This document shows positions 1 through 40,618 of a stretch of 40,618 nucleotides of DNA, in pieces. Made by a program: the position numbers and the translations under genes. How positions within the stretch are numbered: the first letter of the stretch is position 1; the number at the start of each line of letters is the position of its first letter. Under the pieces are notes generated by a model. It saw only the letters and a program-made list of their open reading frames with translations. It was not told the DNA's origin and searched no databases. The stretch comes from a virus (Duplodnaviria; Heunggongvirae; Uroviricota; Caudoviricetes): IMG/VR virus record IMGVR_UViG_2718218168_000006; one strand, 5' to 3'.

Positions 1-582
1 TTACCCTATAGGTGCTACTGGCCATTCAATATCCGGTGCAGTTGATGTATCAACACGGTTCAGCAACACCCGATACTTTTTCCAGGCTTCCAGCAACAAG
101 GTTTCTTCCTCCGTTGCGATTTCCAGATCTACAGCATCCTGAAGTGGCGCAATATGCTCACTGGCTACCTGCATCAGGCTGTTTTTTGTTTCTTCCGCCT
201 CCCGGATCCGGAACAGTTTTTCTGCTTCCGTATCCTTCACCCAGGCTGTGCCGTTCCACTTCTGATATTCCCCTCCCGGCGATAACCAGGTAACATTTTC
301 CGGTAACGGACCGAGTTCAGAAATAAATAACGCGTCGCCGGAAGCCACGTCATAAACCGTTTTACCCCGATGATCTTCAACGAGATGCCACGATGCCTCA
401 TCACTGTTGAAAACAGCCACGAAGCCTGCCGGAATATCTGGCGGTGCAATATCGGTACTGTTTGCTGGCAGACCGGTATGAGGCGGAATATATGCGTCAC
501 CTTCACCAATAAATTCATTAGTTCCGGCCAGCAGATTATAAATTTTTATGGTCCGTGGTTGTTCAGTCATTCTGAATGCCAT
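1..582 (-). CDS. tfa: tail fiber assembly protein (lambda Tfa-like)
   Basis: 193 aa ORF starting [20 protein letters not shown], near-identical in pattern to lambda Tfa; its start overlaps the stf stop. Confidence 0.85.
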
Positions 583-3500
583 TATGCAAGCCTCACAATA
601 TAGTTAAATGCGATGTTTTTGACGGTGTTTTCCGCGTTACCAGCAGCGTTAACGGTGATGGTGTGTCCATGTGAACCAATCGCAACGGAGTGCGTATGAG
701 CACCAATACCGACAGTATGCGCGTGTGCACCTGCAGATGCTGCTGTGCCGGACAGTGAATGGCTATGATTACCATCTGTACTGGTATTCGCTAACCACCC
801 CGTAGACATACCTACTGAGCCTTGTACACCCCAGGTATTTTGACCTGAGCTTGTATAACCATATTGATAAGTATCTTTAAAAACACTGGGGTTAAATCGA
901 CGGCCATCTCTATGGCTGTGATTACCAGCTGCATTCGTGCTGCCACTTAAACTATGGGTATGCGCACCAGTGTTATTCGTGGATTTAGTGCCGTAATCAA
1001 ACGACGATGTGGTTTTCGTCCCCAAATCCGTACTGGATGCGCTGGCGCTGTGGGTATGCGATTTAATGCCGTCCTGTTCCTGAGACAATACGGCCCGACC
1101 ACTGGCAGGTTTGCCCTTAATCGTCCAGCCACGCATATCAGGGATCACGCCTGACGGATAAGCCGCTGCAAGTTTCGGGTATGCAGATTTGTCAAAAGCC
1201 TGCCCCTGCATCAGGGCATAGCCAGACGGAACGGTATCTGATGGCCACGGGATTGGTGCGCCAGGCGGATAAAACTGCTCTGATGGCGTATAGAGTGAAT
1301 AAACTGTACCGTCCGTTAACCCTTCCGGCTTATTAGCAGAATATGCTGGTGACGTATGAATCGTCACGCTGGCATTACTGGTATAATCCCATTGAATATT
1401 TACACCAGTCGCATAATTTCCGATTGCAACGTAAATATCGTAAGTATCACCAGATGTATTAACCCAGGCAAAATTTGTAAACCCTGCCGATGTGCGCTGC
1501 CATAAAGCACCAGTAATCCCCTTCGGATTACCATTACCTGCACGCAAAACAAGTTCAGATATACCTGCCTGTTGAGGTGAACCGACGTTATATCCAGCCC
1601 CACCAATCAACGTAATTGAAACAACAGAACTCGCCTGCGGCATGGTTACCGTTGCCAGCTTGAACCATCCAGCACCACCAATAAAAGACATTGTTGTGGA
1701 GTTGATCGTGCCTATAGACCGTGGGTTAAGTTCAATATCTTTAGAACCATCAAACGAGACGCCGTTGATAGTACATGCTGTCTGCAACTTGGTCGCTGTC
1801 GCTGCATTACCGGTAGTGTCTTGATTACCTTTTGTATTCACACCAGGCAAATCTATATCGGCTGAACCATCAAAGGATACACCACCTATGTTTATTGAAC
1901 TTGCTAATTTCGTTGCTGTTGCTGCATTTCCTGAAAGGCTTGAAACAAACTGATGTGAGCAATAATAACCACGTCCATTTTTAAAATCCAGAATGGTTTG
2001 AGTATTTGTACTTTCTGCTACTGGATCTGTGGCCCCCCACTTATAAGTGGTTTGACCAACTGCATAATCAGCCGTTGGAACAATTACGTTCAAGCCCTCC
2101 TCAGCAAATATATTGATAGGGAATGCTCTGGCTTCAACGTAAAATACACTACACAAATCGTCATCTTTCACACTTGAAATAATCGAGTGTATAGCTCGCT
2201 CAGCAGTAGAATATATTGAGAAAAAACCAGCCGCATATGAACCGCGATCAGACCAACCGCCAGGCATAACAAACCCATTAAATTCACAATTATTCATGGC
2301 GTATCCGCCAGCTGAGGAATAAGTAGTTATCACAACTCGTGAGGCTAATTCATCGGTACTGCCTCCAGATCGGCGAAAGACTATAGGATACCACTTACCG
2401 CTTACTGCATTTGCAGGAGCAGAGAAAGTGTATTTTCGCATCCCCTTTTTCTGATCCACTTCACCTTTGCTGTAAACATTAATGTTACTCAGGAAGCGGT
2501 CCTTGTCGGGAATATCAGCACCGTTCTGGTCTTTCTGCAGACGTTTCTCTGCATTGTCATAGGCTGCTTTTACTGCCTTTGGCGTTGCCGCCAGTGACTC
2601 GGAAGTGCTGTTGGTCGCACTGCTGAGCTGTACTATCCCCTTTTTCGTCGTGCTCGCATCCTCAAGCGCCACGGCGGATGCAATATCCTCTGCCCGTTTT
2701 GCTGCTGTCTCGGCGCGCGTTGCCGCGGATTCTGCTGTACTTTTGCTCTGTGCTGCCGCCGTCGCACTGCCAGCTGCCTCTGTCGCTTTCGTGGATGCCG
2801 TCGTGGCGCTGCCCTTCGCTGCTGACGCCTGTCTGGTCGCCTCATCTTTTGAAGCAGACGCAGATGAGGCCGATGACGCCGCCGAACTGGCGGACGATGC
2901 GGCAGCCGTTTTTGAGGATTCTGCGCTGGTTTCCGACGCTTTCGCGTTCGTTTCGGATGTCTTCGCTGCGGAAGCAGACCTCGCTGCTGCGCTGGCCTGT
3001 TCAGTGGCTTCGCCAGCCTTCGTTGTGGCTGTTGAAGCAGACGATGCTGCGCTTTCTGCCGATTTTCCGGCGGCGGTGGCACTGGCTGAGGCCTGCCCGG
3101 CACTTGTTGACGCAGCACTGGCAGACGACGCAGCCGCTGTTTTTGAACCTGCCGCAGCTGAGGCGCTCTGTCCCGCTGCTGTTTCAGAAGACTTAGCGTT
3201 CGTCTCGGACGTTTTTGCCGCCTTCGCGGAATTTCCTGCCGCTGTTGCCGAGGAAGCTGCGCTACTGGCGCTCGAGGATGCGTTCGTTTCTGATGATTTT
3301 GCCGCCTCTTTTGAAGCCGCCGCATCCCGGGCTGAGGTGGCAGCTTCTGACGCTTTCGTAGTCGCGGTGGATGCAGAAGTGGCTGCTGATTGTTGTGACG
3401 CTGCAGCATTCGTTTCTGACGTTTTCGCGGCACTGGCACTGGTAGCTGCCGCGCTTTTTGAGGACTCTGCAGCGGCAGCACTTTTTGATGCTTCAGTGGC

Positions 3501-4037
3501 CTTTGTTGATGCCGTTCCTGCGCTGGAAGTCGCTGACTGAGCCGACGACGCGGCCTGTCCGGCTGACGTGCTGGCTGCGCGTGCTGAGCCTGCAGCATCA
3601 GTCGCATGGGTTGCCGCCTCACGGGCTGATGTGCTGGCATCACTGGCTGACTTCTTCGCGGCTGCCGTGTTCTGTGCCACCACGGACGCGTTACGCGCCA
3701 CCTCTTCCACCATCAGCTCAAAACGGCGCAGTGCCTCCGGACGGGCATCATCCTCCGTCATGGCACCGAGAAAATCATTCAGCGTACCGGGTCGGGAATC
3801 TTCATACACTGTGATGGTCCCGGCATGTGACGGCGGGAATCCTTCCACCAACAGAATAACGCTGTACTGACCGTACTCAACGTCCATACTGTAACGCCCG
3901 GCTTCATCCGGATTTTCAGATGCCAGCGTGTTCACCACCACCGTGGTACTGTTACGTTTTGCTTTCAGCTGGATTGTGCAGTTCTGTACCGGTTTTCCTG
4001 TGCCGTCTTTCAGTACACCTGAAATCTTTACTGCCAT
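582..4037 (-). CDS. stf: side tail fiber protein (lambda Stf-like) with long Ala/Ser/Thr-rich central region and His-rich C-terminal domain
   Basis: 1153 aa ORF; N-terminus [26 protein letters not shown] matches lambda Stf (ATG is 2 codons inside the track ORF); C-terminal [20 protein letters not shown] motifs. Confidence 0.85.
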
Positions 4038-4047
4038 ATTCACCCCA

Positions 4048-4075
4048 CAAAAAAGCCCGCCTGAACCGGCGGGCT
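4048..4075 (-). terminator. putative intrinsic terminator downstream of lom
   Basis: GC-rich inverted repeat gcccgcc/ggcgggc followed on the minus strand by a T-run, between lom stop and stf start. Confidence 0.45.
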
Positions 4076-4101
4076 GTCATAACACTGTGTTACCTGGCTA
4101 A

Positions 4102-4701
4102 TCAGAATTTATAACCAACACCCACGATGAACCCGTCAGTGCGCCAGTCACCACTGCCGGAGCCTTCATAAGCAATATCAATGGCCACGGATTCGGTCGG
4201 GTTAAACTGCACGCCAGCCCCCCACGCCAGAGACGTGTTGCTGTGGCGACCGTCATCACTTCCGGTCAGCACATCGTGCGTTTTCCCCGTATTGTCGGTC
4301 ACCTGCAGATAATCCCCGGAGAAAGTCGACACACGGCTGTAAGCCACACCCGCCATCGCATACGCGCTGAACCATTCATTCACGCGCACAGACGGCCCCG
4401 CCATCACGCTGAACCAGCGGTTACGCACGGAATCTTCATGCCAGCGGGTATCGCTGTAATGCGTTTTTTGCTCATCTTCAGCGTTGGCATAACTGAATGA
4501 CGTAATCAGCCCCAGCGTGTCCGTAAACTCATAACGGTATTTCACGTTAATCCCGTTCAGATTATCGCTGCCGGGAGCGTTCGTACGGGCATGAAGATAC
4601 CCTGCGCTCAGTGTGGCCTGCTGCTCAGACGCCCATGCAGGCGCACCGGATACGGCCAGACAGATGGCTGCGGACAAAATGGCTGCACAAACTTTACGCA
4701 T
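4102..4701 (-). CDS. lom: outer membrane protein Lom (Ail/Lom family)
   Basis: 199 aa ORF with signal peptide [24 protein letters not shown] and beta-barrel-like C-terminus ending GYKF; lambda position between J and stf. Confidence 0.85.
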
Positions 4702-4723
4702 AATTACCTCTCGCTTTTCTGCA

Positions 4724-4749
4724 ATAAAAAAGGCGCCATTTCTGGCGCC
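4724..4749 (-). terminator. putative intrinsic terminator between J and lom
   Basis: ggcgcc-atttct-ggcgcc hairpin followed on the minus strand by a T-run. Confidence 0.45.
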
Positions 4750-4768
4750 CGTATATGGGTTATAAAAT

Positions 4769-7700
4769 TCAGCTGATACTGATGCCTGCGGTGGCTTTCT
4801 TCATCACCACAACCAGCAAATCGCTGATACTTGCTGTGGGATACCAGTCATTTACCAGCCATGCTGACACCGAAAACTCCAGCGTCATGTGACCGTGACC
4901 GGCAGGCATATCAATAACGCCACTGTAAATCAGCGTATTATCCAGCGCGGTACGGTTATAAATTTCAGCACCGTTTTTCCGCACTATCAGACGGCATGAG
5001 GAGTAAATATCAGTATGCTCTCTCTCATGTTTAGCGCCGCTGAATGCCACCGCCGGAATAACAATCTGCCGGTCAAACGGCTGATCGTCATAAATCCTGA
5101 CGGTAATGGTCCCTGATGGCCACCGCTCCGGTGCCCGGGAGTCCCGCGGGAAAGCCTTACCCACTGTTTTGACAATATCGCCTTCAATCTGATTGGCTGA
5201 CAGTTTCCCCTTAATCTGACAGTTCTCATTAATCGTGACGTTGTTGAGCGTCCCGGAGTTCGCATTCACACTGCCACTGATATCCGCATTTTTAGCAGTC
5301 AGCTTTCCGTCCGGTGTCAGGGAAAATGCCGGTGGATTTCCACCGCTGGTAATGGTGGGGGCCGTCAGATACTTCAGGAACACGTCGTTCATGAATATCT
5401 GATCGCCCTGACCAACAAACATCGGTTTTGTGTTGCCATTCGCAGGATTAACCATCGCAATCCTGTCCGCCGCCAGCAGCACCTGACTCTGCATGCCGTC
5501 AGGGGTGTTCTCAATACCGGCACCAATACCCGCGATATAAAGGCGTCCGTCCTGCATCTGCTGCAGCTTCACAGCCCACATGCTGTTCAGGTTATTATTT
5601 GTATCAACCTGAACCTTCTGTATCTGCTGAATTGCCGCACTCTGGTCTTCCAGTTTCTTATTGACGGTCTGCGTGATTTCATTGCTGACATCCGTAATGG
5701 ACGTCCTGATTTCAGCCAGGTCAGGCGCAAGCTGACCGTTATCAATCTGCGTCCACAGCTCCTGAGCCAGATGGGTTTTCCCTATCTCGCCTTTGAAAAA
5801 ATCCAGATAGCCGGATGCATCATCACTCGGCTGACCAACAGCCTCCACGAATGCCGATTTGCCAACGGTGTTCACACTGCGAACGTAAAAATAATAATCA
5901 TGGCCCGGCCTGATATTGATACTGGCGGCTATCCAGTACAGCGCCGTGCCAAGATAGCGTGCTGTGGTTTCAACCTGCCTGATATCCGCAATCCGCTTTT
6001 CCGAGAACCAGAACTCAAACTGTACCGTCGGATCATAAACCGCAAGATGCGGCGTGGCGGTTATCTGAAAATAGCCCGGTGTCAGCTCAATCCGAGACGG
6101 CGCTGCCGGTGCGGCAATCCGGAACGATACCGATGCCGGATCGCCCTGCTGTCCCCACGCATTTACCGCCCGGACTGTCAGCCTGTAGTTCCCCAACGCC
6201 AGTTGTGTGAAGCGGTATGTGGTTTCCGTCGTCCTGGCTGTGCTGACCAGCCGCTCACTGCCGTCATCCGCTGTCACGGTCAGACGGAGCAGGAAGCTCA
6301 CGCCCTTCACCACCTTCGGTGTGTCCCAGCGCGCCAGCACCTGATATTCCCCGCTGTCTGCAGTGACTTCGGCGGTCAGATGCTGCACTGCTGGCGGCGT
6401 GACACCATTCACCGTGCCGCTCTGGTCACCGTCAAAGTGCGCCCCGTTATCCACGATGGCCTCTTTTTCCGGCACATGCTGCACGGCAGTGATGGCATAC
6501 GTGCCGTCATCGTTCTCACGGATACTCACACAGCGGAACAGGCGCTGACGCAGCGTCGGCAACTTCAGCCCCCACACGCTGTATCCGGCAACGCCGTCAG
6601 GAACACGGCTCACTTTTACCTTCACGCCGTCGGTGACGGACTGAACCTCCACGCTGACCGGATTGCCACTTCCGTCAACCAGGCTTATCAGCGTGGTACC
6701 GGAGGATGGTAGCGTGATTTCACGGTCGAGCGTCAGCGTCCGGGTCTGGCTGTTTACCGCCAGCACGCGCCCGCCGATGCTGATACCGGCATAGTCATCA
6801 TCACAGATTTCAATAACATCGCCCGGCACATGGCGAAGCCCTTCTGCGCCCACGCTGAAGTCCACGGTCTGCGTTTCCAGCAGCTCTGTTTTAATCAGCC
6901 ACAGCCCGGCGCGGTGTGCCTGCCCCCGGCTGGTACAGCCAAAAGCATCCATCTTCGTGACGTTACGACCGTAACGGGCAATAGCCTGCGTATCCTCCAC
7001 AAGCTCTGTCGCCGTCTCCCAGCCGTTGTTCGGGTCAATCCAGTTCACCTCAACGGCATTATGGCGGTCTTTCAGGGCGCTGAAGCTGTAGCGGAACGGC
7101 GCGCCATCATCCGGCATCACCACATTACTGCGGTTATAGGTCCACACCTTATCCGACGGTCGGTCCTGCACGAACGTCAGCGTCTGCCCGTTCCATACCG
7201 GCATACAGCGCATCGCCGAACAGAAATCACTGAGCACATCCCACGCCTTGCGCTGTGTGGTCAGGTACGCATTACAGGTGATGCGCGGCTCCGTGCCACC
7301 AAAGCCGTCCGGCACTGACTGGTCGCAGTACTGGCCGATGACATACAGCGCCCATTTATCCACATCCGCCGCACCAAGACGTTTCCCCATGCCATAGCGC
7401 GGGTGGGTCAGCATATCCCACAGACACCAGGCCATGTTGTTGCTGTATGCCGGTTTTAACGTTCCGTCCCAGATACCGCTGTATTGTCGCGTCTGCGGGT
7501 TATAGTTCGACGGCACCTGCAGAATGCGCCCGCGAAGATGATAATTACGACTCACCTGCTGGCTGCCGAACTGCTCCGAGTCCACCTGTACGCCGACCAG
7601 TGCCGTGTTCGGGTAGCACTGTTTCACATCGATGATTTCTGTGTATGACGACCAGAGCGTTTTGTTCTGCAGCTGGTCTGTAGTGCTGTCCGGTGTCATC

Positions 7701-8248
7701 CTGCGCATCCGGATATTGAACGGGCGCGGAGGCAGGTTATCCACCATCACCGAGGCCAGATACTGCGAGGTGGTTTTGCCCTTAATGGTGATGTCTTTTT
7801 CCGTCACCCAGCCACCGTTACGCTGTATCTGAACCAGCAGGCGGACTTCCGACGGATTCCTGTCACCCTTTGAGGTGGTTTCCACCAGTGCCTGTACACC
7901 GAAGGTAAAGCGCAGACGGTCGATGTTTGCCGACGTAATGGTACGGGTGATCGGCGTGTCATATTTCACTTCCGTACCCAGCACCGTCTCGGAGCCGGAG
8001 GATTCAAACCCCTCCGGCGGAGTCTGCTCCTGCTCACCTGCCCGGAACACCACCGTGACGCCGGATATATTGGTATTCCCCTCACTGTCCAGCACCGGCG
8101 TACTGTTCAGCAGCACGCTTTTTAATCCATCCACCGGACCTTCAATCGGCCCTTCGCTGATGGCATCAATCACACTCAGCAGCTGCGTGGATTTCAGGTT
8201 GTCCTTCGCTTCGCGCGGGGTATGCCCCTTACTGCTGCCTTTACCCAT
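4769..8248 (-). CDS. J: host specificity / tip attachment protein J
   Basis: 1159 aa ORF with lambda J-like N-terminus ([26 protein letters not shown]) in the lambda tail gene order; GGAG RBS upstream. Confidence 0.9.
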
Positions 8249-8308
8249 TCGTCATGCTCCATAAACGATAAAACCGCCCGGAGGCGGTTTCACATAAAAT
8301 ATTTTGCA

Positions 8309-8979
8309 TCAGCGACCAATCACCACAACCTGACCACCGTCCCCTTCGTCTGCCGTGCTGATCTCCTGAGAAACCACGCGTGACCCCACGCGCATTTCAC
8401 CGTACAGAACAGGCAAAACATTGCCCTGAGCAACCATGTTATCCAGTGAGGAGAAATAGGTGTTCTGTTTGCCGTTATCCGTTGTCTGTGTACGGGGAGT
8501 TCTGGCTTTCGGTGCCAGCATCTGCGCCACACCACCGAGCACCATACTGGCACCGAGAGAAAACAGGATGCCGGTCATACCACCGGCCCCAATGGCTGCC
8601 CCCATGCTGCAAGGGTGGCTCCGGCAGTAAAGAATGATCCGGCAATGGCGGCAGCTCCCAGGACAATCTGGAATACGCCACCTGACTTGGCCCCGGCGAC
8701 TCTGGGAACAATATGAATCACAGCGCCATCAGGCAGAGTCTCATGTAACTGCGCCGTTAACCCGGACGTGCTGACGTCCCGCCCGGCAATCCGTACCTGA
8801 TACCAGCCGTCGCACAGTTTCTGACGAAACGCCGGGAGCTGTGTGGCCAGTGCCCGGATGGCTTCAGCCCCCGTTTTCACACGAAGGTCGATGCGGCGGC
8901 CAAATCGTTGTAAATCCCCGTAAAGGCAGATGCGCGCCATGCCCGGTGACGCCAGAGGGAGTGTGTGCGTCGCTGCCAT
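8309..8979 (-). pseudogene. I: tail assembly protein I, interrupted by a single-base frameshift (or sequencing error)
   Basis: Two overlapping track ORFs (8575..8979 N-terminal part MAATHTLPLASPGMARICLYGD; 8309..8605 C-terminal part ..VLPVLYGEMRVGSRVVSQE..VVVIGR) together reconstitute lambda I; join lies at a C-run near 8599-8603. Confidence 0.8.
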
Positions 8980-9578
8980 TTGTCGGTATACCTCTCTCGT
9001 TTGCTCAGTTGTTCAGGAATATGGTGCAGCAGCTCGCCGTCACCGCAGTAAATAGCGGCATGATTCGGCACCGATGAACCAAAGCAGCACAGCAGCACAT
9101 CGCCCGGCTGCGCCTCTGTCAGTGCGACACGGTAAAAACCAGTCGCCTCCATATTGTCAAGATAGAGATTCTGACCGTTACGCCACCAGTCATCCCCGCG
9201 ATGAAAATCCGGCATCTCAATCCCAGCCAGATGATAAGCATCCCGGAACAGCGTGTAACAGTCCGTCGCCCCGTGCTCAAAGCGCCGCCCGGTGAGATGC
9301 GGCACACAGCGGAACTTATGAATCACTCCCCGGCAGACCAGCCACCACGGCAAATCACTCTGCACCTGCAGCCGCCGGTCGGCCTCACTCAGCCAGGGCA
9401 GACCACCGGGGTGACTGTGGACCAGCGCCACAATCTCACCCTGCATTTTGGCCTGCAGCCAGTCCTCCGGAGCCATCCGGAAATAATCCTCCGGCTCACC
9501 GGAAATATTCACGCAGGGAAAATATCTTTCCCCTCCGGCGTGCTTACCACGAAGCCGCACGACTCCGCTGGCGCACAT
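8877..9578 (-). CDS. K: tail assembly protein K (MPN/JAMM + NlpC/P60)
   Basis: ORF with HSHP motif and lambda K-like sequence; overlaps I by about 103 nt as in lambda; the lambda-equivalent 199 aa start would be at about 9476. Confidence 0.8.
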   Translation of the reverse strand: MCASGVVRLRGKHAGGERYFPCVNISGEPEDYFRMAPEDWLQAKMQGEIVALVHSHPGGLPWLSEADRRLQVQSDLPWWLVCRGVIHKFRCVPHLTGRRFEHGATDCYTLFRDAYHLAGIEMPDFHRGDDWWRNGQNLYLDNMEATGFYRVALTEAQPGDVLLCCFGSSVPNHAAIYCGDGELLHHIPEQLSKRERYTDKWQRRTHSLWRHRAWRASAFTGIYNDLAAASTFV

Positions 9579-9623
9579 CGCCGGGCGTGCGCCAGAATCG
9601 CTGATTCTGTCTCTGTCATGGGA

Positions 9624-10322
9624 TTACTGCGAAAGTTTGTTAATGGAAAGGAAGCCGCCAAAGTTGCCGACGTTATTGCGAAACTTACAGCCACTCAGGC
9701 ATTTGCTGCATTTATCTTTCGTGATATCGGACGTCGGCTGGTCATATTCATCCGCAACCGCCGGACCGTGATAACCGCACTCATCACCGCGATAGGTCCA
9801 GGTGCAGGTGTTGGCCAGCATGGTACGTCCCGGAAAAACAGCACCATCCGTTTCCGTCGGCGTGGACAGTACAAAAGAGGCACTCACCGCGCTCAGTTCG
9901 CTGCACTGCTCGATGCGCCAGCGGCTGATCACCTCCTGCTCTGGATCGGCTTCGCTGTTTCCGTTGACGAAGTTCACCACATCCAGAAAACGGGCGTAAA
10001 CCTTACGCCTGACCACCGTTCCGCCGACCAGACTCTGCAGGTCTTCCGCCATCCCGGTGACCATGCCGTGCAGATTAGAGACTTTCAGCGTTGGCCTTGC
10101 ACTGGCTCCTTTGCCGTTCATCTCAAATCCACTTCCCTGAATGGGATAGGCCTGATACTGCCGCCCCTGCCAGGTGACTGGTTCACCTTTTTCGTTCTGC
10201 TCATTACAGAAGAAATAACGATCTCCGCCGACCTCTGTCAGATCAATTTCCCAGAGCACGACCAGCGCGGATTGCTCCGTTTTAGTGCACTCATTGAGTG
10301 TTTCCTGCTGTATATCCTGCAT
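9624..10322 (-). CDS. L: tail tip protein L
   Basis: 232 aa ORF MQDIQQETLNECTKTEQSALVVLWEIDL.., same length and sequence pattern as lambda L. Confidence 0.9.
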   Translation of the reverse strand: MQDIQQETLNECTKTEQSALVVLWEIDLTEVGGDRYFFCNEQNEKGEPVTWQGRQYQAYPIQGSGFEMNGKGASARPTLKVSNLHGMVTGMAEDLQSLVGGTVVRRKVYARFLDVVNFVNGNSEADPEQEVISRWRIEQCSELSAVSASFVLSTPTETDGAVFPGRTMLANTCTWTYRGDECGYHGPAVADEYDQPTSDITKDKCSKCLSGCKFRNNVGNFGGFLSINKLSQ

Positions 10323-10663
10323 CAGTGAGTGACCTCTTCAAAGGTACAGTTAAAATCGGTATACATGGCATTATCCGAAATGCTCCACTCCCTGCAGACA
10401 ACCCGGACAGTCCTGTTGTGTTTTGGCGGACGCCACAAAAAAGCACGAACCCCGGCATGACGGGATAAAAAACTGTCCAGCGCGGCACGGGAATATTCAT
10501 CCGTGACACGAAATACCGGTTTAAACGTTTTCAGATCTGCATTCAGACCACCAGCCCGTCGCTGTTCATATCCGTCACCGAACTTTACCGTAATAACAGA
10601 TGGCTTTCGTGTCGTCTCCATCCCCTCGCGGGGGATCCAGTTAAAAACTTCAGACTCAGGCAC
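10322..10663 (-). CDS. M: minor tail protein M
   Basis: ORF containing FGDGYEQRRAGGLNADLKT and FLWRPP motifs; start uncertain (GTG overlapping the H stop, or ATG at METTRKP). Confidence 0.7.
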   Translation of the reverse strand: MPESEVFNWIPREGMETTRKPSVITVKFGDGYEQRRAGGLNADLKTFKPVFRVTDEYSRAALDSFLSRHAGVRAFLWRPPKHNRTVRVVCREWSISDNAMYTDFNCTFEEVTH

Positions 10664-13600
10664 TGCATAATCCTCCGTCCCGACGTGATGACTGCATAAT
10701 TGACACAACCCTGCTGTCGATCAGATCCACCAGTCCCCTGGCTGAGCGCGCATCTATCTCGCCATTGCTCCCTTGATTCTGAATGCTGATGTGATACACG
10801 GGAGAATAAACAAATCCACCGCCACCATTCACATTTCCAATGGCCCTGACCCCAAGAGAGCCGTCCGCTGCCCGTGTCAGTGGCATGATTGCTTCAGGCC
10901 CGGCCTCGCCCATCAGCCCGGCACCTTTCGCAAAAGCAAAATACGTCGGGGTATCCACAATGGTGTTACTGTAAGCACTCAGATTTGCCGATGTATAAAC
11001 ACCACCTTTTGCGTTTGCCACTGCACCGGAAAGCCAGTCGCCGACTGTACCAAGCCATCCTCCGGCACCGGACATGCTTTTGGAAAGTGACTTCAGCCCG
11101 TTAACGATGGCAGCGTTCATCAGAATTTTTGAAACTTCCTGGAGAATTGAACTCCCCCAGTTTCTCCAGTCCACAACATTTCCGGCCAGTGCATCGGAAA
11201 TATTTGATACCAGCCCGTCCATAGTGGAAACGACAGCATCTGCCGCCTGCGAAGCATAATCGGTGGCACTGTCTGCCCAGTTCGTCAGTCCCTCCTGGAG
11301 TCCGGCATTCCAGTTACTGCGTAAAGCATCAGCCTTTGCATAATAATCCTGCTGATCGCTGAGACGCTCTTCCAGATATTTTTCATTCAGAGATTTTTCC
11401 TGTTTCCACAGGGCTTCTTCAATTTCTCCGGCCTGATACTGTCTCAGTAGCTCGTTATTTTTCTGCTCAAACTCCTGCCGGATGCTCCACATTTCCTGAA
11501 GTCGTTCACGCATCCGTGAGCCTTCACCATATCCCAGTAACTGAGCCTCATTTGATGCTCTGACACTGGCATTACTGTCCGCCAGACTGCTCTCATACGC
11601 AGCAAGCTGCTCACGAATCTTTTTCTGGTCGATGAGTGCTGCATTCTGCAAAAGCGTTTTTTTCTGCGCTTCTGACAGGGTTGATAATTCGCCCTGGCTG
11701 ACCTGATATTTCATCTTAGCCAGTTCAGTATTCTGCCCTGCCAGTGCTATTTGTTCTTTTTGCTGTTTAATCAGCCGTTTATAAATATCTTCTGTTTTTT
11801 CCGCTTCGGTCTTTTTATGCGCTTTTGGTTTATTTGCCTGGTTATTTCGCCAGGCATCCAGTGAGTTATTGATATAATTCTGTCTGGCTGTCTGATACGC
11901 CTCTCCCACAAAGCCGAGATCATCCGCAGCATAACCCAGGCGGGCACGCTCACGGGCTTCCCCCTTCAGGCGGGACAGAGCCAGTTCGCGCTCGCTGTTA
12001 TTCAGTGCGGTCTGCTGTTTATCATCCAAGGTTGCCTGTGGTAGCCGTAACGGTACATTCACCAGCCCCTGTCGCTGCTGAAGTAATTCATTACCGAGCC
12101 CGAGAAGGCGATTAAACTCGGTATGCTGCCCATTCATGATCAACAGGGACTGATACGCTTTGTTTTGTTCCGCTGCCTGTTGACGGATCAACGCCACCCG
12201 TCGCTCCTCCAGCCCGGCAAGCACATCCTGAATGGATTGCGCTTTGCCCTGCATTTGAGTGAGGCGAGACTGTTCAACTGCCAGTTGATTTGTTGCTTCT
12301 GCAAGCCCTTCTGTGACAGTTTTTACCGACGTCATGTGGTTAATCATAAAACCGTTATCGGTTGTCCAGCCCGGGTTTGCCAGCACATACTGATAGCCAG
12401 CAATTTTTTCCTGTAAGGATTTAATCTTACTTTTCTGCTCGTCAATTAACCTGTTTTGCTCCTTCAGTGCCTGTCGCGTCTTTTCCTCATTATCTGACGC
12501 TTCAGGAAGCGACATTGCCGACGTTTTCTGGCGAATTTCGTCGATTGTTGCGGCATACTGTCGTGCAGATTCTCTGGCCTGCTCCTGATTCTGATACATC
12601 GTGTACCAGGCCGCAGCCCCCAGCATGACGAGTCCCGGCACACCACCAACCAGCCCCAGCGCGCCACTTAATAAACGACTCCCCACTGACGTAACATTAT
12701 TCAGCGTTGTCTGTGCCGCTGTTCTGGCCGCAATATTACGGGTAAGTGACACCTGGGTAGCTGTCAGCTTCGCTTCTGCTGCGGCCTGCCTTTCGGTACC
12801 GCGAGCAGCAACAACCGCCTGTTGCGCACGATAAACCGCCGCACGCGCCCTGGCGGTTGCTATCTGTGTCCCCCGAAGTTGCACTTCAGCAAGAGCCACT
12901 TCGTTTCTGGCTGCAGTAATTAATCCGGCAGTTGCAGATCCAGCAGACGACGCCATATTGCCAAAATATCGGGCTACCCCGACGGCAACCAGAGCACCAG
13001 CAGCGGTTGCCACGGTGTCAATATTGCCTGCAATACCATTCAGCACACCGGAGAGCGTCTTCGTCACTCCGCTTGCCTCGTTCGCACCACCAACCCAGGC
13101 CATAAAGGCGTTTTCAACTTTGGTTGCAGAGGATGAAACCGTATCAGGCATTGCTGCATATTCATCACGCAACGCCCCAAGCTGACTAATCAGTGCAGGA
13201 ACAACCTTATCGGCGGTCAGTTTTCCGTTATCCGCCATGGCCTTCAGATCCTTACGGGCAACCCCATTCCCGCAGCCAGCGCACGAATAACACGATCGCC
13301 GTTCTCATTCACCGAGTTAAACTCTTCACCGCGCAGCACTCCCTGCGCCAGTGCCTGACTGAACTGCGTGATCACCGAACTGGCTTCTGCTGTACTGGCA
13401 CCGGATAATTTCAGGCCCGTGGAGATCGCCTCGGTGACTTTCAGTACCTCCTCAGAACTGTAACCATACTCCCGCATGGAAGCTGCAGAACGGGCAAAAA
13501 GGCTGGCGTTATCAGAAAACGCCGTCCCCGTTCTCTGGCTGATCGCCATTAATTCACGCTGTGATGACTGAAAATCATCACTGGACTGTGAGGCCTGCTT

Positions 13601-13900
13601 CAGACGGGCATTTACTGAATTCCACTCATCGGCGAGAGAAATAAGATGACCGGTAGCAAAAGCCCCGGCAAATGCCCCCGCCATGTTCAGTGCCGAAGAT
13701 TTAGCTGTATTTATCTGATCCGTCACTTCTGCCAGTGCACGCCGCATTTCACGGGATGCAGCAGCGGACTGTCGGCCTCCGTTCTGCATGGTACGGTAGT
13801 AATCCTGCCCCATACGCGAAGCCCGGGAGATCTCTGACTGGAATGACCGGGAATTTGCCGAGATTTTAATAATCAGTTCACGTAATGTCGCCACACTCAT
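10656..13900 (-). pseudogene. H: tail tape measure protein H, split by a frameshift into 218 aa and 860 aa ORFs
   Basis: ORF 13244..13900 (..GEEFNSVNENGDRVIRALAAGMG) and ORF 10656..13238 (MADNGKLTADKVVPALISQ..) are contiguous tape-measure segments separated by 5 nt; the downstream frame is open upstream and reads through a C-run near 13252. Confidence 0.8.
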
Positions 13901-13908
13901 TCTCCGGA

Positions 13909-13932
13909 CGAAAAAAAACCGCCGAAGCGGTT
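13909..13932 (-). terminator. terminator-like hairpin plus U-run between GT and H
   Basis: aaccgc-cgaa-gcggtt hairpin with an 8-nt A-run on the plus strand (U-run on the minus transcript), directly upstream of the H RBS. Confidence 0.35.
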
Positions 13933-13940
13933 ATGTTGAC

Positions 13941-14241
13941 TCACTGAGACACTATTAAAAGCGCGTTTTCCAGTCCAGCAAATGGATCTGATACGCCTTC
14001 TGTCTGCTCCTTCTCCCACTGAAGAAGCGCATCATTCAGTGGCACTTTGACCCCCTGCGCACCGTAAACAGCTGAAACAATCTGGGCAGCCCGGATATCA
14101 GCCCGTTCGTCCCCCAGCGGGCTGAACCTGTCAAATTCTGCCCACATCATGATTTCTGATGCGGACATTTCCCGGCGTAACTCTGACAATGTGCGCCCCA
14201 TCCTGAGCGCCAGCATCATCAGAAAACGCATCCCCGGAAGC
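13941..14241 (-). CDS. T: T segment of tail assembly chaperone GT, expressed by programmed -1 frameshift from G
   Basis: 96 aa ORF in the -1 frame relative to G, beginning just after the slippery heptamer at the G 3-prime end. Confidence 0.7.
14232..14240 (-). other. programmed -1 ribosomal frameshift site (slippery A AAA AAG) at G/T junction
   Basis: Minus-strand sequence GTT AAA AAA AAG TAG; slipping -1 joins ..GEVKKK to VALPGMRFLMML.. (the T frame); analogous to lambda G-T. Confidence 0.6.
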
Positions 14242-14242
14242 G

Positions 14243-14613
14243 CTACTTTTTTTTAACCTCGCCGGCATCACTGATTAGTTCCAGAGACTGCCGAAGAAGC
14301 CGCGCATGCACCGGGCCATACACGGCAATCACCTGTTCACGATCATCCTCTGAAAATACAGGTTGCAGTCCGGTATCACACAGAACATCGATGAACAGTT
14401 CAACATCCGCTTCCAGATTTCGGCGGGCGCGCTCCGCAACGGATAACGGTGTCTCATCATCTTTTGCTTTAACGATCTCCTGCCAGCGCAACCAGGCTTC
14501 TGCAGAAGGTTCCCGTAATACAACCGTTGCCCCTCCCATTCAGGCACATCAACAGTTTTATGGCGAAACCCCGACATCGTTGCCAGTGCCAGATTACGGA
14601 TATTTTTAGTCAT
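14243..14613 (-). pseudogene. G: tail assembly chaperone G, with an additional non-programmed frameshift near its N-terminus
   Basis: Track ORFs 14329..14628 (..MTKNIRNLALATMSGFRHKTVDVPEWEG) and 14243..14539 (GATVVLREPSAEAWLRW..GEVKKK) overlap in different frames; join at a C-run near 14530; ATG at 14613 has a GAGGA RBS. Confidence 0.75.
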
Positions 14614-14627
14614 CACATCTATCCTCA

Positions 14628-15332
14628 TTAACTGACGGTAACAGTGCAGGAAGTAGAGGTCACTTTGTTAACAGGGCTTGCTGAATCAGAAATCTCGCAG
14701 GTATATGCACCCGCATCACCGGATACTGCCGATGCCTTACTGAACGTTGCCGCCGTCTGTCCGGAAACAGGAGAACCACCTTTCTTCCAGACATAAGAAT
14801 AAGGCGGCACACCACCCGCAGCCTCAACCGCCATTTCAAGTTTCGATCCGGAAGCAACCCGCAGCGTGCTTTTTAAATCGACCTTCACTTTCAGCGGCTC
14901 TGTCGTCAGCACAGGTTTACCTTTCAGGCGCAGAGAAAACGTTGCAGCCACAACACCATTGGTTCCTGCAGACCAGGTATGCTGACGCACCTCTGCCATA
15001 AAGGTAAATCCGTTTCCTGACGGAAAAATAACTTTAAAGCCATACGTGGTGTCATTGTCATAGGCACTGCGCAACGCGTTCTGGGCAGCATTGAGGTAAA
15101 AGTTGCCTGACATGGAAATCTCTGACGCGGCACCAAGACCGTTAATATTTTCCTGCTCAACAGAACACAGCGTGGTGACATCAATATCCTGCTTTTGTCC
15201 TGCGGTAAACTGCACCTCTTTGATTGTACAGCTCAGACCAAGATAGCTGGCAGAATCCAGGGTTTCTGCTGTTACCGGTGCAGACGAAATCATAATTTTC
15301 GTCAGTTGCGAACGCTCAAAATTAGAGGACAT
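14628..15332 (-). CDS. V: major tail protein V with C-terminal Ig-like domain
   Basis: ORF MSSNFERSQLTKIMISSAPVTAETLDSASYLG.., ATG at 15332 preceded by AGGAGA; C-terminal region resembles a Big_2-type Ig domain. Confidence 0.85.
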   Translation of the reverse strand: MSSNFERSQLTKIMISSAPVTAETLDSASYLGLSCTIKEVQFTAGQKQDIDVTTLCSVEQENINGLGAASEISMSGNFYLNAAQNALRSAYDNDTTYGFKVIFPSGNGFTFMAEVRQHTWSAGTNGVVAATFSLRLKGKPVLTTEPLKVKVDLKSTLRVASGSKLEMAVEAAGGVPPYSYVWKKGGSPVSGQTAATFSKASAVSGDAGAYTCEISDSASPVNKVTSTSCTVTVS

Positions 15333-15344
15333 ACTCGTCTCCTG

Positions 15345-15370
15345 AAAATAAAAAACCCGCCAGCGGCGGG
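15345..15370 (-). terminator. terminator-like hairpin upstream of V
   Basis: acccgcc-agc-ggcgggt hairpin followed on the minus strand by a T-run, between tail terminator gene and V. Confidence 0.4.
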
Positions 15371-15391
15371 TGGGTAAAATCATTAACGACC

Positions 15392-15736
15392 TCAGGCTAT
15401 TACCTGAAATTCAAGCGTGGCTCTGCTCAGACGGGAATCAGGATCATAACCCTGAGTTTTAGAAATAACGGAGGGTGCAAGTTGCCTTACCGCATCAAGC
15501 GCCTGCTCACGGATATCATCTGCGTCATCAGGTACTGTTGCCCAGACATCGATCTGCACGGTAATTCTGGATTCAGCCTGACCATCAAGCACATCAGACG
15601 CAGTGTCAGACACCACAGAAAATACCAGCCATGGCGGAGATACCGCAGGCTTTCCCTCCGTCAGCGGGACCACATAAGGATAAACCTGTCCTCCGGCCAG
15701 TTGAGACAGCAGGGAATACAGTGTGGTCTCTCTCAT
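15392..15736 (-). CDS. tail completion / tail terminator-like protein (HK97-type neck module)
   Basis: 114 aa ORF in conserved position immediately upstream of the major tail gene; overlaps the preceding gene by 4 nt. Confidence 0.6.
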   Translation of the reverse strand: MRETTLYSLLSQLAGGQVYPYVVPLTEGKPAVSPPWLVFSVVSDTASDVLDGQAESRITVQIDVWATVPDDADDIREQALDAVRQLAPSVISKTQGYDPDSRLSRATLEFQVIA

Positions 15737-16182
15737 TTACTTAAGACCTCATCAATAGCCTGATTCATTCGCTGTATGGCAATCTGTGCTGCCAGTTCCT
15801 CTGTCGTATCGAAAGCCGGGCGAATGAACGGATGCGCGGGCATGTTTATCGTTCCCAGCTCCACAAAGCGCCAGTAAAACGCATTTCGGGGATCACTGGC
15901 TTTCATGCTGTTATCACTGTTTCCGGTTCGCAGGTTCCGTCCACGAATGTGGACACCCGAGATAATTTCCCCCCGACGCTTTGAACGCTGAGTGAGAACA
16001 ACCACATTTTTCTTCAGTTTCCCGGTTCGCTCCGGCGCACGTTCAACAACTGCATCCCGCATAACTTCAGCACCGGCACGGGTGGCATCGCGCAGTACCT
16101 TATTGTTTTCTGCCCTGCTGAGCGTCTCCAGATCCCGTGCAATATCCGCCAGACCTGAAAAATCAAGACTGAAATCCATCAC
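15733..16182 (-). CDS. HK97 gp10-family head-tail joining protein
   Basis: 149 aa ORF in the neck module; translationally coupled to neighbours. Confidence 0.6.
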   Translation of the reverse strand: MMDFSLDFSGLADIARDLETLSRAENNKVLRDATRAGAEVMRDAVVERAPERTGKLKKNVVVLTQRSKRRGEIISGVHIRGRNLRTGNSDNSMKASDPRNAFYWRFVELGTINMPAHPFIRPAFDTTEELAAQIAIQRMNQAIDEVLSK

Positions 16183-16517
16183 ACATTCCCCTTCTGAGAA
16201 CAGAGTATCTCAAGCCGTGTGGCACGAGCATCCGGTATCGGCGGACCGTCTATACTCAGAATCGCGCCTTTGAATGCACCAGTCAGCACTTTCAGACATG
16301 AAGTTGCTGTTACATCTCGCCGGAATCTCATCCAGACCCTCACTGTAGCCTGAGCAGTTTCTGCGCCTCCGGATATTCTCTCCCTGCCACTGATCCCCTT
16401 AACTTCTGCCCATATGGTTGCCCCCTCCGTCATTGTTTCCACAGGGTGCCCTGACGGAGACCGAACGGTGGTGGCATTCAGAATAACCACACGATCACGT
16501 AATCTTCCTGCCTGCAT
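16179..16517 (-). CDS. head closure / head-tail adaptor protein
   Basis: 112 aa ORF in neck module position, 4-nt overlap with the downstream gene. Confidence 0.6.
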   Translation of the reverse strand: MQAGRLRDRVVILNATTVRSPSGHPVETMTEGATIWAEVKGISGRERISGGAETAQATVRVWMRFRRDVTATSCLKVLTGAFKGAILSIDGPPIPDARATRLEILCSQKGNV

Positions 16518-16525
16518 GAATCCTC

Positions 16526-16831
16526 CTATGTTCCGGGATGAAATCGATACATCCGCAGTCCGGTATAGAAAAAATCAGGCACTGCATCCTGCATTTCCCT
16601 GTTCTCGTACCAGTAGCCAACCAGTTGCATAAGACGCAGTTTTATCAGAGGTGTTATTACAAGCCCGGTCGTATCCTGCTCAGAAACAGTTTCATCGTAA
16701 AGCGTCCGGTTTAAAAACTTTTCAGCCTCTTCCCTGGCAGCAGCCAGATACATCATAAGAAGAGAATTCTCCTGTTCATTGTCATCATCAATCCGGCACT
16801 GAACACGAAGCTCTTCCAGAGTGGGCATCAT
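16526..16831 (-). CDS. head-tail connector protein (gp6-like)
   Basis: 101 aa ORF following the capsid gene; typical size and position. Confidence 0.6.
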   Translation of the reverse strand: MMPTLEELRVQCRIDDDNEQENSLLMMYLAAAREEAEKFLNRTLYDETVSEQDTTGLVITPLIKLRLMQLVGYWYENREMQDAVPDFFYTGLRMYRFHPGT

Positions 16832-16842
16832 TTGGGCAACCT

Positions 16843-17031
16843 CTATGAATGCTGTTTTTTAGACTTATCAGCCCCCCGCGCAACAGGTGTTCTCTTATCA
16901 GAGACAATCCCAGCTGCAGTGGCAATTTCGCGTACCCGTTCGGGTAATTCTTTATCTTCATACTCACCGGCCCGAATAATCTCAACACGCATACCGTCCG
17001 GTGACCATTTCAGATCTTGTTTCAGGATCAT
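16843..17031 (-). CDS. small hypothetical phage protein
   Basis: 62 aa ORF tightly packed between capsid and connector genes with no overlap conflicts. Confidence 0.4.
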   Translation of the reverse strand: MILKQDLKWSPDGMRVEIIRAGEYEDKELPERVREIATAAGIVSDKRTPVARGADKSKKQHS

Positions 17032-17081
17032 GATTCTTTCACCTGTCAGAACAGGGGCGCACTTCTGCGCCCCCTGAATGA

Positions 17082-18287
17082 TTACGCTGCTGCAATCTTC
17101 AGCAGTTTGATGGCCTGCGAATCGACCAGCATCCCGCCGGTGCGCTTGGTGGTATAAAAACCGACAAACGGTTTATTGGTGTACGGGTCACGCAGAATGC
17201 GGGTGCCGATACGGTCAACGATGGTGTAACCCCGTTTGAAGTTACCAAATGCAATGGCTTTCGCATCAGCGGCGATATCCGGCATCTGTTCGTTTTCAGC
17301 GATACCGTAACCCGCCAGAGAGGACGGCTGCCCCAGTTCCAGCCCCGGACGCCACAGATAGTTACCCTCGCTGTCTTTAAGCAGACGGATGGCAAACAGG
17401 CTGTTGTTGTTCATCATGAACTTCGCGCCAGTGCGGTGTGCCTTACGCAGCGTGTAAATCAGTTTGATAATGGCATCTGCGGTCACTGCCGTCGCTTCGC
17501 CGGATACAATATGCTGAAGTTTGCCGAACGCCCGGACCTTGTCGGTTTCATCAGTGGACTCATACGCCAGGAACCCTTTCGGCTTCTTGGTACCATCGCC
17601 GGTGGTAAAGGCAATTTCTTCCTGTTCGGCAAATTCGGTTGCCAGCTCGCTGTTGATCCAGGCCTCCACGTTGAAGAAAGCATCATCCAGCATTTTCTGG
17701 GTGGCCTGCGGGTTACCGTAGATTTCCCCCATGAAAGGTTCAATCAGTCCCAGTTTTGAGGTGGCAGTCTGGGAGCGCGCGTCAGTCTCGCCAACCCATC
17801 CGGAAGCCGTGCCGCCCAGATTCACCAGTTTTTTGTAGTCGGAACCGCCAACGGTGATCACCGTGGCTTCCTGGCGCATCACCACTTCATCTTTCAGCAG
17901 ATTGAGAATGTTGCGATCCAGTTCTTCCGGCACGGCATAGCCGCCGTCTTCATCGGTGCCCACCTGTAATGCCTTACGCTCCAGATCGCGCAGACCATCT
18001 TCACGGCCTTTACGCAGGAAGCCCACAAACGCTTCTTTATGCTCGGTGGCCAGTTTATTTTGCGCACCACCTGCCGGACGTTTCAGCTCAAGCAGCTCTT
18101 TTTCAAGATCGCTTTTGAGATTTTCCAGCTCGCTGAGTTTTCCGTTCAGGGTTTCCACCTGCCCGGCAAGTTTGCCTTTTTCCTGCTCAATCGCCTCAAC
18201 GCGCTTGTCGTTCTTTGCTTTGAAGTCGTCAAACTTCTGCTGCAGCTCCTGCGCGACCTGTTCGACATCTTTAATATCAACCGCCAT
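17082..18287 (-). CDS. major capsid protein (HK97 gp5 fold)
   Basis: 401 aa ORF with N-terminal coiled-coil delta domain (MAVDIKDVEQVAQELQQKFDDFKAKNDK..) followed by capsid domain; follows protease. Confidence 0.9.
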   Translation of the reverse strand: MAVDIKDVEQVAQELQQKFDDFKAKNDKRVEAIEQEKGKLAGQVETLNGKLSELENLKSDLEKELLELKRPAGGAQNKLATEHKEAFVGFLRKGREDGLRDLERKALQVGTDEDGGYAVPEELDRNILNLLKDEVVMRQEATVITVGGSDYKKLVNLGGTASGWVGETDARSQTATSKLGLIEPFMGEIYGNPQATQKMLDDAFFNVEAWINSELATEFAEQEEIAFTTGDGTKKPKGFLAYESTDETDKVRAFGKLQHIVSGEATAVTADAIIKLIYTLRKAHRTGAKFMMNNNSLFAIRLLKDSEGNYLWRPGLELGQPSSLAGYGIAENEQMPDIAADAKAIAFGNFKRGYTIVDRIGTRILRDPYTNKPFVGFYTTKRTGGMLVDSQAIKLLKIAAA

Positions 18288-18327
18288 CGTATTTCTCCTG
18301 ATTAGAAGTTCAGATTTTTCAGTGCAT

Positions 18328-18951
18328 TCAGTGCAGAGCCCACATCCTCAGCGTCGCGCAGGGACAGTGCGCCATAGCCCCGGCCATGAATGCTTTGGCC
18401 TGGGTACGGGAGAGTCCGACATCACGCAGGACTCTTTCGATTTTTTTCTGTTCGGGGATTTCCCCGCGGGCCAGTGCGTTCTTGACGTCGCTGATCCGCG
18501 CCTCGTCGTTAGACGGGAACGTCACCAGGCTGACTTCCCAGAGGTCGATTTCTTTCAGCAGAAAGGCTTCTTTGCTCCGGTCGTATTCCCAGTCTTTCAG
18601 GACGTACCCAATAGAAAGGCCGGTTAACGAACCGGCCTTCATGTGTGCATGTGCGCGTTTTGCGAGGGGATCATCATCAATAAGCAACCGTCCCCTGACG
18701 TAAAGCCCGACATCGTCTTCCTTCATTTCGGTGTAAACACCGATGGGTTCATCCATGCGGTGCTGCCAGAGCAGCGCAGGTAACGCTTTTCTGTCACTCC
18801 ACGCCCGCAGGGAAGCAGCAAATGCCCCGGACATCACCACATCATCGTGGCTGTCCTTTACACCAAAGACGGAGCCATACCCTTCAAACTCACCGGAGTC
18901 ACTGACAGATTTCAGACTCAGCGGTACATCAAGACGTTGTTTCGTCTGCAT
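18328..18951 (-). CDS. prohead protease (HK97 family); C-terminus possibly frameshifted
   Basis: ORF with protease-like core; ATG at about 18951 with AAGGA RBS overlapping the portal 3-prime end; an alternative frame from about 18355 gives a more protein-like tail (GYGALSLRDAEDVGSALNALKNLNF) ending at 18303. Confidence 0.75.
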   Translation of the reverse strand: MQTKQRLDVPLSLKSVSDSGEFEGYGSVFGVKDSHDDVVMSGAFAASLRAWSDRKALPALLWQHRMDEPIGVYTEMKEDDVGLYVRGRLLIDDDPLAKRAHAHMKAGSLTGLSIGYVLKDWEYDRSKEAFLLKEIDLWEVSLVTFPSNDEARISDVKNALARGEIPEQKKIERVLRDVGLSRTQAKAFMAGAMAHCPCATLRMWALH

Positions 18952-20170
18952 TGGCGTTATCCTTCTGCTTACCGGCTTTACTGCCATCGGAGGGTTTCGT
19001 GGTCATGTTCATCGGGGTGAGATAGACATCACCACCGGGACGCGGATTCATATCTTCCAGGTCGCGGCAGTCATTAGGAGAGTAAATTCCCCAGTTGATC
19101 CCGGTGGCGTAGGCTTCAAAACGGGACTTCATATCCCCGCGCAGTAACGCCCCGGCGTTAAATTTGGCGTAATAAACGCCCTGCTTACTTTTTCGTACCA
19201 GTCCGGTGTTGATCCGCTGCTCAATGCGGGTCAGATACGGCACCAGTGAATAGTTGATAAATCCCAGCCCCAGCTCTTCGATATTGTTGAAGGTGGCGCG
19301 ATCGGTGTTCTGCACCATGTGCAACGGCACCCGAAACAGACGACAGATTTCTTCAAGCTGAAACTTGCGGGTTTCCAGGAACTGGCTGTCCTCGGCGTTC
19401 AGCGCCATCGACTTCCAGTCCAGCCCCATCTCAAGGATCATCGGGCGGTGAGCATTGCCAAGCCCGGTGTGACGCTCCTCAAAATCTTTCTTCAGGCGCT
19501 CGTAAGCCTGATCTGACAGCGTCTGCTCTGTACGCAACACACCGGACGTCACCGCACCATTGCTGAACAGTCTGGCCCCGTGCTCTTCGGTCGCTGCCGC
19601 CAGCGATATTGCCTCGCGGGCATAGGCGATGGGATTCAGCCCCACCAGTCCGTCCAGCGTCAGCGTGCGCACATGCCAGATATCCTCCTGGCTCAGTACA
19701 TCCGTGGAGCCGTCCGGGAATGTGACCTGATAGACCGGCTCCCAGCTACTGTTAAGCTTCGGTACCACACAGCCAGGATCGACGGGCAGCAGTTCAGCCA
19801 CTTCGCCAAATGCTTTCACTTTGTAGGCGTAAAAGTTTCCCCTCAGGCACAGACAGGTGACCACCAGCTCCCAGAACTCCTGCGGCGTCATATATCCATT
19901 GGGATGCGTGGAGATCAGCTTATGCAGACGTTCGCCGGTGGCTCTCTGTTTCAGGCTGCCGTTCAGGTGATACAGATTGCAGGGCAACATCCCGACCGAC
20001 TCTGCCAGCACCCTGACGCAGGAAAAAACCGCCGTCAGTCGCATGGCCCGCTGGCTGCTGATCTGCTTTCCGGTATAGGTGTCGTATGACAGCCCGATAG
20101 CATCCGCCAGCTCTGCTGGCGTGGTCACCGGCGCGTCACTTTTTCGTTGAAATAATCCCGAAAAGAACAC
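18929..20170 (-). CDS. portal protein (HK97 family)
   Basis: 413 aa ORF between large terminase and protease; GTG start with GGAGG RBS. Confidence 0.85.
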   Translation of the reverse strand: MFFSGLFQRKSDAPVTTPAELADAIGLSYDTYTGKQISSQRAMRLTAVFSCVRVLAESVGMLPCNLYHLNGSLKQRATGERLHKLISTHPNGYMTPQEFWELVVTCLCLRGNFYAYKVKAFGEVAELLPVDPGCVVPKLNSSWEPVYQVTFPDGSTDVLSQEDIWHVRTLTLDGLVGLNPIAYAREAISLAAATEEHGARLFSNGAVTSGVLRTEQTLSDQAYERLKKDFEERHTGLGNAHRPMILEMGLDWKSMALNAEDSQFLETRKFQLEEICRLFRVPLHMVQNTDRATFNNIEELGLGFINYSLVPYLTRIEQRINTGLVRKSKQGVYYAKFNAGALLRGDMKSRFEAYATGINWGIYSPNDCRDLEDMNPRPGGDVYLTPMNMTTKPSDGSKAGKQKDNANADETTS

Positions 20171-20352
20171 TATTTACCTCCGCCGACAGACGGCTGTGTA
20201 CGGTCGAGATATCGCGCCACCAGCCACGACCAGAACAGGCACAGCGCCCCGGCAACAACAAAACCCGCCGGGGGATAAATCAGCCAGGCACCATACGCCA
20301 GCAAAAGCGCACCCAGCACGCCCACCAGTGGCGCGAGAATTATCAGAAACAT
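20170..20352 (-). CDS. small hydrophobic membrane protein
   Basis: 60 aa ORF with two predicted TM segments; ATG with GAGG RBS; stop overlaps portal start. Confidence 0.5.
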
Positions 20353-20363
20353 AATGACCTCGG

Positions 20364-22121
20364 TTAAAGCGAGCGGATGCCCACGCTGACCAGATGTTCA
20401 GACAGATCCGGCTCCGGTTCACCACCATTGACCAGCATCCGGCTCATTGCTGTAAACATCGCAACAGGGCCGTCGATTTTGGCTTCCAGCGTGGATTTAT
20501 TCGGGAAGATATTGTCGTTTTTGTCCGGTTTTACCGTAACGTTAGACATCATCCAGTTCATGACCGGATGATTGCTGTGATGGAAACGTCCGGCATAGAC
20601 CAGTGATTCCGTTTCCTTCATGGCCTCTGACAGATTGCGAACCGTCTGCGGAACCTCCACCAGCGGTATCCCTTCTTCAGCCAGTGCTAGGCTGAACTGC
20701 ATCGCGCTCCACGGGTCAAATCCCAGTTCCCTGAGGTTTTCACCACCAATCCATTCCAGTAAGTCACTTTTTATCTGAGCATGATCGATAACATCACCAT
20801 CCGTCAGAATCAGCTTATCCATCTCCGCCCACTTCCGGTAAAGTTCTGCCTGCTGCCGCGAGCATCGTTCCAGCCGTCCTTCCGGGAGCCAGAATTTAAA
20901 ATCGGCATGAACATGCCCGTTATCCGTTCGCCAGAGTTTTGCCGCCGCACAGATATCAATCTTATGAGCAAGGTCAACGCCGACCCACATGGGATACGTT
21001 TTCAGCTCATGTCGCGGGGCAATGTATTCGCACTTCTCCCACTTAATCATGTCCATCCAGGCAGACTCTGCTGTTACCCACACATTCATGTGTTTGGTAA
21101 AAAAATTCACCCGCGCAGAGACCTGTTCTTTCGCTTTTTTCGCCAGACGACGCAGATCATCCCAGCGTTTACAGATGCCCAGGCCAGGATTCGCTTTCTG
21201 CCAGACCGTTTCATCAAACGGATCATCTCCCTCATCGAGGGTGTAAATAATCGCAAAGTAGGAGTCGTCTTTTACAGCGCCCTCCACGTCGCTGTTATAG
21301 CCACGCAATACCTTGATGGCATAATCACGCTGCTCGTAACAAATCCCTTCCTTGTTAAACCCTGCCGTGGTGATACCAAATAAAAGGGACTGCAGACGGG
21401 CACCGGTTGCCGTTTCCAGAACGTCCCACACGTCACGGGTTTTATGTGCATGCAGCTCATCAATAATGGCGCAGTGGATGTTCAGACCATCCAGGTTGTT
21501 TGCATCCGAAGAAAGCGGTTCAAATTTTGATGCGCTCTGCTCCTGGTAAATCGCCAGCTTGTTGAAATCAAACAACCGCCCGAGTGTCGACCGGGCTTTT
21601 CTGACCATATTTTTGGCGTCTTCAAACACGATTCTGGCCTGGTCACGCGTGGTTGCGGCTGAATACACCTCAGCACCGCCTTCACCATCTGCCCCCGTCA
21701 TATACAGACCGATACCCGATGACAGGGTTGATTTTGCGTTTTTACGGGCAACTTCGTTGTATGCTGTCCGGAACCGGCGCACCATCACCGGGCGCCCGCT
21801 GCCATCGCTGCGCATGACAACTTCCCCGGTCTCTTCATTGACCAGCGGAATGACAAAACCAAAAATATTAATGAGGATAAATACATGCCAGTCCATCAAC
21901 TCAATAGGCTGGCCTGCCAGCGCCCCTTTTACATGAGGCACAAATTTGTAGAAATTCAGGATGTGCTGCGCACGTGGTTCACTGAAATAAATCCCCCGCT
22001 CTTCGCCGTACTTTAGATCATCAAGAAAACGCTGGCAGGCCAGGCGGACAAATTCGCCAGCAACAATTTCTCCTGCAACAACACGTTCGGCGTAGCGGAT
22101 CCCGTCAGCCACTTTTGCCAT
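20364..22121 (-). CDS. terminase large subunit
   Basis: 585 aa ORF in the HNH/TerS/TerL/portal order; start overlaps the small terminase stop. Confidence 0.9.
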
Positions 22122-22602
22122 CAGTCTCTCGCTTTTAAAAGCTCCGCCAGCGGATCAACATCATCCGGTCCGGCAATATTTACTTTAGCCCGGCTTGCCG
22201 GTGACATACCAAACTCTGCAAGCATTGCCCGGATCCGCTTCCAGGCATCCGCTTTCATTGCCGCCGCGGGGTGCGCCTTAATCAGTACATCACCGCTCTG
22301 CGTTTCCGTGCGGTAGGTATACCCTCAACATCGAGTGTTTCGCAGTGATGCCGATATTCGGTATAGGCTTCCACCAGCAACTCGAGTGCACGCGCATCAA
22401 GCTGAGAAATGATCCCTTCCGCATTCAGCTCTTCCGCCATTCGCCTGAACCAGTACTTCCCCTGTGCCCCTAAATGCTGCGGAATTTTAGGGAGACCTTT
22501 TTCATCCTTTTTAGCGGTTTTTTTTGAGTCTTTAACGGGGCGCTTTGAGGGGTTGCCTCGTATCAAATGCAGGCGTGGCGGGGTTTTCGGAGGTCCTGAC
22601 AT
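22122..22602 (-). pseudogene. terminase small subunit (P27 family), interrupted by a frameshift
   Basis: Track ORF 22282..22602 (MSGPPKTPPRLHLIRGNPSKRP..) ends prematurely; another frame continues ..TETQSGDVLIKAHPAAAMKADAWKRIRAMLAEFGMSP.. to a stop overlapping the terL ATG; join near a short C-run at about 22323. Confidence 0.75.
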
Positions 22603-22749
22603 AATCGGTCTTACCTATCAATCGTTTGTTCACATTTCCAAAAAAAGTTTTCGAACCTGCGGCGATGTGAGGAAGGGTCAGGCGGCGGTACTGAGCAGCT
22701 AGGGTTGCAGAGATTTGACCCGCCCCTCCCCTACAGATGGGAACTGTTA

Positions 22750-23100
22750 TCAATTGATGCGTTCGCGCGCTGTTTTTGCTTTATGACAGGGCCAGCACAG
22801 ACTCTGCAGGTTACTGTCTGCATCCGTGCCACCATGAGCTTTCGGAATGATGTGGTCCACAGTTCTGGCTTCAACGGCTCTCCCATTGCGCAGGCAGTTC
22901 TGACACAGATGATTATCACGCTTCAGTATGCGCGCACGTATGGCATCCCATTTCGAGCCATAGCCACGCTGGTGGCGGCTCAGTCCGCGTTGATGCTGTA
23001 CCCATCCTTCGCCACGATGTTTATCGCAGTAACCAGAACTGTCTGTGGTTGTACCTGCACATCCACGCTTACGGCAGGCGCGTGGGATTCGTGATGGCAT
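22750..23100 (-). CDS. HNH endonuclease (terminase-associated)
   Basis: 116 aa ORF with Cys/His-rich HNH motifs (CQNCLRNG..DHIIPKAHGG..CWPCH) directly upstream of the terminase genes. Confidence 0.8.
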   Translation of the reverse strand: MPSRIPRACRKRGCAGTTTDSSGYCDKHRGEGWVQHQRGLSRHQRGYGSKWDAIRARILKRDNHLCQNCLRNGRAVEARTVDHIIPKAHGGTDADSNLQSLCWPCHKAKTARERIN

Positions 23101-23142
23101 AAATACCTCATACCCTGCGAAATGTTTACCACGATAAAAAGG

Positions 23143-23610
23143 CTACTTAATGCACTGAGTGCGGATATATTCCTGCGCCCCTTCCAGTTGCATCTGCATC
23201 GTCATCAATCGGTCTCTGAGGGTGAAATAATCCCGTTCAGCGGTGTCTGCCAGTCGGGGGATGGTTGCATTATCCACGCTGGTGGGTCCGGTGGCTTCAC
23301 GCACGGCTGCGGAGCAACTGGCATTGACCCGCAGGCGCTTACGGCCAGCGGCAACATCAGCGCGCAGAGTTTCATTTTCAGCTTGCGCATTGGCTAATTC
23401 TCTCGAGTACTTTGCATCGAGCGCAGCAACATCACGCTGACGCTGCTGCATGTCAGCGATGGTGGCGATCGCCAGCTTCAGCTCACTGACTTTTTTATCA
23501 CGCTGTTCTTTGTAGGCGATGGCGTTATCACGGTAATGATTGACCGCCCACGACAGGCAGACGATGATGCAGATAACCAGAGCATAAATAATCGCGGCGA
23601 CTCTGCTCAC
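23143..23610 (-). CDS. Rz: i-spanin Rz
   Basis: Lambda Rz-like sequence ([34 protein letters not shown]..); GTG start overlapping the endolysin stop. Confidence 0.85.
23205..23390 (-). CDS. Rz1: o-spanin Rz1 (lipoprotein), embedded in the +1 frame of Rz
   Basis: 61 aa [23 protein letters not shown].. with lipobox and Pro-rich region ([30 protein letters not shown]) as in lambda Rz1. Confidence 0.8.
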
Positions 23611-24140
23611 TGATCTATCCCCCAACAGGCTAATGCACTTTCCTGGTCACGACGAATAACCTGTCCATAGCAGTTATTTGAACGTATGCGGCAATCGCGC
23701 CCACCATCTTTTATCCACCAGCGAATCGCCTCGCATGCACCTTTACGATCACCAGCATTCAGCCGCTTATAAAACGTCGACGGAAAACACTTACCGGGGC
23801 CAATGTTATAGGGACAAAATGACGCGATACCGGCTTTTTGTGGCTCGGTCAGTGGTACTTTAATATTGCGCTCCACCCATGCCAGCGCCTTATCACGCTC
23901 AATGGCGTTGACCTGGTCGCATTTTTCCTTCGACAGTTTCATACCGGGAAAAACGGGTTTTCCATCCACCATCGTGGCACCCCGACAGATGGTCCAGATG
24001 CCGGACCCATCGCGGTATGCCGTTGTGTGGTTACCTTCTTTTTCATCCAGAAACTGGTCGAGAATATCAGGCGCGGGCGCACCGACGGCAATCAGTGCCA
24101 GAACGGCAGCCGACAGGCCGTATCTGATTTTTGCGTTCAT
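23607..24140 (-). CDS. R: SAR endolysin (phage lysozyme R with N-terminal signal-anchor-release domain)
   Basis: 177 aa ORF with hydrophobic N-terminus [21 protein letters not shown] followed by lysozyme-like domain; partnered with an S21-type pinholin. Confidence 0.8.
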
Positions 24141-24203
24141 GGATATTTATCAGGATTTATCGGTTTCTGCCCACGGACAGGTTTATCTGTTCCGGTCAGT
24201 GAC

Positions 24204-24554
24204 TTAAGGTTGTGATTCCGGAGGAGTCTTCAGAGAACCAGTAATTCTTCCTGGTAGCTTTCCTTTGTAGGTTATCCAAACATTCTGCGCATCTAAAATT
24301 ACGGGGCGCTTTTCCGGCGACTGCTCATCCCCTTCACATAACCCGGCAGCAACATCCAGGAAGACCTGTCTGATGCTCCTTCTGGCTGCTGCCTCATAAA
24401 CCTCCAGCGCGGCACCTTCAACACGGTCCAGCGAGATGTCCAGGTCAAAAATTTCGCCGTCAAAGCGTTTTTTGTCCCGTAACGCTAAAGTTACCGTAAC
24501 TTTATTCTCAAAATTGCGGATCCCTTTCACAATCAGTTCATAGTTTTGAGTCAT
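24204..24554 (-). CDS. hypothetical protein between holin and endolysin (YdfR-like, probably DUF1327 family)
   Basis: 116 aa ORF inside the lysis cassette; same position as ydfR in the Qin prophage (family assignment from memory). Confidence 0.55.
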   Translation of the reverse strand: MTQNYELIVKGIRNFENKVTVTLALRDKKRFDGEIFDLDISLDRVEGAALEVYEAAARRSIRQVFLDVAAGLCEGDEQSPEKRPVILDAQNVWITYKGKLPGRITGSLKTPPESQP

Positions 24555-24558
24555 TGAA

Positions 24559-24774
24559 TTACTCTCCCCGTGCAGCCTTACGCTTGTCTTCTCTGATTTT
24601 GAAGTACAGATTTGTCAGATAAGTCAGGAAGCCCAGAACCAGACTCCCCAGAACACCAATCGCAGCCCACTGTGACGGACTGACCTGATCAAGCCACTGT
24701 AAAAACCAGTAGCCAGCACTGCCTGCGGAGGTGCCGTAGGCAATGCCCGTTGAAATTTTGTCCATGGATTTCAT
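24559..24774 (-). CDS. S: pinholin S (phage 21 S21-like), dual-start motif
   Basis: 71 aa [66 protein letters not shown].., essentially the S21 pinholin sequence with Met1/Met4 starts. Confidence 0.9.
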
Positions 24775-24934
24775 AGCCTCACCTCCGCAAATAACGGATG
24801 GCGTAGTTTTACACTGAGAAATGAAAGGGATTTGAAAAGAAAAAACCGCAAAAGCGGGCGAAACGATATATACAGAAAGGAAAGCACTCTATCCAACAAA
24901 CCACCCACAGTTGATCGGAATAAAAGCAGAGTGC

Positions 24935-25007
24935 TTATGAATGATCGCCTGCCCGAAGGTTAGTATTTCTGCACAGCAATTTTGCAAAAAAAGGCGATCA
25001 TTCATAA
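24935..25007. repeat. 16-bp perfect inverted repeat (TTATGAATGATCGCCT / AGGCGATCATTCATAA) separated by about 41 bp
   Basis: Read directly from the sequence between tRNA-Gly and the S gene. Confidence 0.6.
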
Positions 25008-25066
25008 CTTAAACGTCTTTCAGTCACTCCGGGATTTCCCATCATCGCAGACTGAAAGACTCTGAC

Positions 25067-25141
<75 letters not shown>

Positions 25142-25144
25142 ATA

Positions 25145-25220
<76 letters not shown>

Positions 25221-25222
25221 AC

Positions 25223-25299
25223 TGGACCGCCACCGGGGACTCGAACCTCGCACACTCAACTTAAAGGGTTGACGCTCTTTCCTGATGAGCTAGTGGCGG
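25223..25299 (-). tRNA. atypical tRNA (anticodon loop CCTTTAA, apparent anticodon UUU; C at position 33)
   Basis: 7-bp acceptor stem CCGCCAC/GTGGCGG, T-loop TTCGAGT, encoded CCA; C33 and one T-stem mismatch make identity uncertain. Confidence 0.4.
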
Positions 25300-25300
25300 T

Positions 25301-25376
25301 TGGTGGCCCTTGCTGGATTTGAACCAGCGACCTGGCGATTATGAGTCGCTCGCTCTCACCACTGAGCTAAAGGGCC
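25301..25376 (-). tRNA. tRNA-Ile2/Met (anticodon CAU), ileX/ileZ-like
   Basis: GGCCCTTTAGCTCAGTGGTGAGAGC..CTCATAA..GGTTCAAATCC..AAGGGCC-A-CCA; resembles E. coli ileX. Confidence 0.7.
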
Positions 25377-25493
25377 GGGCGCAGGATAATAACGTTACGA
25401 AATCAATGTTGCAAGCATTCAAAAATCACCTGGTTAAAAATCACCCTTATCTCCTCCACCAGCGCATTCACCATGTCTATCCGAGATAAGTGG

Positions 25494-25521
25494 CACAAAA
25501 AAACCCGCTTGATGCGGGTTT
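25494..25521 (-). terminator. intrinsic terminator upstream of the tRNA cluster (tR-prime-like)
   Basis: aaacccgc-ttgat-gcgggttt hairpin followed on the minus strand by about 7 T. Confidence 0.55.
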
Positions 25522-25641
25522 AAGTTGTGTGGCGAAGCGACCACTCTTAACAGATTAAGATAGTTTTTGCGTACGCGTTAGTGATTTTTTCATAATTATC
25601 TGTATCCTGTGGCTATTTCTCTTGCGCAAAGGATGCTTTTG

Positions 25642-26520
25642 ATGACGCAGCAACTCGAAAACATGCCAATAACAGAAATCGAAATTGCCTACGGTGGAGA
25701 GGCATACGCAGATAATCAGATCGACGCGAAAACATTAGGCGAAGCCTTAACCTCTCTTAGTGCCCTGATTGAACACGCCGAAAAAATAATTAATGGCGAA
25801 ACAGCAGAGCCGAAAGTCAACATCAAGGCAACAAAAGAAGGTTCATTTACTTTGCTTGTTGCTGTGATGGGGAGCATAAAAACTATTAACGCCCTTGGCC
25901 TCGTTGCAGGTGGTGGAGTTGCCGCAGGTGGCGTACTCGGGATAATCGAATGGCTCAAAGGGCGTAAAATCAGCTCCATTGTCGTCGATGAACAAAAAGA
26001 TACAGCAGAAATCGAAGTGGATGGTGAGAAGGTTAAATGCAGTAACGACATTCAAAAATTAATAACCAGTCCAATCATCCGAAAAGAACTGGATAAATTA
26101 ATCTATAAACCCCTGCAGACTGAAAAACCATCCACGTTCTCAGTTTCACAGCAGAAGCATAAGGTAGTCAGGGTGACGCAAGCTGAAGCAGTAAGTTTTA
26201 AAACTGCAAAATCCACCTTTGTCGAGAAAACGCACGTAACGACACGCCAAGCTAATGTACATTTTGCTAATGTTCGATTCAAGCAAGGCAAAAGCTGGGA
26301 TATCATCCTGCCAAATGGCGAAGAAGTTAGCGCATCTATGAAAGATGAGGCTTTTCTTGAACGGGTTGAACACAACCAAGCAGCATTCTGTAAGGGTGAT
26401 CTTTTTGTTGTAGAACTGACAGAAACAACAAAAGAAACAAATGGCGCGCTGTCTAAACCACGCTATAGTATTACTAAGGTTATACGCCACAGAGCGGCGG
26501 CAGATAGGAAACTACTTTAA
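25642..26520 (+). CDS. hypothetical protein with central Gly-rich hydrophobic segment (first gene of 3-gene cargo operon)
   Basis: Track ORF 25609..26520; probable ATG at about 25642 (MTQQLENMP..) after AAGGA; contains FTLLVAVMGSIKTINALGLVAGGGVAAGGVLGIIEWL; AT-rich relative to flanking phage genes. Confidence 0.6.
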   Translation: MTQQLENMPITEIEIAYGGEAYADNQIDAKTLGEALTSLSALIEHAEKIINGETAEPKVNIKATKEGSFTLLVAVMGSIKTINALGLVAGGGVAAGGVLGIIEWLKGRKISSIVVDEQKDTAEIEVDGEKVKCSNDIQKLITSPIIRKELDKLIYKPLQTEKPSTFSVSQQKHKVVRVTQAEAVSFKTAKSTFVEKTHVTTRQANVHFANVRFKQGKSWDIILPNGEEVSASMKDEAFLERVEHNQAAFCKGDLFVVELTETTKETNGALSKPRYSITKVIRHRAAADRKLL

Positions 26521-26523
26521 ATC

Positions 26524-26769
26524 ATGTCAATCCTAAGCATTATGCTTTACATCACTGTATTCATGGCTGTCGCAGCGACGGTCAGATATGCTGTGCTTAG
26601 GTTCTTGGTTTGGGTAAAGCCGAATGCGTATATTGAACTAACCTACACCGATCCTGAAGGCAGAACCGCTAAAAGGAAAGTCAGCGTTAGAAACGAAAAT
26701 GACGCAGAAGAGTTGGCGCTACTGCTACGCGAACTCAAAACTCGCAACGAAGCAAGTGCAGGAAGGTGA
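26524..26769 (+). CDS. small membrane protein (1 predicted TM), second gene of cargo operon
   Basis: 81 aa ORF MSILSIMLYITVFMAVAATVRYAVLRFLVW..; starts 3 nt after the upstream stop. Confidence 0.55.
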   Translation: MSILSIMLYITVFMAVAATVRYAVLRFLVWVKPNAYIELTYTDPEGRTAKRKVSVRNENDAEELALLLRELKTRNEASAGR

Positions 26770-27156
26770 ATGGCGAACACTAAATCCTACCTGGCAATGC
26801 AGGCATGGTTTACCACCCTTATCACTGCGGGATTGAATTTCCTTTTTGACTGGCTTCCTCAATTAGCCTTCTTCAAATCATTGGCGCCTGGAGCTGCTGT
26901 CGGCTTATCTCATGTGGTAATTCTTCTTATCGCTTACATAGGTTTGCCTACGCTTAATGATGTAAGAATGAAAAGGGAAATAAAAACGGCCAGAAAATTC
27001 ATCACGAACTGCCTGGCCAACCCTAACCTAACACCAGACCAAATTGCGCACTACAACCAATGTCTTATCGATCTAGACAATAAGCTATTAAAAAACATAA
27101 ATATTCGTATTGATGCTTTATCTGACGCCGAATCGAAAGCTCAAGCAAACGAGTAG
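26770..27156 (+). CDS. small membrane protein (2 predicted TM) with helical C-terminal tail, third gene of cargo operon
   Basis: 128 aa ORF; ATG immediately follows the upstream TGA; convergent with and ending about 13 nt from the Q stop. Confidence 0.55.
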   Translation: MANTKSYLAMQAWFTTLITAGLNFLFDWLPQLAFFKSLAPGAAVGLSHVVILLIAYIGLPTLNDVRMKREIKTARKFITNCLANPNLTPDQIAHYNQCLIDLDNKLLKNINIRIDALSDAESKAQANE

Positions 27157-27169
27157 TAACAGTCATAAC

Positions 27170-27519
27170 TTATGATAGAATCAAGCATATACATCCATCA
27201 ATAAAGCCTAATGCAGTTTGCAGCTCCTTTCTTATAGTTCCATCTGAGCACCTGCGTTTCTTCGCGATTGAGCGTAGAGAAACACCAATAACAAAGTGAG
27301 CTATGAGCAGCTCATATTCCTCTGGTTTATACTTTCGCAACCGAGCCACACAACCGTCTATCATGATGCCTTCATCATCATCACACTGGAGACGTGACTT
27401 TTTGCCATGTGGCAAAAGCCCCTTGAAGCCCGCTGCTATCGGTTGCCAATCGACACCGCTATTTTCTGCTGCAGCCCATGCCCCCAGCGATCTAAAACCT
27501 CATACATATCACGCCCCAT
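27170..27519 (-). pseudogene. Q: late-gene antiterminator Q (QuuD-like), interrupted by a frameshift
   Basis: N-terminal frame MGRDMYEVLDRWG.. (ATG overlapping rusA stop) stops after 27 codons; C-terminal track ORF 27170..27415 is open upstream as ..AWAAAENSGVDWQPIAAGFKGLLP..; fusion at a C-run near 27481-27485 restores the QuuD-like RWGAWAA motif. Confidence 0.75.
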
Positions 27520-27886
27520 TACCATCACCTCTGATTTCGCAAATCTTCACGCCCAGTCGCCCACCAGGAACGAGCTGACCGCGCACAATATTGATTTCAT
27601 CAAACTGCTCGTCGTCTATGAGAAGCCCCGCATGCGTCAGTGCATCCAGCGGTGCTTTCAGGATATTGTCCAGGTCCCGACGGCGCTTATCCGGCGGCTC
27701 TGCAGTAATTTTTATTGCCAGCCTTCCGGACAGGTTTAATTTCAGCCGCTGCTGGCGAACAATTAGCGCCACATCACGGCGATAACGCTTTCCGGCTTCC
27801 GAGATGAAATACGTATTGCCATGACGTCGCCAGTAGGTATTCACCGTCGGCGGGTAAGGCAAAACAAATTCTATGCGTTCAGTCAT
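27509..27886 (-). CDS. rusA: Holliday junction resolvase RusA
   Basis: 125 aa ORF with RusA motifs (PPTVNTYW..DLDNILKAPLDALTHAGLLIDD). Confidence 0.85.
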   Translation of the reverse strand: MTERIEFVLPYPPTVNTYWRRHGNTYFISEAGKRYRRDVALIVRQQRLKLNLSGRLAIKITAEPPDKRRRDLDNILKAPLDALTHAGLLIDDEQFDEINIVRGQLVPGGRLGVKICEIRGDGNGA

Positions 27887-28870
27887 TCATGCTTTCCACT
27901 TCAGGACACCCGAATTTCTCGCGTGCATTAAAAAACGAATCAGCAACAACAGCTGGCTGCCGTGTTTTTCTTCAAAATCTTTTACCCCGGCGTGCAGTTC
28001 GTTATGACATTTACGGCACAGAGGAATAACAAACAAATCATCAGCCTTTGTTCCCATCCCTCCCAGTCCATGACCAATGATGTGATGCGGATCATCTGCC
28101 TGATTACCGCACGTCATGCATTTCTGCGTTTTTACCCAACGCGTGTATACAGGCATCTCTTCCCGTTGTGGTTTCTGGCGCTGGAGATACTGAGCCGGTG
28201 ACTCCGGATCAACGGCAATGCTGACCACCGTCTTTTCCTGTGGCGGGTTTTGCTGGTGGGCGTGAGGCAGCGGCGCAAGATTTTTTGTGCGCTGCTTCAG
28301 TATGCTGGTGGCGGTCTGCTCTCCCGGTACGATGTCGCTTTCACGGTACATTGAGCGGATTTTTTCCGCACGCAACCCCAGCGAACGACGTAATACCGCT
28401 TCCGGTAGCGCGTCCGCCACCTGATTGCGGACCGCCCACCAGGATAATTCAGCCAGAGATAATTCACGCTCCTGCGTACCGCTTATTGCGTGACCGATGA
28501 CGTCAATCATCCATGCTGACAGGTTTTGATGAGCAAGTTGCTCGAGTGATTCGGATGTCTGGTCACGCAGCTGGTTGTCGCAGTGCCAGCACAACACCAT
28601 TGCGCCGGTACCATAACGGTGAATGACGGTTTCGCTGTGATGATAATCGCCGTGTGGCCACTGGCAGGATTTAATATGGCGCAACAGCCAGTCAGACAAT
28701 GCACCAGCACCACCAGCAGCACGAATCACCCGTGCGTTACTGAAAAACGGCAGCAATGTTTTGTCTTCCACCAGCGGCTGGCGAACGGCAGGAACGACCC
28801 CGGACGGCAGATTACGCATGCTTTTCGGTTCAGGCTCCACCAGCACTCGAGGGTTATGAAATACTTGCAT
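27887..28870 (-). CDS. DUF968-domain protein (YdfU-like)
   Basis: ORF with C-terminal Cys/His-rich region (CMTCGN..HHIIGHG..CRKCHNELH); probable ATG at about 28870 (MQVFHNPRV). Confidence 0.7.
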   Translation of the reverse strand: MQVFHNPRVLVEPEPKSMRNLPSGVVPAVRQPLVEDKTLLPFFSNARVIRAAGGAGALSDWLLRHIKSCQWPHGDYHHSETVIHRYGTGAMVLCWHCDNQLRDQTSESLEQLAHQNLSAWMIDVIGHAISGTQERELSLAELSWWAVRNQVADALPEAVLRRSLGLRAEKIRSMYRESDIVPGEQTATSILKQRTKNLAPLPHAHQQNPPQEKTVVSIAVDPESPAQYLQRQKPQREEMPVYTRWVKTQKCMTCGNQADDPHHIIGHGLGGMGTKADDLFVIPLCRKCHNELHAGVKDFEEKHGSQLLLLIRFLMHARNSGVLKWKA

Positions 28871-28943
28871 GGATTCACGGCCCGGCCTAAGGACCACCAG
28901 CCCAAGTTCCGGTACCAGAACAGGTCGAAGTAATATCCGCACG

Positions 28944-29222
28944 TTACCTCCAGATCCGTTGCTGGTATGTGCGGGATGGGCGCGGTGGGCGTTCGGAATA
29001 AGGGAGCCTGACATAGATTATCCAGTGACGATAATCGAGGCTGAGGGCTTTCTTAACCTCGTATCCGCGCCTGCGGTAACACTGAATTATCCATTCCGCC
29101 TGCTCTTCAGTGCATGGAGGATGCTGGAACCAGTCTGATTTGAATACGTGAAAACGCCGTCCGCGCCTGCTGGCAAAGACGGCAGAATCATTAGAATTGT
29201 GTAATTTGGTATCGTGCGCCAT
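28944..29222 (-). CDS. hypothetical protein
   Basis: ORF in nin-like region; ATG at about 29222 (MAHDTKLHN..); longer track ORF starts with TTG inside a terminator hairpin. Confidence 0.5.
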   Translation of the reverse strand: MAHDTKLHNSNDSAVFASRRGRRFHVFKSDWFQHPPCTEEQAEWIIQCYRRRGYEVKKALSLDYRHWIIYVRLPYSERPPRPSRTYQQRIWR

Positions 29223-29293
29223 CGGTTGTCTCTGCTGGCGCAGCAGGTGCCAGTTGTTCAGGCTGGCGTGCGTATTGTAAACCAGAATGCCAG

Positions 29294-29320
29294 AAAAAAA
29301 CAAAACCCGCCGAAGCGGGT
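29294..29320 (-). terminator. intrinsic terminator downstream of lipoprotein gene
   Basis: acccgc-cgaa-gcgggt hairpin preceded on the plus strand by an A-run (T-run on the minus transcript). Confidence 0.5.
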
Positions 29321-29449
29321 ATGCTAAAACAAACTGAAGGTAATATGCCGGACTTGTAAAGGAACGATAGAATAATTATCGGATTAAATCCTGACTCAAT
29401 CCATAGGGTTTACAGCGTTTTCACTAATAATTTACCGTCCCGCTATACA

Positions 29450-29842
29450 TTACTGCCCAGTTTTAACGAAGTTTTTAAAGGAAACAATTGCCTGATAGGG
29501 GTTTGGTTGACAGCCAAACATATTATCGCAAAAAGGCTTGATGAAAATTCTTGCGGATCCATCTTCATTTGGCATTTTACTCACTTGATAAGCGAGGAAT
29601 GGGCTATTTGGTGAAGGGTTATAAGTGGAAATTAGCGTGTCTGTCGCCGTTTGAATTTTCCATGAGGAATTATTAGCCAACCAGAATTGCGCTCGTTTCC
29701 AATAAAAGTCACATTGCTTTTCATCATTACATGTTAGTGGCTTCATTGCTTCTGCTTTCAACGCTGGATCGACCTTTGCTGCACACCCTCCCAACATTAC
29801 TGTTGCAATCATTACACCTGCGACTAAAACAAGTTTCTTCAT
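29450..29842 (-). CDS. lipoprotein (signal peptide plus lipobox LGGC), cargo gene
   Basis: 130 aa ORF MKKLVLVAGVMIATVMLGGCAAK.. with 4 further Cys; own terminator downstream. Confidence 0.7.
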   Translation of the reverse strand: MKKLVLVAGVMIATVMLGGCAAKVDPALKAEAMKPLTCNDEKQCDFYWKRAQFWLANNSSWKIQTATDTLISTYNPSPNSPFLAYQVSKMPNEDGSARIFIKPFCDNMFGCQPNPYQAIVSFKNFVKTGQ

Positions 29843-29985
29843 CTCCCTGCCCCATCAATAAAAGTTCGGTTCTCTAATAACTAGAGTTAATCAACGGAAA
29901 AAACGCCGAAGCGGGTTAAGTGCGGGTGCGTTGAGGATGCCTGACACATCAGAGGTGGCGAGGGATTTCTCCCCCGCCAGGTCTC

Positions 29986-30141
29986 TTACTCCTCAGGTTC
30001 GTAAGCTGTGAAGACAGCGACCTCCGTCTGGCCGGTTCGGATTCGTACCTCGCAGAGGTCTTTCCTCGTTACCAGTGCCGTCACAATGACGGTAATACAG
30101 ATGACGATCAGGGCGACTAACATCGCCTTTTGCTGCTTCAT
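29986..30141 (-). CDS. hok: Hok/Gef family type I toxin
   Basis: 51 aa MKQQKAMLVALIVICITVIVTALVTRKDLCEVRIRTGQTEVAVFTAYEPEE, near-identical to HokD/RelF as I recall it; AAGGAG RBS. Confidence 0.85.
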   Translation of the reverse strand: MKQQKAMLVALIVICITVIVTALVTRKDLCEVRIRTGQTEVAVFTAYEPEE

Positions 30142-30352
30142 AGCCTGCTTCTCCTTGCCTTTCGGCACGTAAGAGGCTAACCTAGATTTGCCGTTCATAG
30201 ATTGAGCCTCAGATTAATGTTAAGCGTCTTGCCGGACGCGTAATGTTAACTGGGGCTTTTCTCTATCTGCCTTTTGGTGTTCATGCCTGAGACAGATAGC
30301 CTCAAGCACCCGCTGCAATTCTACTTAACTCTCCTTTTCCCGCAAACCGTTT

Positions 30353-30436
30353 TTATCCCCAGCGGCAAATCGAATACACCACCAGCGCCACCGCCAGTGC
30401 GATTCCTACCGTTGTGAATGCTTCAGACCAGGTCAT
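30353..30436 (-). CDS. candidate small hydrophobic peptide (27 aa)
   Basis: ATG with GGAGG about 10 nt upstream; MTWSEAFTTVGIALAVALVVYSICRWG; below the ORF-track size cutoff. Confidence 0.3.
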   Translation of the reverse strand: MTWSEAFTTVGIALAVALVVYSICRWG

Positions 30437-30477
30437 CTTAAAACATCCTCCACGCTTATCAGTCCATTTCGTTTCAG

Positions 30478-30948
30478 CTAATCCATCGCCTTCTCCGGTA
30501 ATTTGCAGTCCGGCTGAGCTTTTTTCAGTTGACTGACCAGTCGTTTAACCCACATTGTTAATTCGCTAACCTGATTACTGGATGCTAGTGGATTGTCAGC
30601 TTTACCCAGAATGGCAGCACAGCAGGCCTCTTTGAGTACCCAATCAACAGCATCTTTCCATGATCCTGTTTCGGCTGGCGGATTTTCACGCTTTACCTGT
30701 TCATAAAAGCGCACGGCTTTAACCAGTCCTTCTGATGTCACCGGGACTGGCGGGGCAGTGAATAAGGCCTGAATCTCATAGCTCGGCCTGTCGTTGCAAT
30801 CCTCTTTTGTCGGTACATATTTCCAGTCACCAACCCACATCTTCTCCTGAAAGTCCGTAACGCTTTTTTTCACATAGCGATATCGCCATGCAACTGGTTT
30901 TGCCTGCCCTACCGTTTCATGCCCTTCCTGATAATTAATCTCGCTCAT
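30478..30948 (-). CDS. hypothetical protein
   Basis: 156 aa ORF; start overlaps the stop of the upstream small ORF. Confidence 0.6.
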   Translation of the reverse strand: MSEINYQEGHETVGQAKPVAWRYRYVKKSVTDFQEKMWVGDWKYVPTKEDCNDRPSYEIQALFTAPPVPVTSEGLVKAVRFYEQVKRENPPAETGSWKDAVDWVLKEACCAAILGKADNPLASSNQVSELTMWVKRLVSQLKKAQPDCKLPEKAMD

Positions 30949-31121
30949 TCATCGCCCCACTCATCACAATATGCTTCGACAGGTGTTTTTCCTGCTTCGT
31001 AGTCATCACGCCAGGCTTCAGCATCAGCAGCACTTCCACCACGTAACTCTGCATAGTCCATTAACAGTTCATGCCATTCTTCAAAACTGACATTGTATTT
31101 AGTTGAACCAAAATCAGCCAT
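30945..31121 (-). CDS. small hyper-acidic protein (58 aa)
   Basis: ATG preceded by GAGGAGG; MADFGSTKYNVSFEEWHELLMDYAELRGGSAADAEAWRDDYEAGKTPVEAYCDEWGDE; about 16 acidic vs 4 basic residues; coupled to both neighbours. Confidence 0.5.
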   Translation of the reverse strand: MADFGSTKYNVSFEEWHELLMDYAELRGGSAADAEAWRDDYEAGKTPVEAYCDEWGDE

Positions 31122-31296
31122 TTTGTTCTTCCTCCTCGTCTTTTATTTCGTGATATGAGTAATTGCAGTAGTTAAAGAAAATTTCTTTTGCTTCGTCATG
31201 AATTTCATCTGGTGTTGCGTCATCGTCCACTTCGAATACATCCTCAAAATCTCCACCAGCTATTCCTGTTTCAATAATTATTTTGAACTTTCGCAT
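31114..31296 (-). CDS. small hyper-acidic protein (60 aa)
   Basis: Track ORF; about 19 Asp/Glu vs 5 Lys/Arg (..FEDVFEVDDDATPDEIHDEAKEI..KDEEEEQNG). Confidence 0.55.
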   Translation of the reverse strand: MRKFKIIIETGIAGGDFEDVFEVDDDATPDEIHDEAKEIFFNYCNYSYHEIKDEEEEQNG

Positions 31297-31440
31297 TTCA
31301 CTACCGCCCTTTCGGGCGGCCTCCTGATGATTTGAGGGTACAGAAATCCCTCCGGTTAAGGATTAAATTTTATTTACAGAACTGAATTTAATTATTCAGA
31401 TATACGTATCTGTAACCTTACGAACCTACTCACTGGATGC

Positions 31441-31914
31441 CTATTTCATAAAAATAATCCAGTGGGTTTTATCGTTTTTTCCTGTTCGTTGACCGATAAC
31501 AGGTTTTCTGTCGGTCAGTATCAATATCTGGCGAACAGGTATTTGCGTTTCATTCCATTTAAAAATCAGAACGCCGGATGGACGCAACACACGAAAGGCT
31601 TCTTTAAATCCCTGCCGCAAATCATCACGCCAGGTATCTTTATTCAGCCGTCCATATTTCTTTCCCATCCAGGCGTTATCACCAACACGCTCAAGATGCG
31701 GAGGGTCGAATATAACCATCGAAAAAGATGCGTCTGCAAATGGTAGTGCACGAAAATCAGCTATCAGATCAGGACTGATAATCAGGCGTCGTCCATCACA
31801 CAATGTGTGCTCTTCCTTTCTGATATCGCTAAATATCGCCCGGTCGTCATTCTTATCGAACCAGAACATGCGACTGCCACAGCACATATCAAGAATGGTT
31901 GCCGGTGCACTCAC
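31441..31914 (-). CDS. orphan DNA methyltransferase (phage Dam-like N6-adenine MTase family)
   Basis: 157 aa ORF with SAM-binding-like DMCCGS and a DPPH motif (DPPY-type motif IV variant); GTG start overlapping the upstream stop; no adjacent restriction enzyme gene. Confidence 0.65.
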   Translation of the reverse strand: MSAPATILDMCCGSRMFWFDKNDDRAIFSDIRKEEHTLCDGRRLIISPDLIADFRALPFADASFSMVIFDPPHLERVGDNAWMGKKYGRLNKDTWRDDLRQGFKEAFRVLRPSGVLIFKWNETQIPVRQILILTDRKPVIGQRTGKNDKTHWIIFMK

Positions 31915-32333
31915 TGCGCTACCTCCGGAAAATTACCCTGATAGAAAGCCAGTACACGCTGCATAGCTTCGCTCTTCCGGCACTCGCGACAGATTATATT
32001 CAGGCGCCTGTCGTAGCGACGTATTTCTCCGTCAGGTAATGACCAGATAAGGTCCGGATCAACCACAACCGGTTTCTTCAGCTTTGCCCTCGATAATTTT
32101 TTGCGGGCATTTTGCCAGTCTTTACGAGCCTGTTCAGACGGGAATAACCCGTAGCCAGAATTGTATACATCGCCACTGGCAACCAGCTCTCTGGCGAGAA
32201 CACTCATCAGATATCTTGTCGCACCTGTTTTCGCTTCCAGTTGTCGTAACGTTTCGCGCCCGCTCTGGCGCACGAGTTCAACAACCTGCCTCTTAATTTT
32301 TTCCCGCTCTTCTTGTGTAAATACTTTTGCCAC
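31911..32333 (-). CDS. hypothetical protein
   Basis: 140 aa ORF between O-like gene and methyltransferase; coupled to MTase start. Confidence 0.6.
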   Translation of the reverse strand: MAKVFTQEEREKIKRQVVELVRQSGRETLRQLEAKTGATRYLMSVLARELVASGDVYNSGYGLFPSEQARKDWQNARKKLSRAKLKKPVVVDPDLIWSLPDGEIRRYDRRLNIICRECRKSEAMQRVLAFYQGNFPEVAQ

Positions 32334-32373
32334 AAGTCCTCCTGAAAATTACCTCATGACCTGAAATAAACAC

Positions 32374-33444
32374 TTACCCCCTGAAGCCCGGTGGAATTTC
32401 GGTATCCGGTTCAGAAATATGATTCACACAACGCTGGTTGTTCGTGCCGCTTACCGGGAGCAACCAGGGGTTTTCAAAATTCCGGTCCGGTCCAAAAAAC
32501 GTCGTCGCTCGCTGAACAAATTCCGTTCCCGTTTTCCCGGTAGCCGCTAGGTATCTTGCGTAACGCCTCACACCATCCAGCATGGCCTCTGGTGGCACCC
32601 CCTCGCGTAATCTGGCCTTCCAGGCACTGAAAGCGGATTTCTTCGGGTTTGCCCCGGCACGCAACGGGTATTCCCGCCAGACCTGTTCGAACACATCCGG
32701 ATAATCCACTCGTCCCACAGGCTGCCCGGTGTTTTCCGGGACTACCCGATCGGCTTCCCGCTGAATGGCGGAATCGGCTTCAGGCTGCTGCAGTTGGTGT
32801 GATTGCTCCGGCCTTGCGGTCATCACCTGCTGCACAGCGCCCGAATCGGCTTTCAGCGCATACGCTGAATCGGCTTCCGGTGTCGTGCCTGCTGGCTGAC
32901 CAGGATTGACGGTCTGAACATCCCCTGCCTGGTTCGTGGCATTTTTTACGCCATGGACCATAGTGTTTTGATCTTCTTGATCTGTATCTTTATCTGTATC
33001 TTTATCTGTCGTGACTCGTCGTGACATGTGCGTGACATTTCGTGACGCGCCGTGACAATCTCCATTTTGTTCCCGCTTTCTTTCCCTCTCTCGCTGCGCC
33101 CTCTTGCGCTCTGCAGGAGATTTTGCGGTTTGCGAAATATTGCCGTTGTCCTCTTTAAGCACCTGGCGTTTTTCCCATCCAGTGATTAAATCACCATCAA
33201 GTACCCGCCCCTGCATCGTCTGCAAAATTGAATCAATTACCTCTTCTGTCACGTCGAGCGCACTTGCCAAATCTTCTGTCGTGACATCAATGTGACCTCG
33301 CGTGACATTTCGTGACGCGCTCACCAGGAGGTGGATATACACTGCCATCACTGTTGCAATTGGCTGCCCTGACACCCTGGCAATTGTTCGCCACTTAGGG
33401 TCATTTGGCATGTCATGCCATAATCTGAGCCAAGCGTTAGCCAT
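32374..33444 (-). CDS. replication initiation protein (lambda O-like role; N-terminal HTH, DnaT-like C-terminal region); contains the presumed origin
   Basis: ORF MANAWLRLWHDMPNDPKWRTIARVSGQP..; ATG at about 33444 after GAGG; iteron clusters lie inside the coding sequence. Confidence 0.7.
   Translation of the reverse strand: MANAWLRLWHDMPNDPKWRTIARVSGQPIATVMAVYIHLLVSASRNVTRGHIDVTTEDLASALDVTEEVIDSILQTMQGRVLDGDLITGWEKRQVLKEDNGNISQTAKSPAERKRAQRERERKREQNGDCHGASRNVTHMSRRVTTDKDTDKDTDQEDQNTMVHGVKNATNQAGDVQTVNPGQPAGTTPEADSAYALKADSGAVQQVMTARPEQSHQLQQPEADSAIQREADRVVPENTGQPVGRVDYPDVFEQVWREYPLRAGANPKKSAFSAWKARLREGVPPEAMLDGVRRYARYLAATGKTGTEFVQRATTFFGPDRNFENPWLLPVSGTNNQRCVNHISEPDTEIPPGFRG
33009..33060. 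repeat. iteron cluster 1: five CGTGAC repeats at about 10-bp spacing, preceded by tandem tatctgtatcttta repeats
   Basis: Read directly: gtgactcgtcgtgacatgtgcgtgacatttcgtgacgcgccgtgaca. Confidence 0.7.
33279..33320. repeat. iteron cluster 2: four GTGAC repeats at about 10-bp spacing; shares an identical 20-mer with cluster 1
   Basis: gtcgtgacatcaatgtgacctcgcgtgacatttcgtgacgcgc; 20-mer cgtgacatttcgtgacgcgc also at 33031-33050. Confidence 0.7.
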
Positions 33445-33515
33445 ACTCACCTCTTCTGATACCGAATCTTTTTACTCACGAGTTGCCGGAAGCGATTCGA
33501 TATGGCTATTGTCAG

Positions 33516-33941
33516 TCAATGTACTGCCACAGCATTTCCTGCCGGGCCACCACGGTTCATCTGATTGAAACCGGCGATTGCCACTGCGACAAAATCATCA
33601 GCGTCTCTCACCAATCGCTCCCGCGTCTCCACCAGCTCCCGAAAATAAGCTGAACTGTGGCTGCGCATTCTGGCCACCAGCAAAGGTGGCATTGCCTTTT
33701 CGATCGCTGGTAACAACGCCTGAATTTTTTCAACTGCATCAGGGGTGTCTTTCTCTACCCAGCGGAAAATTTTCTGGGTATTGCGAGCCAGGGCTTCCGG
33801 ATGGCTGTCGTCATACAGTTCAGGAAACGTCATACCCAACTCAAAATAAGCCTGGGTTATTCCAGCTGCTGGAACTTTTTCGCCATCAGGACGCGCCCAG
33901 GCATTCATCGCCATGCGGATGTGTTCATGCTTGATTTTCAT
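33516..33941 (-). CDS. ydaT: YdaT-family protein (described as toxin or CII-like regulator)
   Basis: 141 aa MKIKHEHIRMAMNAWARPDGEKVPAAGITQAYFELGMTFPELYDD.., matches Rac YdaT as I recall it. Confidence 0.8.
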   Translation of the reverse strand: MKIKHEHIRMAMNAWARPDGEKVPAAGITQAYFELGMTFPELYDDSHPEALARNTQKIFRWVEKDTPDAVEKIQALLPAIEKAMPPLLVARMRSHSSAYFRELVETRERLVRDADDFVAVAIAGFNQMNRGGPAGNAVAVH

Positions 33942-34168
33942 GAATCCCCCCCTTGGTTAGAAGGCGGATTATGATCAGAACCGGGAATGACAACCGTCGG
34001 TATGTGTAACTCATATTTGAGCGCCCCGGCAGTGACTGCCTGAATTAGCAACGCCCATTTCCACGGAACCTCTTCCCCCCACATGCTGACTGTGGTTTTT
34101 GACGTTCCTAGAGCTGCGGCTGTTTTAACAACTCCGCCAAAATAGCCTAATACTTCTGATTTTTTCAT
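33938..34168 (-). CDS. ydaS: Cro/YdaS-like HTH regulator
   Basis: ORF MKKSEVLGYFGGVVKTAAALGTSKTTVSMW..; ATG at 34168 after GGAG; divergent from the cI-like gene. Confidence 0.75.
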   Translation of the reverse strand: MKKSEVLGYFGGVVKTAAALGTSKTTVSMWGEEVPWKWALLIQAVTAGALKYELHIPTVVIPGSDHNPPSNQGGDS

Positions 34169-34259
34169 AAGTCGCTCCATAAAACTGAACGCCAAAAGTT
34201 TAATAATCAAAACCAAAGAAAGTCAAGAAACAAAACCATCTGTGTTTTAAAATCAAAAC
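34169..34259. promoter_or_regulatory. divergent promoter/operator region between cro-like and cI-like genes
   Basis: Repeated GTTTTG/CAAAAC half-sites including near-palindrome TGTTTTAAAATCAAAACA abutting the cI ATG, and GTTTAATAATCAAAAC; candidate -35 TTGACT on the minus strand. Confidence 0.45.
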
Positions 34260-34898
34260 ATGAGCAAGCAAACAATATCTGAACGCATAACCCAACGTAT
34301 GCATGCGCTAAACCTGAAAGGCAAAGACCTTGTCAATGCCACTGGCGCATCAAAAGGCTCCGTAAGTCAATGGATGAACGGTGGAGGAGCGCCGTCCTCG
34401 CGTTACATAAGTTCACTGGCAAAGATATTGAAAGTAAACGAAAATTGGCTTCTTAATGGAGGAGAGTTAAATACAGGTGATTCGCTTGATCTATCTTTAC
34501 CGCCGATAAAAACGGTTCCGCTACTATCACTTCAGCAGGCAGCAAGCTGGAGTGATTATATGAAAAATTCCTCAATAACCTCTTGTGTGCAGCTTGTCGG
34601 AGAAATCCCGGCCAATACCTTTGCAGTTGTTCTAGAGAGTGACAGTATGTCAACATCTGGTGGGGGAGTTTCCATCCCAAATGGTTCAACAGTTTTTGTT
34701 GATCCCGATCGAACCGTACAACCAGGAAATATTGTCCTTGCCTTACCCAAAGGGACCACAACACCTGTCATTCGTAAACTGGAGATAGAAGGGCCGGATA
34801 TTCTTTTAGTCCCCACGAATCCTCGCTATCCTTCAATTATGCTGGATGATCTATCTTGCATATTGGGCGTATGCTTTAAAATTCAACAAGATATTTAA
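34260..34898 (+). CDS. cI: CI-like repressor (N-terminal HTH, C-terminal S24 LexA-type peptidase domain)
   Basis: 212 aa ORF; HTH region and Ser-Lys dyad context (ESDSM..K); no SD upstream of ATG. Confidence 0.85.
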   Translation: MSKQTISERITQRMHALNLKGKDLVNATGASKGSVSQWMNGGGAPSSRYISSLAKILKVNENWLLNGGELNTGDSLDLSLPPIKTVPLLSLQQAASWSDYMKNSSITSCVQLVGEIPANTFAVVLESDSMSTSGGGVSIPNGSTVFVDPDRTVQPGNIVLALPKGTTTPVIRKLEIEGPDILLVPTNPRYPSIMLDDLSCILGVCFKIQQDI

Positions 34899-34983
34899 CC
34901 AACCTCATCTATTTGATTAACTGTATGCCATCGTGGTGATGGCTTAACAGCTGCCTGCTTAAAATGTTTTGATAAAAAAACAT

Positions 34984-35011
34984 TGACCTGAAAAGTTCAT
35001 TTTTCTAAACT
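34984..35011 (+). promoter_or_regulatory. candidate sigma70 promoter for the rightward early-left-type operon
   Basis: TTGACC then about 16 nt then TAAACT, upstream of the ydaF-like gene. Confidence 0.3.
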
Positions 35012-35190
35012 TAATTCATTCCCTCACCCCACCCCACAGAATGCAGGGCAATACTTCGAGTTACCAGGCAGTGGTCAGGGGTTAAGTAGCCAGCCCGAGG
35101 CGTAAGAACATGACGGCAGGGTTCAACTTTAATAACTATGCAGCAGGTTTTTGTTCCGCTACCCCGGCGTTAAGGGGAAATGAGGTCAAC

Positions 35191-35346
35191 ATGGATACTA
35201 TCGATCTTGGCAACAACGAATCTCTGGTGTACGGCGTGTTTCCCAACCAGGACGGTACGTTCACCGCGATGACGTATACCAAAAGCAAAACGTTTAAAAC
35301 CGAAAATGGTGCCCGTCGCTGGCTGGAAAGAAACTCAGGTGAGTGA
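35191..35346 (+). CDS. small phage protein (YdaF-like, 51 aa)
   Basis: ATG after GAGG; MDTIDLGNNESLVYGVFPNQDGTFTAMTYTKSKTFKTENGARRWLERNSGE. Confidence 0.65.
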   Translation: MDTIDLGNNESLVYGVFPNQDGTFTAMTYTKSKTFKTENGARRWLERNSGE

Positions 35347-35347
35347 T

Positions 35348-35476
35348 ATGGATTTCGACACAATCATGGAAAAGGCTTACGAAGAATACTTCGAAGGTCT
35401 TGCCGAAGGCGAAGAAGCTCTCAGCTTCAACGAATTTAAACAGGCGCTTTCCAGTTCGGCAAAATCTAACGGCTGA
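35348..35476 (+). CDS. small acidic phage protein (YdaG-like, 42 aa)
   Basis: ATG 2 nt after the upstream stop; MDFDTIMEKAYEEYFEGLAEGEEALSFNEFKQALSSSAKSNG. Confidence 0.5.
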   Translation: MDFDTIMEKAYEEYFEGLAEGEEALSFNEFKQALSSSAKSNG

Positions 35477-35505
35477 TAAGCGAAACAGCACCGCGAGGAA
35501 TCAGT

Positions 35506-35724
35506 ATGCAGAAACGAGAACCCGTCATCATCGCGCCAGACTATACCGATGATGAACTTTATGAGTGGATGCACCAGAAAATTAATGCAGCGCAGGATCT
35601 GAAATGGGCCAATGAAGCCAGAGCTAAGCAGGCTGAAAATCTGTCCGCTCTGGAGCAGGATATCACCAGGCTGGAAAAAGCAGCGGCATTAAGCATTGCC
35701 AGAATGATTACATACCCGCGTTAA
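35506..35724 (+). CDS. hypothetical protein (72 aa)
   Basis: Track ORF MQKREPVIIAPDYTDDELYEWMHQKINAAQDLKWANEARAKQAENLSALEQDITRLEKAA.. Confidence 0.55.
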   Translation: MQKREPVIIAPDYTDDELYEWMHQKINAAQDLKWANEARAKQAENLSALEQDITRLEKAAALSIARMITYPR

Positions 35725-36288
35725 TAGCTAACCAACGAAGCTAAGGTTGGTAATTAAGGAGTTCTCCACGGGTGAGGTGGAGTGCGTGTGCCGGACATGG
35801 GTGAGCATCCGGCACTGACAGTTTACTGAAAGGATATGTCCCTGAAAAGTCAGGGCATAACGCGAAAGCGCACGGCGAAATTGGTCTCTCTGTACGGTGT
35901 CGTTAAATTTAGTTCGACCGTGCGCTTCCGGTTGTGGCACTCCGCGAAATGGCGCGGAGGTAAGTATGGCGGGGTTATTCCTTCCCCGTTGAGGACACCG
36001 GGTTGTCAGGTTGACCATACGCTTAAGTGACAACCCCGCTGCAACGCCCTCTGTTATCAATTTTCTGGTGACGTTTGGCGGTATCAGTTTTACTCCGTGA
36101 CTGCTCTGCCGCCCTTTTTAAAGTGAATTTTGTGATGCGGTGAATGCGGCTAAGCGCACGCGGAACAGTTAAAACCAAAAACAGTGTTATGGGTGGATTC
36201 TCTGTATCCGGCGTTAATTGTTAACTGGTTAACGTCACCTGGAGGCACCAGGCACCGCATCACAAAACTCATTGTTGAGGGCGCGATA

Positions 36289-36477
36289 ATGAAAACGTTA
36301 TTACCAAACGTTAATACGTCTGAAGGTTGTTTTGAAATTGGTGTCACTATCAGTAATCCTGTATTTACTGAAGATGCCATTAACAAAAGAAAACACGAAC
36401 GGGAGTTATTAAATAAAGTATGCATTGTTTCAATGCTGGCCCGTTTACGTCTGATGCCAAAAGGATGTGCACAATGA
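36289..36477 (+). CDS. small hypothetical protein (62 aa)
   Basis: ATG after GAGG; MKTLLPNVNTSEGCFEIGVTISNPVFTEDAINKRKHERELLNKVCIVSMLARLRLMPKGCAQ. Confidence 0.5.
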   Translation: MKTLLPNVNTSEGCFEIGVTISNPVFTEDAINKRKHERELLNKVCIVSMLARLRLMPKGCAQ

Positions 36478-36665
36478 ATCCAGTATTTGCACTTATTCTG
36501 ACGGTTTTTCTTGTTTCCGGAGAGCCAGTTGATATTGCAGTCAGTGTTCACAGGACAATGCAGGAGTGTGTGACTGCAGCAACCGAACAGAAAATTCCCG
36601 GTAACTGTTACCCGGTCGATAAAGTTATTCACCAGGATAATAACGAAATCCCGGCAGGATTTTAA
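36474..36665 (+). CDS. small protein with N-terminal hydrophobic/signal-like segment (63 aa)
   Basis: ATG overlapping the upstream stop (ATGA); MNPVFALILTVFLVSGEPVDIAVSVHRTMQECVTAATEQKIPGNCYPVDKVIHQDNNEIPAGF. Confidence 0.5.
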   Translation: MNPVFALILTVFLVSGEPVDIAVSVHRTMQECVTAATEQKIPGNCYPVDKVIHQDNNEIPAGF

Positions 36666-36758
36666 AACAGCACCGTAATAAATATCCAGTTTCATTCTTA
36701 TATGTCAGCAATGGCAGAGATTTGTTCACCCTTAAATCTGTGATGAGGTTTACCAATA

Positions 36759-39200
36759 ATGAGCACTGATAAAGAAGAATTTGCACTATATTGCGAAGCA
36801 AAAAATGACAAAGTAAGAAAACGCCTGGGAATTAAAGGTGGTTTTTACTGGACTACAGCAAAAAAATTATCTGTTGCAATCTCCCGCTGCATTACCGCAA
36901 TGGATGACAACGATTATGATGAAGACGACTTTAAAAAACCCGTCCGCGTCAATTTGCCCGTTGTTGACGACCTTCCGCCAGAAGGCGTGTTTGATACTGA
37001 ATTCTGCAACCGCTATGAAAAAGGCGGGAAAGATGGCATCACAATGACATTTATCGGCCCTTCCCCCTCTGTTCAGGACAAACCAGCCAGCACTGACAAT
37101 ACCAACATCAACGGCGAAGACATGACTGAGATTGAGGAGAGCATGCTTCTGCCTGTCTCCGGTCAGGAACTGCCCATTCGTTGGCTTGCTCAACACGGCA
37201 GCGAAAAACCAGTAACGCACGTTTCACGCGACGAACTCCAGGCATTACACATTGCACGGGCTGAAGAACTACCGGCTGTTACTGCCCTGGCTATTTCGCA
37301 TAAAACCAGTCTGCTCGACTCGCTGGAGATTCGCGACCTCCACAAACTGGTTCGTGACACTGACAAAGTTTTCCCTAATCCTGGTAATTCAGACCTGGGA
37401 CTAATAACTGCTTTTTTCGAAGCATACCTGGACGCTGACTACACTGATCGGGGTCTGCTGACAAAAGAGTGGATGAAAGGAAATCGTGTTTCACGCATCA
37501 CCCGCACGGCTTCCGGTGCTAATGCTGGCGGTGGGAACAAAACCGATCGCAATCCGAATTTAGTACACACCCTCGACACACTGGATGTGGAGATTGCAGC
37601 AGCCACACTTCCGATGGATTTTAATATTTATGAAATTCCGGGCAGCGTTTATCGTCGCGCAAAAGAAGTAGTCCTGAACAAAGAAAGTCCGTTCAAAGAA
37701 TGGTCCGCAGCACTTCGTGCAACCCCGGGTATTCTGGACTATTCCCGCGCCGCTATTTTTGCACTTATCCGAAGCGCACACCCTGAATTTTATCACTACC
37801 CGGGACGCCTTCAGGGGTATATCAACGCCTATTTGACGGAAACTGATCACGAGAACCCCAGCAAGGAAACTCTCACAGCTGCCCGGCATACGCCGGAAAA
37901 AGATATCCTGGAAGAAATTAACCGCGAGGTGGTTACTGAGCGTGAAACAGAAGAAGAAAAACCACAACCATCTGACGCAATGGCAGGTGAACAGGCAACA
38001 ACTGAAACAATGGAACCGGATACAACTGAACATGGCCAGAACGCGCAGTCGCTGGATGCTCAGTCGCAGGTGAGTTCCGCTAACCAAGTAAAAGTCACCG
38101 CTGACGAAGTAAACAAAATTATGCAGGCAGCCAATATCAGCCAGCCTGACGCCGATAAGTTACTTGCTGTATCGCGTGGTGAATTTGTTGAGGGGATTAG
38201 CGACCCTAATGATCCGAAATGGGTCAAGGGGATCCAGACTCGCGATTCTGTGAACCAGAACCAGCATGAATCGGAACGGAACGACCAAAAAGCGGAACAA
38301 AACAGCCCAAATGCGTTACAAAACGAGCCAGAAACGAAACAATCCGAACCAGTAGCGCAACAGGAACCGGAAAAAGTCTGCACCGCCTGCGGTCAGAGCG
38401 GTGGCGGCAACTGCCCTGATTGTGGCGCGGTGATGGGCGACGCAACATACCAGGAAACATTCGATGAAGAGAATCAGGTTGAAGTTCAGGAAAATGATCC
38501 GGAGGAAATGGAAGGCGCTGAACATCCACACAAGGAGAATGCTGGCAGCGCTCAGGACCACGCCAGCGATAGTGAAACTGGCGAGACAGCAGATCCCTTA
38601 ATTGCGGTGAACGGTCATCACGTTATCACATCCACCAGCAGAGTGCGGCACCACCTGATGATCGACCTTGAAACCATGGGAAAAAATCCCGACGCCCCGA
38701 TTATCTCATTAGGTGCAATATTTTTCGATCCGCAGACCGGAGAGATGGGGCCGGAGTTTAGCAAGACCATCGATCTGGATACTGCTGGCGGAGTCATTGA
38801 TCGTGACGTCATTAAATGGTGGCTTAAGCAATCACGTGAGGCGCAATCTGCCATTCTGACCGATGAAATTCCGTTAGATGATGCACTACTGCAATTGCGG
38901 GAATTTATAGATGAAAACTCCTGTGGATTTTATGTTCGAGTCTGGGGAAATGGAGCCAACTTCGACAACGTAATTTTACGCCGTTCATATGAACGACAGG
39001 GCATCCCCTGCCCGTGGCGCTACTGCAACAATCGCGATGTACGCACAATTGTTGAACTGGGAAATTCCATTGGCTTTGATGTCAGAATGACTATTCCATT
39101 CGAAGGTGTACCTCACAATGCACTCGATGATGCACGCCACCAGGCAAAACAAGTTTCAGCAATCTGGCAAAAACTGATCCCGAGTCAGGCTGATTTTTAA
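36759..39200 (+). CDS. large exonuclease protein: long acidic N-terminal region plus C-terminal DnaQ-like (DEDDh) 3-prime to 5-prime exonuclease domain
   Basis: 813 aa ORF; C-terminus has HLMIDLETMG, WGNGANFDNVIL and HNALDDARHQAKQ motifs typical of DEDDh exonucleases; a CxxC..CxxC cluster (CTACGQSGGGNCPDCG). Confidence 0.75.
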   Translation: MSTDKEEFALYCEAKNDKVRKRLGIKGGFYWTTAKKLSVAISRCITAMDDNDYDEDDFKKPVRVNLPVVDDLPPEGVFDTEFCNRYEKGGKDGITMTFIGPSPSVQDKPASTDNTNINGEDMTEIEESMLLPVSGQELPIRWLAQHGSEKPVTHVSRDELQALHIARAEELPAVTALAISHKTSLLDSLEIRDLHKLVRDTDKVFPNPGNSDLGLITAFFEAYLDADYTDRGLLTKEWMKGNRVSRITRTASGANAGGGNKTDRNPNLVHTLDTLDVEIAAATLPMDFNIYEIPGSVYRRAKEVVLNKESPFKEWSAALRATPGILDYSRAAIFALIRSAHPEFYHYPGRLQGYINAYLTETDHENPSKETLTAARHTPEKDILEEINREVVTERETEEEKPQPSDAMAGEQATTETMEPDTTEHGQNAQSLDAQSQVSSANQVKVTADEVNKIMQAANISQPDADKLLAVSRGEFVEGISDPNDPKWVKGIQTRDSVNQNQHESERNDQKAEQNSPNALQNEPETKQSEPVAQQEPEKVCTACGQSGGGNCPDCGAVMGDATYQETFDEENQVEVQENDPEEMEGAEHPHKENAGSAQDHASDSETGETADPLIAVNGHHVITSTSRVRHHLMIDLETMGKNPDAPIISLGAIFFDPQTGEMGPEFSKTIDLDTAGGVIDRDVIKWWLKQSREAQSAILTDEIPLDDALLQLREFIDENSCGFYVRVWGNGANFDNVILRRSYERQGIPCPWRYCNNRDVRTIVELGNSIGFDVRMTIPFEGVPHNALDDARHQAKQVSAIWQKLIPSQADF

Positions 39201-39261
39201 TGTTCAACCATCGCCAGTTGTAGTTGGTATTCTGCAACTGGCGTGTTCCGGAGTGATAACC

Positions 39262-39531
39262 ATGAGCGAACAGTACCTGATAACGCTCGATGAGTGGAAA
39301 CCCAAACGGTTCAGTCTCCCAATAACAAACACTACCCTAGTGAAATACGGAAAACTTGGATACATCGTACCAAGACCACAAAAAATTCGTGGACGTTGGC
39401 TGATAGATCGCCGGGCAGTATTTGTTGGACCTGGTGAAACGGGAATTGCGCCGGAAATTCATACTGGCGATGATGATGCACTGAAGGAGATTTTAACTCA
39501 TGTCACCGAGGCCACGAAAAAACAGCACTGA
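39262..39531 (+). CDS. xis: excisionase-like protein
   Basis: Small ORF immediately upstream of and overlapping int; ATG at about 39262 after GGAG. Confidence 0.6.
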   Translation: MSEQYLITLDEWKPKRFSLPITNTTLVKYGKLGYIVPRPQKIRGRWLIDRRAVFVGPGETGIAPEIHTGDDDALKEILTHVTEATKKQH

Positions 39532-40618
39532 CGTAGCCGGTCTTTACGAAAAGTTTGATCGCAGAACTGGCAGAGTTTACTACCAGTATAAAAACCCTGT
39601 GACTGGAAAATTTCACGGACTCGGAACAGACAAAGGTAAGGCGGAAAAAATCGCTTCCACAGCCAATCAGCGAATAGCTGCAGCAGAAGCTGAATATTTC
39701 ATGCGCAAAATTGATGAAAGTCCGTCAGCAACAAAACGTCGGGGTATCAGATTAAAGGCATGGGTTGATCGATATCTGAAAATACAGGACACGCGACTGA
39801 AAAATGGAGATATTGCAGCTACAACTCACAAAGAAAAAACCCGAATGGCTGCATACCTGGTTTCCCGTCTGGGAAACCACCCATTGAAAGAACTGGAAGT
39901 AAGAGACTTTGCATTAATACTGGATGAGTGGCTGGATAAAGACATGGTCAGCACAGCGAGAGTAAATCGTGGATTATGGGTTGATATTTATAAAGAAGCA
40001 CAGCATGCAGGGGAAGTTCCTCCTGGATGGAATCCTCCGGAGGCTACCCGTAAACCGATCCCTAAAGTAACCAGAGCCAGGCTCACCATGGAAGACTGGC
40101 AAAAAATTTACAATGCAACGCCTGAAAAACACTTTATCCGTAACGCAATGCTTCTTGCGATTGTTACTGGTCAGCGCCGTGATGACATTTGCCACATGCG
40201 TTTTTCAGATGTGTGGAACGAACACTTGCATATCACCCAGGGAAAAACCGGAATGCGTCTGGCGTTACCGCTTACACTACGATGTGATGCCATTGGGATA
40301 ACGTTAAAAGAAGTTATTGATGGGTGCCGAGACAGAATATTAAGTCCATATCTAATCCATAGTCGGCACCAGAAACAACCGAAGCCGATGAGTAAAGACA
40401 ACCTGAGCGACTACTTTGCCAAAGCACGGGATCTGGCTGGGATAATTCCACCAGCAGGAAAAACTCCGCCAACATTTCATGAACAACGCTCTCTATCAGA
40501 ACGGCTGTACCGTGCACAGGGTATTGATACAAAAACATTACTAGGACATAAAGTCCAGGCAACCACCGATCGCTATAACGATACTCGAGGTCAGGAATGG
40601 GTTAAGTTGGTTATTTGA
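39500..40618 (+). CDS. int: tyrosine integrase (lambda Int family)
   Basis: 372 aa ORF with AAGGAG RBS; C-terminal catalytic region ..LLGHKVQATTDRYNDTRGQEWVKL.. (Tyr in DRY context as in lambda Int); stop is the last base of the window. Confidence 0.9.
   Translation: MSPRPRKNSTDVAGLYEKFDRRTGRVYYQYKNPVTGKFHGLGTDKGKAEKIASTANQRIAAAEAEYFMRKIDESPSATKRRGIRLKAWVDRYLKIQDTRLKNGDIAATTHKEKTRMAAYLVSRLGNHPLKELEVRDFALILDEWLDKDMVSTARVNRGLWVDIYKEAQHAGEVPPGWNPPEATRKPIPKVTRARLTMEDWQKIYNATPEKHFIRNAMLLAIVTGQRRDDICHMRFSDVWNEHLHITQGKTGMRLALPLTLRCDAIGITLKEVIDGCRDRILSPYLIHSRHQKQPKPMSKDNLSDYFAKARDLAGIIPPAGKTPPTFHEQRSLSERLYRAQGIDTKTLLGHKVQATTDRYNDTRGQEWVKLVI

What the first reader, a model, noticed from the sequence alone, without database searches (positions are those of the whole stretch)
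8309..27519. Five or more phage genes split by single-base frameshifts, each apparently at a C-run
I, H, G, small terminase and Q are each broken into two frames in the ORF track, with the prohead protease C-terminus a possible sixth. In every case the intact family sequence is restored by adding one C within a short plus-strand C-run (G-run on the coding strand). Long neighbouring genes (J 1159 aa, stf, terL, portal, capsid) are intact. Recurrent same-direction homopolymer errors are a classic signature of sequencing or base-calling artefact; alternatives are real decay of a cryptic prophage or a mismatch-repair-deficient host. My homopolymer-length counts are by eye and may be off.
Basis: partly seen in the sequence, partly recalled or inferred. 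Interest (0 to 1): 0.6.

Follow-up and report, generated by a model that had tools for sequence, protein, structure and literature searches.

The report
Homopolymer miscalls break seven prophage genes
Seven late genes of an otherwise pristine E. coli prophage are each broken by one missing base at a short run of C, a pattern that is far better explained by a sequencing or assembly error than by real gene decay, so it is ordinary and mainly a data-quality warning.

Summary
Seven genes are broken, not five or six: I, K, H, G, prohead protease, small terminase and Q. Each is split by one missing base relative to near-identical relatives. Six losses shorten a plus-strand C run: C6 to C5 twice, C5 to C4 three times, C4 to C3 once. 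The seventh loses a T from C4-TT-C3.

Adding one base at each site restores seven full-length proteins. Each is 100% identical to a protein of an intact relative.

There are no other isolated indels anywhere in the 40.6 kb. The affected 19 kb holds only 2 lineage-private substitutions against 7 private deletions.

Five of the short alleles are absent from all 403 to 3,909 complete RefSeq E. coli genomes that carry the same 81-mer. The same alleles recur only in other assemblies that carry further frameshifts or rearrangements, and on different haplotypes.

G/C-homopolymer deletions at about 0.17 per kb match published PacBio RS II consensus errors.

Verdict: most likely a base-calling or assembly artefact (about 0.8). 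Real mutational inactivation is not excluded without reads. Interest is low.

The parts
8309..8880 (-). Tail assembly gene I (190 aa when repaired). Frame broken at the C run 8599-8603 (C5 here, C6 in relatives).
   Evidence: PF06805. An 81-mer with C5 has no perfect match in 2,520 RefSeq genomes that carry it.
8877..9619 (-). Tail tip gene K (JAB + NlpC/P60, 247 aa when repaired). Broken at 9530-9533 (C4 here, C5 in the closest relatives).
   Evidence: No perfect match in 3,909 genomes. The same short allele occurs in IMG/VR UViG 2896595138_000002 on a 95%-identical background.
10656..13894 (-). Tape measure gene H (1079 aa when repaired). Broken at 13262-13265 (C4 here; C5 in 10 relatives, CACCC in 8).
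   Evidence: No perfect match in 873 genomes.
14243..14613 (-). Tail assembly chaperone G (123 aa when repaired). Broken at codon 28 by loss of one T in CCCC-TT-CCC (14530-14537). This is separate from the natural G-T slippery site at the 3' end of G.
   Evidence: PF06222. No perfect match in 403 genomes.
18302..18951 (-). HK97-family prohead protease (216 aa when repaired). C5 to C4 at 18378-18381 replaces the last 25 residues; the product as written is 207 aa, ending at 18328.
   Evidence: (2 kb otherwise identical to 8 relatives). The 207-aa form also exists in a related head module joined to a myovirus tail, including Logan read assemblies.
22121..22602 (-). Small terminase, P27 family (160 aa when repaired). 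Broken at 22322-22324 (C3 here, C4 in relatives).
   Evidence: PF05119. No full-length perfect match in 521 genomes. The same truncated product occurs only in LR134081.1, which has other homopolymer deletions.
27170..27519 (-). Antiterminator Q, PF06530 type (116 aa when repaired). Broken 38 nt after its start at 27481-27485 (C5 here, C6 in relatives).
   Evidence: One of 48 RefSeq genomes (strain E70) has C5, annotated 'frameshifted', on a more distant haplotype.

Best explanation
The seven frameshifts are most likely consensus errors in the deposited assembly. The length of short G/C homopolymers was under-called by one base, and one AA/TT pair lying between two such runs lost a base.

The real prophage is probably an intact lambdoid phage with an HK97-type head and a lambda-type tail, inserted between potB and potC. 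All seven genes would then be in frame.

Shown here:
- The position, direction and base of each lesion.
- That a single base restores perfect identity to known proteins.
- That there is no other decay.
- That the alleles are rare in good assemblies.

Inferred:
- That the cause is the sequencing chemistry or consensus step. A PacBio RS II-type signature fits best.
- That errors may have survived because the region is repeated in the genome. A second prophage in the same genome appears to encode identical Rz and Lom proteins.
For: 1. Every isolated indel in the whole 40.6 kb, measured against the best relative of each segment, is a 1-bp deletion. Six of seven shorten a C run and one sits between two C runs.
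2. One added base per site gives I 190/190, K 247/247, H 1079/1079, G 123/123, protease 216/216, terS 160/160 and Q 116/116 residues identical to proteins of intact relatives.
3. In 8301-27550 there are 2 private substitutions against 7 private deletions. P = 4.7e-5 even at the mismatch-repair-deficient ratio of 30,061 substitutions to 5,324 indels. Bacterial substitution:indel ratios range from 4 to 23.
4. Between about 3 and 15 kb the window differs from L026 by 3 mismatches but 4 deletions. The 2 kb around the protease site is identical to 8 relatives apart from the missing C.
5. No perfect 81-mer match among 2,520, 3,909, 873, 403 and 521 complete RefSeq genomes for I, K, H, G and terS.
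6. The same short alleles recur on different backgrounds in assemblies that carry further frameshifts or rearrangements. These are LR134081.1, JBIHGD010000001.1, an IMG/VR UViG and strain E70. That points to site-specific miscalling or hot spots rather than shared descent.
7. The hit rate rises with run length: G/C4 1 of 138, G/C5 3 of 28, G/C6 2 of 7. A/T runs of 4 or more are untouched, 0 of 467.
8. Published PacBio RS II-only assemblies show systematic deletions of G and C in homopolymers, including in E. coli (PMC8574707). One PacBio consensus had 561 homopolymer deletions in about 3.2 Mb, or 0.17 per kb (PMC4888979). That is the density seen here: 7 in 40.6 kb.
9. Protein accessions place the source in a 4,994,918-bp GenBank chromosome. 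There are 15 protein ids between J and Rz where 20 genes lie. This suggests the record itself marks five of these genes as pseudogenes (inference).
Against: No reads and no access to the source genome, so the error is not demonstrated directly.

Seven errors in 19 kb is far denser than a well-polished PacBio E. coli assembly, which had 37 indels per genome. A poor consensus or a locally unpolishable repeat must therefore be assumed.

Natural slippage also prefers G/C runs and deletions. This is reported for mismatch-repair-deficient P. aeruginosa and for B. cenocepacia.

At least two of the short alleles exist elsewhere as possibly genuine variants. The 207-aa protease occurs in Logan read assemblies. 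Q with C5 occurs in RefSeq strain E70.

A second related prophage in the same genome seems to keep a full run of protein ids. If so, errors are not uniform across the genome.
Confidence: 0.8

Rival explanations
1. Real, recent inactivation of the prophage. Seven independent -1 slippage mutations at G:C runs accumulated in a silent prophage. The cause could be a mutator host (mismatch-repair defect) or Pol IV (DinB)-type -1 frameshift mutagenesis.
For: Natural indels concentrate in homopolymers, and their rate rises with run length. In some bacteria they favour G/C runs and deletions. DinB strongly promotes 1-bp deletions (PMC6590174). The same -1 alleles are seen in other genomes, such as Q in strain E70, a visibly degraded prophage at the same attachment site.
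Against: There are only 2 private substitutions beside 7 deletions, P = 4.7e-5 at the most indel-rich natural ratio known for E. coli. There is no nonsense mutation, IS insertion or larger deletion, and all seven repaired products are 100% identical to intact proteins. None of hundreds to thousands of complete genomes shares the I, K, H, G or terS alleles. No other genome found shares more than one of the seven.
Confidence: 0.1
2. A mixture. One or two lesions are genuine alleles (the protease C-terminal variant, perhaps Q) and the rest are consensus errors.
For: The exact 207-aa protease is encoded in 11 contigs of a related head module, including several Logan assemblies of public read sets, with C4 at the same place. 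Q with C5 exists in RefSeq strain E70.
Against: In the window the 2 kb around the protease site is identical to the C5 haplotype and 2-3% different from the C4 lineage. The Q region is 99.7% identical to C6 relatives but 98.4% to E70. Neither allele can therefore have been inherited or imported with its flanks, and both would have to be new events here.
Confidence: 0.08
3. Programmed recoding. The breaks are natural ribosomal or transcriptional slippage sites, like the G-T frameshift of lambdoid tails.
For: Tailed phages do use one programmed -1 frameshift between G and T. That site is present here: an A8-G at the end of G, with T in the -1 frame.
Against: Near-identical relatives encode all seven genes as single uninterrupted reading frames. 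The breaks are not conserved. They lie at arbitrary positions, from codon 13 of Q to codon 192 of the protease.
Confidence: 0.01

Closest known systems
Systematic G/C-homopolymer deletion errors in PacBio RS II-only consensus assemblies (ARAMIS study, PMC8574707; E. faecium ATCC 700221 announcement, PMC4888979)
   Same: Single-base deletions in short homopolymers, mostly G or C in mid- or high-GC genomes including E. coli. They truncate genes despite high coverage. The density of 0.17 per kb in one documented case matches 7 per 40.6 kb here.
   Different: The sequencing platform of the source is not known. A well-polished E. coli PacBio assembly had only 37 such errors genome-wide, so this region would be unusually dense.
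Nanopore homopolymer-length errors and residual errors in repeats after short-read polishing (Kastor, PMC12007338; Polypolish, PMC8812927)
   Same: False deletions dominate, most often after runs of 4-5 identical bases. Errors survive polishing in repeated regions. The source genome appears to hold a second related prophage.
   Different: In the nanopore data set examined, A/T runs were hit about twice as often as G/C runs. Here 0 of 467 A/T runs of 4 or more are affected.
Genuinely decaying cryptic lambdoid prophages of E. coli, e.g. the potB/potC prophage of strain E70 (L036)
   Same: Same attachment site and the same Q, tRNA and lysis module. Q is annotated as frameshifted at the same C run.
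   Different: E70 shows large deletions, gene fusions and an IS1. The window has no lesion other than the seven single-base deletions.
Programmed -1 frameshift between the tail chaperone genes G and T
   Same: It is a frame change in the same gene cluster. The real site (A8-G at the 3' end of G) is present in the window.
   Different: It is conserved in all relatives and lies elsewhere.

Membership tests
Homopolymer-length consensus error (long-read or flow-type sequencing artefact) | Lesions are single-base indels located in homopolymers | tested here: met
   Seven of 7 are 1-bp deletions. Six shorten C runs of 4-6 and one removes a T from TT between C4 and C3. P = 2.5e-10 for chance placement.
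Homopolymer-length consensus error (long-read or flow-type sequencing artefact) | One direction and one base class predominate (G/C deletions for PacBio RS II in mid-GC genomes) | tested here: met
   Seven of 7 are deletions (sign test 0.016). G/C runs of 5 or more are hit 5 of 36, A/T runs of 5 or more 0 of 169, Fisher 1.3e-4. This matches.
Homopolymer-length consensus error (long-read or flow-type sequencing artefact) | Indels greatly outnumber substitutions relative to the nearest true sequence | tested here: met
   Seven private deletions against 2 private substitutions in 19.25 kb.
Homopolymer-length consensus error (long-read or flow-type sequencing artefact) | Independent accurate assemblies of near-identical DNA carry the longer run | tested here: met
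   L026-L033 (draft and Logan assemblies, up to 99.6% identical) and 403-3,909 RefSeq genomes carry the longer alleles. These are not the same strain.
Homopolymer-length consensus error (long-read or flow-type sequencing artefact) | Raw reads of the same isolate disagree with the consensus, and core genes elsewhere in the genome are hit too | not testable with these tools
   The source chromosome (4,994,918 bp, ANJ protein ids) could not be retrieved. The window holds no host genes.
Decaying cryptic prophage (real pseudogenes) | Mixed lesion types: missense and nonsense changes, IS insertions, deletions, alongside frameshifts | tested here: not met
   Repaired products are 100% identical to intact proteins. 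There are no other indels in 40.6 kb.
Decaying cryptic prophage (real pseudogenes) | Lesions shared by descent with related strains | tested here: not met
   No relative shares more than one allele. The carriers that do share one lie on different haplotypes.
Mismatch-repair-deficient mutator spectrum | Homopolymer indels accompanied by several-fold more base substitutions (30,061 to 5,324 in E. coli) | tested here: not met
   Two substitutions against 7 indels, P = 4.7e-5.
Programmed ribosomal frameshift | The interrupted frame and slippery site are conserved in relatives | tested here: not met
   Relatives have single open frames at all seven sites. Only the G-T site is conserved.

The most novel reading that the evidence does not exclude
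The seven deletions are real. On this reading, a burst of -1 frameshifts restricted to G:C runs knocked out seven late genes and Q almost without accompanying substitutions. The cause would be something like Pol IV (DinB)-type synthesis across the prophage during SOS or abortive induction. That would record an unusual, nearly pure frameshift mutational process acting on a prophage.
Probability: 0.06. Interest if true: 0.6.

Novelty: not a real feature. Interest (0 to 1): 0.1.

Why it matters
If taken at face value, this prophage would be scored as defective, with seven pseudogenes. In reality it is probably intact and inducible. The case mainly shows how homopolymer miscalls inflate pseudogene counts in prophage surveys. 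It also shows that the artefact can be recognised from sequence alone: the indel:substitution ratio, the single direction and base of the lesions, and perfect repair by one base per site. If the deletions were real, the near-absence of substitutions would point to an unusual frameshift-only mutational process.

Tried and rejected
- **Finding the source genome.** An exact 39-mer across the K site gave no hit in the GTDB representatives or the JGI metagenomes. In IMG/VR it hit only a different, 95%-identical prophage. Exact-protein look-ups of the H, K and G fragments and of the unique 813-aa exonuclease found no contig. A literature search for the chromosome length found nothing relevant. NZ_LR134081.1 is not in the RefSeq set.
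- **Clustering in the late region as a clue.** I rejected this. 24 of the 36 G/C runs of 5 or more lie in 8.3-27.5 kb, so five hits all falling there has P of about 0.11.
- **C-versus-G strand asymmetry.** Not significant. About four fifths of the G/C runs of 4 or more in the region are C on the plus strand.
- **Dcm or Dam motif-linked nanopore errors.** None of the sites contains CCWGG or GATC at the lesion.
- **Other length differences.** Differences at 951, 9624, 13911, 17054/17070, 22640, 25503 and 35984 against some relatives turned out to be ordinary polymorphisms. Closer relatives share them.
- **Lee et al. 2012.** The paper is not held. Later data from the same laboratory were used instead.
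Full report
**What the window is.** The 40,618 bases are exactly one lambdoid prophage. It runs from the stop codon of the tail-fibre assembly gene (1-582, minus strand) to the end of the integrase gene (39500-40618). In relatives this element sits between potB and potC. The late genes are all on the minus strand. They comprise Q, a four-tRNA cluster, the lysis genes and an HNH gene. Next come a P27-type small terminase, the large terminase, portal, an HK97-type protease and the capsid. Last are the head-tail genes and lambda-type tail genes V, G, T, H, M, L, K, I, J, lom, stf and tfa. The best complete RefSeq E. coli match is 98.5% identical, and 154 genomes cover at least 80% of the late region.

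**Checking the observation.** I translated the genes of an intact relative (PEC148, L001) and searched them against the window. Seven genes change frame: I, K, H, G, prohead protease, terS and Q. All the others are full length. Capsid, portal, terL, HNH, L, M, T and the head-tail genes are 100% identical.

Proteins identical to the window's J led to closer relatives. The best of them is L026, 99.63% identical over window 1-18244. It differs by 64 mismatches and exactly four gaps, each a single base missing from the window, in I, K, H and G. In 18-28 kb the only isolated gaps against the best relatives are single bases missing in protease, terS and Q. The early region, 27552-40618, is 99.07% identical to strain 181.1 (L034) and shows no isolated indel at all.

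The exact contexts are:
- I: C6 to C5 (8599-8603).
- K: C5 to C4 (9530-9533).
- H: C5 to C4 (13262-13265).
- G: CCCCTTCCC to CCCCTCCC (14530-14537).
- Protease: C5 to C4 (18378-18381).
- terS: C4 to C3 (22322-22324).
- Q: C6 to C5 (27481-27485).

K is a seventh broken gene. The protease break is real. In G the base present in the nearest relatives is a T between two C runs, not a C. The break in G at codon 28 is distinct from the natural G-T programmed -1 site, an A8-G at the end of G with T in the -1 frame, which is intact.

**Is it more than chance?** G/C runs of 4 or more cover 1.8% of the sequence. Six of seven random indels landing there has P = 2.5e-10.
- G/C4: 1 of 138.
- G/C5: 3 of 28.
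- G/C6: 2 of 7.
- A/T runs of 4 or more: 0 of 467 (Fisher 3.8e-4; for runs of 5 or more, 5 of 36 against 0 of 169, P = 1.3e-4).

All seven lesions are deletions (sign test 0.016). The confinement to 8.6-27.5 kb is not itself informative, because 24 of the 36 long G/C runs lie there. The long genes that are intact simply contain few such runs.

**Artefact or real decay?** Four lines of evidence bear on this.

First, inserting one base at each site gives full-length I (190 aa), K (247), H (1079), G (123), protease (216), terS (160) and Q (116). Each is identical at every residue to a protein of an intact relative, and each matches the expected Pfam family over its full length. Nothing else has decayed.

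Second, I used 22 relatives that were fetched without regard to the frameshift alleles. Against them the 19.25 kb that carries the lesions has only two substitutions private to the window (22700 and 23637), against seven private deletions. Between about 3 and 15 kb the window differs from L026 by three mismatches but four deletions. The 2 kb around the protease site is identical to eight relatives except for the missing C. In mutation-accumulation data for mismatch-repair-deficient E. coli, the most indel-prone natural case, there are 30,061 substitutions to 5,324 small indels (PMC8510543). Across bacteria the ratio ranges from 4 to 23 (PMC6330053). Seven or more indels among nine events has P = 4.7e-5 at the E. 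coli ratio.

Third, 81-mers centred on the sites have no perfect match among the complete RefSeq E. coli genomes that carry the same sequence. The counts are 0 of 2,520 genomes for I, 0 of 3,909 for K, 0 of 873 for H, 0 of 403 for G and 0 of 521 for terS. The best hit is always 98.8%, which is the single gap. For Q, 1 of 48 genomes matches: strain E70. There Q is annotated 'frameshifted' inside a grossly deleted prophage. But the window's Q region is 99.7% identical to C6 relatives and only 98.4% identical to E70, so the allele was not inherited from that lineage.

Fourth, the same short alleles turn up singly on unrelated backgrounds, in assemblies that carry further frameshifts or rearrangements:
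- The exact truncated terS product occurs only in LR134081.1. That assembly has further single-base deletions in T runs and beside C runs, splitting the tail tube and tape measure genes.
- The exact I fragment occurs only in JBIHGD010000001.1. There the capsid, tape measure, L and J genes are all split.
- The K allele occurs in an IMG/VR provirus with another G-run deletion in J.

Recurrence at the same runs on different haplotypes points to site-specific miscalling or hot spots, not descent.

**One nuance.** The 207-aa protease produced by the C4 allele is also encoded in 11 contigs of a related head module joined to a myovirus-type tail, including several Logan assemblies of public read sets. 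That C-terminal variant therefore seems to exist in nature. Those lineages are 2-3% divergent from the window, whereas the window's flanks are identical to the C5 haplotype. The window's C4 is therefore still a new event or an error.

**What the signature resembles.** PacBio RS II-only assemblies carry systematic single-base errors in homopolymers. In mid- and high-GC organisms, including E. coli, these are mostly deletions of G and C. They truncate genes even at more than 300x coverage (PMC8574707). One PacBio consensus contained 561 homopolymer deletions in about 3.2 Mb, or 0.17 per kb (PMC4888979). The window has 7 in 40.6 kb, also 0.17 per kb. Nanopore assemblies likewise show false deletions after runs of 4-5 bases, but in the data set examined A/T runs were hit more often than G/C runs (PMC12007338). 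That fits the window less well.

Residual homopolymer errors typically survive short-read polishing in repeats (PMC8812927). Protein accessions show that the window's tfa, lom, J, Rz and exonuclease are ANJ35660, 35663, 35664, 35680 and 35700, on a 4,994,918-bp GenBank chromosome. Identical Rz and Lom proteins also carry ids ANJ34829 and ANJ34851. By inference the same genome holds a second related prophage, so the late region may be a repeat. Only 15 protein ids lie between J and Rz where 20 genes lie. This suggests that five of the broken genes are marked as pseudogenes in the record itself. Both points are inferences from accession arithmetic. The source sequence and its platform could not be retrieved.

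**Rivals.** Real inactivation by slippage remains possible. Natural indels also favour homopolymers, and in some bacteria they favour G/C runs and deletions. DinB strongly promotes 1-bp deletions (PMC6590174). Against this stand the near-absence of substitutions, the absence of any other lesion, and the rarity of the alleles. A mixed origin, with protease or Q real and the rest errors, is disfavoured by the haplotype comparisons. Programmed recoding is excluded because relatives have uninterrupted frames.

**Verdict.** About 0.1 goes to genuine recent frameshift inactivation, and the remainder to a mixture. The decisive test is accurate reads from the same isolate at seven named positions. As a biological finding it is of low interest. 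As a quality flag it matters, because a probably intact, inducible prophage would otherwise be classed as defective.

Noticed in passing
window 14243-14262 (minus strand), with T at 13941-14219: The natural G-T programmed -1 frameshift signal is present: G ends ...GGT TAA AAA AAA GTA G (an A8-G slippery run) and T lies in the -1 frame. This 8-base A/T run has the same length as in relatives, although shorter C runs nearby are shortened.
   Followed up: partly
window 18302-18951; loci L015-L024: Two natural C-terminal forms of the HK97-type prohead protease seem to circulate, 216 aa and 207 aa. They differ by one C in a C5/C4 run that changes the last 25 residues. The 207-aa form is found with a myovirus-type tail module in 11 contigs, including Logan read assemblies. 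Whether the altered tail still works is unknown.
   Followed up: partly
window 25437-27156: Three things lie between Q (PF06530 type, 116 aa) and the tRNA and lysis genes. One is a 36-codon remnant of a different antiterminator gene (25437-25544). The other two are plus-strand genes: a LAPAL-motif protein at 25609-26520 and a 128-aa hypothetical at 26770-27156. This looks like a moron insertion and module replacement downstream of Q. PEC148, TUM1880 and E70 share it.
   Followed up: no
window 25067-25376: A cluster of four tRNA genes on the minus strand: Gly-TCC, Thr-TGT, Lys-TTT and a CAT-anticodon tRNA. ARAGORN calls the last one Met; the RefSeq annotation of relatives calls it Ile.
   Followed up: no
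window ends 1 and 40618; L001, L034, L036: The window begins at the stop codon of tfa and ends at the last base of the integrase gene, so it looks like an excised prophage prediction. In relatives the element lies between potB and potC, splitting the potABCD operon.
   Followed up: partly
window 17050-17080: The hairpin after the capsid gene (GGGGCGCA...TGCGCCCCC) differs from some relatives by paired length changes: G4/C5 here and G5/C4 in L002 and L017-L019. This is a natural homopolymer polymorphism, not private to the window.
   Followed up: partly
window 32980-32992: The replisome-organizer gene has an in-frame copy-number difference in a short tandem repeat. The window has 12 bases (ATCTGTATCTTT) fewer than L001 and 6 bases fewer than E70.
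   Followed up: no
loci L027, L031, L033 (K gene): In three close relatives, two of them Logan read assemblies, K is called as 199 aa instead of 247 aa, although there is no gap relative to the window apart from the C run. This suggests a substitution affecting the start or an early codon. Not examined.
   Followed up: no
accessions (ANJ34829/ANJ34851 against ANJ35680/ANJ35663): The source chromosome appears to hold a second prophage that encodes identical Rz and Lom proteins, with 22 protein ids from Rz to lom, as expected for an intact late region. This could mean that errors are local to one copy or that the region is a polishing-resistant repeat.
   Followed up: partly

Follow-up and report, generated by a model that had tools for sequence, protein, structure and literature searches.

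The window, a 40,618-nucleotide stretch of Caudoviricetes DNA (IMG/VR record IMGVR_UViG_2718218168_000006), carries on its minus strand a cluster of four tRNA genes, a gap of 292 bp and the gene of the holin S, which is followed by a DUF1327 protein and then by a lysozyme (Table 1). The CAU tRNA (25301-25376, minus) was assigned to Met by ARAGORN, and its equivalent in EAEC 042 and FDAARGOS_1267 is tRNA-Ile according to PGAP. If it is indeed an Ile tRNA that reads AUA, all four tRNAs decode A-ending codons (AUA, AAA, ACA and GGA); the CCA end is encoded by none of them. A promoter-like sequence matching at 10 of 12 positions (TCGGCA-16-TATAAT; 25126-25153, minus) extends from the end of tRNA-Thr into the start of tRNA-Gly and recurs in phage 606R7; it is probably a by-product of tRNA sequence. 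Elsewhere in the window, Rfam matches comprise IS009 (41-239, minus), the sok antitoxin RNA (30136-30311, minus) and DicF (36063-36114, plus), all of them typical lambdoid/Qin-like prophage RNAs.

The arrangement upstream of the tRNAs was compared with that of phage 606R7, in which a promoter-like site at the Q stop is followed, in this order, by a terminator, the site TTGCAA-17-TATTAT, the tRNAs, the element described below, a further terminator and S. The window has retained everything from the first terminator onward; its Q-proximal part consists of three ORFs on the opposite strand (303, 81 and 128 aa; region 25609-27156, plus), which have no Pfam match and converge with the Q ORF. This Q ORF (27170-27415, minus) encodes 81 aa matching positions 36-112 of the 118-position PF06530 profile and looks N-terminally truncated, and the window prophage may have lost Q-dependent late transcription. 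The position of the three ORFs is equivalent to that of stxAB in phi467 (L003, 1098-2333), a near-identical Stx2f phage in which the toxin genes lie between the Q region and the tRNAs and in which the tRNA-to-S gap likewise measures 292 bp. Classical Stx1/Stx2 phages carry stx between the tRNAs and S, and a preceding sequence-only reading had described the gap as an otherwise empty stx-equivalent slot; because stx lies upstream of the tRNAs in phi467 and the gap is filled by the element, the gap is neither empty nor the stx slot of this lineage. The terminator-like hairpin that precedes S is one G shorter in the window than in most relatives (GCGG versus GCGGG), has about four G-C pairs and falls below the scan threshold; a stronger version was scored in 606R7 (GCCCGCTTTTGCGGGT followed by TTTTCTTTTC), and the lengths of both the G-run and the T-run differ among near-identical copies.

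Table 1. Features of the window between the tR'-like hairpin and holin S, in the direction of late transcription.
Feature	Coordinates	Strand	Basis and remarks
Upstream terminator-like hairpin (tR'-like)	25501..25521	-	Terminator scan; preceded by a Q-proximal promoter-like site in 606R7
Promoter-like site TTGCAA-17-TATTAT	25386..25414	-	Consensus match only; ends ~10 nt before first tRNA
tRNA cluster: CAU, Lys(UUU), Thr(UGU), Gly(UCC)	25067..25376	-	ARAGORN and Rfam
HP1, 11-bp stem	25015..25060 (25060-25050 / 25025-25015)	-	Fold and covariation
HP2 (the inverted repeat)	24935..25007; outer stem 25007-24992 / 24950-24935	-	Fold and covariation
P2a, 8-bp hairpin inside HP2	24990-24983 / 24973-24966	-	100% paired in alignment
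P2a loop, 9 nt, near-invariant AAAUUGCUG	24982-24974	-	
HP2 interior: linker UACUAA, then mini-hairpin CC-UUCG-GG	24959-24952 (mini-hairpin)	-	
HP3, 8-bp variable outer stem and invariant apex CCGAUCAAC-UGUGGGU-GGUUUGUUGG	24884..24934	-	Fold and covariation
Terminator-like hairpin GCCCGC-UUUU-GCGG with UUUUUU	24840..24859	-	Sequence and fold
Holin S, P21 holin family, 71 aa	24559..24774	-	PF04971, E = 1.4e-35; first late gene downstream of the element

A repeat search of the window identified two 16-nt arms in the gap, 24935-24950 (TTATGAATGATCGCCT) and 24992-25007 (AGGCGATCATTCATAA), that are complementary at 16 of 16 nucleotides and separated by 41 nt; no longer perfect inverted repeat with a loop of up to 100 nt exists in the 40.6-kb window. 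When the gap was shuffled 1,000 times with dinucleotide frequencies preserved, the longest perfect repeat was mostly 6-8 bp (mode 7), a length of 14 bp was the maximum and arose once, and 16 bp was never reached. The sequence-only reading had reported a perfect 16-bp inverted repeat with arms about 41 bp apart, placed it between the tRNA cluster and S, and thought a chance origin unlikely. The measurements agree on each point, the repeat lying in the 292-bp gap between tRNA-Gly (25067-25141, minus) and the P21-type holin, with the late genes on the minus strand, and the 16-bp repeat is a real, non-random feature. The perfect 16-bp run occurs in only 3 of 32 distinct HP2 sequences and is thus a trait of a sub-lineage; in the family consensus, the same outer stem comprises 14 bp with wobble or mismatch.

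The complete gap, taken as minus-strand RNA, folds into three hairpins in a row (-96 kcal/mol, z = -5.3; 0 of 200 shuffles), with a weaker fold on the plus strand (z = -3.6). The repeat is the main, outer stem of HP2, the middle hairpin of an element of ~190 nt with the order HP1-HP2-HP3, which in the window starts 6 nt past tRNA-Gly and in which HP3 adjoins HP2 with zero spacer. HP1 has an internal loop that is conserved (UGCGAUGAU ... GGAGU) and, at its apex, a GGG/CCC mini-stem, and HP3 of the window folds more stably on the late strand (-20.3 kcal/mol, z = -3.7) than on the opposite strand (-12.6 kcal/mol, z = -2.1). The covariance model built for the element (R1) scored 145.5 bits over 24876-25011 of the window.

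Base-pair conservation was evaluated in an alignment of 24 representatives with less than 95% identity to one another (A2). In the RNAalifold consensus of this alignment, the outer stem of HP2 comprised 14 bp and surrounded an 8-bp hairpin (loop AAAUUGCUG) as well as a CC/GG mini-hairpin; HP3 had an outer stem of 8 bp and a 5+4-bp apex. On the late strand, 96.9% of 980 cells were paired across the 24 representatives, and two-sided changes were found at 10 pairs in 50 cells, with five such pairs in the outer stem of HP2 and four in that of HP3; none of 500 shuffles matched the observed pairing or covariation score, and controls with slid partners brought the pairing down to 32-49%. HP1, which was tested separately on 22 sequences, gave a similar picture (96.4% of cells paired, two-sided changes at four pairs, 0 of 500 shuffles). 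Phage HK639 keeps the 16-bp stem through the exchanges A-U to U-A, U-A to G-C, C-G to U-A and U-A to G-C together with one G-U pair, and its loops are almost unchanged. Throughout the alignment the loops were more conserved than the stems, the 41 nt between the arms of HP2 being the most conserved part. Most of the compensatory changes split the two main lineages and the number of independent events is modest; some are added by A-U/G-U/G-C intermediates and by further lineages (L151, L059/L075).

The identical pairs read on the opposite strand were paired in 85.5% of cells, compared with 96.9% on the late strand, and G-U cells outnumbered A-C cells by 122 to 10 in the same alignment; because of these two asymmetries, the pairing works single-stranded on the late-gene strand only. 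The structure thus acts in single-stranded form, as the late-gene strand. Taken together, the locus holds three hairpins with covarying stems, conserved loops, strand-specific pairing and a fixed position and orientation, and we are highly confident that they constitute a conserved single-stranded structured element, most likely RNA.

The gap was found at 98% identity in four E. coli phages (606R7, phi467, 689R5 and PhiR47_1), and a 165-nt part of it is shared by HK639, with an identity of only 75%. Of 5,426 complete E. coli genomes, 535 (~10%) carry the element, in all cases on the chromosome and in none annotated, with a median of one copy per carrier genome and always in the same context; the carriers include EAEC 042, UPEC strains and the Stx2f phage phi467. 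Two exact-motif scans of IMG/VR each returned at least 120 contigs, and in more than 100 copies from viromes and prophages every stem is maintained through compensatory and G-U changes around near-invariant loops; the covariance model detected exactly one copy per contig or phage. A scan of species-representative genomes extended the range to Escherichia, Shigella, two Enterobacter species, Citrobacter, Yokenella and Phytobacter, that is, to six genera of Enterobacteriaceae; three further matches outside this family were judged to be due to chance. The covariance model had no match in the DLP12 / IpeX region of K-12. EAEC 042 (L173, NZ_CP042934.2 1634247-1641275) carries the full element (144 bits) together with Q (PF03589) and three tRNAs in a decayed prophage with a truncated holin that is joined to fragments of tail genes; the module of tRNAs and element survives.

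The genomic context is equally constant. The element always lies between Q and the lysis genes and is co-oriented with the tRNAs and the late genes in every case; upstream stand Q proteins of the families PF06323, PF03589 or PF06530, or morons, and downstream stand four holin families (PF04971, PF16080, PF05106 and PF16931) and endolysins of three Pfam families. Same-strand tRNAs precede it in 53 of 63 distinct contexts, in 41 of which tRNA-Gly(UCC) is the direct neighbour or is separated only by HP1. A terminator-like hairpin with a T-tail follows 18-48 nt past HP3 in 52 of 68 distinct copies. No conserved promoter was found directly in front of the element; the TTGCAA-17-TATTAT site before the first tRNA is kept in 606R7 and FDAARGOS_1267 and was not found in HK639 or L040, which makes it specific to the sub-lineage of the window. 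There it would turn tRNAs, element and terminator into a self-contained unit. With no promoter detected before the tRNAs in HK639 and L040 and no conserved one before the element, the RNA would in general be made only within the late transcript. STnc100 and sok also occur near the element in related loci, and in L142 an STnc100-like RNA lies between two tRNAs. Terminator-like hairpins are in excess in the late leaders of HK639 (L001 3300-4140; 5 versus 1.2 expected) and L142 (6000-6820; 6 versus 1.7 expected), which, with the STnc100-like RNA of L142, suggests small-RNA units in tandem, each bounded by a terminator.

The three hairpins behave as modules. HP1 is optional, being present in 44 of 63 distinct contexts, and in copies that lack it the stem of HP2 begins 0-2 nt past the tRNA 3' end. 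HP2 is 73-78 nt long in 32 of 32 distinct versions, none of which has an insertion between the arms; it occurs alone after a tRNA in L103 and L142, the latter having the layout of an sRNA gene (tRNA, HP2, A/U-rich linker, terminator). L151 has kept the HP2 stem around an interior that differs; L146 carries an internal deletion. The HP3 apex (CCRAY-UAACC-NNGGGU-GGUU-U-GUUGG) also stands alone in further late leaders, where it is borne by two other outer stems; these HP3-only copies have no adjacent terminator, two of the loci (L134 and L137) lie downstream of Q-like proteins recognized by similarity to the confirmed Q of L025, and no HP3-only version was found among sequenced phages. In the virome contig L136 (78-2227), HP2 is missing and HP3 is the only remnant; directly upstream are an ORF for a group II intron-type reverse transcriptase and an IS3-like transposase fragment, both identified by reading of the sequence.

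Furthermore, the HP3 apex recurs within a different hairpin on ~138 mostly conjugative plasmids of E. coli and Salmonella, located ~55 nt downstream of a type IA topoisomerase gene (L172 1478-1552; pEC4115, NC_011351.1 19055-19145). This plasmid hairpin is unannotated, is co-oriented with its flanking genes and had no match in Rfam. Across prophage late leaders and conjugative plasmids, the apex thus uses four different outer stems; a search for host mimicry with it returned nothing but the element, the plasmid hairpin and a 19-nt match in hemY that is due to chance. Stems that vary around invariant apexes are the pattern that scaffolds displaying recognition surfaces would be expected to leave.

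What the element does can be proposed from its surroundings, and our best guess, to which we give a little less than an even chance, is that a stable trans-acting RNA is released from the transcript of the tRNA cluster. The element forms the 3' end of the tRNA cluster of lambdoid prophages, within the late-operon leader on the minus strand. Its transcription together with the tRNAs would start at the Q-dependent late promoter and, in the sub-lineage of the window, also at the promoter-like site next to the first tRNA. Host tRNA-processing nucleases could then excise the tRNAs and thereby free an RNA that extends from the tRNA-Gly trailer to the terminator-like hairpin past HP3, analogous to a 3' external-transcribed-spacer RNA, only larger and more structured. 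The variable stems, including the 16-bp repeat, may serve as rigid scaffolds that display the invariant loops (the internal loop of HP1, AAAUUGCUG of HP2 and UAACC-NNGGGU-GGUUUGUUGG of HP3) to a trans partner, which could be a protein or a second RNA. All steps beyond folding and conservation are ones that we infer from sequence. Counted in favour of the trans model were the co-oriented tRNAs (53/63), the terminator (52/68), the layout of L142, the promoter-like site and the retention of the module in EAEC 042; counted against it were the HP3-only copies without a terminator, the weakened terminator of the window and the outcome of a target search, in which prophage-internal sequences complementary to the conserved loops did not exceed chance. 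A broader version, which we consider rather improbable, is that the element represents a new, modular ribonucleoprotein-type RNA class of enterobacterial mobile elements whose invariant apexes, that of HP3 in particular, dock a host or phage protein. Such an RNA might be a decoy for tRNA-targeting defence nucleases, encoded beside the replacement tRNAs of the phage, or might modify the transcription complex independently of Q. Phage tRNA clusters are now being connected with escape from defences that target tRNAs.

The same RNA could instead act in cis, as the 5'-terminal structure of the lysis/morphogenesis mRNA once the tRNAs have been removed, where it might protect the message from 5'-end-dependent decay or Rho loading, take part in processing, or change the elongating polymerase as a put-like element or insulator at terminators. 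We regard this as the less likely course, yet a serious one, for the element always sits at one place and in one orientation, past Q/pR' and before the lysis genes, whatever the Q or holin family, the HP3-only copies likewise sit in late leaders without a terminator of their own, the HP2 stem of HP1-less copies starts just past the tRNA as a 5'-terminal protective stem would, and terminator-like hairpins are in excess in the HK639 and L142 leaders. However, near-invariant loops are not needed in simple stabilizer hairpins, a put-like antiterminator behind a constitutive tRNA promoter would carry transcription into the lysis genes of a lysogen, and the presence of Q makes an RNA antiterminator unnecessary; moreover, model R1 has no match to the annotated putL-like RNA of HK639 (34187-34312, NC_016158), the two sequences being visibly unrelated, and the module has been kept in EAEC 042 despite the destruction of the late genes downstream. 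The suggestion of the sequence-only reading that the repeat is a regulatory RNA structure in the late transcript holds as far as the RNA structure is concerned, by virtue of the compensatory and G-U changes and the late-strand bias, and regulation in cis stays as a candidate.

Readings at the level of DNA fare worse. A hairpin signal in single-stranded DNA, of the priming or ssDNA-promoter type, would suit the HP3 apex on plasmids that are mostly conjugative and become single-stranded at one stage; single-stranded DNA, too, tolerates G-T wobbles, so that the strand asymmetry alone is no proof of RNA. Lambdoid prophages, however, have no obligatory ssDNA stage at this locus, and co-orientation with the tRNAs and late genes in every case, as of the plasmid copy with its flanking genes, also speaks against this reading. 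A palindromic protein site in double-stranded DNA, such as the sequence-only reading had entertained, predicts conserved arms and A-C cells as frequent as G-T cells, whereas the arms were found to vary and yet stay complementary, with the excess of G-U over A-C on one strand only; for a palindromic operator, conservation would be symmetric on both strands, in contrast to the 96.9% and 85.5% observed. We consider a DNA site of either type quite improbable. Still further down stands a scar of mobile DNA, whether the terminal inverted repeats of a miniature transposon or the footprint of excised cargo that had also been suggested. Although a perfect 16-bp TIR-like pair spanning 73 bp in a moron-accepting region (PMC4104026) invites such a reading, the element has a median of one copy per genome, is never dispersed and always lies in the late leader, its arms covary rather than keep a transposase-binding sequence, and its flanks (AAG ... 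GCA) show no direct repeat or target-site duplication. No part is conserved better than the interior, and HP2 stays at 73-78 nt in every version; in the relatives, where cargo between the arms had been proposed as the point to inspect, cargo adjoins the element and is never inside, which leaves the scar scarcely credible. We likewise attach next to no weight to a small protein gene, annotated in 606R7 as a 38-aa 'hypothetical protein' from an ATG in the 5' arm: this ATG opens a 38-codon frame through HP2-HP3 in the sub-lineage of the window, but in 68 distinct copies the length of the frame lies anywhere between 3 and 68 aa, with 25 copies at 10 aa and 24 at 38 aa, and an internal T-run of 5-8 nt shifts it between close relatives.

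The interest of the element lies in its breadth, its strong structure and the reuse of its modules across phages and plasmids. Lambdoid late leaders are a nursery of host-rewiring small RNAs (AgvB, AsxR, StxS and Pas), to which it adds a structured, tRNA-coupled family, and the covarying scaffold stems with their invariant loops point to a specific molecular partner. With three modules and natural HP2-only and HP3-only variants, ready-made deletion controls are at hand. For annotation, the element accounts for a spurious 'hypothetical protein' call and for a seemingly 'empty' intergenic gap.

Comparison with known RNA families was carried out at several levels. Rfam 15 gave no family at the gathering score for 24775-25066 and only noise of 11-13 bits at E<=10, and nothing overlapped the element in 12 related loci; the covariance models of AgvB (RF02702), AsxR (RF02703), STnc100 (RF02076) and Esr41 (RF02676) had no match at the element. 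For the Pas sRNAs of E2348/69, a family defined by blastn (bioRxiv 10.64898/2026.05.13.724894), four regions were compared with coordinates from the supplement of PMC8550237; blastn with word sizes 7 and 11 yielded only chance 10-14-mers, and model R1 had no match. In literature text, strings of the element sequence returned only an unrelated primer. A riboswitch-like antiterminator/terminator was rejected, as complementarity to the terminator is not conserved between window-type and HK639-type copies, as was a kissing interaction between GGGU of the HP3 loop and ACCU of HP2, in which changes of ACCU (L075, L104 and L020) are uncompensated. A self-cleaving ribozyme behind the tRNA, of hammerhead or HDV-like theta type, was set aside as well, there being no such Rfam match even at E<=10 and no constant tRNA junction.

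The position of the element recalls two kinds of tRNA-linked RNA. The tRNA cluster of phage T4 contains the stable RNAs C and D. Like these, which are matured with the tRNAs, the element is a non-tRNA structured RNA in or ending a phage tRNA cluster; T4 belongs to a different phage group, and the likeness is one of description. The 3'ETS-leuZ of glyW-cysT-leuZ, reportedly described by Lalaouna et al. in 2015, is the 3' external-transcribed-spacer RNA of a tRNA operon. As with 3'ETS-leuZ, the element directly follows the last tRNA of its cluster and is co-oriented with it; the terminator-like hairpin seen past HP3 in most copies may correspond to the intrinsic terminator of the unit. Unlike 3'ETS-leuZ, the element is phage-borne, about three times longer and built of three covarying hairpins with invariant loops. 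3'ETS-leuZ is a short single-stranded sponge site, whereas RNase E release, Hfq binding and sponge activity of the element are putative.

Among prophage RNAs, the element shares with the late-leader sRNAs AgvB and AsxR (Tree et al. 2014, PMC4104026), StxS, PasA/C/D (PMC8550237; bioRxiv 10.64898/2026.05.13.724894) and STnc100 a location in the moron- and sRNA-rich stretch between Q/pR' and the holin, the site downstream of pR' being a moron site (Tree et al. 2014, PMC4104026). AgvB and AsxR are 51-60 nt long, have their own promoters and are convergent, whereas the element is ~190 nt long, co-oriented and tRNA-linked. The put antiterminator RNAs of HK022/HK639 (PMC9378689) resemble it as cis-encoded phage RNAs with adjoining stem-loops upstream of terminators, and HP2 and HP3 abut as the two put stems do. 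Put RNA renders RNA polymerase resistant to terminators by way of the beta' zinc-binding domain. Put RNAs, however, are ~70 nt long (126 nt as annotated in HK639) and lie downstream of early promoters (PMC9378689), whereas the element is unrelated in sequence, has a Q gene present and lies downstream of it, in the late leader, in every annotated case; HK639 has both a putL-like RNA and the element. As an RNA family the element is new and unannotated, although its general kind, the non-coding RNA of prophage late leaders or tRNA trailers, is known.

Follow-up and report, generated by a model that had tools for sequence, protein, structure and literature searches.

A predicted late regulatory module separated from its Q gene by reverse-oriented cargo in a lambdoid Escherichia coli prophage

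Results

Layout of the region

We analyzed a stretch of 40,618 nucleotides (here, the window), which is a lambdoid E. coli prophage with its late genes on the minus strand. The features of the region are collected in Table 1. The stop codon of Q (27170) and that of the last cargo gene (27156) converge with 13 bp between them, so the sequence-only reading of this DNA was right that Q abuts a convergent cargo operon. Between the Q stop and the predicted late transcription start there are 1,625 bp, filled by the reverse-oriented cargo operon; placed in this way by homology, the late promoter does lie about 1.7 kb from Q, as had been proposed. The first cargo gene matches the PADLOC model PDC-S42 (E = 2.8e-53) and the NCBIfam model LAPAL_fam (E = 8.9e-67) and is a candidate anti-phage defence gene, while a Pfam search gave no match for any of the three cargo genes. 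Beyond the cargo operon, the lysis and structural genes lie downstream of the predicted promoter on the same strand (tRNAs, holin, lysozyme, Rz). At the counterpart of the tRNA promoter pT, a start site that drives the tRNAs has been mapped (Sy et al., PMC7547250).

Table 1. Features of the region between the DUF968 gene and the lysis genes (positions in the window)
Feature	Position	Strand	Remarks
DUF968 gene	29014-27887	minus	
RusA	27886-27509	minus	
Q antiterminator, PF06530 (Q21/Q933W family), subtype A	27170-27519	minus	frameshifted here
Cargo operon, three genes of 292, 81 and 128 aa	25642-27156	plus	open reading frames; convergent with Q
Candidate cargo promoter	-35 TTGCGT 25567-25572; -10 CATAAT 25591-25596	plus	18-nt spacer; faces away from pR' and overlaps it
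A-tract, possible UP-element-like contact	25590-25585 (-46 to -41)	minus	kept in all three Q subtypes; putative function
Weak pR' -35, CTAACG	25581-25576	minus	18-nt spacer; within/overlapping the dyad
Dyad TAACGCGTACGCAAAA	25580-25565	minus	centred near -27/-28; candidate Q binding element
Dyad core palindrome GCGTACGC	25576-25569	minus	
pR' -10 hexamer, TAATCT	25557-25552	minus	aligns with TATCAT of 933W
Predicted late transcription start, A25545	25545	minus	7 nt past the -10; placed by homology with Sp5
Initial transcribed region, GTGG-N8-CCAC	25544-25529 (+2 to +17)	minus	could form a small leader hairpin
Intrinsic terminator, tR'-like	25494-25521	minus	hairpin 25521-25501 and T7 25500-25494
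tRNA promoter pT, TTGCAA-17 nt-TATTAT	25414-25386	minus	consensus scan; corresponds to pT annotated in 933W
Four tRNAs: CAT anticodon (Met per ARAGORN, Ile per RefSeq), Lys, Thr, Gly	25376-25067	minus	first genes past the terminator
Lysis genes: holin, DUF1327, lysozyme, Rz-like	24774-23143	minus	start of the Q-dependent late operon

The Q gene of this copy

All the Q proteins that we compared belong to PF06530, including the intact 116-aa allele of the window's Q in NZ_CP054191 (E = 3.5e-45). PF06530 corresponds to the Q21/Q933W family of Yin et al. (bioRxiv 10.1101/651190). Relative to NZ_CP054191, the window has a 1-bp deletion: a run of G (27481-27485) has five G in the window and six in relatives, and the product ends after 27 aa. 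None of the 62 complete E. coli genomes that carry a subtype-A Q matches the window exactly at the deletion, and the full-length Q matches listed are one base longer than the window, except one of equal length. Either Q is dead in the window copy or the length of the G run is a sequencing error. Given the frameshift, Q-dependent readthrough is probably non-functional in the prophage as sequenced, with the late switch probably inactive.

A conserved block with a predicted late transcription start

Searching distant DNA, we found that 25492-25618 is common to many Stx and other lambdoid phages, and that its core, 25494-25590, is homologous to the late regulatory region of phages 933W, Sp5 and H-19B and of the K-12 prophage DLP12. 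We refer to this core and its counterparts in relatives as modules. The block begins right at the Q stop codon in 1720a-02 (126-aa Q), 933W, and H-19B, and it comes after reverse-oriented cargo in Stx2a_1447, cdtI, Stx1_14040, mEp460_4F5, and K-12 DLP12. At the alignment columns that match the window module, the annotation of 933W gives a putative pR', a qut, and a terminator. For the comparison of Q subtypes, our sample comprised 253 sequences (IMG/VR, phage-record, and E. coli genome loci together with the window), with the Q proteins clustered at 75% identity.

The late transcription start of Sp5 was mapped by dRNA-seq and the 3' end by Term-seq, and the two are 258 nt apart (Sy et al. 2020, PMC7547250). 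Sp5 matches 933W over the compared pR' stretch, and we located the Sp5 start by counting back 258 nt from the U-tract of the second 933W/Sp5 terminator. The start thereby falls within GATAAGAGTGG (the TAAGAG block), 4 to 9 nt after TATCAT, and this block is invariant in the module alignment. For the window, we predict a start near A25545 and a transcript of approximately 52 nt that ends at the hairpin.

A scan for consensus promoters found no minus-strand promoter in 25522-25608, in agreement with the earlier remark that no convincing -35 and -10 elements could be seen there by eye. Over 24500-28000, the scan gave four matches, among them the tRNA promoter and, at the Q stop, a site at chance level. 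Because pR' resembles the consensus poorly (3/6 positions at the -35, 3/6 at the -10, 18-nt spacer), we base its assignment on homology and conservation. Every one of the 102 unique modules has nAnnnT at the -10 position, and 89 have TAnnnT. Together with the homology to 933W, Sp5, H-19B, and DLP12, this conserved -10 supports the earlier placement of the late promoter within 25522-25608 and narrows it to approximately 25545-25590. We also considered, and rejected, an alternative -10 (TATCTT) located 5 nt upstream, which is largely kept in subtype A and absent in QuuD-type modules; 933W has TCTGCA there, and we favour the hexamer that lines up with the -10 of 933W.

In the module alignments, no block is better conserved across all Q subtypes than the GTGG-N8-CCAC region that follows the predicted start, and it may function in pausing or in Q loading. 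In the initial transcribed region of the window we saw no clear sigma-dependent pause element; at the position of the pause element (+7 to +12), the sequence is TACATT in 933W, TACTTC in most relatives, and TCGCTT in the window. At +7/+8, the window leader carries TCGC where most relatives carry TTAC. The TCGC variant is also found in relatives with an intact Q (L001, L010-L015), which indicates a feature of the lineage rather than decay. RefSeq annotates an open reading frame of 36/37 aa at approximately 25544-25434 as an "antiterminator"; we regard it as an annotation artefact, as it has neither a Pfam or NCBIfam match nor a ribosome binding site and spans both the start and the terminator.

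The terminator

On the minus strand, 25521-25501 forms the hairpin AAACCCGC-ATCAA-GCGGGTTT, with 8 pairs (5 of them G-C) and a folding energy of -11.7 kcal/mol, and TTTTTTT follows directly. When we scanned the minus strand over 24500-28000, this was the sole site that combined a long G+C stem with an unbroken T run. The six other terminator-like matches that lie between Q and the tRNAs are followed by weak tails, and taken together the loose scan showed no enrichment on this strand (7 found versus 4.3 +/- 2.3 expected). The predicted 56-nt transcript folds at -20.3 kcal/mol compared to a shuffle mean of -11 (z = -3.5), and 1 of 200 shuffles was as stable. Hairpin, T tract, scan, and fold all bear out the claim that the first strong terminator on the minus strand lies at 25494-25521, upstream of the tRNAs. 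An intrinsic terminator is present between the predicted promoter and the late genes of the window.

In 73 of 101 unique modules, a hairpin of -7 kcal/mol or lower with a T-rich tail ends at +42 to +59, compared to 7 of 101 shuffled leaders, and approximately 23 more modules have weaker versions. The hairpins of the 101 modules comprise 44 distinct sequences, several of them with unrelated stems, at a position that is kept, indicating that the structure and position of the terminator are retained while its sequence turns over. The terminator is real and conserved across the relatives. With regard to the label tR'-like, its counterpart is the first of the two hairpins of 933W (+27 to +50), not the mapped tR' of Sp5. 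Given that the mapped 3' end of Sp5 is 258 nt from the start, the homologous first hairpin is apparently read through without Q, and the window hairpin may thus be an inefficient terminator.

A dyad that follows the Q subtype

In every module, a dyad lies between the -35 and the -10, centred at one common column. The form found in the window is nearly invariant in 53 unique subtype-A modules, and its counterparts accompany the other Q subtypes. Each of the three Q clusters pairs with one dyad class or with two close variants (Table 2). Leader and terminator variants, unlike the dyad, are common to several Q subtypes. That the dyad tracks the Q subtype while the leader and terminator do not is the pattern expected of a Q-specific recognition site, and we consider the dyad a likely Q binding site, which gives a candidate site for each of three Q subtypes. 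Part of the association between Q subtype and dyad could reflect physical linkage, and the conservation of the dyad could be due to the -35 of the cargo promoter that lies inside it.

Table 2. Modules and dyads in three Q subtypes
Q subtype	Loci	Loci with module	Dyad	Dyad class of these modules	Adjacent to Q	Displaced from Q	Distance when displaced
A (the window's)	83	78	TAACGCGTACGCAAAA, essentially invariant	CGCGTACGC	0	78	0.66-3.8 kb
B (1720a-02, cdtI)	57	54	core GCGGTCCGC	CGCGGTCCGC	26	28	up to 1.6 kb
QuuD/933W	83, many of them near-identical DLP12 copies	79	TTTACGTACGTAAA or TTTACGATCGTAAA	TTACGTACGTAA or TTACGATCGTAA	2 (933W, H-19B)	77	up to 3.0 kb
Set side by side, the dyad forms for subtypes A, B, and 933W read GCGTACGC, GCGGTCCGC, and TACGATCGTA.

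Displacement of the module across relatives

The module lies 0.66 to 3.8 kb from Q in 184 of the 213 related loci that have one. Subtype-B Q offers a natural experiment, as the same module is adjacent to Q in 26 loci and displaced in 28. In 81 cargo-bearing gaps across all Q subtypes, reverse-oriented open reading frames account for 89% of the bases and forward ones for 3%, and we counted 39 different signatures of open reading frame size. The first reverse open reading frame of these 81 loci ends at a median of approximately 21 bp from the Q stop, so that a promoter, a pause site, and a terminator could not fit beside Q. In this phage group, the DNA between Q and its promoter is a hypervariable slot in which insertions recur.

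The displaced layout described for the window is thus correct but ordinary: it is widespread and occurs in E. coli K-12. As a rule for lambdoid phages, the premise that pR' and qut directly follow Q holds for 933W, H-19B, and 1720a-02, but given the 184 displaced loci, adjacency to Q is not really a defining trait of the Q21/Q933W family.

A candidate cargo promoter within the module

The -35 of the candidate cargo promoter lies inside the dyad, at -27 to -22 of pR', and the promoter is followed by a ribosome binding site and then by the start codon, ATG, at 25642. Of 38 unique upstream regions of subtype A, 29 have a -10-like hexamer exactly 17 nt from TTGCGT and 4 have one 18 nt from it; any other single spacing is found in 0 to 5 of the 38, and shuffles pass at 13%. 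In adjacent subtype-B loci, which are without cargo, the cargo-promoter signature was found in 0 of 7. The idea that the late and cargo promoters share approximately 100 bp fits these coordinates, with pR' and the candidate cargo promoter overlapping back to back within approximately 96 bp.

Discussion

With a probability of roughly 75%, we interpret 25494-25590 on the minus strand as the late regulatory module of a lambdoid prophage with a Q21/Q933W-family Q (PF06530). In transcriptional order, the module would consist of the A-tract, a weak -35, the Q-subtype-specific dyad, the -10 TAATCT, a start at approximately A25545, the conserved leader, and a terminator that ends at approximately +52. 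Without Q, RNA polymerase would make an RNA of approximately 52 nt and then stop. With Q loaded at the promoter, transcription would continue through the terminator to the tRNAs, the lysis genes, and the structural genes. Q would stand 1.6 kb upstream of its promoter because a cargo cassette in reverse orientation fills the space between the two.

The frameshift raises the question of whether the module, although homologous, is a dead remnant in the window, with a hairpin that merely blocks arriving transcription. A G5 run in place of G6, a Q cut to 27 aa, the lack of an exact match among the 62 complete genomes, and the leader TCGC in place of TTAC all point in this direction, but a difference in homopolymer length could be a sequencing error, relatives with an intact Q share the TCGC leader, and the rest of the module is 99 to 100% identical to theirs. 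We consider a dead remnant rather unlikely, and it would concern only the present activity of the module and not its identity. A further proposal is that the module serves mainly to produce a short regulatory RNA like StxS of Stx phages, with control of the late genes as a secondary role. The pR'-tR' RNA of Sp5 and Sp15 is an Hfq-bound sRNA (Sy et al., PMC7547250), and nowhere is the module more conserved than in the first 20 nt of the leader. However, functional StxS consists of the 3' 74 nt of the 258-nt RNA (PMC7547250), the homology to 933W stops at the first hairpin, and no second terminator precedes the tRNAs of the window, for which reason we rejected StxS as the identity of the short RNA. 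An Rfam search at a permissive threshold returned the tRNAs and nothing in the module. The two roles are compatible, and a primarily regulatory RNA seems to us very improbable. HnrS, a multicopy prophage sRNA, was also considered as the short RNA and set aside, as its source places it in prophage late genes and makes no mention of the late promoter or of antitermination.

The late promoter could instead still lie beside Q, at TTGATG-18-TATCAT (27201-27172), from which polymerase would cross the cargo operon antisense; the conserved block would then be the cargo promoter only, and the hairpin at 25494-25521 would be the first terminator met by Q-modified polymerase. This site matches the consensus at 9 of 12 positions and overlaps the Q stop codon, much as the -35 of 933W pR' overlaps the end of Q, and the dyad does hold the cargo -35. 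Promoter-like matches in the region are nevertheless at chance level (4 found, 5.0 expected), and this one falls in variable C-terminal codons of Q that differ among subtype-A relatives. No known pR' leader homology follows it, and the cargo stop is only 13 bp away, in line with the short distances at the other cargo-bearing loci. The block upstream of the hairpin is retained where there is no cargo (1720a-02, 933W, H-19B, and the 26 adjacent subtype-B loci), and the mapped start of Sp5 falls inside it. These observations lead us to give a promoter beside Q, with the hairpin as its first terminator, hardly any credence.

The closest parallels to this late module are in 933W, Sp5, and H-19B (144-aa Q). 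They share with the window a PF06530 Q, homology from the A-tract through the -10, start, GTGG-N8-CCAC, and first hairpin, a dyad at the same position, and a tRNA promoter and tRNAs that follow. In 933W, however, the module abuts Q and its -35 overlaps the Q stop, whereas the window module is displaced. 933W also differs in its dyad (TTTACGATCGTAAA), in a better promoter (TTTACG-16 nt-TATCAT), and in having TACATT at the position of the pause element. The mapped tR' of 933W and Sp5 is a second terminator, at +258, from which the sRNA StxS arises; the window is without it.

K-12 prophage DLP12 has the same layout as the window: quuD, which encodes a small PF06530 Q, then the reverse-oriented porin gene nmpC, the module (4686-4782 of our DLP12 locus, L091), and essD/rrrD/rzpD. 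It differs in its cargo, nmpC interrupted by IS5, in a gap of 2.9 kb, in its dyad (TTTACGTACGTAAA), and in having no tRNAs. The Q of DLP12 reportedly controls the lysis cassette. A published DLP12 reporter is described as extending from -121 to +650 (PMC7918800), and its forward primer lies at L091 4254, which would put the +1 of that reporter approximately 355 bp upstream of the module; its reverse primer has no match on L091. The K-12 Term-seq supplement of Adams et al. lists no 3' end at the DLP12 module (none at essD or near 57727x).

Q of phage 21 (Q21) belongs to the same family (phmmer E = 0.002 to PDB 6P18 and 6JNX). Q21 binds DNA at the late promoter, loads on the sigma-dependent paused complex, and prevents terminator hairpins, and the template of the loaded complex carried -40 to -1 of pR'21 (bioRxiv 10.1101/651190). 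At 162 aa, Q21 is only distantly similar to the 116-aa Q of the window. Compared by description, Q21 binds two 8-bp subsites in direct repeat, whereas the candidate element of the window is a dyad. The lambda arrangement of pR', 6S RNA, and tR' follows the same logic as the proposed module: a constitutive promoter gives rise to a short terminated RNA, and Q permits readthrough into the genes for lysis and morphogenesis. Lambda differs, however, in that its Q belongs to an unrelated family, its promoter and binding site have other sequences, and the promoter comes directly after Q. The terminated RNA of lambda pR' is 194 nt long.

For annotation, these results suggest that the late promoter of prophages with a small Q21/Q933W-family Q should be sought by its leader (TAAGAGTGG...CCAC and terminator) and not by adjacency to Q. 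For the prophage itself, the late switch is probably disabled by the frameshift in Q, provided that the length of the G run is not a sequencing error. Cargo is often inserted between Q and pR': a candidate defence gene here, nmpC in K-12, and genes without a name in Stx phages. It is tempting to go further and view the gap as a dedicated hypervariable slot for reverse-oriented accessory and defence genes, with the cargo promoter built into the late promoter, but we find this doubtful. If it were true, the cargo would be silenced at the late switch by polymerase or Q sitting on pR', and in lysogeny the transcription of the cargo would compete with pR'; defence genes of the prophage would automatically be on in lysogeny and off in lytic growth. 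In a limited literature search, we found nothing specific on a defence hotspot between Q and pR' or on such coupling of promoters.

Phage Evi provides a last comparison. From inside the hairpin to the tRNAs (25508-25377), the window is 98.5% identical to Evi, and the BLAST match begins inside the hairpin. Evi joins a lambda-type Q (PF03589) and a promoter that we take to be lambda-like (TAAATT and AACGAT) to a hairpin related to that of the window and to this 98.5%-identical downstream DNA. The Evi terminator hairpin, placed after the lambda-type Q and its promoter, has a stem related to that of the window and a different loop. Related hairpins are thus the first terminator behind two unrelated Q systems, and, judged from this alignment, the hairpin is a mosaic joint.

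The interval between Q and the late promoter

We surveyed the stretch from the Q stop codon to the late-promoter module across the comparison loci (L001 to L252). A late promoter adjoining a subtype-A Q, the subtype carried by the window, was found in 0 of 78 cases. Between Q and pR' lies a slot whose content is hypervariable: gap lengths range from 0.6 to 3.8 kb, and 81 gaps display 39 ORF-size signatures, with reverse-strand ORFs covering 89% of the bases. No description of this slot was found in the literature we searched.

In the window, the slot holds the three-gene cargo operon (25642-27156, plus strand). The product of the first gene (292 aa) has hits to PDC-S42, a defence candidate in PADLOC (E = 2.8e-53), and to the NCBIfam family LAPAL_fam (E = 8.9e-67), and we regard the gene as a candidate defence gene. 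The second and third genes are small (81 and 128 aa); judged by sequence, their products resemble membrane proteins, and a family search returned no matches for either of them. The candidate promoter of the operon overlaps the candidate Q binding element of pR' (see the table). At exactly 17 nt from TTGCGT, a -10-like hexamer is present in 29 of the 38 unique subtype-A regions, compared to a pass rate of 13% for shuffled sequences. The cargo promoter and pR', divergent and overlapping in this arrangement, might compete with each other.

Features downstream of Q and in related loci
Feature	Location	Strand or relative position	Sequence	Remark
Candidate cargo promoter	25567-25596	+	-35 TTGCGT	-35 inside the Q-specific dyad of pR'
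Evi-related stretch	window 25377-25521 / L007 (phage Evi) 2990-3132			DNA match
Sigma-70 promoter	25386-25414	-	TTGCAA-17 nt-TATTAT	good match, immediately upstream of the tRNAs
Weak terminator-like site	24840-24857	-	CCGC-TTTT-GCGG then T6	read from sequence
First hairpin of 933W/Sp5 pR'	L008 (933W) 3727-3749; also L090 (Sakai Sp5)	+27 to +50	CCCGCC..GCGGG then T7	

Terminator hairpins

From inside the terminator hairpin to the tRNAs (25508-25377), the window is 98.5% identical to phage Evi. The Evi hairpin has a stem related to that of the window but a different loop, and in Evi the hairpin and the shared DNA lie downstream of a Q of the lambda type (PF03589) and a pR' resembling that of lambda. 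At the hairpin, two unrelated Q systems have been joined by recombination.

The first hairpin of the 933W and Sp5 late promoters looks like a strong intrinsic terminator. In uninduced cells, Term-seq placed the 3' end of the late transcript at +258 rather than at this hairpin (PMC7547250), so that polymerase apparently passes the hairpin in the absence of Q; a very short RNA ending at the hairpin may have been overlooked in the published mapping.

In relatives, RefSeq annotates a 37-aa "antiterminator" CDS (WP_086259018.1), the equivalent of which occupies approximately 25544-25434 on the minus strand. This ORF begins at the predicted transcription start, extends through the terminator, and has no match in Pfam or NCBIfam. 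It is probably an annotation artefact.

The tRNA region

The sigma-70 promoter listed in the table is the counterpart of the annotated pT in 933W, and a start site was mapped at its counterpart in Sp5 (PMC7547250). The tRNAs can therefore be expressed independently of Q. ARAGORN calls the tRNA at 25301-25376 (minus strand, anticodon CAT) tRNA-Met, and RefSeq calls the identical gene in relatives tRNA-Ile, as for the gene annotated ileZ in 933W. The weak terminator-like site lies between the tRNAs and the holin gene, approximately 65 bp before the latter begins, and was absent from the output of the terminator scan; it might constitute a second Q-dependent barrier.

Q reading frame and the DLP12 reporter

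Q in the window has a run of five G residues (27481-27485, minus strand) versus six in relatives, which disrupts the frame so that the product ends after 27 aa. Among 62 complete E. coli genomes carrying the window's Q, none matches the window exactly at this run. The missing G reflects either an inactivating mutation private to this copy or an error in sequencing the homopolymer.

The published reporter for the DLP12 lysis promoter is described as covering -121 to +650 (PMC7918800). We located its forward primer within nmpC (4254-4273 of L091, the K-12 DLP12 locus), and the published +1, counted from this primer, would precede the pR'-like module by approximately 355 bp. These positions suggest that DLP12 may have a second promoter, reported to be RpoE-dependent, upstream of the module.

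What the first reader, a model, noticed from the sequence alone, without database searches (positions are those of the whole stretch)
25609..27156. Unrecognised three-gene membrane-protein operon inserted convergently between Q and the tRNA/lysis region
Three translationally coupled plus-strand genes (about 290 aa with a Gly-rich hydrophobic core, then 81 aa and 128 aa membrane proteins) sit where lambdoid phages carry cargo such as stx. They are transcribed opposite to all flanking late genes, are visibly more AT-rich than the phage backbone, and match nothing I recognise. A soluble/sensor-like protein plus small membrane proteins is an architecture seen in abortive-infection and exclusion systems (RexAB is only a loose analogy, with no sequence similarity claimed). 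The operon ends about 13 nt from the Q stop codon.
Basis: partly seen in the sequence, partly recalled or inferred. Interest (0 to 1): 0.75.

Follow-up and report, generated by a model that had tools for sequence, protein, structure and literature searches.

The report
Rex-like three-gene prophage defence candidate
A small, self-contained three-gene cassette (one cytoplasmic protein of a catalogued but untested anti-phage candidate family, plus two tiny inner-membrane proteins) rides as cargo on many prophages and plasmids and in some phages sits exactly where lambda keeps its RexAB exclusion genes, so it is most likely an uncharacterised phage-exclusion system.

Summary
Three tightly coupled plus-strand genes sit convergent with Q, 13 nt from its stop: A at 25642-26520 (292 aa; the true start is the ATG, not the GTG at 25609), B at 26524-26769 (81 aa) and C at 26770-27156 (128 aa). 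The cassette's GC is 43% against 51% for the rest of the window. All three ORFs are under strong purifying selection (dN/dS 0.04-0.10).

"Matches nothing" is wrong for A. It belongs to a large family (2,914 clusters at 50% identity) already catalogued as PADLOC candidate PDC-S42 (untested), NCBIfam NF053583 and phrog_3243. B and C have no annotated relatives, PGAP misses B, and neither is recognised as part of PDC-S42.

The A-B-C trio, with its own ~120-nt upstream region, recurs in lambdoid prophages (three different slots), Mu-like and other prophages, an integrative island, a small Mob plasmid, Pseudomonas megaplasmids and a Vibrio PM2-like element. In Plesiomonas it lies directly after cI, the rexAB position. 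A solo A homolog does the same in Halopseudomonas. There is no homology to RexA or RexB.

Best reading (about 0.5): a lysogen-expressed exclusion or abortive-infection module acting at the inner membrane. The mechanism is inferred and untested.

The parts
25522..25641 (+). Cassette's own upstream region (probable promoter, leader and Shine-Dalgarno AAAGGA). It holds a TTAACA box that reads TTGACA in the Plesiomonas copy.
   Evidence: About 120 nt conserved with the Q-slot copies (L031, L033) and the cI-slot copies (L035, L036). Homology to other lambdoid phages stops at 25521. The exact promoter hexamers are not established.
25642..26520 (+). Gene A, 292 aa: PDC-S42 / NF053583 ('LAPAL') / phrog_3243 family. 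It has an N-terminal alpha/beta domain, a conserved Gly/Ala-rich hydrophobic helical hairpin followed by KGRK (residues ~79-110), a middle beta-rich region and a C-terminal OB-fold-like barrel (residues ~195-284).
   Evidence: dN/dS 0.035-0.055.
26524..26769 (+). Gene B, 81 aa: an N-terminal TM helix (residues ~3-25), then a short cytoplasmic domain with the conserved P-x-x-(I/V)-x-(I/L)...D-x-x-G motif. PGAP does not annotate it.
   Evidence: (phrog_27630). dN/dS 0.06-0.10.
26770..27156 (+). Gene C, 128 aa: a two-helix membrane hairpin (helices 4-28 and 30-57) followed by two long charged cytoplasmic helices (62-82, 89-127).
   Evidence: (phrog_26468). dN/dS 0.08-0.10.
25632..25639 (.). Left copy of the 8-bp direct repeat GATGCTTT, an endpoint of the natural deletion seen in E. 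coli TUM9757.
27112..27119 (.). Right copy of the 8-bp direct repeat GATGCTTT, inside the 3' end of gene C.
   Evidence: The C tail beyond it is conserved in other genera.
27170..27520 (-). Context: antiterminator Q gene (PF06530 type), convergent with C. In this window it is frameshifted by a 1-nt deletion in a G run near 27481-27485.
25501..25521 (-). Context: minus-strand intrinsic terminator (AAACCCGC-ATCAA-GCGGGTTT followed by T7), probably the late-operon terminator tR'. It marks the left boundary of the cassette.
25067..25376 (-). Context: cluster of four phage tRNA genes (Gly-TCC, Thr-TGT, Lys-TTT, CAT anticodon) between the terminator and the lysis genes.

Best explanation
The 1.64-kb segment 25522-27156 is a self-contained mobile cargo cassette (own upstream region, then A, B, C). 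Most likely it protects the lysogen or plasmid host against other phages by exclusion or abortive infection at the inner membrane.

Shown:
- It is three real, co-conserved, translationally coupled genes.
- A belongs to a very large family of ~290-310-aa non-enzymatic proteins listed as defence candidate PDC-S42.
- B and C are small inner-membrane proteins whose soluble parts are predicted to face the cytoplasm.
- The cassette hops between unrelated mobile elements and slots, including the cI-downstream (rexAB) slot.
- It is dispensable for the prophage.

Inferred:
- A is a cytoplasmic sensor/effector whose C-terminal OB-fold-like domain recognises a phage-made nucleic acid or protein.
- On activation, its conserved Gly/Ala-rich hydrophobic hairpin, together with the B/C membrane proteins where present, compromises the inner membrane (depolarisation or leak). 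This would stop the infecting phage, in the way RexA is thought to activate RexB.
- A is the core protein, since it occurs alone in many lineages. B and C would be lineage-specific membrane partners (effector, anchor or restraint).
- Its placement antisense to the late operon may let the resident phage's own late transcription silence it during induction.
For: - Gene reality and coupling.
- PDC-S42 match at E = 3.3e-53. The match persists in divergent members. [quoted passage not shown]
- Family size is 2,914 clusters. No enzymatic motif appears among the near-invariant residues.
- The trio is conserved in two E. coli prophage slots, an Enterobacter island (18), a Serratia prophage (21), Orbaceae/Gilliamella Mu-like prophages (22, 61, 85), a MobA plasmid contig (23), Pseudomonas megaplasmids and a Vibrio PM2-like element (88-92).
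- The cI-adjacent, co-oriented position occurs in Plesiomonas and, for solo A, in Halopseudomonas. In Lactobacillus phage A2 the gene lies between endolysin and int.
- The cassette travels with ~120 nt of its own upstream DNA and ends at the C stop codon.
- Low GC.
- A natural deletion exists in the otherwise matching prophage region of TUM9757 (same Q, RusA, DUF968, tRNA and lysis genes over the 6.6 kb compared).
- A model: pLDDT 81.6, C-terminal OB-like barrel. A conserved hydrophobic segment followed by KGRK.
- B and C topology.
Against: - There is no experimental evidence for any member. PDC-S42 is untested.
- None of the ~20 distinct loci I examined showed A embedded in BREX or RM. Only one (L024) lies near recognisable defence-type genes (BrxR, an SNF2/NOV_C helicase).
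- The hydrophobic segment is only borderline for a TM helix (1.3-2.0) and is modelled inside a soluble fold.
- In Halomonadaceae Mu-like prophages A sits inside the head-gene block.
- The pR' position, and hence the antisense self-silencing idea, is unresolved. The candidate in the window is not conserved in L031.
Confidence: 0.5

Rival explanations
1. Addiction or stabilisation module, or another lysogenic-conversion function unrelated to phages. A (or C) would be a latent membrane toxin and the small partners its restraint, selected because it stabilises or benefits the mobile element (post-segregational killing, stress or envelope fitness effects).
For: It occurs on plasmids, including a ~6-kb MobA contig and 370-640-kb Pseudomonas megaplasmids. 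The genes are small, tightly coupled and include membrane proteins. No defence-island neighbourhood was seen in most loci.
Against: A occurs alone in many lineages, with no partner that could serve as antidote. The cI-adjacent placement and PADLOC's embedding-based candidate status point to phage conflict. Toxin-antitoxin and abortive-infection roles also overlap, so this is only partly a rival.
Confidence: 0.2
2. Superinfection exclusion at the entry step. B and/or C in the inner membrane would block DNA injection by incoming phages (SieA-, Imm- or HK97 gp15-like logic), with A as a regulator or accessory.
For: There are two small inner-membrane proteins with cytoplasmic tails. The carriers are prophages, including the repressor-adjacent slot expressed in lysogens.
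Against: The conserved core of the family is the ~290-aa cytoplasmic A protein, which is often found without B or C. Known entry blockers are usually single small membrane proteins or lipoproteins. There is no similarity to any Sie family in PADLOC, Pfam or PHROGs.
Confidence: 0.12
3. A phage structural, morphogenesis or lysis-accessory protein, as implied by the NCBIfam name 'LAPAL motif-containing putative phage structural protein'.
For: The NCBIfam equivalog match scores 225 bits against a cut-off of 60. In Halomonas and Chromohalobacter Mu-like prophages the gene sits between the Phage_tail_S-type and protease genes of the head block. It is adjacent to lysis genes in the Orbaceae Mu-like prophage and in phage A2.
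Against: In the window it is antisense to the late operon. It is present on plasmids and on an island lacking virion genes. It follows cI in Plesiomonas and Halopseudomonas. It lies in the nin region of other E. coli prophages. It is deleted from the matching prophage region of TUM9757. It shows no fold similarity to virion proteins. It was not found by megablast in any of 50,697 sequenced phage genomes, and tblastn found only four distant solo or Vibrio homologs.
Confidence: 0.05
4. Decaying or non-functional ORFs in a defective prophage.
For: The adjacent Q gene is frameshifted in this window. PGAP does not call B.
Against: dN/dS is 0.035-0.10 for all three ORFs, with dS of about 0.9-1.6. 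The ORFs are intact in all lineages examined.
Confidence: 0.02

Closest known systems
PADLOC phage-defence candidate PDC-S42 (Payne et al., bioRxiv 10.1101/2024.01.29.577857); same family as NCBIfam NF053583 and phrog_3243
   Same: Gene A is a full-length member: PDLC05015 at E = 3.3e-53 over residues 22-299, NF053583 at 225 bits, phrog_3243 at E = 2.7e-94.
   Different: PDC-S42 is defined as a single-gene candidate and has not been tested. Here, and across gamma-proteobacterial mobile elements, A is followed by two conserved small membrane-protein genes that no database links to it. None of the loci I sampled was embedded in BREX, DISARM or type I RM.
RexA/RexB exclusion system of phage lambda
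   Same: Architecture: a ~280-290-aa cytoplasmic protein followed by small polytopic inner-membrane protein(s). Carrier: lambdoid prophages. Position: in Plesiomonas directly downstream of and co-oriented with cI, opposite cro-cII.
EACC1, a protease-activated pore-forming defence effector (Pfam PF19953; bioRxiv 10.1101/2025.11.14.688446)
   Same: The concept is similar: a latent, non-enzymatic protein whose hydrophobic segment is masked by beta-strands until activation. There is a faint Pfam hit of A residues 81-140 to EACC1 positions 42-102 (E = 0.016).
   Different: The hit is below Pfam's threshold and is seen in only 3 of 82 family members. No protease gene is adjacent in any locus. A is three times larger and has extra domains.
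Class II holins and holin-like 2-TM abortive-infection effectors
   Same: C has two TM helices, a predicted N-in/C-in topology and a long charged cytoplasmic C-terminus.
   Different: C matches no holin family in Pfam or PHROGs. It is 128 aa with about 70 cytoplasmic residues. It is always linked to A and B, not to an endolysin.

Membership tests
PADLOC PDC-S42 | Protein matches a PDC-S42 profile HMM | tested here: met
   PDLC05015 at E = 3.3e-53, 179 bits, residues 22-299 against model 4-294/302. Divergent family members also match.
PADLOC PDC-S42 | Single-gene system (the 'S' class) | tested here: not met
   In the window and in all relatives with at least 35% identity, plus Pseudomonas megaplasmids and a Vibrio element, A is followed by coupled B and C genes. 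Solo A does exist in other lineages.
PADLOC PDC-S42 | Found embedded within BREX, DISARM or type I RM loci (the basis of the candidate call) | tested here: inconclusive
   Not seen in any of the ~20 distinct loci sampled. The original embedded instances could not be retrieved, as the supplements had no PDC-S42 entry.
PADLOC PDC-S42 | Demonstrated anti-phage activity | not testable with these tools
   The source paper describes the 145 PDCs as untested. No paper mentions PDC-S42, the LAPAL motif or the RefSeq accessions.
NCBIfam NF053583 'LAPAL motif-containing putative phage structural protein' | Score above the curated cut-off | tested here: met
   225.3 bits against a cut-off of 60, E = 1e-66.
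NCBIfam NF053583 'LAPAL motif-containing putative phage structural protein' | Structural (virion) role implied by the name | tested here: not met
   Context argues against it: antisense to late genes, on plasmids and islands, downstream of cI, and deleted in TUM9757. No fold match to virion proteins. Virion proteomics is not available.
Lambda RexAB | Homology of the large protein to RexA | tested here: not met
   No PADLOC RexA hit at E <= 1, while lambda RexA hits that model at 9e-110. hhalign of A6 against RexA gives probability 0.2%.
Lambda RexAB | Homology of the membrane protein to RexB (four TM helices) | tested here: not met
   No PADLOC RexB hit for B or C. hhalign of C against RexB gives probability 13% over 43 TM columns. 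B has 1 TM and C has 2.
Lambda RexAB | Located downstream of and co-transcribed with the cI repressor gene in the prophage | tested here: inconclusive
   Not in this window, where the cassette is in the Q slot. It is met positionally by the 82-86%-identical Plesiomonas cassette and by solo A in Halopseudomonas. Co-transcription was not tested, and the cassette carries its own upstream region.
EACC1 (PF19953) | Pfam match above the gathering threshold | tested here: not met
   15.6 bits against a cut-off of 23.6, E = 0.016, in 3 of 82 members. No EACC1 sequence was obtainable for a profile-profile test.
EACC1 (PF19953) | Adjacent cysteine or caspase-like protease that activates it | tested here: not met
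   No protease gene is adjacent in any locus examined.
Pfam DUF7946 (PF25678) | Match to the domain model | tested here: inconclusive
   34 of 82 divergent family members hit it weakly (best E = 1.4e-6), covering the N-terminal ~100 residues. The window protein itself does not. There is no literature on DUF7946.

The most novel reading that the evidence does not exclude
A-B-C would be a non-homologous functional replacement of RexAB: a new, widespread family of lysogen-expressed abortive-infection systems. In this reading the OB-fold-bearing A protein senses a phage replication or recombination intermediate, then uses its glycine-rich hydrophobic hairpin, gated or amplified by the B/C membrane proteins, to depolarise the cell. 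In the Q-slot version the resident phage would escape its own cassette because Q-dependent late transcription runs antisense through it. The ~2,900-cluster solo-A family would then be a single-protein sensor-plus-pore immune effector found from Lactobacillus phages to Pseudomonas.
Probability: 0.2. Interest if true: 0.8.

Novelty: new variant of a known kind. Interest (0 to 1): 0.58.

Why it matters
If it is confirmed, three things follow.

- **A candidate becomes a system.** An untested database candidate (PDC-S42) would become a validated defence system with a corrected gene content of three genes, including an 81-aa gene that standard annotation misses.
- **RexAB gains an independent analogue.** RexAB is one of the oldest unsolved phage-exclusion systems. 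An evolutionarily independent analogue in the same genomic slot would allow comparative tests of how a cytoplasmic sensor triggers membrane failure.
- **A large unknown family gets a function.** A family of about 2,900 clusters, carried by phages, plasmids and islands across Proteobacteria, Firmicutes and Actinobacteria, would be assigned a role.

A natural knock-out is already available for a clean isogenic comparison: E. coli TUM9757 carries the matching prophage region with a 1,480-bp microhomology deletion of A-B-C.

Tried and rejected
- **Sequence searches with no result.** Pfam found nothing significant for A, B or C. PDB sequence searches with the single protein and with the profile found nothing.
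- **Locus retrieval.** The search for related loci failed on the divergent alignment and gave only 4 loci with the close one.
- **Literature.** Nothing for PDC-S42, the LAPAL motif, DUF7946 or the RefSeq accessions. No hit in the DefensePredictor supplements. Brenes & Laub 2025, a screen of E. coli prophage defences, is not held, so I cannot exclude that this cassette was tested there. The phage BH1 paper was irrelevant.
- **EACC1.** The lead could not be tested by profile-profile comparison because no sequence was available.
- **TUM9757 as an ancestral empty site.** I considered this and rejected it. The junction keeps A's Shine-Dalgarno sequence and C's last 12 codons, and that tail is conserved in C proteins of other genera, so it is a deletion between 8-bp repeats.
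- **Late promoter.** I proposed the minus-strand site TTGATG-18-TATCAT at 27201-27172 as pR', but its -10 element is not conserved in the Citrobacter-type locus and no equivalent is found there. The late-promoter position stays open.
- **RexAB homology.** Tested and rejected.
Full report
**1. What is in the sequence.**

The three plus-strand ORFs are present as described.
- A ends with TAA at 26518-26520.
- B starts at 26524 and ends with TGA at 26767-26769.
- C starts at 26770 and ends with TAG at 27154-27156.
- The convergent Q gene's stop codon is at 27170-27172, so 13 nt separate the two genes.

AGGA-type ribosome-binding sites precede B and C.

PGAP, the homolog alignments and a conserved AAAGGA Shine-Dalgarno sequence all place A's start at the ATG at 25642, giving 292 aa, and not at the GTG at 25609.

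The neighbours are all on the minus strand.
- To the right are Q (PF06530), RusA and DUF968.
- To the left are an intrinsic terminator (25521-25501), four tRNA genes (25067-25376), an S21-type holin, DUF1327/YdfR and lysozyme.

Comparison with E. coli TUM1880 shows this is a Qin/Rac-like lambdoid prophage integrated at a tRNA-Ser gene, with an HK97-type head and a lambda-type tail.

The cassette is 43.1% GC against 51.1% for the rest of the window, which puts it in the lowest 0.6% of windows of the same size.

**2. The ORFs are real genes.**

I compared them with the Citrobacter-type (L031) and Plesiomonas (L036) copies.

| Gene | dN/dS |
|---|---|
| A | 0.035-0.055 |
| B | 0.06-0.10 |
| C | 0.08-0.10 |

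dS was about 0.9-1.6. B is therefore a genuine gene even though PGAP leaves it unannotated.

**3. Database identity.**

A has no Pfam domain, but it is not unknown to databases.
- It matches PADLOC's PDC-S42 at E = 3.3e-53.
- It matches NCBIfam NF053583, 'LAPAL motif-containing putative phage structural protein', at 225 bits against a cut-off of 60.
- It matches phrog_3243.

PDC-S42 is one of 145 untested 'phage defence candidates'. These were proposed because family members are found embedded inside BREX, DISARM or type I RM loci.

B and C match only PHROG families of unknown function. They match nothing in PADLOC, Pfam or NCBIfam.

No paper mentions PDC-S42, the LAPAL motif, DUF7946 or the RefSeq accessions.

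**4. Size and nature of the A family.**

A profile search of 1.84 billion representative proteins found 2,914 clusters at E <= 1e-3 and 1,472 at E <= 1e-10. Nearly all are 280-320 aa and align end to end. Divergent members still hit PDC-S42.

The near-invariant positions are Y17, L32, G67, S68, G86, R147, P157, W219, D235, F238 and V280. They do not form a recognisable catalytic motif.

The AlphaFold model (pLDDT 81.6, pTM 0.74) has four parts.
- An N-terminal beta-alpha-beta-beta unit.
- Two short helices (79-85 and 98-105) joined by a low-confidence Gly-rich loop.
- A beta-rich middle region.
- A C-terminal five-stranded barrel with a helix between strands 3 and 4 (195-284).

In the viral structure library, the only matches with E <= 0.001 were four uncharacterised phage proteins, three of them aligned over roughly the full length and one annotated DUF6575.

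The Gly/Ala-rich stretch is the most hydrophobic 19-residue window in 74 of 82 divergent members. Its Kyte-Doolittle score is 1.3-2.0, and a basic K-G-R-K-type motif follows it.
- 34 of 82 members weakly hit Pfam DUF7946 through their N-terminal ~100 residues.
- The window protein has a sub-threshold hit to EACC1 across the hydrophobic stretch (E = 0.016).

EACC1 has recently been shown to be a latent pore-former. The resemblance is only a lead, because the threshold is not met and no protease gene is ever adjacent.

**5. B and C.**

B has an N-terminal TM helix and then a basic stretch. About 45 residues follow, carrying the motif P-x-x-(I/V)-x-(I/L)...D-x-x-G, and are predicted to be cytoplasmic.

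C is modelled as four helices (pLDDT 78).
- Helices 4-28 and 30-57 form a membrane hairpin.
- Helices 62-82 and 89-127 are long, charged and predicted to be cytoplasmic.

C's relatives form 38 clusters. They are confined to Enterobacterales, Orbaceae and a few metagenome contigs, and none carries a name.

**6. The trio is a conserved mobile unit.**

Every locus whose A is at least 35% identical to the window's A has B and C immediately downstream. The A-B gap is 3-18 nt, and B and C abut or overlap. Contexts carrying the full trio are listed below.

| Context |
|---|
| This Q-tR' slot in E. coli (37 of 5,426 complete genomes) and in Citrobacter-type prophages with different replication modules |
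| The hok-DUF968 slot of other E. coli lambdoid prophages, co-oriented with the early genes (A only 52% identical) |
| An Enterobacter hormaechei integrative island next to bssR, yliI, gstB and dacC |
| A Serratia prophage beside tail-fibre assembly genes |
| Orbaceae and Gilliamella Mu-like prophages just upstream of the holin |
| A ~6-kb contig carrying a MobA relaxase |
| Pseudomonas megaplasmids of the pBM413 type (308/84/139 aa; C profile E = 1e-6, B profile E = 4e-4) |
| A Vibrio PM2-like temperate element, next to its integrase (284/83/161 aa) |

In more distant lineages A occurs alone.
- Pseudomonas islands at the pheT-ihfA site, one of them near BrxR and an SNF2/NOV_C helicase.
- Halomonadaceae Mu-like prophages.
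- Lactobacillus phage A2, between endolysin and integrase.
- An uncultured bacterium (MAG).

**7. The Rex position.**

In Plesiomonas shigelloides and a related contig, a cassette whose proteins are 82-86% identical to the window's lies directly downstream of the prophage repressor gene (HTH_3 plus Peptidase_S24). It is on the same strand as the repressor and opposite the cro- and cII-like genes. That is the position of rexA-rexB in lambda.

Independently, a solo A homolog sits right after an S24-type repressor in a Halopseudomonas prophage. It belongs to the distant PDC-S42 core group, whose sampled members are about 23-32% identical to the window's A.

The Q-slot and cI-slot copies share about 120 nt upstream of A. 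That stretch includes a TTAACA/TTGACA box and the Shine-Dalgarno sequence. Homology ends at C's stop codon. The mobile unit in the window is therefore 25522-27156, and it probably brings its own promoter.

Homology to RexAB was tested and rejected.
- Lambda RexA and RexB hit their PADLOC models at 9e-110 and 9e-61, whereas A, B and C do not hit them.
- hhalign probabilities are 0.2% for A versus RexA and 13% for C versus RexB. The latter rests on TM composition only.

**8. A natural deletion.**

E. coli TUM9757 carries the matching prophage region, with the same Q, RusA, DUF968, tRNA, holin and lysozyme proteins over the 6.6 kb compared, but it lacks A-B-C.

Its sequence runs from window position 25639 straight to 27120. 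The join falls across an 8-bp direct repeat, GATGCTTT, found at 25632-25639 and 27112-27119.

The junction retains A's Shine-Dalgarno sequence and the last 12 codons of C. That C tail is conserved in C proteins of Klebsiella, Citrobacter, Plesiomonas and Salmonella.

This is therefore a microhomology deletion and not an ancestral empty site. It shows that the prophage persists without the cassette.

**9. Relation to late transcription.**

The minus-strand terminator at 25521-25501 begins a 122-nt segment that is shared with lambdoid phages carrying unrelated Q genes, such as Evi and PPompW. In those phages it lies within about 90 nt of Q. It is therefore probably tR'.

In the window, the only DNA between Q and this terminator that does not belong to the cassette is the 13-nt spacer. 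So pR' probably overlaps the 3' end of Q, and late transcription would then run antisense through C, B and A.

A promoter-like site, TTGATG-18-TATCAT, lies at 27201-27172. Its -10 element is not conserved in the Citrobacter-type locus, and no equivalent was found there. This point remains an inference.

**10. Interpretation.**

The evidence establishes a conserved, selected, horizontally mobile cargo cassette. Its core protein is a catalogued defence candidate. Its partners are inner-membrane proteins. It repeatedly lands in lysogenic-conversion slots, including the repressor-adjacent one.

The most economical reading is a lysogen-expressed exclusion or abortive-infection system that acts at the inner membrane. 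It would work like RexAB without being related to it (confidence about 0.5).

The sensing role of the OB-like domain, the membrane action of the Gly-rich hairpin and the roles of B and C are all inferences.

I considered four rivals.
- An addiction or other conversion function (0.2).
- An entry-blocking superinfection-exclusion system (0.12).
- The structural role implied by the NCBIfam name (0.05), which the contexts contradict.
- Non-function (0.02), which dN/dS contradicts.

**11. Novelty and score.**

The A family is already listed as a candidate, so the finding is not unrecognised. Four things are new here.
- The system's gene content: two conserved membrane partners, one of which annotation misses.
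- Its modular boundaries.
- Its recurrence in the rexAB slot.
- A natural deletion mutant.

I rate it a new variant of a known kind (a prophage- or plasmid-borne exclusion module) and give it an interest of 0.58. One caveat applies: a 2025 screen of E. coli prophage defences (Brenes & Laub) could not be consulted.

Noticed in passing
window 27481-27485 (minus-strand G run inside Q, 27170-27520): Q is frameshifted. The window has GGGGG where TUM1880 and almost all other carriers have GGGGGG, so the first ~12 codons of the 116-aa Q are out of frame. Among 49 complete E. coli genomes covering this stretch, only strain S51 (NZ_CP015995) matches the window exactly. It is either a private inactivating mutation, making the prophage defective, or a homopolymer sequencing error.
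   Followed up: yes
window 25434-25544 (-): PGAP annotates a 36-aa 'antiterminator' CDS (WP_086259018) here in related genomes. It spans the intrinsic terminator hairpin at 25521-25501 and the shared leader segment, so it is probably a spurious ORF over the late-operon terminator region and not a gene.
   Followed up: partly
window 29450-29842 (-): A 130-aa ORF with a lipoprotein-type signal (MKKLVLVAGVMIATVMLGGC...) occupies the hokD-DUF968 slot. In other E. coli lambdoid prophages (L002-L006) exactly this slot holds a diverged (52% identical) A-B-C trio instead, so it is a second variable cargo slot of this prophage family.
   Followed up: partly
window 25301-25376 (-): ARAGORN calls the CAT-anticodon tRNA tRNA-Met, whereas PGAP calls the identical gene tRNA-Ile, which implies a lysidine-modified Ile2 type. 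Rfam 'Plastid-ycf2' hits on the plus strand here are antisense-tRNA false positives.
   Followed up: no
L027 9529-10194 (E. coli TUM1880 prophage, nin region; equivalent part of the window not checked): The related prophage encodes an epoxyqueuosine reductase QueH between the DUF977 gene and hokD. One metagenome protein (P0028, 357 aa) joins a QueH/DUF208 domain to a 95%-identical fragment of protein A, which suggests a recombinant or misassembled junction between these two cargo regions.
   Followed up: no
L007-L011 4747-5499 and L024 11177-11848: A PF12869 'tRNA_anti-like' OB-fold protein lies next to the A-B-C trio in the Enterobacter island. It also lies beside BrxR and an SNF2/NOV_C helicase near solo A in P. 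aeruginosa. This may be a recurrent neighbour in defence-type islands.
   Followed up: no
L026 7001-7945 and L038 9001-9969: In Halomonas and Chromohalobacter Mu-like prophages the solo A homolog is inserted at the same point inside the head-gene block, between a Phage_tail_S-type gene and the Mu protease gene. This is an unusual place for a moron and probably explains the NCBIfam 'structural protein' label.
   Followed up: partly

What the first reader, a model, noticed from the sequence alone, without database searches (positions are those of the whole stretch)
29294..29842. Self-contained lipoprotein cargo gene with its own terminator
A 130 aa lipoprotein (lipobox LGGC, four further Cys) sits in the nin-like region followed by a clean intrinsic terminator, the typical layout of a moron. 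Phage lipoproteins in such positions include superinfection-exclusion factors (Llp, Cor) and serum-resistance factors (Bor); this sequence matches none I know.
Basis: inference. Interest (0 to 1): 0.5.

Follow-up and report, generated by a model that had tools for sequence, protein, structure and literature searches.

The report
Prophage cargo lipoprotein of unknown family
A small gene slipped into the terminator of a toxin-antitoxin locus of an E. coli lambdoid prophage encodes an exported, lipid-anchored envelope protein. It belongs to a large, uncharacterised family carried by many phages at the sites where phages keep genes that change their host. Its job is untested; the best guess is blocking infection by other phages.

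Summary
Window 29450-29842 (minus strand) is a real 130-aa gene with a signal peptide, the lipobox LGGC and four further conserved cysteines. A strong intrinsic terminator follows at 29295-29320.

It is a moron. It is a 596-bp, low-GC cassette that many otherwise collinear E. coli prophages lack, and 250 of 5426 complete E. coli genomes carry it.

- The terminator is not the gene's own. The cassette sits inside the terminator hairpin of the hok/sok locus. A 13-bp piece of the hairpin is duplicated; the copy next to hok no longer folds, and the intact copy now follows the lipoprotein gene.
- No sigma-70 promoter was found, so read-through from hok or from early phage transcripts is likely.

The protein has no Pfam, NCBIfam, PADLOC or PDB sequence match and is unrelated to Cor, Llp or Bor. 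It matches PHROG 16082 (function unknown) over its full length and has more than 1,100 relative clusters. Relatives lie between tail genes I and J, inside tail operons, or just downstream of cI-type repressors. Some carry a PDZ domain or an extra N-terminal domain.

The predicted fold (pLDDT 88) is a helix-grip alpha+beta domain closest to the lipoproteins Flpp3 and BamC-N.

Function is inferred only. The likeliest reading is an outer-membrane superinfection-exclusion or envelope-conversion factor that targets a conserved envelope component.

The parts
29450..29842 (-). Coding sequence of the 130-aa lipoprotein precursor (RefSeq WP_000737635.1, annotated 'hypothetical protein'); the stop codon is 29450-29452
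   Evidence: ORF list; RefSeq annotation of an identical locus; full-length match to PHROG 16082, E = 6e-84; purifying selection
29786..29842 (-). Signal peptide, residues 1-19: n-region MKK, a hydrophobic core, and the lipobox LGG preceding Cys20
   Evidence: Read directly from the sequence; the lipobox Cys is invariant in 100 relatives and most have LSGC/LAGC
29453..29785 (-). Mature domain Cys20-Gln130: two CX5C pairs (C38/C44 and C105/C111) and a helix-grip alpha+beta fold. Residues +2/+3 are Ala-Ala, not Asp, so Lol sorting to the outer membrane is inferred
29843..29903 (-). 61-nt upstream spacer. The 25 nt before the start codon (TTTTATTGATGGGGCAGGGAG) are conserved in Pantoea-type copies and hold the Shine-Dalgarno region. 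No sigma-70 promoter was detected
   Evidence: Alignment of four contexts; promoter scan found nothing on the minus strand
29321..29449 (-). 129-nt 3' untranslated stretch between the stop codon and the terminator; most E. coli copies carry an extra 69 bp here
   Evidence: Comparison of 49 IMG/VR copies
29295..29320 (-). Intrinsic terminator: hairpin 29305-29320 plus T-run. Its sequence and downstream flank are those of the hok terminator in empty-site prophages
29308..29320 (.). Distal copy of the 13-bp direct repeat CGCCGAAGCGGGT (plus-strand reading), part of the intact terminator hairpin
   Evidence: Alignment with the empty site L003 and the window sequence
29904..29916 (.). hok-proximal copy of the same 13-bp repeat. 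Here the hairpin is truncated (GGCG followed by TTTTTT) and is not predicted to fold stably
   Evidence: -4.5 kcal/mol, z = 0.08; the same junction occurs in 48 of 49 copies
29308..29903 (-). The 596-bp inserted cassette (one repeat copy counted), GC about 39-42%
   Evidence: Empty-site prophages span 1005 bp where the window spans 1601 bp; alignment; composition profile
29986..30311 (-). Upstream neighbour: hokD toxin gene (29986-30141) with its sok antisense/leader region (30136-30311). Its mRNA normally ends at the terminator that the cassette split
   Evidence: RefSeq annotation; Rfam sok RF01794, 112 bits

Best explanation
What it is (about 0.9 for this part). A 596-bp, low-GC moron recombined into the terminator hairpin of the prophage's hok/sok locus, probably through the short identical GC-rich UUCG hairpin sequence. 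It encodes a Sec/Lgt/LspA-processed lipoprotein. [quoted passage not shown] It folds as a compact helix-grip alpha+beta domain, probably stapled by two local CX5C disulfides. It belongs to a large, uncharacterised, mostly phage-borne family (PHROG 16082).

How it is expressed (inferred). The hok-side terminator copy is crippled and no promoter is visible. The gene is therefore probably transcribed as a 3' extension of the constitutive hok mRNA in lysogens, and by antiterminated early-right transcription after induction. Transcripts would end at the regenerated terminator at 29295-29320.

What it does (inferred; the confidence given applies to this step). It is a lysogenic-conversion factor acting at the envelope. 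The most likely activity is superinfection exclusion: from the periplasmic side it binds a conserved outer-membrane or periplasmic component and blocks adsorption or the DNA-entry step of incoming phages. It might also block colicins that use the same route. Its sequence stays conserved across phages whose J receptor-binding tips are unrelated, so the target is more likely a conserved envelope component or a post-adsorption step than the phage's own variable receptor.
For: Gene and lipoprotein features.

Moron status:
- Empty-site alleles, and alternative cargo (rem, or another insert) at the same hok/DUF968 junction.
- A GC dip.
- 250 of 5426 complete E. coli genomes carry the full cassette.
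- It is present in two induced E. coli phages.

Insertion into the hok terminator.

Size of the family: 1142 clusters at 50% identity with E <= 1e-3.

The family sits at classic lysogenic-conversion or exclusion sites in unrelated phages:
- Between tail genes I and J in Pantoea-type prophages L063 and L064, with its own terminator.
- Just upstream of I/J, beside other lipoprotein genes, in L061 and L062.
- Inside a tail operon, upstream of the DUF2460/BR0599/host-specificity genes, in L066.
- On the same strand directly downstream of cI/LexA-type HTH or S24 repressors in L129, L130, L133, L134, L136 and L140. It lies next to integrase or recombinase genes in L131 and L132.

These positions parallel cor and lom, HK97 gene 15, and rex/sieB (HK97 gp15 position and Cor function as stated in PMC3594210).

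Against: - There is no experimental datum of any kind for this family.
- There is no sequence or fold relation to any proven exclusion protein: the Cor hit is signal peptide only, PADLOC gives nothing, and there is no PDB sequence hit.
- Known receptor-blocking lipoproteins are small, fast-evolving and matched to the phage's receptor. This family is conserved across alpha-, beta- and gamma-proteobacterial phages.
- It stays 74-83% identical between phages whose J proteins are about 29% identical with unalignable C-termini.
- Some members are fused to HtrA-type PDZ domains, which suggests a more general periplasmic protein-binding role.
- Sites next to J also hold non-exclusion morons such as lom.
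- Expression in the lysogen is unproven: no promoter was found.
Confidence: 0.35

Rival explanations
1. Host-fitness or virulence conversion factor of the Bor/Iss/Lom type. The outer-membrane lipoprotein would alter envelope properties (serum/complement resistance, adhesion, stress tolerance) and benefit the lysogen without affecting phages.
For: - Same general kind of gene as lambda bor, a moron-encoded outer-membrane lipoprotein (cited in PMC3594210).
- The closest fold match, Flpp3, is described as a Francisella lipoprotein virulence factor (abstract).
- Carriers include ExPEC ST131, APEC and ETEC strains.
- Sites next to J also hold lom.
Against: - No Lambda_Bor or other Pfam match.
- The family is spread through phages of environmental alpha- and beta-proteobacteria and plant-associated Pantoea, where serum resistance is irrelevant.
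- The APEC prophage serum-resistance gene orf10 is a different gene.
Confidence: 0.2
2. Periplasmic inhibitor or immunity protein. It would bind and neutralise an envelope-acting enzyme or toxin, such as a peptidoglycan hydrolase, a T6SS or bacteriocin effector, or a protease. That would protect the lysogen from competitors or from lysis from without.
For: - Small, disulfide-stapled, lipid-anchored periplasmic domains are typical of such inhibitors (established knowledge).
- Strong conservation across hosts fits a conserved enzymatic target.
- Fusion of the domain to HtrA-type PDZ domains in 11 of 100 sampled relatives points to periplasmic protein or peptide binding.
- One chromosomal relative lies next to a Peptidase_M91 effector-like gene.
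Against: - No cognate toxin gene lies next to the E. coli, Pantoea-type or other phage copies.
Confidence: 0.15
3. Lytic-cycle helper rather than a lysogeny gene. It would be made from antiterminated early transcripts and would modify the envelope during infection, for example by masking receptors on debris so that progeny are not lost (as proposed for T5 Llp), or by assisting envelope disruption.
For: - Same strand as the whole early-right/nin operon, and no promoter of its own.
- Tail-operon positions in other phages are transcribed late.
Against: - Many relatives sit directly behind cI-type repressors, which is a lysogeny-expressed position.
- The gene is dispensable: most related prophages lack it.
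- The window has a separate complete lysis cassette with Rz/Rz1.
Confidence: 0.1
4. Decaying passenger with no current function in E. coli.
For: - No detectable promoter.
- One copy is disrupted by an IS element 3 nt before the ATG.
- Truncated or frameshifted versions exist (P0005, P0011, P0013).
Against: - Purifying selection: pN 0.12-0.16 with saturated synonymous sites.
- 98-100% conserved intact ORFs in about 250 complete genomes and about 50 viral contigs.
- The Shine-Dalgarno leader is conserved across genera.
Confidence: 0.05

Closest known systems
Cor (phi80/N15/HK022/T1; PHROG 1119), outer-membrane lipoprotein that inactivates FhuA
   Same: Prophage moron encoding a small exported lipoprotein. 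Relatives of the present gene sit next to the tail-tip gene J. Presumed action is at the outer membrane.
   Different: No homology: the PHROG 1119 hit has E = 0.007 and covers residues 1-44, the signal peptide only. The mature domain is about 110 aa against a 78-position Cor profile. The protein is conserved independently of the J tip. No exclusion has been shown.
Llp of phage T5, lipoprotein that binds the periplasmic side of FhuA
   Same: Phage-encoded lipoprotein with a disulfide, anchored in the inner leaflet of the outer membrane. This serves as the mechanistic model for the best explanation (bioRxiv 10.64898/2026.03.26.714494 abstract).
Bor/Iss (lambda bor; Pfam Lambda_Bor), serum-resistance outer-membrane lipoprotein
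   Same: Moron-encoded outer-membrane lipoprotein of lambdoid prophages, of similar size.
   Different: No Pfam Lambda_Bor match. Different locus: bor lies beside the lysis genes. Host range extends to non-pathogens.
HK97 gp15, the archetypal moron and an inner-membrane superinfection-exclusion protein
   Same: A moron with its own terminator inserted into an operon. Relative P0161 lies inside a tail operon, the kind of site where HK97 gene 15 lies (between the tail chaperone and tape-measure genes; PMC3594210). The exclusion acts without blocking the receptor.
   Different: gp15 is a YebO-like inner-membrane protein, not a lipoprotein. There is no sequence relation.
Flpp3 (DUF3568) of Francisella and the N-terminal domain of BamC
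PHROG 16082 (and, weakly, PHROG 4186)
   Same: Full-length profile match, E = 6e-84, positions 1-130 of 130. All distant viral relatives tested also hit it.
   Different: These are only computed clusters annotated 'unknown function', so they carry no biology to transfer.

Membership tests
Moron (as defined in PMC3594210 after Juhala et al. 2000) | Extra DNA relative to otherwise collinear related phages | tested here: met
   Empty-site prophages (e.g. L003) join the hok terminator directly to the 92-aa ORF/DUF968 flank. The 596 bp are absent there, and other prophages carry rem or another insert at the same point.
Moron (as defined in PMC3594210 after Juhala et al. 2000) | [quoted passage not shown] | tested here: met
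   GC is 0.385-0.425 over 29300-29900 against 0.51-0.57 on both sides.
Moron (as defined in PMC3594210 after Juhala et al. 2000) | Own terminator | tested here: inconclusive
   A strong terminator follows the gene. Its sequence and flank are those of the resident hok terminator, regenerated by the insertion. The Pantoea-type copy L063 does have a terminator of its own.
Moron (as defined in PMC3594210 after Juhala et al. 2000) | Own promoter | tested here: not met
   There is no sigma-70-like site on the minus strand in 28800-30600. By eye, L062 and L063 have a TGATAGGAT extended -10 candidate where the window has TAGAGA. A weak or non-sigma-70 promoter cannot be excluded.
Moron (as defined in PMC3594210 after Juhala et al. 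2000) | Expressed from the repressed prophage | not testable with these tools
   Needs RNA-seq, Northern blots or proteomics of a lysogen.
Bacterial lipoprotein (Lgt/LspA/Lnt substrate) | N-terminal signal peptide ending in a lipobox with an invariant Cys | tested here: met
   The precursor starts MKK, then 13 hydrophobic residues, then L-G-G-C20. The Cys is invariant and LSGC/LAGC are the commonest forms in relatives.
Bacterial lipoprotein (Lgt/LspA/Lnt substrate) | Actual lipidation, and outer-membrane sorting | not testable with these tools
   Ala at +2/+3 (no Asp) predicts Lol-dependent outer-membrane sorting by the E. coli +2 rule. This is inference only.
Cor superinfection-exclusion family (PHROG 1119) | Sequence similarity over the mature protein | tested here: not met
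   E = 0.0071, residues 1-44 against profile positions 1-39 only.
Bor/Iss (Pfam Lambda_Bor) | Match to the family profile | tested here: not met
   The Pfam scan at E <= 1 returned only a chance collagen C4 hit.
T5 Llp | Sequence or fold similarity to Llp | tested here: not met
Flpp3 / DUF3568 | Profile match and shared fold | tested here: inconclusive
o-spanin (Rz1-like) | Lipoprotein gene embedded in or adjacent to Rz within the lysis cassette | tested here: not met
   The gene lies about 6 kb from the lysis genes, which have their own Rz/Rz1. The PHROG 812 hit has E = 0.22 and covers the signal peptide only.
PHROG 16082 | Full-length profile match | tested here: met
   E = 6.2e-84, positions 1-130 of 130.
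Known anti-phage defence systems (PADLOC-DB 2.0) | Match to any model | tested here: not met
   No hit at E <= 1.

The most novel reading that the evidence does not exclude
The PHROG 16082 domain would define a widespread, so far unrecognised class of phage lysogenic-conversion lipoproteins. Three forms were seen: stand-alone, fused behind an extra N-terminal domain, or fused to a PDZ domain. In this reading they act on a conserved envelope machine or a post-adsorption entry step rather than on a specific receptor, and so give broad, heterotypic protection. The E. coli copy would in addition be expressed by hijacking the hok toxin mRNA, whose terminator it destroyed on insertion. That would couple a toxin-antitoxin transcript to a conversion gene.
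Probability: 0.2. Interest if true: 0.65.

Novelty: new variant of a known kind. Interest (0 to 1): 0.42.

Why it matters
Moron-encoded envelope proteins are a main route by which prophages change host phenotype, including phage susceptibility, colicin sensitivity and serum resistance. Only a handful of lipoprotein families (Cor, Llp, Bor, Ltp) have a known function.

This gene represents a family with more than a thousand sequence clusters. It recurs at the canonical conversion sites of unrelated phages, yet has no annotation in Pfam, NCBIfam, PADLOC or the PDB.

It is carried by about 5% of complete E. coli genomes, including ST131, APEC and ETEC strains. A defined function could therefore matter for phage-therapy host range and for prophage-driven strain differences.

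The insertion into the hok terminator is also a clean, base-resolved example of how a moron is acquired at a short hairpin homology. It shows how a moron may borrow a neighbour's transcription.

Tried and rejected
1. Known-family assignment. Pfam, NCBIfam and PADLOC scans, a PDB sequence search and a BFVD Foldseek search gave nothing significant. The Cor and Rz-like PHROG hits cover the signal peptide only.

2. BamE-like N-terminal domain. By eye, the extra N-terminal domain of the 250-aa relatives looked BamE/SmpA-like (motif NGMT..A..ILG.PP). Pfam gave no hit and a 5-sequence profile found nothing in the PDB. I dropped it as unsupported.

3. Matching to the phage's own receptor-binding protein. 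The lipoproteins are 74-83% identical while the J proteins are about 29% identical with unrelated C-termini. Simple own-receptor masking is therefore disfavoured.

4. The APEC prophage serum-resistance gene orf10 (PMC7724020). Its deletion-primer sequence is absent from the window, so it is a different gene.

5. Reference genomes. Two genome-contig scans gave no close relative and only two distant ones in MAGs. The word-indexed protein search with a profile added little.

6. The AFDB50 fold library was unavailable.

7. A literature search by accession found nothing.

8. Deposited phages. Only two induced E. coli phages carry the gene, annotated 'hypothetical'.

Full report
**1. The observation**

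The region holds a 130-aa ORF on the minus strand, 29450..29842. Its N-terminus, MKKLVLVAGVMIATVMLGGC, is a textbook lipoprotein signal peptide: a positive n-region, a hydrophobic core and the lipobox L-G-G-C20. Four more cysteines follow, at positions 38, 44, 105 and 111.

On the same strand, 129 nt after the stop codon, lies a GC-rich hairpin with a UUCG loop and a T-run (29320..29295). It folds at -13.1 kcal/mol (z = -4.06), and none of 200 shuffles folds as well.

The gene is real and under constraint. Close homologues from Enterobacter, Pantoea and Phytobacter share 67-83% identity. Against three of them, non-synonymous divergence is 0.12-0.16 while synonymous sites are saturated.

**2. 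Setting**

An identical locus in RefSeq (E. coli O177:H21) annotates the gene as a hypothetical protein, WP_000737635.1. The gene order there is that of a Qin-like lambdoid prophage. It runs from dicB/ydfABC through the cI/cro-like switch, replication genes, DUF977, a methylase, small ORFs and hokD. Then come this gene, a 92-aa ORF, DUF968 (ydfU), RusA, Q, tRNAs and the lysis genes.

Rfam finds the sok region at 30136-30311 and DicF at 36063-36114. Pfam confirms DUF968 and a Q-type antiterminator fragment.

The full 701-bp region occurs in 250 of 5426 complete E. coli genomes, nearly always chromosomal. Carriers include ST131, APEC and ETEC strains. It also occurs in two induced E. coli phages and in about 55 IMG/VR contigs at 94-100% protein identity.

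**3. It is a moron, with base-resolved ends**

With a 1.6-kb query, many prophages match both flanks but span 1005 bp instead of 1601 bp. These are empty sites (L003). Other prophages carry rem (L005) or an unannotated insert (L004) at the same junction.

The alignment shows the junctions. In the empty site the hok terminator reads AACCCGCTTCGGCGGGTTTTGTTTTTTCC and runs straight into the flank of the 92-aa ORF. In the window the left part of that hairpin, up to GGCG, remains next to hok (29904-29916) and is followed by cassette DNA. The complete hairpin with its original downstream flank reappears after the lipoprotein gene (29305-29320).

The insert is thus 596 bp, bounded by a 13-bp direct repeat (CGCCGAAGCGGGT on the plus strand). 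Its GC content is 39-42% against 50-57% outside.

The hok-proximal remnant is not predicted to fold stably (-4.5 kcal/mol, z = 0.08). The same junction is found in 48 of 49 independent copies; the exception has an IS element 3 nt before the ATG.

In a Pantoea-type prophage (L062) the homologue is preceded by a hairpin of the same sequence, ACCCGCTTCGGCGGG. This fits acquisition by recombination at short, identical terminator hairpins, which is an inference.

**4. Expression signals**

No sigma-70-like promoter is found on the coding strand. The 25 nt before the start codon, including a GGGG/AGGGA Shine-Dalgarno region, are conserved between the E. coli copy and three Pantoea-type copies. Further upstream there is no similarity.

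By eye, L062 and L063 have a TGATAGGAT extended -10 candidate, where the window reads TAGAGA and lacks the final T. L063 has its own 8-bp terminator immediately after the stop codon.

So the family travels as a promoter-poor gene with a terminator. In E. coli the terminator in use is the regenerated hok one.

The gene follows hok on the same strand, and the hok terminator copy in front of it is crippled. My inference is co-transcription with hok in lysogens, plus antiterminated early transcription after induction. This is testable but not shown.

**5. The protein and its family**

Pfam, NCBIfam, PADLOC and the PDB sequence search give nothing significant. PHROGs gives a full-length match to phrog_16082 (function unknown, E = 6e-84) and a weaker one to phrog_4186. 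The Cor and Rz-like hits cover only the signal peptide.

A profile search of 1.84 billion cluster representatives finds 1142 relatives at E <= 1e-3 and 531 at E <= 1e-10. Almost all are lipobox proteins of 125-140 aa. C20, C38, C44 and C105 are invariant. W48, T73, I99 and C111 are nearly invariant in both alignments, and A51 and W54 also in the 100-sequence one.

Eleven of 100 sampled members carry a C-terminal HtrA-type PDZ domain. Another set of about 250-aa phage proteins has the domain at the C-terminus, behind an unrelated N-terminal domain and a charged linker.

With a 17-sequence alignment, AlphaFold2 gives mean pLDDT 88.5, and about 96 over the mature domain. The order of elements is helix, short strand, long helix, four-stranded antiparallel sheet, C-terminal helix.

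The two CX5C pairs probably form local disulfides. Disulfides would fit a periplasmic location. Ala at +2 predicts outer-membrane sorting, also an inference.

**6. Where relatives sit**

The close subfamily is absent from the 185,579 species-representative genomes but present in viral contigs.

- In Pantoea-type prophages L063 and L064 the gene lies exactly between tail-assembly gene I and the tip gene J.
- In L061 and L062 it lies just upstream of I and J, followed by a second, unrelated lipoprotein gene.
- A 31%-identical member (P0161) lies inside a tail operon, upstream of the DUF2460/BR0599/host-specificity genes.
- A 42%-identical member (P0080) lies at the edge of an early region with ERF/YqaJ recombination genes.
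- One stand-alone member (L129) and four long forms (L130, L133, L134, L136) lie on the same strand directly downstream of HTH or HTH-S24 cI/LexA-type regulators. L140 lies downstream of an HTH-type protein similar to the L133 repressor by BLASTP. L131 and L132 lie next to recombinase or integrase genes.

All tested relatives hit phrog_16082.

These are the positions where phages keep lysogeny-expressed accessory genes. By my own knowledge, lom and cor lie by the tail-fibre genes, and rex and sieB lie by the repressor. HK97 gene 15 lies between the tail chaperone and tape-measure genes (PMC3594210).

**7. Mechanism**

Nothing experimental exists for this family. No paper cites the accession. 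The APEC prophage serum-resistance gene orf10 is a different gene.

Several facts point the same way. The protein is an exported outer-membrane lipoprotein, it is dispensable cargo, and it recurs at conversion sites in unrelated phages. From these I take an envelope-acting lysogenic-conversion factor as the best reading. Superinfection exclusion is the single most likely activity (about 0.35).

The lipoprotein is 74-83% identical between phages whose J proteins are about 29% identical with unrelated C-termini. The family also spans alpha-, beta- and gamma-proteobacterial phages. A conserved envelope component or a post-adsorption step is therefore a more plausible target than the phage's own receptor.

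The rivals cannot be separated with sequence tools. They are a Bor-like host-fitness factor (0.2), a periplasmic inhibitor or immunity protein (0.15; the PDZ fusions lean this way), a lytic-cycle helper (0.1) and a decaying passenger (0.05).

**8. Comparison and novelty**

The gene works like the known phage outer-membrane lipoprotein morons (Cor, Llp, Bor) in layout. It is a member of none of them: the profile tests failed. It belongs only to a computed, unannotated PHROG. I rate it a new variant of a known kind.

Interest is moderate. A specialist would not be surprised that a prophage carries an unknown lipoprotein. More notable are the size of the family, its recurrent placement, its domain fusions and the insertion into the hok terminator. 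All are directly testable.

Noticed in passing
window 29904-29916 and 29308-29320: The cassette is bounded by a 13-bp direct repeat that is part of the hok terminator hairpin. The copy next to hok has lost its 3' stem and is not predicted to fold stably. hok mRNA may therefore now run about 600 nt further, which could also disturb the 3'-end-dependent control of hok translation.
   Followed up: partly
window 29321-29449 (3' UTR of the lipoprotein gene): Most E. coli copies (about 44 of 49 IMG/VR loci) have an extra 69 bp here (CACCCAATGTGGACTAAG...GAAATC) containing a short inverted repeat. The window has the rarer short form. Its nature is unknown; it could be a small mobile element or a remnant of the donor context.
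   Followed up: no
window 25609-27156 (+ strand): Three genes of unknown function (303, 81 and 128 aa; the last two are hydrophobic) lie opposite in orientation to the surrounding phage genes, between the Q antiterminator fragment and the tRNA genes. They have no Pfam match. The O177:H21 prophage, which is identical around the lipoprotein gene, has a full-length Q here instead. This looks like a second cargo insertion, possibly a defence or membrane module.
   Followed up: partly
window 27170-27415 (-): The Q antiterminator ORF is only 81 aa and matches positions 36-112 of the 118-position Pfam Phage_antitermQ model. Either Q is N-terminally truncated or it uses an unusual start. If truncated, late-gene expression of this prophage may be impaired.
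   Followed up: no
L130, L131, L132, L133, L134, L136, L140 (about 5540-6350 in each locus): About 250-aa phage lipoproteins carry the same domain at the C-terminus, behind a conserved N-terminal domain (NGMT..A..ILG.PPT...WRRGNAQ.Y.GT) and a charged, probably coiled-coil, linker. Five of the seven lie just downstream of an HTH-type regulator on the same strand. Three of those (L130, L133, L136) are cI/LexA-type with a Peptidase_S24 domain. The N-terminal domain has no Pfam or PDB sequence match.
   Followed up: partly
Representatives P0032, P0037, P0079, P0103 and others (alignment A4): Eleven of 100 sampled family members are about 230-aa lipoproteins with a C-terminal HtrA-type PDZ domain. 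This architecture (unknown lipoprotein domain plus PDZ) appears undescribed.
   Followed up: partly
L061 8374-8784 and L062 8332-8679: In two Pantoea/Enterobacterales-type prophages the homologue is immediately followed by, and overlaps, a second and unrelated lipoprotein gene (PHROG 890 'lipoprotein' and PHROG 914 respectively), just upstream of tail genes I and J. This is a small lipoprotein cargo cluster.
   Followed up: no
L007 about 1-331: One E. coli copy has an IS-type transposase gene inserted 3 nt upstream of the lipoprotein start codon, replacing the conserved leader.
   Followed up: no
window 41-239 (-), 25070-25376 (-), 36063-36114 (+): Rfam matches elsewhere in the window: IS009 RNA, four tRNA genes downstream of Q, and DicF sRNA. 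All are consistent with a Qin/Rac-like lambdoid prophage.
   Followed up: no
protein cluster 1: In the 90%-identity protein collection this lipoprotein shares a cluster (1137 members) with Hok toxins. This is probably a clustering artefact caused by a partial or fused representative (P0013). It explains why the exact protein did not appear as its own hit in the first homology search.
   Followed up: no

Follow-up and report, generated by a model that had tools for sequence, protein, structure and literature searches.

The closest described relatives of the locus analyzed here are the hokW-mokW-sokW system of the Stx2 phages 933W, Sp5 (VT2-Sakai), and Min27, the hokD gene (relF) of the Qin prophage of Escherichia coli K-12, and the hok/sok (parB) system of plasmid R1. 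hokW-mokW-sokW encodes a 51-aa Hok, a 70-aa Mok that is read in the hok frame, and an antisense RNA. HokW, which is only 44% identical to R1 Hok, is toxic and is counteracted by sokW, i.e., the two form a working toxin-antitoxin pair; after mitomycin C treatment, sokW RNA is lost and production of HokW, which depends on RecA, sets in, with phage release approximately twice that of the deletion mutant (PMC8621323). In R1, the full-length hok mRNA is closed by pairing of tac and fbi, ucb masks the mok Shine-Dalgarno (SD) sequence, the 5′ end forms a metastable hairpin, the mRNA is activated by 3′ processing, and Sok targets the mok start region (PMC9841398). This RNA switch has been shown experimentally for R1 and hokW. 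K-12 hokD is co-transcribed with relBE (PMC3598666), and for chromosomal hok loci, in K-12 as well as in other strains, a lack of post-segregational killing has been stated (bioRxiv 10.1101/2025.08.07.668861).

Here, we analyzed a window of 40,618 nucleotides from a viral genome (IMGVR_UViG_2718218168_000006), of which the minus strand carries, as read directly and from the ORF listing, ORFs for a 51-aa Hok, an in-frame 70-aa Mok, and a 27-aa hydrophobic peptide (Table 1). The hok/mok/sok module has the same architecture as hokW-mokW-sokW and nearly the same RNA: the leaders are identical at 158 of 170 positions (93%), and the Sok region (30190-30262) is identical to that of sokW at 67 of 73 positions. 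The two modules differ in Mok codons 2-5, in the 3′ end beyond fbi, and in the C-terminus of the toxin, which is FTAYEPEE (HokD type) here and FVDYESEK in HokW. K-12 hokD, by contrast, lies in the same type of prophage and in the same DUF968/Q neighborhood, but its homology is confined to the stretch that begins at the hok SD, 17 nt ahead of the AUG, and extends through the terminator (coding sequence, 152/156 identical; 3′ untranslated region [UTR], 60/62), and it has no homologous leader, i.e., no hok promoter, tac, ucb, mok start, or sok. Because the whole leader is common to hokW while the homology to K-12 is limited to the stretch from SD to terminator, the locus can be regarded as the intact version of the K-12 fragment; unlike at K-12 hokD, relBE is absent from the window. 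Judged by these alignments, the locus is a mosaic whose leader is hokW-like and whose coding and 3′ region resembles hokD. With R1 hok/sok, the module is predicted to share all five features of mRNA closure, masking, 5′ hairpin, activation, and Sok targeting listed above. It differs from R1 in being located in a prophage instead of on a plasmid, and its Sok-target hairpin has a 16-nt insertion relative to the Rfam consensus. Also, mok is in the hok frame here, as in mokW, whereas R1 mok is in another frame than hok.

Table 1 Predicted features of the hok/mok/sok locus, the adjoining 27-codon gene, and selected neighbors in the window
Feature	Coordinates	Strand	Basis or remark
cI-like repressor	34260-34898	+	
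Upstream 156-aa gene	30478-30948	-	Cut off by premature TAG (30478-30480)
GGAGG ribosome-binding site of the 27-codon gene	30447-30451	-	10-nt spacer; read from sequence
27-codon gene, putative single-pass membrane microprotein, MTWSEAFTTVGIALAVALVVYSICRWG	30353-30436	-	Conservation, module boundaries
hok promoter, -35: TTGCGG (16-nt spacer) or TTTGCG (17-nt spacer)	30340-30346	-	Read from sequence
hok promoter, -10: TAGAAT	30318-30323	-	6 nt ahead of predicted +1; read from sequence
Full-length hok mRNA, approximately 414 nt	29898-30311	-	Predicted +1 at 30311, from start of RF01794 match
tac element, GGGUGCUUGAGG	30300-30311	-	Pairs with fbi in full-length RNA, with ucb after 3′ removal
ucb/anti-SD, GCCCCAG	30250-30256	-	Pairs with mok SD in full-length RNA, with tac in truncated RNA
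mok SD region, CUGAGGC	30206-30212	-	GAGG at 30207-30210; fold
Sok antisense RNA, approximately 71 nt	30190-30260	+	Base-for-base match to 933W sokW misc_RNA
mok ORF, 70 aa, hok frame	29986-30198	-	ORF list; layout as annotated mokW
sok promoter: -35 TTGCCT (30155-30160), 17-nt spacer, -10 TAACCT (30178-30183)	30155-30183	+	Read from sequence
hok SD region, AAGGAGAAG	30148-30156	-	Read from sequence; K-12 hokD homology begins here
hok coding sequence, 51 aa, HokD-type toxin, MKQQKAMLVALIVICITVIVTALVTRKDLCEVRIRTGQTEVAVFTAYEPEE	29986-30141	-	Pfam, identity to HokD
TACG motif at Tyr47	30000-30003	-	Read from sequence
fbi element, CCUCAACGCACCC	29924-29936	-	12 base pairs with tac, one bulge
Terminator-like hairpin and U-run, CCCGCUUCGGCGUUUUUU	29898-29915	-	Aligned with K-12 hokD terminator

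The hok/mok/sok module in its prophage

The setting of the locus is a Qin-like lambdoid prophage of E. coli. The genes for Cro, YdaT, a replication initiator, and a DUF977 protein are neighbors and are all on the minus strand. After the DUF977 gene, the order is the 156-aa gene, the peptide ORF, hok, a lipoprotein-like ORF, DUF968, RusA, and a Q-like fragment, while the other flank contains DicF, dicB, and ydfABC. hok and the peptide ORF are accordingly placed within the rightward early operon ("nin"), flanked by the replication genes and by DUF968/RusA/Q, and have the same orientation as the operon; the genes that flank the module in this nin region are unlike those beside hokW in 933W. A 751-nt stretch around hok and the 27-codon ORF is 100% identical in four complete E. 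coli chromosomes (e.g., G749), near-identical copies are present in hundreds of strains, and 4,952 of 5,426 complete E. coli genomes contain parts of it. In relatives, the premature stop codon of the 156-aa gene is replaced by TAT, and reading continues to a TGA that overlaps the peptide ATG at 30433-30435; in G749, with its 100% identical stretch, RefSeq lists the 156-aa gene as a pseudogene without C-terminus. We note that the prophage appears to be partly decayed, with a Q-like ORF of just 81 aa and a pseudogene upstream.

A reading of the window made from the sequence alone (here referred to as the sequence-only reading) had described a type I toxin locus of the Hok family with a 51-aa toxin essentially identical to HokD/RelF, and the database comparisons bear this out. 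Hok scored 82.6 bits against the Pfam model HOK_GEF (PF01848; cut-off, 22), matched phrog_251 ("MokW-like host killing") with an E value of 2e-32, and in alignments is identical to K-12 HokD at 49 of 51 and to HokW at 45 of 51 residues. These matches assign the toxin to the Hok/Gef family. Its score against the NCBIfam subfamily model NF007279 was 47.6, i.e., below the cut-off of 73, and therefore the name HokD rests on the identity and on RefSeq, in which the identical protein is named HokD. The TACG motif in which Tyr47 is encoded corresponds to the site of A-to-I editing by TadA, which recodes Tyr to Cys in hokC, hokD, and hokE (PMC5630033). In length and layout, the mok ORF, the start of which is preceded by GAGG at a spacing of 9 nt, agrees with the annotated mokW of 933W and Min27.

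Leader, predicted antisense RNA, and predicted mRNA switch

The sequence-only reading had assumed a leader of roughly 330 bp that should hold the mok frame and the antisense Sok RNA, of which the limits could not be set. Our analysis divides this segment. The Rfam model RF01794 matched over its full length at 30136-30311 on the minus strand (112.4 bits; gathering score, 59; E = 6e-25). This family is called "sok," yet the match is on the hok-sense strand and extends from GGGUGCUUGAGG to the hok AUG, and it therefore delimits a hok mRNA leader of 170 nt (30311 to 30142). The remainder of the assumed leader, up to 30470, consists of the putative hok promoter (30318-30346), the 27-codon gene, and its ribosome-binding site. 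As the sequence-only reading had proposed as a check, mok, sok, and the fbi and tac elements could be placed by alignment to hok/sok loci (hokW and K-12 hokD), together with the folds described below, so that mok and a putative Sok are both present and have predicted limits.

Scanning 29800-30600 for consensus promoter and terminator patterns called none, including the hok and sok promoters and the hok terminator; we therefore placed the promoters by homology. The predicted -35 element of hok begins at least 7 nt downstream of the peptide stop codon. Upstream of hok, the block AAAACGGTTTGC...TAGAAT is preserved across unrelated contexts, and TAGAAT, TCGAAT, or TACAAT is present at a constant distance from GGGTGC in many differing upstream contexts. 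At the other end of the transcript, the stem of the predicted terminator is shortened relative to that of K-12 hokD by a GG to TT change and is weaker than its K-12 counterpart.

The putative Sok is identical to the annotated 71-nt sokW of 933W at 65 of 71 positions. Its layout comprises a 5′ tail across the mok AUG and SD, a long hairpin, and a U-run, and in the computed fold (-31.8 kcal/mol) the 5′ tail is free. The predicted -10 element of sok matches the hexamer mutated in the sokW "pro-less" construct, as reconstructed from primers YO-421/422 (PMC8621323). Based on this homology to sokW, Sok RNA together with its own promoter could be delimited to a predicted segment at 30155-30260 on the plus strand.

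The predicted full-length hok RNA (30311 to 29888) has a minimum free energy of -163.6 kcal/mol (z = -5.7 versus shuffled sequences), and its 5′ and 3′ ends are paired. In this fold, tac (nt 1-12) pairs with fbi, and the mok GAGG (30210-30207) pairs with ucb. In the fold of a 3′-truncated RNA from which fbi was removed, tac switches its partner to ucb, and the mok SD is base-paired to a nearby downstream box (mRNA positions 134-139). The tac element is invariant among the collected copies, and fbi is kept in K-12 hokD and hokW; the tac/fbi switch itself is read here solely from minimum-free-energy folds. These in silico folds reproduce the R1-type tac-fbi and ucb/mok-SD switch, for which the same full-length and truncated forms have been described (PMC9841398).

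In the mechanism that we propose, a weak hok promoter would generate an mRNA of approximately 414 nt, in which tac would be paired with fbi while ucb would hide the mok SD; because of this pairing and the hidden SD, the full-length RNA would be neither translated nor bound by Sok. Trimming of the 3′ end would take off fbi, upon which tac would switch to ucb and the mok SD would become free. As long as Sok is present, the 71-nt RNA would pair across the mok start and block mok; once Sok is gone, translation of mok would bring ribosomes into hok, and the 51-aa Hok would then depolarize the inner membrane. Read-through from the induced early operon against the sok promoter might be the trigger. 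By analogy with R1 and hokW, we infer that the switch is active in the present strain and, as described for hokW-sokW (PMC8621323), that Hok of this locus is toxic and suppressed by Sok.

A probable 27-codon gene upstream of the hok promoter

The sequence-only reading had also reported a 27-aa hydrophobic ORF with a GGAGG ribosome-binding site about 200 bp upstream of hok. Such an ORF is present, with its stop codon 212 nt upstream of the hok AUG. Whether it represents a second membrane peptide or arose by chance had been left open, and a lack of conservation in related loci had been named as an argument against it. Using a pattern scan of IMG/VR, we identified 128 copies of the ORF, of which 123 are intact at 27 codons. 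The ORF is conserved in related loci, and this recurrence speaks against a chance ORF. Among the intact copies, 113 of 123 are preceded by an ORF of 50 codons or more whose end overlaps with them as ATGA.

Conservation extends to distant forms of the ORF. Eight variants, in which the most divergent pair is 46% identical, all have 27 codons, and variants at approximately 46 to 59% amino acid identity retain the length, the ATG, the stop codon, and the SD (GGAGG at 7-10 nt); one further variant represents an in-frame deletion of two codons. The peptides follow the pattern M-[TSN]-W-P/S-[ED]-A-x3-[VL]-G-x3-A-x6-S-x2-R-W-x. GGAGG or a one-base variant is kept in nearly all upstream classes listed, despite differing upstream genes. 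Moreover, the homology between copies begins at the SD/ATG and breaks just after the stop codon. By these boundaries, the 27-codon ORF appears as a gene-sized mosaic module.

In a substitution test based on a minimum spanning tree of 56 distinct sequences with 147 substitutions, the ratio of nonsynonymous to synonymous rates amounted to 0.20 for the sense frame and to 0.22 for the antisense frame with the same wobble positions, as compared with 1.4 to 1.8 for the four other frames. Because the ratio is equally low in the antisense frame, the case for sense coding rests on the start, the stop, the SD, the boundaries, and the type of replacement. With respect to the latter, replacements in the sense frame are conservative, hydrophobic for hydrophobic (mean BLOSUM62 score, +0.39), as opposed to a mean score of -0.52 in the antisense frame. 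Of 99 distinct contexts, just 21 would allow an antisense ORF across the module; the present window is not among them, and a usable antisense start is absent from the other 78. Altogether, the 27-codon ORF is very probably a real gene.

Its product is predicted to have one hydrophobic helix (residues 6-24; mean Kyte-Doolittle value, 2.2), flanked by Glu5 and Trp3 on one side and by Arg25 and Trp26 on the other. Applying the positive-inside rule, we predict an N-out/C-in topology with Glu5 outside and Arg25 inside, and the spacing of G11-x3-A15 and A13-x3-A17 suggests packing of the helix via a G/A-xxx-A face. In length (approximately 27 aa), the single Trp-flanked hydrophobic helix, the N-terminal acidic residue, and the C-terminal Arg, the peptide resembles small single-pass inner-membrane proteins such as KdpF-type subunits, TisB, and Ibs, which are likewise usually missed by annotation pipelines. 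Its apparent translational coupling to varied upstream genes differs from the organization of type I toxins, and we saw no antisense RNA or structured leader of its own. Searches of Pfam, NCBIfam, PHROGs, PADLOC, and PDB gave no significant match; the best sub-threshold scores were to TIGR02115 KdpF (14.7 bits; cut-off, 26.85), DUF883_C (13.9 bits; cut-off, 27), and phrog_4612 (E = 0.019). A few GenBank genomes contain the exact consensus peptide, under the names "bacteriophage protein" or "hypothetical protein." The peptide sequence was not found in the literature searched, and neither the supplements of the Sakai Ribo-seq paper nor those of a microproteome study of Enterobacteriaceae list it. 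We also considered that the peptide might be expressed by fusion or frameshifting with the upstream gene. The clustered 121-aa DUF551 proteins that pointed to this do not contain the peptide and represent a clustering artifact, and the upstream genes belong to unrelated families with no common slippery site; this reading was rejected.

The 84-nt ORF is widespread. In a DNA search, it was found in 1,609 of 5,426 complete E. coli genomes (approximately 30%) at 3,060 places, with up to seven per genome; 162 of the 3,060 places are on plasmids. tblastn identified the peptide in 92 to 94 phage records, and its carriers include lambdoid phages, Stx phages among them, as well as P1-like and rV5-like phages. 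In PLSDB, 180 plasmids, 173 of which are non-mobilizable, carry the ORF; their hosts are E. coli, E. albertii, E. fergusonii, Salmonella, and one Klebsiella, and the one plasmid that was inspected is an IncY replicon of approximately 100 kb, the size of P1-like phage-plasmids. Among the species-representative genomes scanned, the N-terminal motif was present only in E. coli and Shigella flexneri. The Rac, DLP12, and Qin prophages of K-12 contain no copy of the ORF, and tblastn against them returned only noise; that surveys of K-12 small proteins never met the peptide may be because these three lambdoid prophages lack it. With its presence in approximately 30% of complete E. coli genomes and without a curated family, the peptide matters slightly more than the hok part of the locus.

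The surroundings of the ORF vary widely. It lies between DUF551 and hok in E. coli 2011C-4251, between L0139 and sokW/mokW/hokW in 933W, between another gene and a reverse-strand toxin-antitoxin pair in phage ArgO145, between "EaA" and ea22 in the virulent rV5-like phage TH18, and between ea22/DUF551 and DUF4222-xis-int in BP-4795, PhiR12_5, and PhiR5_1; the P1-like phage 813R1 also carries it. In seven of the eight annotated records inspected, which have differing upstream genes, the overlap with the upstream gene is ATGA, while in BP-4795 it is a 1-nt overlap (TGATG); the ORF itself is unannotated in all eight, and RefSeq skips it. Greedy k-mer clustering of the flanks, which merges some classes and is therefore to be read qualitatively, gave 18 sequence classes each for the upstream and the downstream side, which are combined in many ways. 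Several copies have a terminator hairpin directly after the peptide stop codon, and others are followed by varied genes.

Two adjoining, probably independent modules and alternative readings

The data are likely to be explained by two independent modules that adjoin each other, i.e., a complete hok/mok/sok module and a separate gene for a 27-codon membrane microprotein. The former is known biology of the prophage hokW/hokD lineage and adds little beyond the alignment, which directly shows what the truncated K-12 hokD lost; the latter is a modestly new, unnamed addition to the broad class of small membrane proteins of phages and bacteria. The sequence-only reading had treated the peptide ORF as an additional part of the hok locus, a view that does not hold: the hok -35 element is located downstream of the peptide stop codon (30353-30355), and the ORF is therefore outside the predicted hok transcript. 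The ORF is a member of the operon ahead of it, in which its start usually overlaps with the stop codon of the gene before it (ATGA).

It is very unlikely, in our estimation, that the peptide is nevertheless a working part of the hok system, be it as a second toxin, as a Hok modulator or immunity factor, or as a leader ORF for read-through into hok. The ORF is on the same strand as hok, 41 nt upstream of its predicted transcription start with no intervening terminator, both products are small membrane peptides, and the published hokW-sokW clone discussed at the end of this section includes the ORF. A hok leader is present within 120 nt downstream in 52 of 120 copies, far above the 9.3% of Escherichia phages that have hok anywhere; this count, however, leaves approximately 57% of the copies without an adjoining hok, many of them directly before a terminator hairpin or other genes. 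In the other direction, the peptide ORF accompanied just 14 of 89 prophage hok loci in a new sample; because loci fetched before are omitted from this sample, the actual proportion is closer to one fifth. Downstream of the ORF lie the hok promoter, the predicted transcription start, and all known regulatory elements, and the peptide-hok junction has the same sequence in all cases, as would fit two modules that came together once and then spread. We regard it as highly improbable that the ORF is untranslated and instead represents a DNA or RNA element (a recombination "linker" or a 3′ UTR) or covers a gene on the opposite strand. Such a role would agree with the wobble-position pattern, which is equally compatible with the antisense frame, with the location of the 84-nt segment at mosaic junctions with many flank combinations, with the lack of annotation in RefSeq and most phage records, and with the outcome of the literature search, in which no evidence for translation was found. 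It is difficult to reconcile with the retention of length, ATG, stop codon, and spaced GGAGG in highly diverged variants, with a deletion that is in frame, with the scarcity of antisense starts and the hydrophobic nature of the sense-frame replacements, and with homology whose limits are the SD/ATG and the stop codon of the sense ORF.

For the hok/sok module, an alternative is that it is an inactive relic in the present strain, comparable to the chromosomal hok loci of K-12. Chromosomal hokA, hokB, and hokC loci have been reported not to mediate post-segregational killing, and the weakened terminator stem as well as the truncated Q-like ORF and the upstream pseudogene of the prophage would be in line with decay. 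All elements of the module, i.e., the promoters, tac, ucb, mok, the hok ORF, fbi, and Sok, are nonetheless intact and in register, with nothing missing in contrast to K-12 hokD; the leader is 93% identical to that of the experimentally active hokW-sokW; and the 751-nt stretch is shared identically by several strains and near-identically by hundreds. We consider inactivity unlikely.

Returning to the reading as two modules, the peptide gene would normally be the last or near-last cistron of a block of phage accessory genes, and the peptide would be translated from its own GGAGG, plausibly aided by termination-reinitiation at the ATGA overlap with the preceding gene. In the present window, this stop-start coupling would be lost because a TAG 41 nt upstream ends the preceding gene early; with the GGAGG remaining, some translation of the peptide is still plausible. 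Our tentative best guess is that, while the phage develops or persists as a lysogen, the peptide may bind or modulate a membrane protein of the host. It seems quite unlikely that it founds a new family of stop-start-coupled membrane microproteins, distributed over lambdoid, P1-like, and rV5-like Escherichia phages, that modulate Hok-type pores or the timing of lysis where peptide and hok adjoin, or that block a host membrane protein or superinfection. If a membrane function at induction or during lysogeny were true, a widespread phage microprotein would join a class with few known roles. The hokW-sokW clone of Takada et al. begins at the peptide ATG (primer YO-432; PMC8621323), and the construct therefore carries the ORF, which went unnoticed there; dissection of prophage hok loci should control for the peptide.

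The published hokW-sokW construct and the peptide ORF

The insert of pBAD18-hokW-sokW, which carries a close relative of the module in the window, begins GAATCA-ATGACCTGGCCTGAAGC (primer YO-432, PMC8621323). Comparison with the loci L006 and L248 (positions ~1495-1520) placed this insert start exactly at the start of the 27-codon ORF. Therefore, the construct used for the hokW-sokW study also contains the unannotated 27-codon gene.

The 156-aa phrog_660 gene that precedes the peptide ORF is terminated by a TAG codon at 30478-30480 (minus strand), the same codon being TAT in relatives, in which the frame runs for 15 further codons and its TGA stop shares bases with the ATG of the peptide ORF. 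In E. coli strain G749, within the stretch that is 100% identical to the window, the 156-aa gene is listed by RefSeq as a pseudogene.

The 27-codon ORF is absent from several hok loci, as observed upstream of the hok leaders in the IMG/VR loci L143, L147, and L202. At these loci, the gene ending just 5' of the hok promoter has a hydrophobic, transmembrane-like C-terminus (for example, ...AIAAVMAIYCLAVVLMDRLSD*); these C-termini may be a coincidence or may reflect a recurring neighbourhood.

The hok coding region, leader, and downstream sequence

The codon for Tyr47 of Hok (TAC) and the following G form the motif TACG, which is the TadA A-to-I editing motif for Tyr-to-Cys recoding in hokC/D/E (PMC5630033). 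Cys30 is hard-coded in the window copy. In the Rfam alignment, the hairpin at 30214-30249, which is both the Sok terminator and the hok-leader stem, contains 16 nt (gcguccggcaagacgc) that the consensus lacks; this insertion lengthens the stem and is common to the window copy and hokW.

Downstream, the terminator stem of hok (29898-29915, minus strand) is shorter than that of K-12 hokD (GCGTTTTTT versus GCGGGTTTTT). Because a pattern scan called no terminator at these coordinates, the sequence makes it seem possible that transcription continues past hok into the lipoprotein-like 130-aa ORF. This ORF matches phrog_16082 (function unknown) and, weakly, Cor superinfection-exclusion proteins (E = 0.007).

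Features of the surrounding prophage

Features in the hok region and elsewhere in the window
Feature	Position	Strand	Remarks
Rfam IS009	41-239	minus	Full-length match, 229 bits; very start of window
Four-tRNA cluster	25067-25376	minus	Gly-UCC, Thr-UGU, Lys-UUU, CAU-anticodon tRNA; upstream of lysis genes
Three ORFs	25609-27156	plus	phrog_3243, 27630, 26468, function unknown; follow Q-like ORF
Q-like antiterminator ORF	27170-27415	minus	81 aa; matches positions 53-138 of 156-position PHROG profile
130-aa ORF	29450-29842	minus	Directly downstream of hok; lipoprotein-type N-terminus MKKLVLVAGVMIATVMLGGC
TACG motif	30000-30003	minus	Hok Tyr47 codon plus next base; read from sequence
phrog_660 gene	30478..30948	minus	156 aa; 5' of peptide ORF; PHROG function unknown
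DicF small-RNA gene	36063-36114	plus	77 bits; adjoins dicB/ydfD-like genes

The 81-aa ORF is the only Q-like antiterminator signal and, because it covers only part of the profile, Q may be truncated in the window. G749 differs over the stretch that contains this ORF and the three plus-strand ORFs, and has a full Q there. The placement of DicF beside dicB/ydfD-like genes is the same as in the K-12 Qin prophage. Within the tRNA cluster, the Lys-like tRNA has the lowest Rfam score (44 bits).

Follow-up and report, generated by a model that had tools for sequence, protein, structure and literature searches.

A solitary methyltransferase gene and a neighboring pair of small acidic proteins in an apparent lambdoid prophage of Escherichia coli

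When a phage carries a DNA methyltransferase gene next to genes for very small and strongly acidic proteins, do these genes work together against host restriction? The question is raised by a 40,618-nucleotide stretch of DNA from a virus of the class Caudoviricetes (IMG/VR record IMGVR_UViG_2718218168_000006), referred to here as the window. An initial annotation, made from the sequence alone, proposed that an orphan methyltransferase and two hyper-acidic proteins encoded after it form a candidate anti-restriction module, with the acidic proteins acting as mimics of DNA in the manner of Ocr and ArdA. The three open reading frames, with products of 157, 60 and 58 aa, are indeed found on the minus strand at the coordinates and with the sizes that had been reported. 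The span drawn around them was too short, because it cut off a third coupled gene of the acidic cassette, orf156. The features of the region, in the order of transcription, are as follows:

32374-33450, minus strand: replication-protein gene
31911..32333, minus strand: DUF977/LygF-type gene, 140 aa (Pfam DUF977, 5.5e-29; phrog_142, 'Ren-like exclusion protein')
31441..31914, minus strand: methyltransferase, 157 aa, GTG start, class I SAM-dependent (phrog_954)
31297..31440, minus strand: non-coding leader of 144 nt, separating the methyltransferase gene from orf60
31334-31352: second hairpin in the leader of orf60
31320-31325: AGGAGG in the leader of orf60
31304-31319: GC-rich hairpin with a GAAA loop, directly after the AGGAGG, with the ATG 7 nt further on
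31114..31296, minus strand: orf60, 60 aa, net charge -14 (DUF7167, PF23768; phrog_1997)
30945..31121, minus strand: orf58, 58 aa, net charge -12 (C-terminal part of phrog_519)
30478..30948, minus strand: orf156, Ead/Ea22-like (phrog_660)

Downstream of orf156 come hokD and its sok RNA. Prophages of E. coli strains G5, G749 and 181.1 contain the 2-kb region with 100% identity. In G749 the gene order runs from a Cro-like gene through YdaT, the replication protein, DUF977, the methyltransferase, DUF7167, two hypothetical genes, HokD, DUF968 and RusA to Q, and the annotated copy places DicB, YdfA-D, an exonuclease and the integrase across the immunity region from this operon. In this annotated setting, the region belongs to the accessory stretch in the early rightward operon of a Qin/Rac-type lambdoid E. 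coli prophage, and it is the counterpart of the nin region of lambda. It shares its niche with the lambda nin and exo-xis mosaics, in which small exchangeable accessory genes fill the interval from the replication genes to Q or that from exo to xis, although lambda itself was absent among the matches listed in the phage searches.

The way in which the genes are joined to one another already divides the proposed module. The methyltransferase gene had been described as translationally coupled to orf60, but the two are separated by the 144-nt non-coding gap, and the coupling of the methyltransferase is instead to the DUF977 gene upstream, whose stop codon its start codon overlaps as GTGA. The genes that are tightly joined are those that follow. 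The reading frames of orf60 and orf58 share 8 nt (ATGGCTGA), and a Shine-Dalgarno sequence, GAGGAGGA, is embedded in the codons for the acidic tail of orf60. The overlap between orf58 and orf156 is ATGA, so that orf156 joins the cassette as its third gene through translational coupling.

The leader upstream of orf60 is conserved in most E. coli prophage copies, regardless of which gene precedes it. Its Shine-Dalgarno sequence is separated from the start codon of orf60 by a linear distance of 23 nt, and the two are brought close together only if the intervening hairpin is folded. Split ribosome-binding sites have been described for T4 genes 38 and 25, and the arrangement in the orf60 leader appears, by analogy, to resemble them. 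The predicted fold of the leader RNA is more stable than that of shuffled sequences (z-score -2.83). The hairpins were rejected as a covarying RNA element, because the pair counts were not above those in shuffles and the apparent compensatory change in hairpin 1 was out of register. Searches of the 144-nt gap found no Rfam family, consensus promoter or terminator. The trio of orf60 (DUF7167), orf58 and the Ead/Ea22-like gene forms a tightly coupled cassette with its own conserved leader.

The distribution of the genes leads in the same direction. Of 5426 complete E. coli genomes, 1748 contain the orf60-orf58-Ead/Ea22-like trio (the acidic pair being scored as present at a coverage of 80% or more), 854 contain the methyltransferase and only 249 the full 2-kb arrangement; the methyltransferase and the acidic pair are thus together in only about 14% of the genomes with the pair (249/1748). 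The same overlapping arrangement of orf60 and orf58 was found in 99 of 100 non-redundant IMG/VR loci, usually with an orf156-like gene and then hok downstream. The methyltransferase, on the other hand, lies immediately upstream of orf60 in just 10 of the 79 IMG/VR prophage loci in which the upstream gene is visible. In the commonest arrangement, the DUF977 gene lies about 519 nt upstream and the slot is occupied by an unrelated gene for a 118-aa protein with a Cys-rich motif and a basic C-terminus. In the Stx phage ArgO145, the trio is located among ead/Ea22-like genes in the early-left accessory (exo-xis) region, with no adjacent methyltransferase, and the homologue of orf156 is itself annotated as ead/Ea22-like. 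Nor do the methyltransferase relatives of Gordonia, Listeria, Streptococcus, Vibrio, Acinetobacter and Bacteroides phages share an acidic neighbor. The best-supported conclusion is that the methyltransferase cassette and the orf60-orf58-Ead/Ea22-like cassette assort independently and are chance neighbors here, a product of ordinary lambdoid mosaicism. The three genes do not form a single module by these counts, and the two parts are best considered separately.

The methyltransferase matches phrog_954, 'DNA methyltransferase', at 3.9e-86. In Pfam, the protein of the window matches only the generic Methyltransf_11 and Methyltransf_25 families, and N6_N4_Mtase is weakly matched by three of seven relatives (best E 0.0014). 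Relatives are found in 254 phage records, with 47-65% identity, nearly equal length and hosts that extend from Actinobacteria to Bacteroidota. An alignment of seven homologues, drawn from phages of Actinobacteria, Firmicutes, Bacteroidota and Proteobacteria, contains 43 invariant columns. Motif I is ILDMCCGS, with LD-CCGS invariant, and motif IV is an invariant DPPH at residues 70-73; the acidic residue D30 and the DF at positions 53-54 are also invariant. The protein therefore carries both the (D/N/S)PP(Y/F/W/H) sequence and the SAM motif I by which amino-methyltransferases are defined. Its catalytic motifs are accordingly intact. The initial annotation was right that a cognate nuclease is lacking: the methyltransferase gene is flanked by the DUF977 and DUF7167 genes, no nuclease gene is adjacent in the annotation of the identical G749 region, and the nearest nucleases in G749 are RusA, an HNH gene beside the terminase and a RecE-like exonuclease kilobases away. 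In several phages, a second DNA methylase adjoins the relative of the methyltransferase.

What the enzyme might methylate is less easily read from its family. No target-recognition domain was found in it; by our own reading of the alignment, the Rossmann core fills the 157 aa, and the relatives, of 151-173 aa, carry no variable insert. A profile search of the family against PDB sequences returned no solved or informative relative. Because there is neither a recognizable DNA-recognition domain nor a solved relative, the substrate may be something other than DNA. Small size, by itself, is no argument against activity on DNA, since PamA, a 141-aa prophage methyltransferase of S. aureus mPhi11, actively methylates GATC (PMC12435837). 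The methyltransferase of the window resembles PamA and phage Dam enzymes in its length (about 140-160 aa), in the placement of motif IV near residue 65-73 and in its location in the early region of a temperate phage, and these enzymes, too, have no separate recognition domain and no nuclease partner. It differs from them in having DPPH where PamA has NPPY, and it matches neither Dam nor MethyltransfD12 in Pfam. PamA, being NPPY-type and Dam-like, is thus unlikely to belong to the same family and serves as a precedent for size only. The most likely role of the solitary amino-methyltransferase would be to methylate phage DNA, at N6 of adenine or N4 of cytosine, during replication, and the methylated progeny genomes might then resist restriction or carry an epigenetic mark. 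The gene is intact in the window and frameshifted in E. coli G749, which argues that it is dispensable in lysogens.

The acidic pair can now be considered on its own. The orf60 protein has a net charge of -14 and a pI of 4.06, and the orf58 protein a net charge of -12 and a pI of 4.05, giving charge densities of -0.21 to -0.23 per residue. The window contains, over its six frames, 174 ORFs of 45-90 aa, whose net charge averages +4.6 (sd 5.0); orf60 and orf58, which lie next to each other, are more acidic than all the others in this set. The strong acidity for which the initial annotation singled them out is accordingly well founded, and it is a conserved trait of their families. Both are also real genes, as had been supposed there, and are under strong purifying selection: among the prophage copies of E. 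coli in IMG/VR, 51 distinct alleles of orf60 give a pN/pS of 0.089 and 39 of orf58 a pN/pS of 0.099, compared with 0.20 for the methyltransferase and 0.29 for orf156.

The acidity extends well beyond E. coli. In 32 diverse relatives of orf58, the charge per residue ranges from -0.07 to -0.30, with an average of -0.17, and the family has about 11 predominantly acidic columns, each at least 64% acidic; six distant DUF7167 proteins have net charges of -10 to -14. Acidity is kept in relatives at 35-60% identity, in temperate as well as virulent phages, and in phages of both Gram-negative and Gram-positive hosts, which points to a target of a broadly conserved kind. Such conservation fits a selected acidic binding surface, of the sort that a nucleic-acid mimic would need. 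Acidity on its own is weak evidence, however, being a trait that many small phage proteins of different function share.

By sequence comparison, both proteins belong to families that have already been catalogued, namely DUF7167 (PF23768) and PHROGs 1997 and 519. The orf60 protein matches PF23768 along profile positions 1-60 of 60 with its residues 2-53, scoring 53.6 bits where the gathering cut-off is 24.4, and it also matches phrog_1997. Pfam contains no family for orf58, which aligns to the C-terminal part of phrog_519; the longer PHROG profile probably reflects read-through gene calls, an example being P0149, in which DUF1187 is joined to an orf58 sequence. Relatives of orf58 fall into 65 representative clusters at E<=1e-3 and share near-invariant aromatic residues (F13, W16, W37, Y41, Y/W51 and W55). 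DUF7167 relatives occur in Enterococcus Herelleviridae, Klebsiella Guernseyvirinae and a jumbo-sized Pseudomonas phage, and orf58 relatives in Ackermannviridae, for example CBA120 (orf183) and Menlow, so that each family is found without the other in virulent phages. A concatenated profile of the two families added few distant members (P0196, P0200, P0201, P0203 and P0204), and the fusion partners of the orf58-like domain in P0203 and P0204 gave only a sub-threshold match to DUF6283, no PDB relative and no informative gene neighborhood. A link between DUF7167 and exonucleases, prompted by a neighbor annotated as 'exonuclease' in several phages, was discarded, since that neighbor is a DUF2800/PD-(D/E)XK protein in Klebsiella phages and a DUF3850/ASCH protein in Enterococcus phages.

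Structure prediction suggests two quite different small folds. AlphaFold2 models, built from shallow alignments, predict for orf60 (pLDDT 70.8) a beta-hairpin at residues 3-24, a helix at residues 29-43 and an uncertain C-terminus bearing the acidic tail, and for orf58 (pLDDT 81) a three-helix bundle. A Foldseek search of BFVD with these models matched only uncharacterized phage proteins, and neither model yielded a known DNA-mimic fold. A phmmer comparison of both sequences with all PDB chains (E<=10) gave chance matches only, and the Pfam search produced no Ocr or ArdA match. No homology of the small proteins to any characterized inhibitor was found, and literature searches on DUF7167, the protein accessions, the PHROG identifiers, and exo-xis together with anti-defense returned nothing relevant.

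The reading that we favor, with a probability of roughly 40%, is that orf60 and orf58 encode stoichiometric binders of basic nucleic-acid-binding surfaces that act in anti-defense or in host takeover. With an acidic surface and conserved aromatic residues, they would bind a host or competitor protein stoichiometrically where it has a basic nucleic-acid-binding surface, and would block that surface. The two would then be anti-defense or host-takeover inhibitors that might broadly be called DNA-mimic-like. A useful comparison is TifA (Orf65) of Enterococcus phage phi47, a small acidic protein with 21% acidic residues that binds type IV restriction enzymes (PMC10680825). TifA, too, is a small acidic phage protein, and it inhibits a nuclease by direct binding without resembling Ocr or B-DNA, which means that an acidic inhibitor need not resemble Ocr. 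TifA differs in having two domains, the N-terminal one SH3-like, whereas orf60 is modeled as a beta-hairpin and helix and orf58 as a three-helix bundle; homology of either protein to TifA was rejected on the described architecture. The timing of expression counts against the anti-defense side of this reading, because the genes are delayed-early and would be expressed late for shielding incoming DNA from classical restriction.

A bolder version of the proposal is improbable in our estimation. It would make orf60 and orf58 two new and structurally distinct families of miniature acidic inhibitors, directed against a conserved DNA-targeting defense enzyme or an enzyme of DNA metabolism in both Gram-negative and Gram-positive hosts. 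The methyltransferase, for its part, would be a minimal enzyme acting on DNA. It would have no recognition domain, would either act without specificity or be guided by a partner, and would be conserved in phage lineages of several phyla.

The main rival to the stoichiometric-binder reading is a developmental role, which we regard as possible but rather unlikely. The acidic proteins would then act with the coupled Ead/Ea22-like protein to tune lysogenization, induction or the host cell cycle, and would have no part in defense. The exo-xis genes of lambda and Stx phages are known to influence lysogenization and induction, and the gene context is suggestive: a coupled Ead/Ea22-like gene nearly always comes next after the acidic pair, the trio of ArgO145 sits among genes of this type in the early-left accessory region, and the DUF7167 gene of a Klebsiella prophage also follows a weakly Ead/Ea22-like gene. 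Strictly virulent phages, however, also carry members of the two acidic families (Ackermannviridae, Enterococcus Herelleviridae and Guernseyvirinae), there without an Ea22-like neighbor. Because virulent phages have no lysogeny decision to make, this distribution weakens the developmental interpretation.

The original proposal, an islet in which the orphan methyltransferase and two Ocr/ArdA-like mimics jointly oppose type I restriction-modification or BREX, now seems distinctly improbable. The charge density of orf60 and orf58 is like that of Ocr, for which the composition given in PMC4872106 is 34 acidic and 6 basic residues in 116, and the methyltransferase does lack a nuclease partner and lie in an accessory region. 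Ocr (gp0.3 of T7) and ArdA are, like orf60 and orf58, very acidic accessory proteins of phages or mobile elements with a similar charge per residue. The resemblance ends there, because no Pfam, PDB-sequence or fold match connects the small proteins to Ocr, ArdA, KlcA/ArdB or Arn, and the supposed likeness to Ocr and ArdA has no counterpart in sequence or fold similarity to these or to any solved anti-restriction protein. Ocr and ArdA are elongated dimers of 116-166 aa that mimic long DNA, whereas orf60 and orf58 are compact domains of 58-60 aa, far shorter than the approximately 24-bp DNA mimic of Ocr. Ocr and ArdA are also expressed first on entry, in contrast to the delayed-early expression of the present genes. 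The infrequent association of the methyltransferase with the acidic pair and the uncoupling of the two across the 144-nt gap (see above) speak against joint action as well.

It is very unlikely, in our view, that the acidic proteins are chaperones or neutralizers of basic phage proteins, such as DNA-binding or toxic ones, with no host target. Their tight translational coupling does imply a fixed stoichiometry with their neighbors, and DUF7167 genes overlap various neighboring genes in other phages. These neighbors vary by lineage, however, being DUF2800/PD-(D/E)XK nuclease in Klebsiella phages, DUF3850/ASCH in Enterococcus phages and Ea22-like in E. coli, so that no conserved partner is visible for the acidic proteins, and the orf156 product has a net charge of 0. 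Finally, the idea that the small ORFs are chance or decaying untranslated frames, which the many truncated or chimeric copies in databases might have encouraged, is already contradicted by the low pN/pS values, the full-length relatives in distant phages, the strong start sites and the membership of orf60 in a Pfam family.

The locus accordingly amounts to a reasonable but unexceptional list of candidates and falls short of a demonstrated module against restriction. For a phage methylase, the methyltransferase belongs to an unusually conserved family, and one without a recognition domain, so that knowledge of its target would be informative. The acidic pair occurs in about one third of complete E. 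coli genomes and is thus a common prophage accessory cassette, and both of its families reach virulent phages with an actual or proposed use in therapy (Kuttervirus, Klebsiella and Enterococcus phages). Should either small protein inhibit a defense system or a core DNA enzyme, it would provide a very small and easily synthesized tool, and the cassette itself would be explained.

The leader of orf60, the gene for the acidic DUF7167 protein, is conserved, and its RNA fold is stable (z = -2.83), with no covariation above controls in its hairpins. Its elements, in window coordinates, are as follows.

31297-31352, minus strand: AGGAGG, then a GC hairpin with a GAAA loop, then the ATG 7 nt further on
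31334-31352, minus strand: second leader hairpin

The order of AGGAGG, hairpin and ATG looks like that of a split ribosome-binding site. The acidic product of orf58 has relatives in two metagenomic proteins (P0203 and P0204; L175 5001-5630), in which an N-terminal orf58-like domain is fused to a second domain, Cys/His-rich and about 130 aa long. The latter matches only DUF6283, below threshold, and no solved relative of it was found.

Other genes of the prophage lie at lower coordinates in the window.

29986-30311 (gene within this interval), minus strand: hokD-type toxin gene (Pfam HOK_GEF, 1.5e-23)
30136-30311: sok antisense RNA of the hokD-type gene (Rfam RF01794, 112 bits)
29450-29842, minus strand: 130-aa ORF with a lipoprotein-type signal sequence (...MLGGCAAK...)
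25067-25376, minus strand: four tRNA genes, Gly-tcc, Thr-tgt, Lys-ttt and Met/Ile-cat

The toxin gene and its sok RNA lie a short way downstream of the cassette of orf60, orf58 and the Ead/Ea22-like orf156. The 130-aa ORF has no Pfam match, and its annotation in E. coli G749 goes no further than "hypothetical". The tRNA cluster sits in the late-gene regulatory region, and its set of four differs in make-up from the tRNAs of G749, where three are annotated in a prophage region that is otherwise identical.

In three other phages, Gordonia phage Pickett (L169 1-1968), Listeria phage LP-101 (L171 956-1959) and Bacteroides phage BKO1-TP3 (L170 743-2196), the small conserved methyltransferase adjoins or is near a second DNA methylase gene, which hints that it may act together with another methylase. 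The methyltransferase gene of G749 (L002 10042-10471) is frameshifted but otherwise identical, so this lysogen can do without the enzyme. Two E. coli proteins, P0046 and P0047, join the methyltransferase N-terminus in frame to the C-terminal half of DUF7167; these chimeras show that, in some prophages, deletions have occurred between the two. Many further copies are chimeric or truncated, for example with DUF7167 joined to the N-termini of Ea22-like or DUF977 proteins.

Most related prophages carry an unrelated 118-aa gene in the slot that corresponds to the methyltransferase gene (window 31441-31914). Its place in one E. coli prophage from IMG/VR is as follows.

L044, about 3550-3905: gene for a 118-aa protein (MEIKPEDELSN...)

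This protein carries a CHH...C..C motif, and its C-terminus is basic and coiled-coil-like. Because this unrelated gene occupies the slot in most of these prophages, the methyltransferase position is one at which accessory genes are exchanged.
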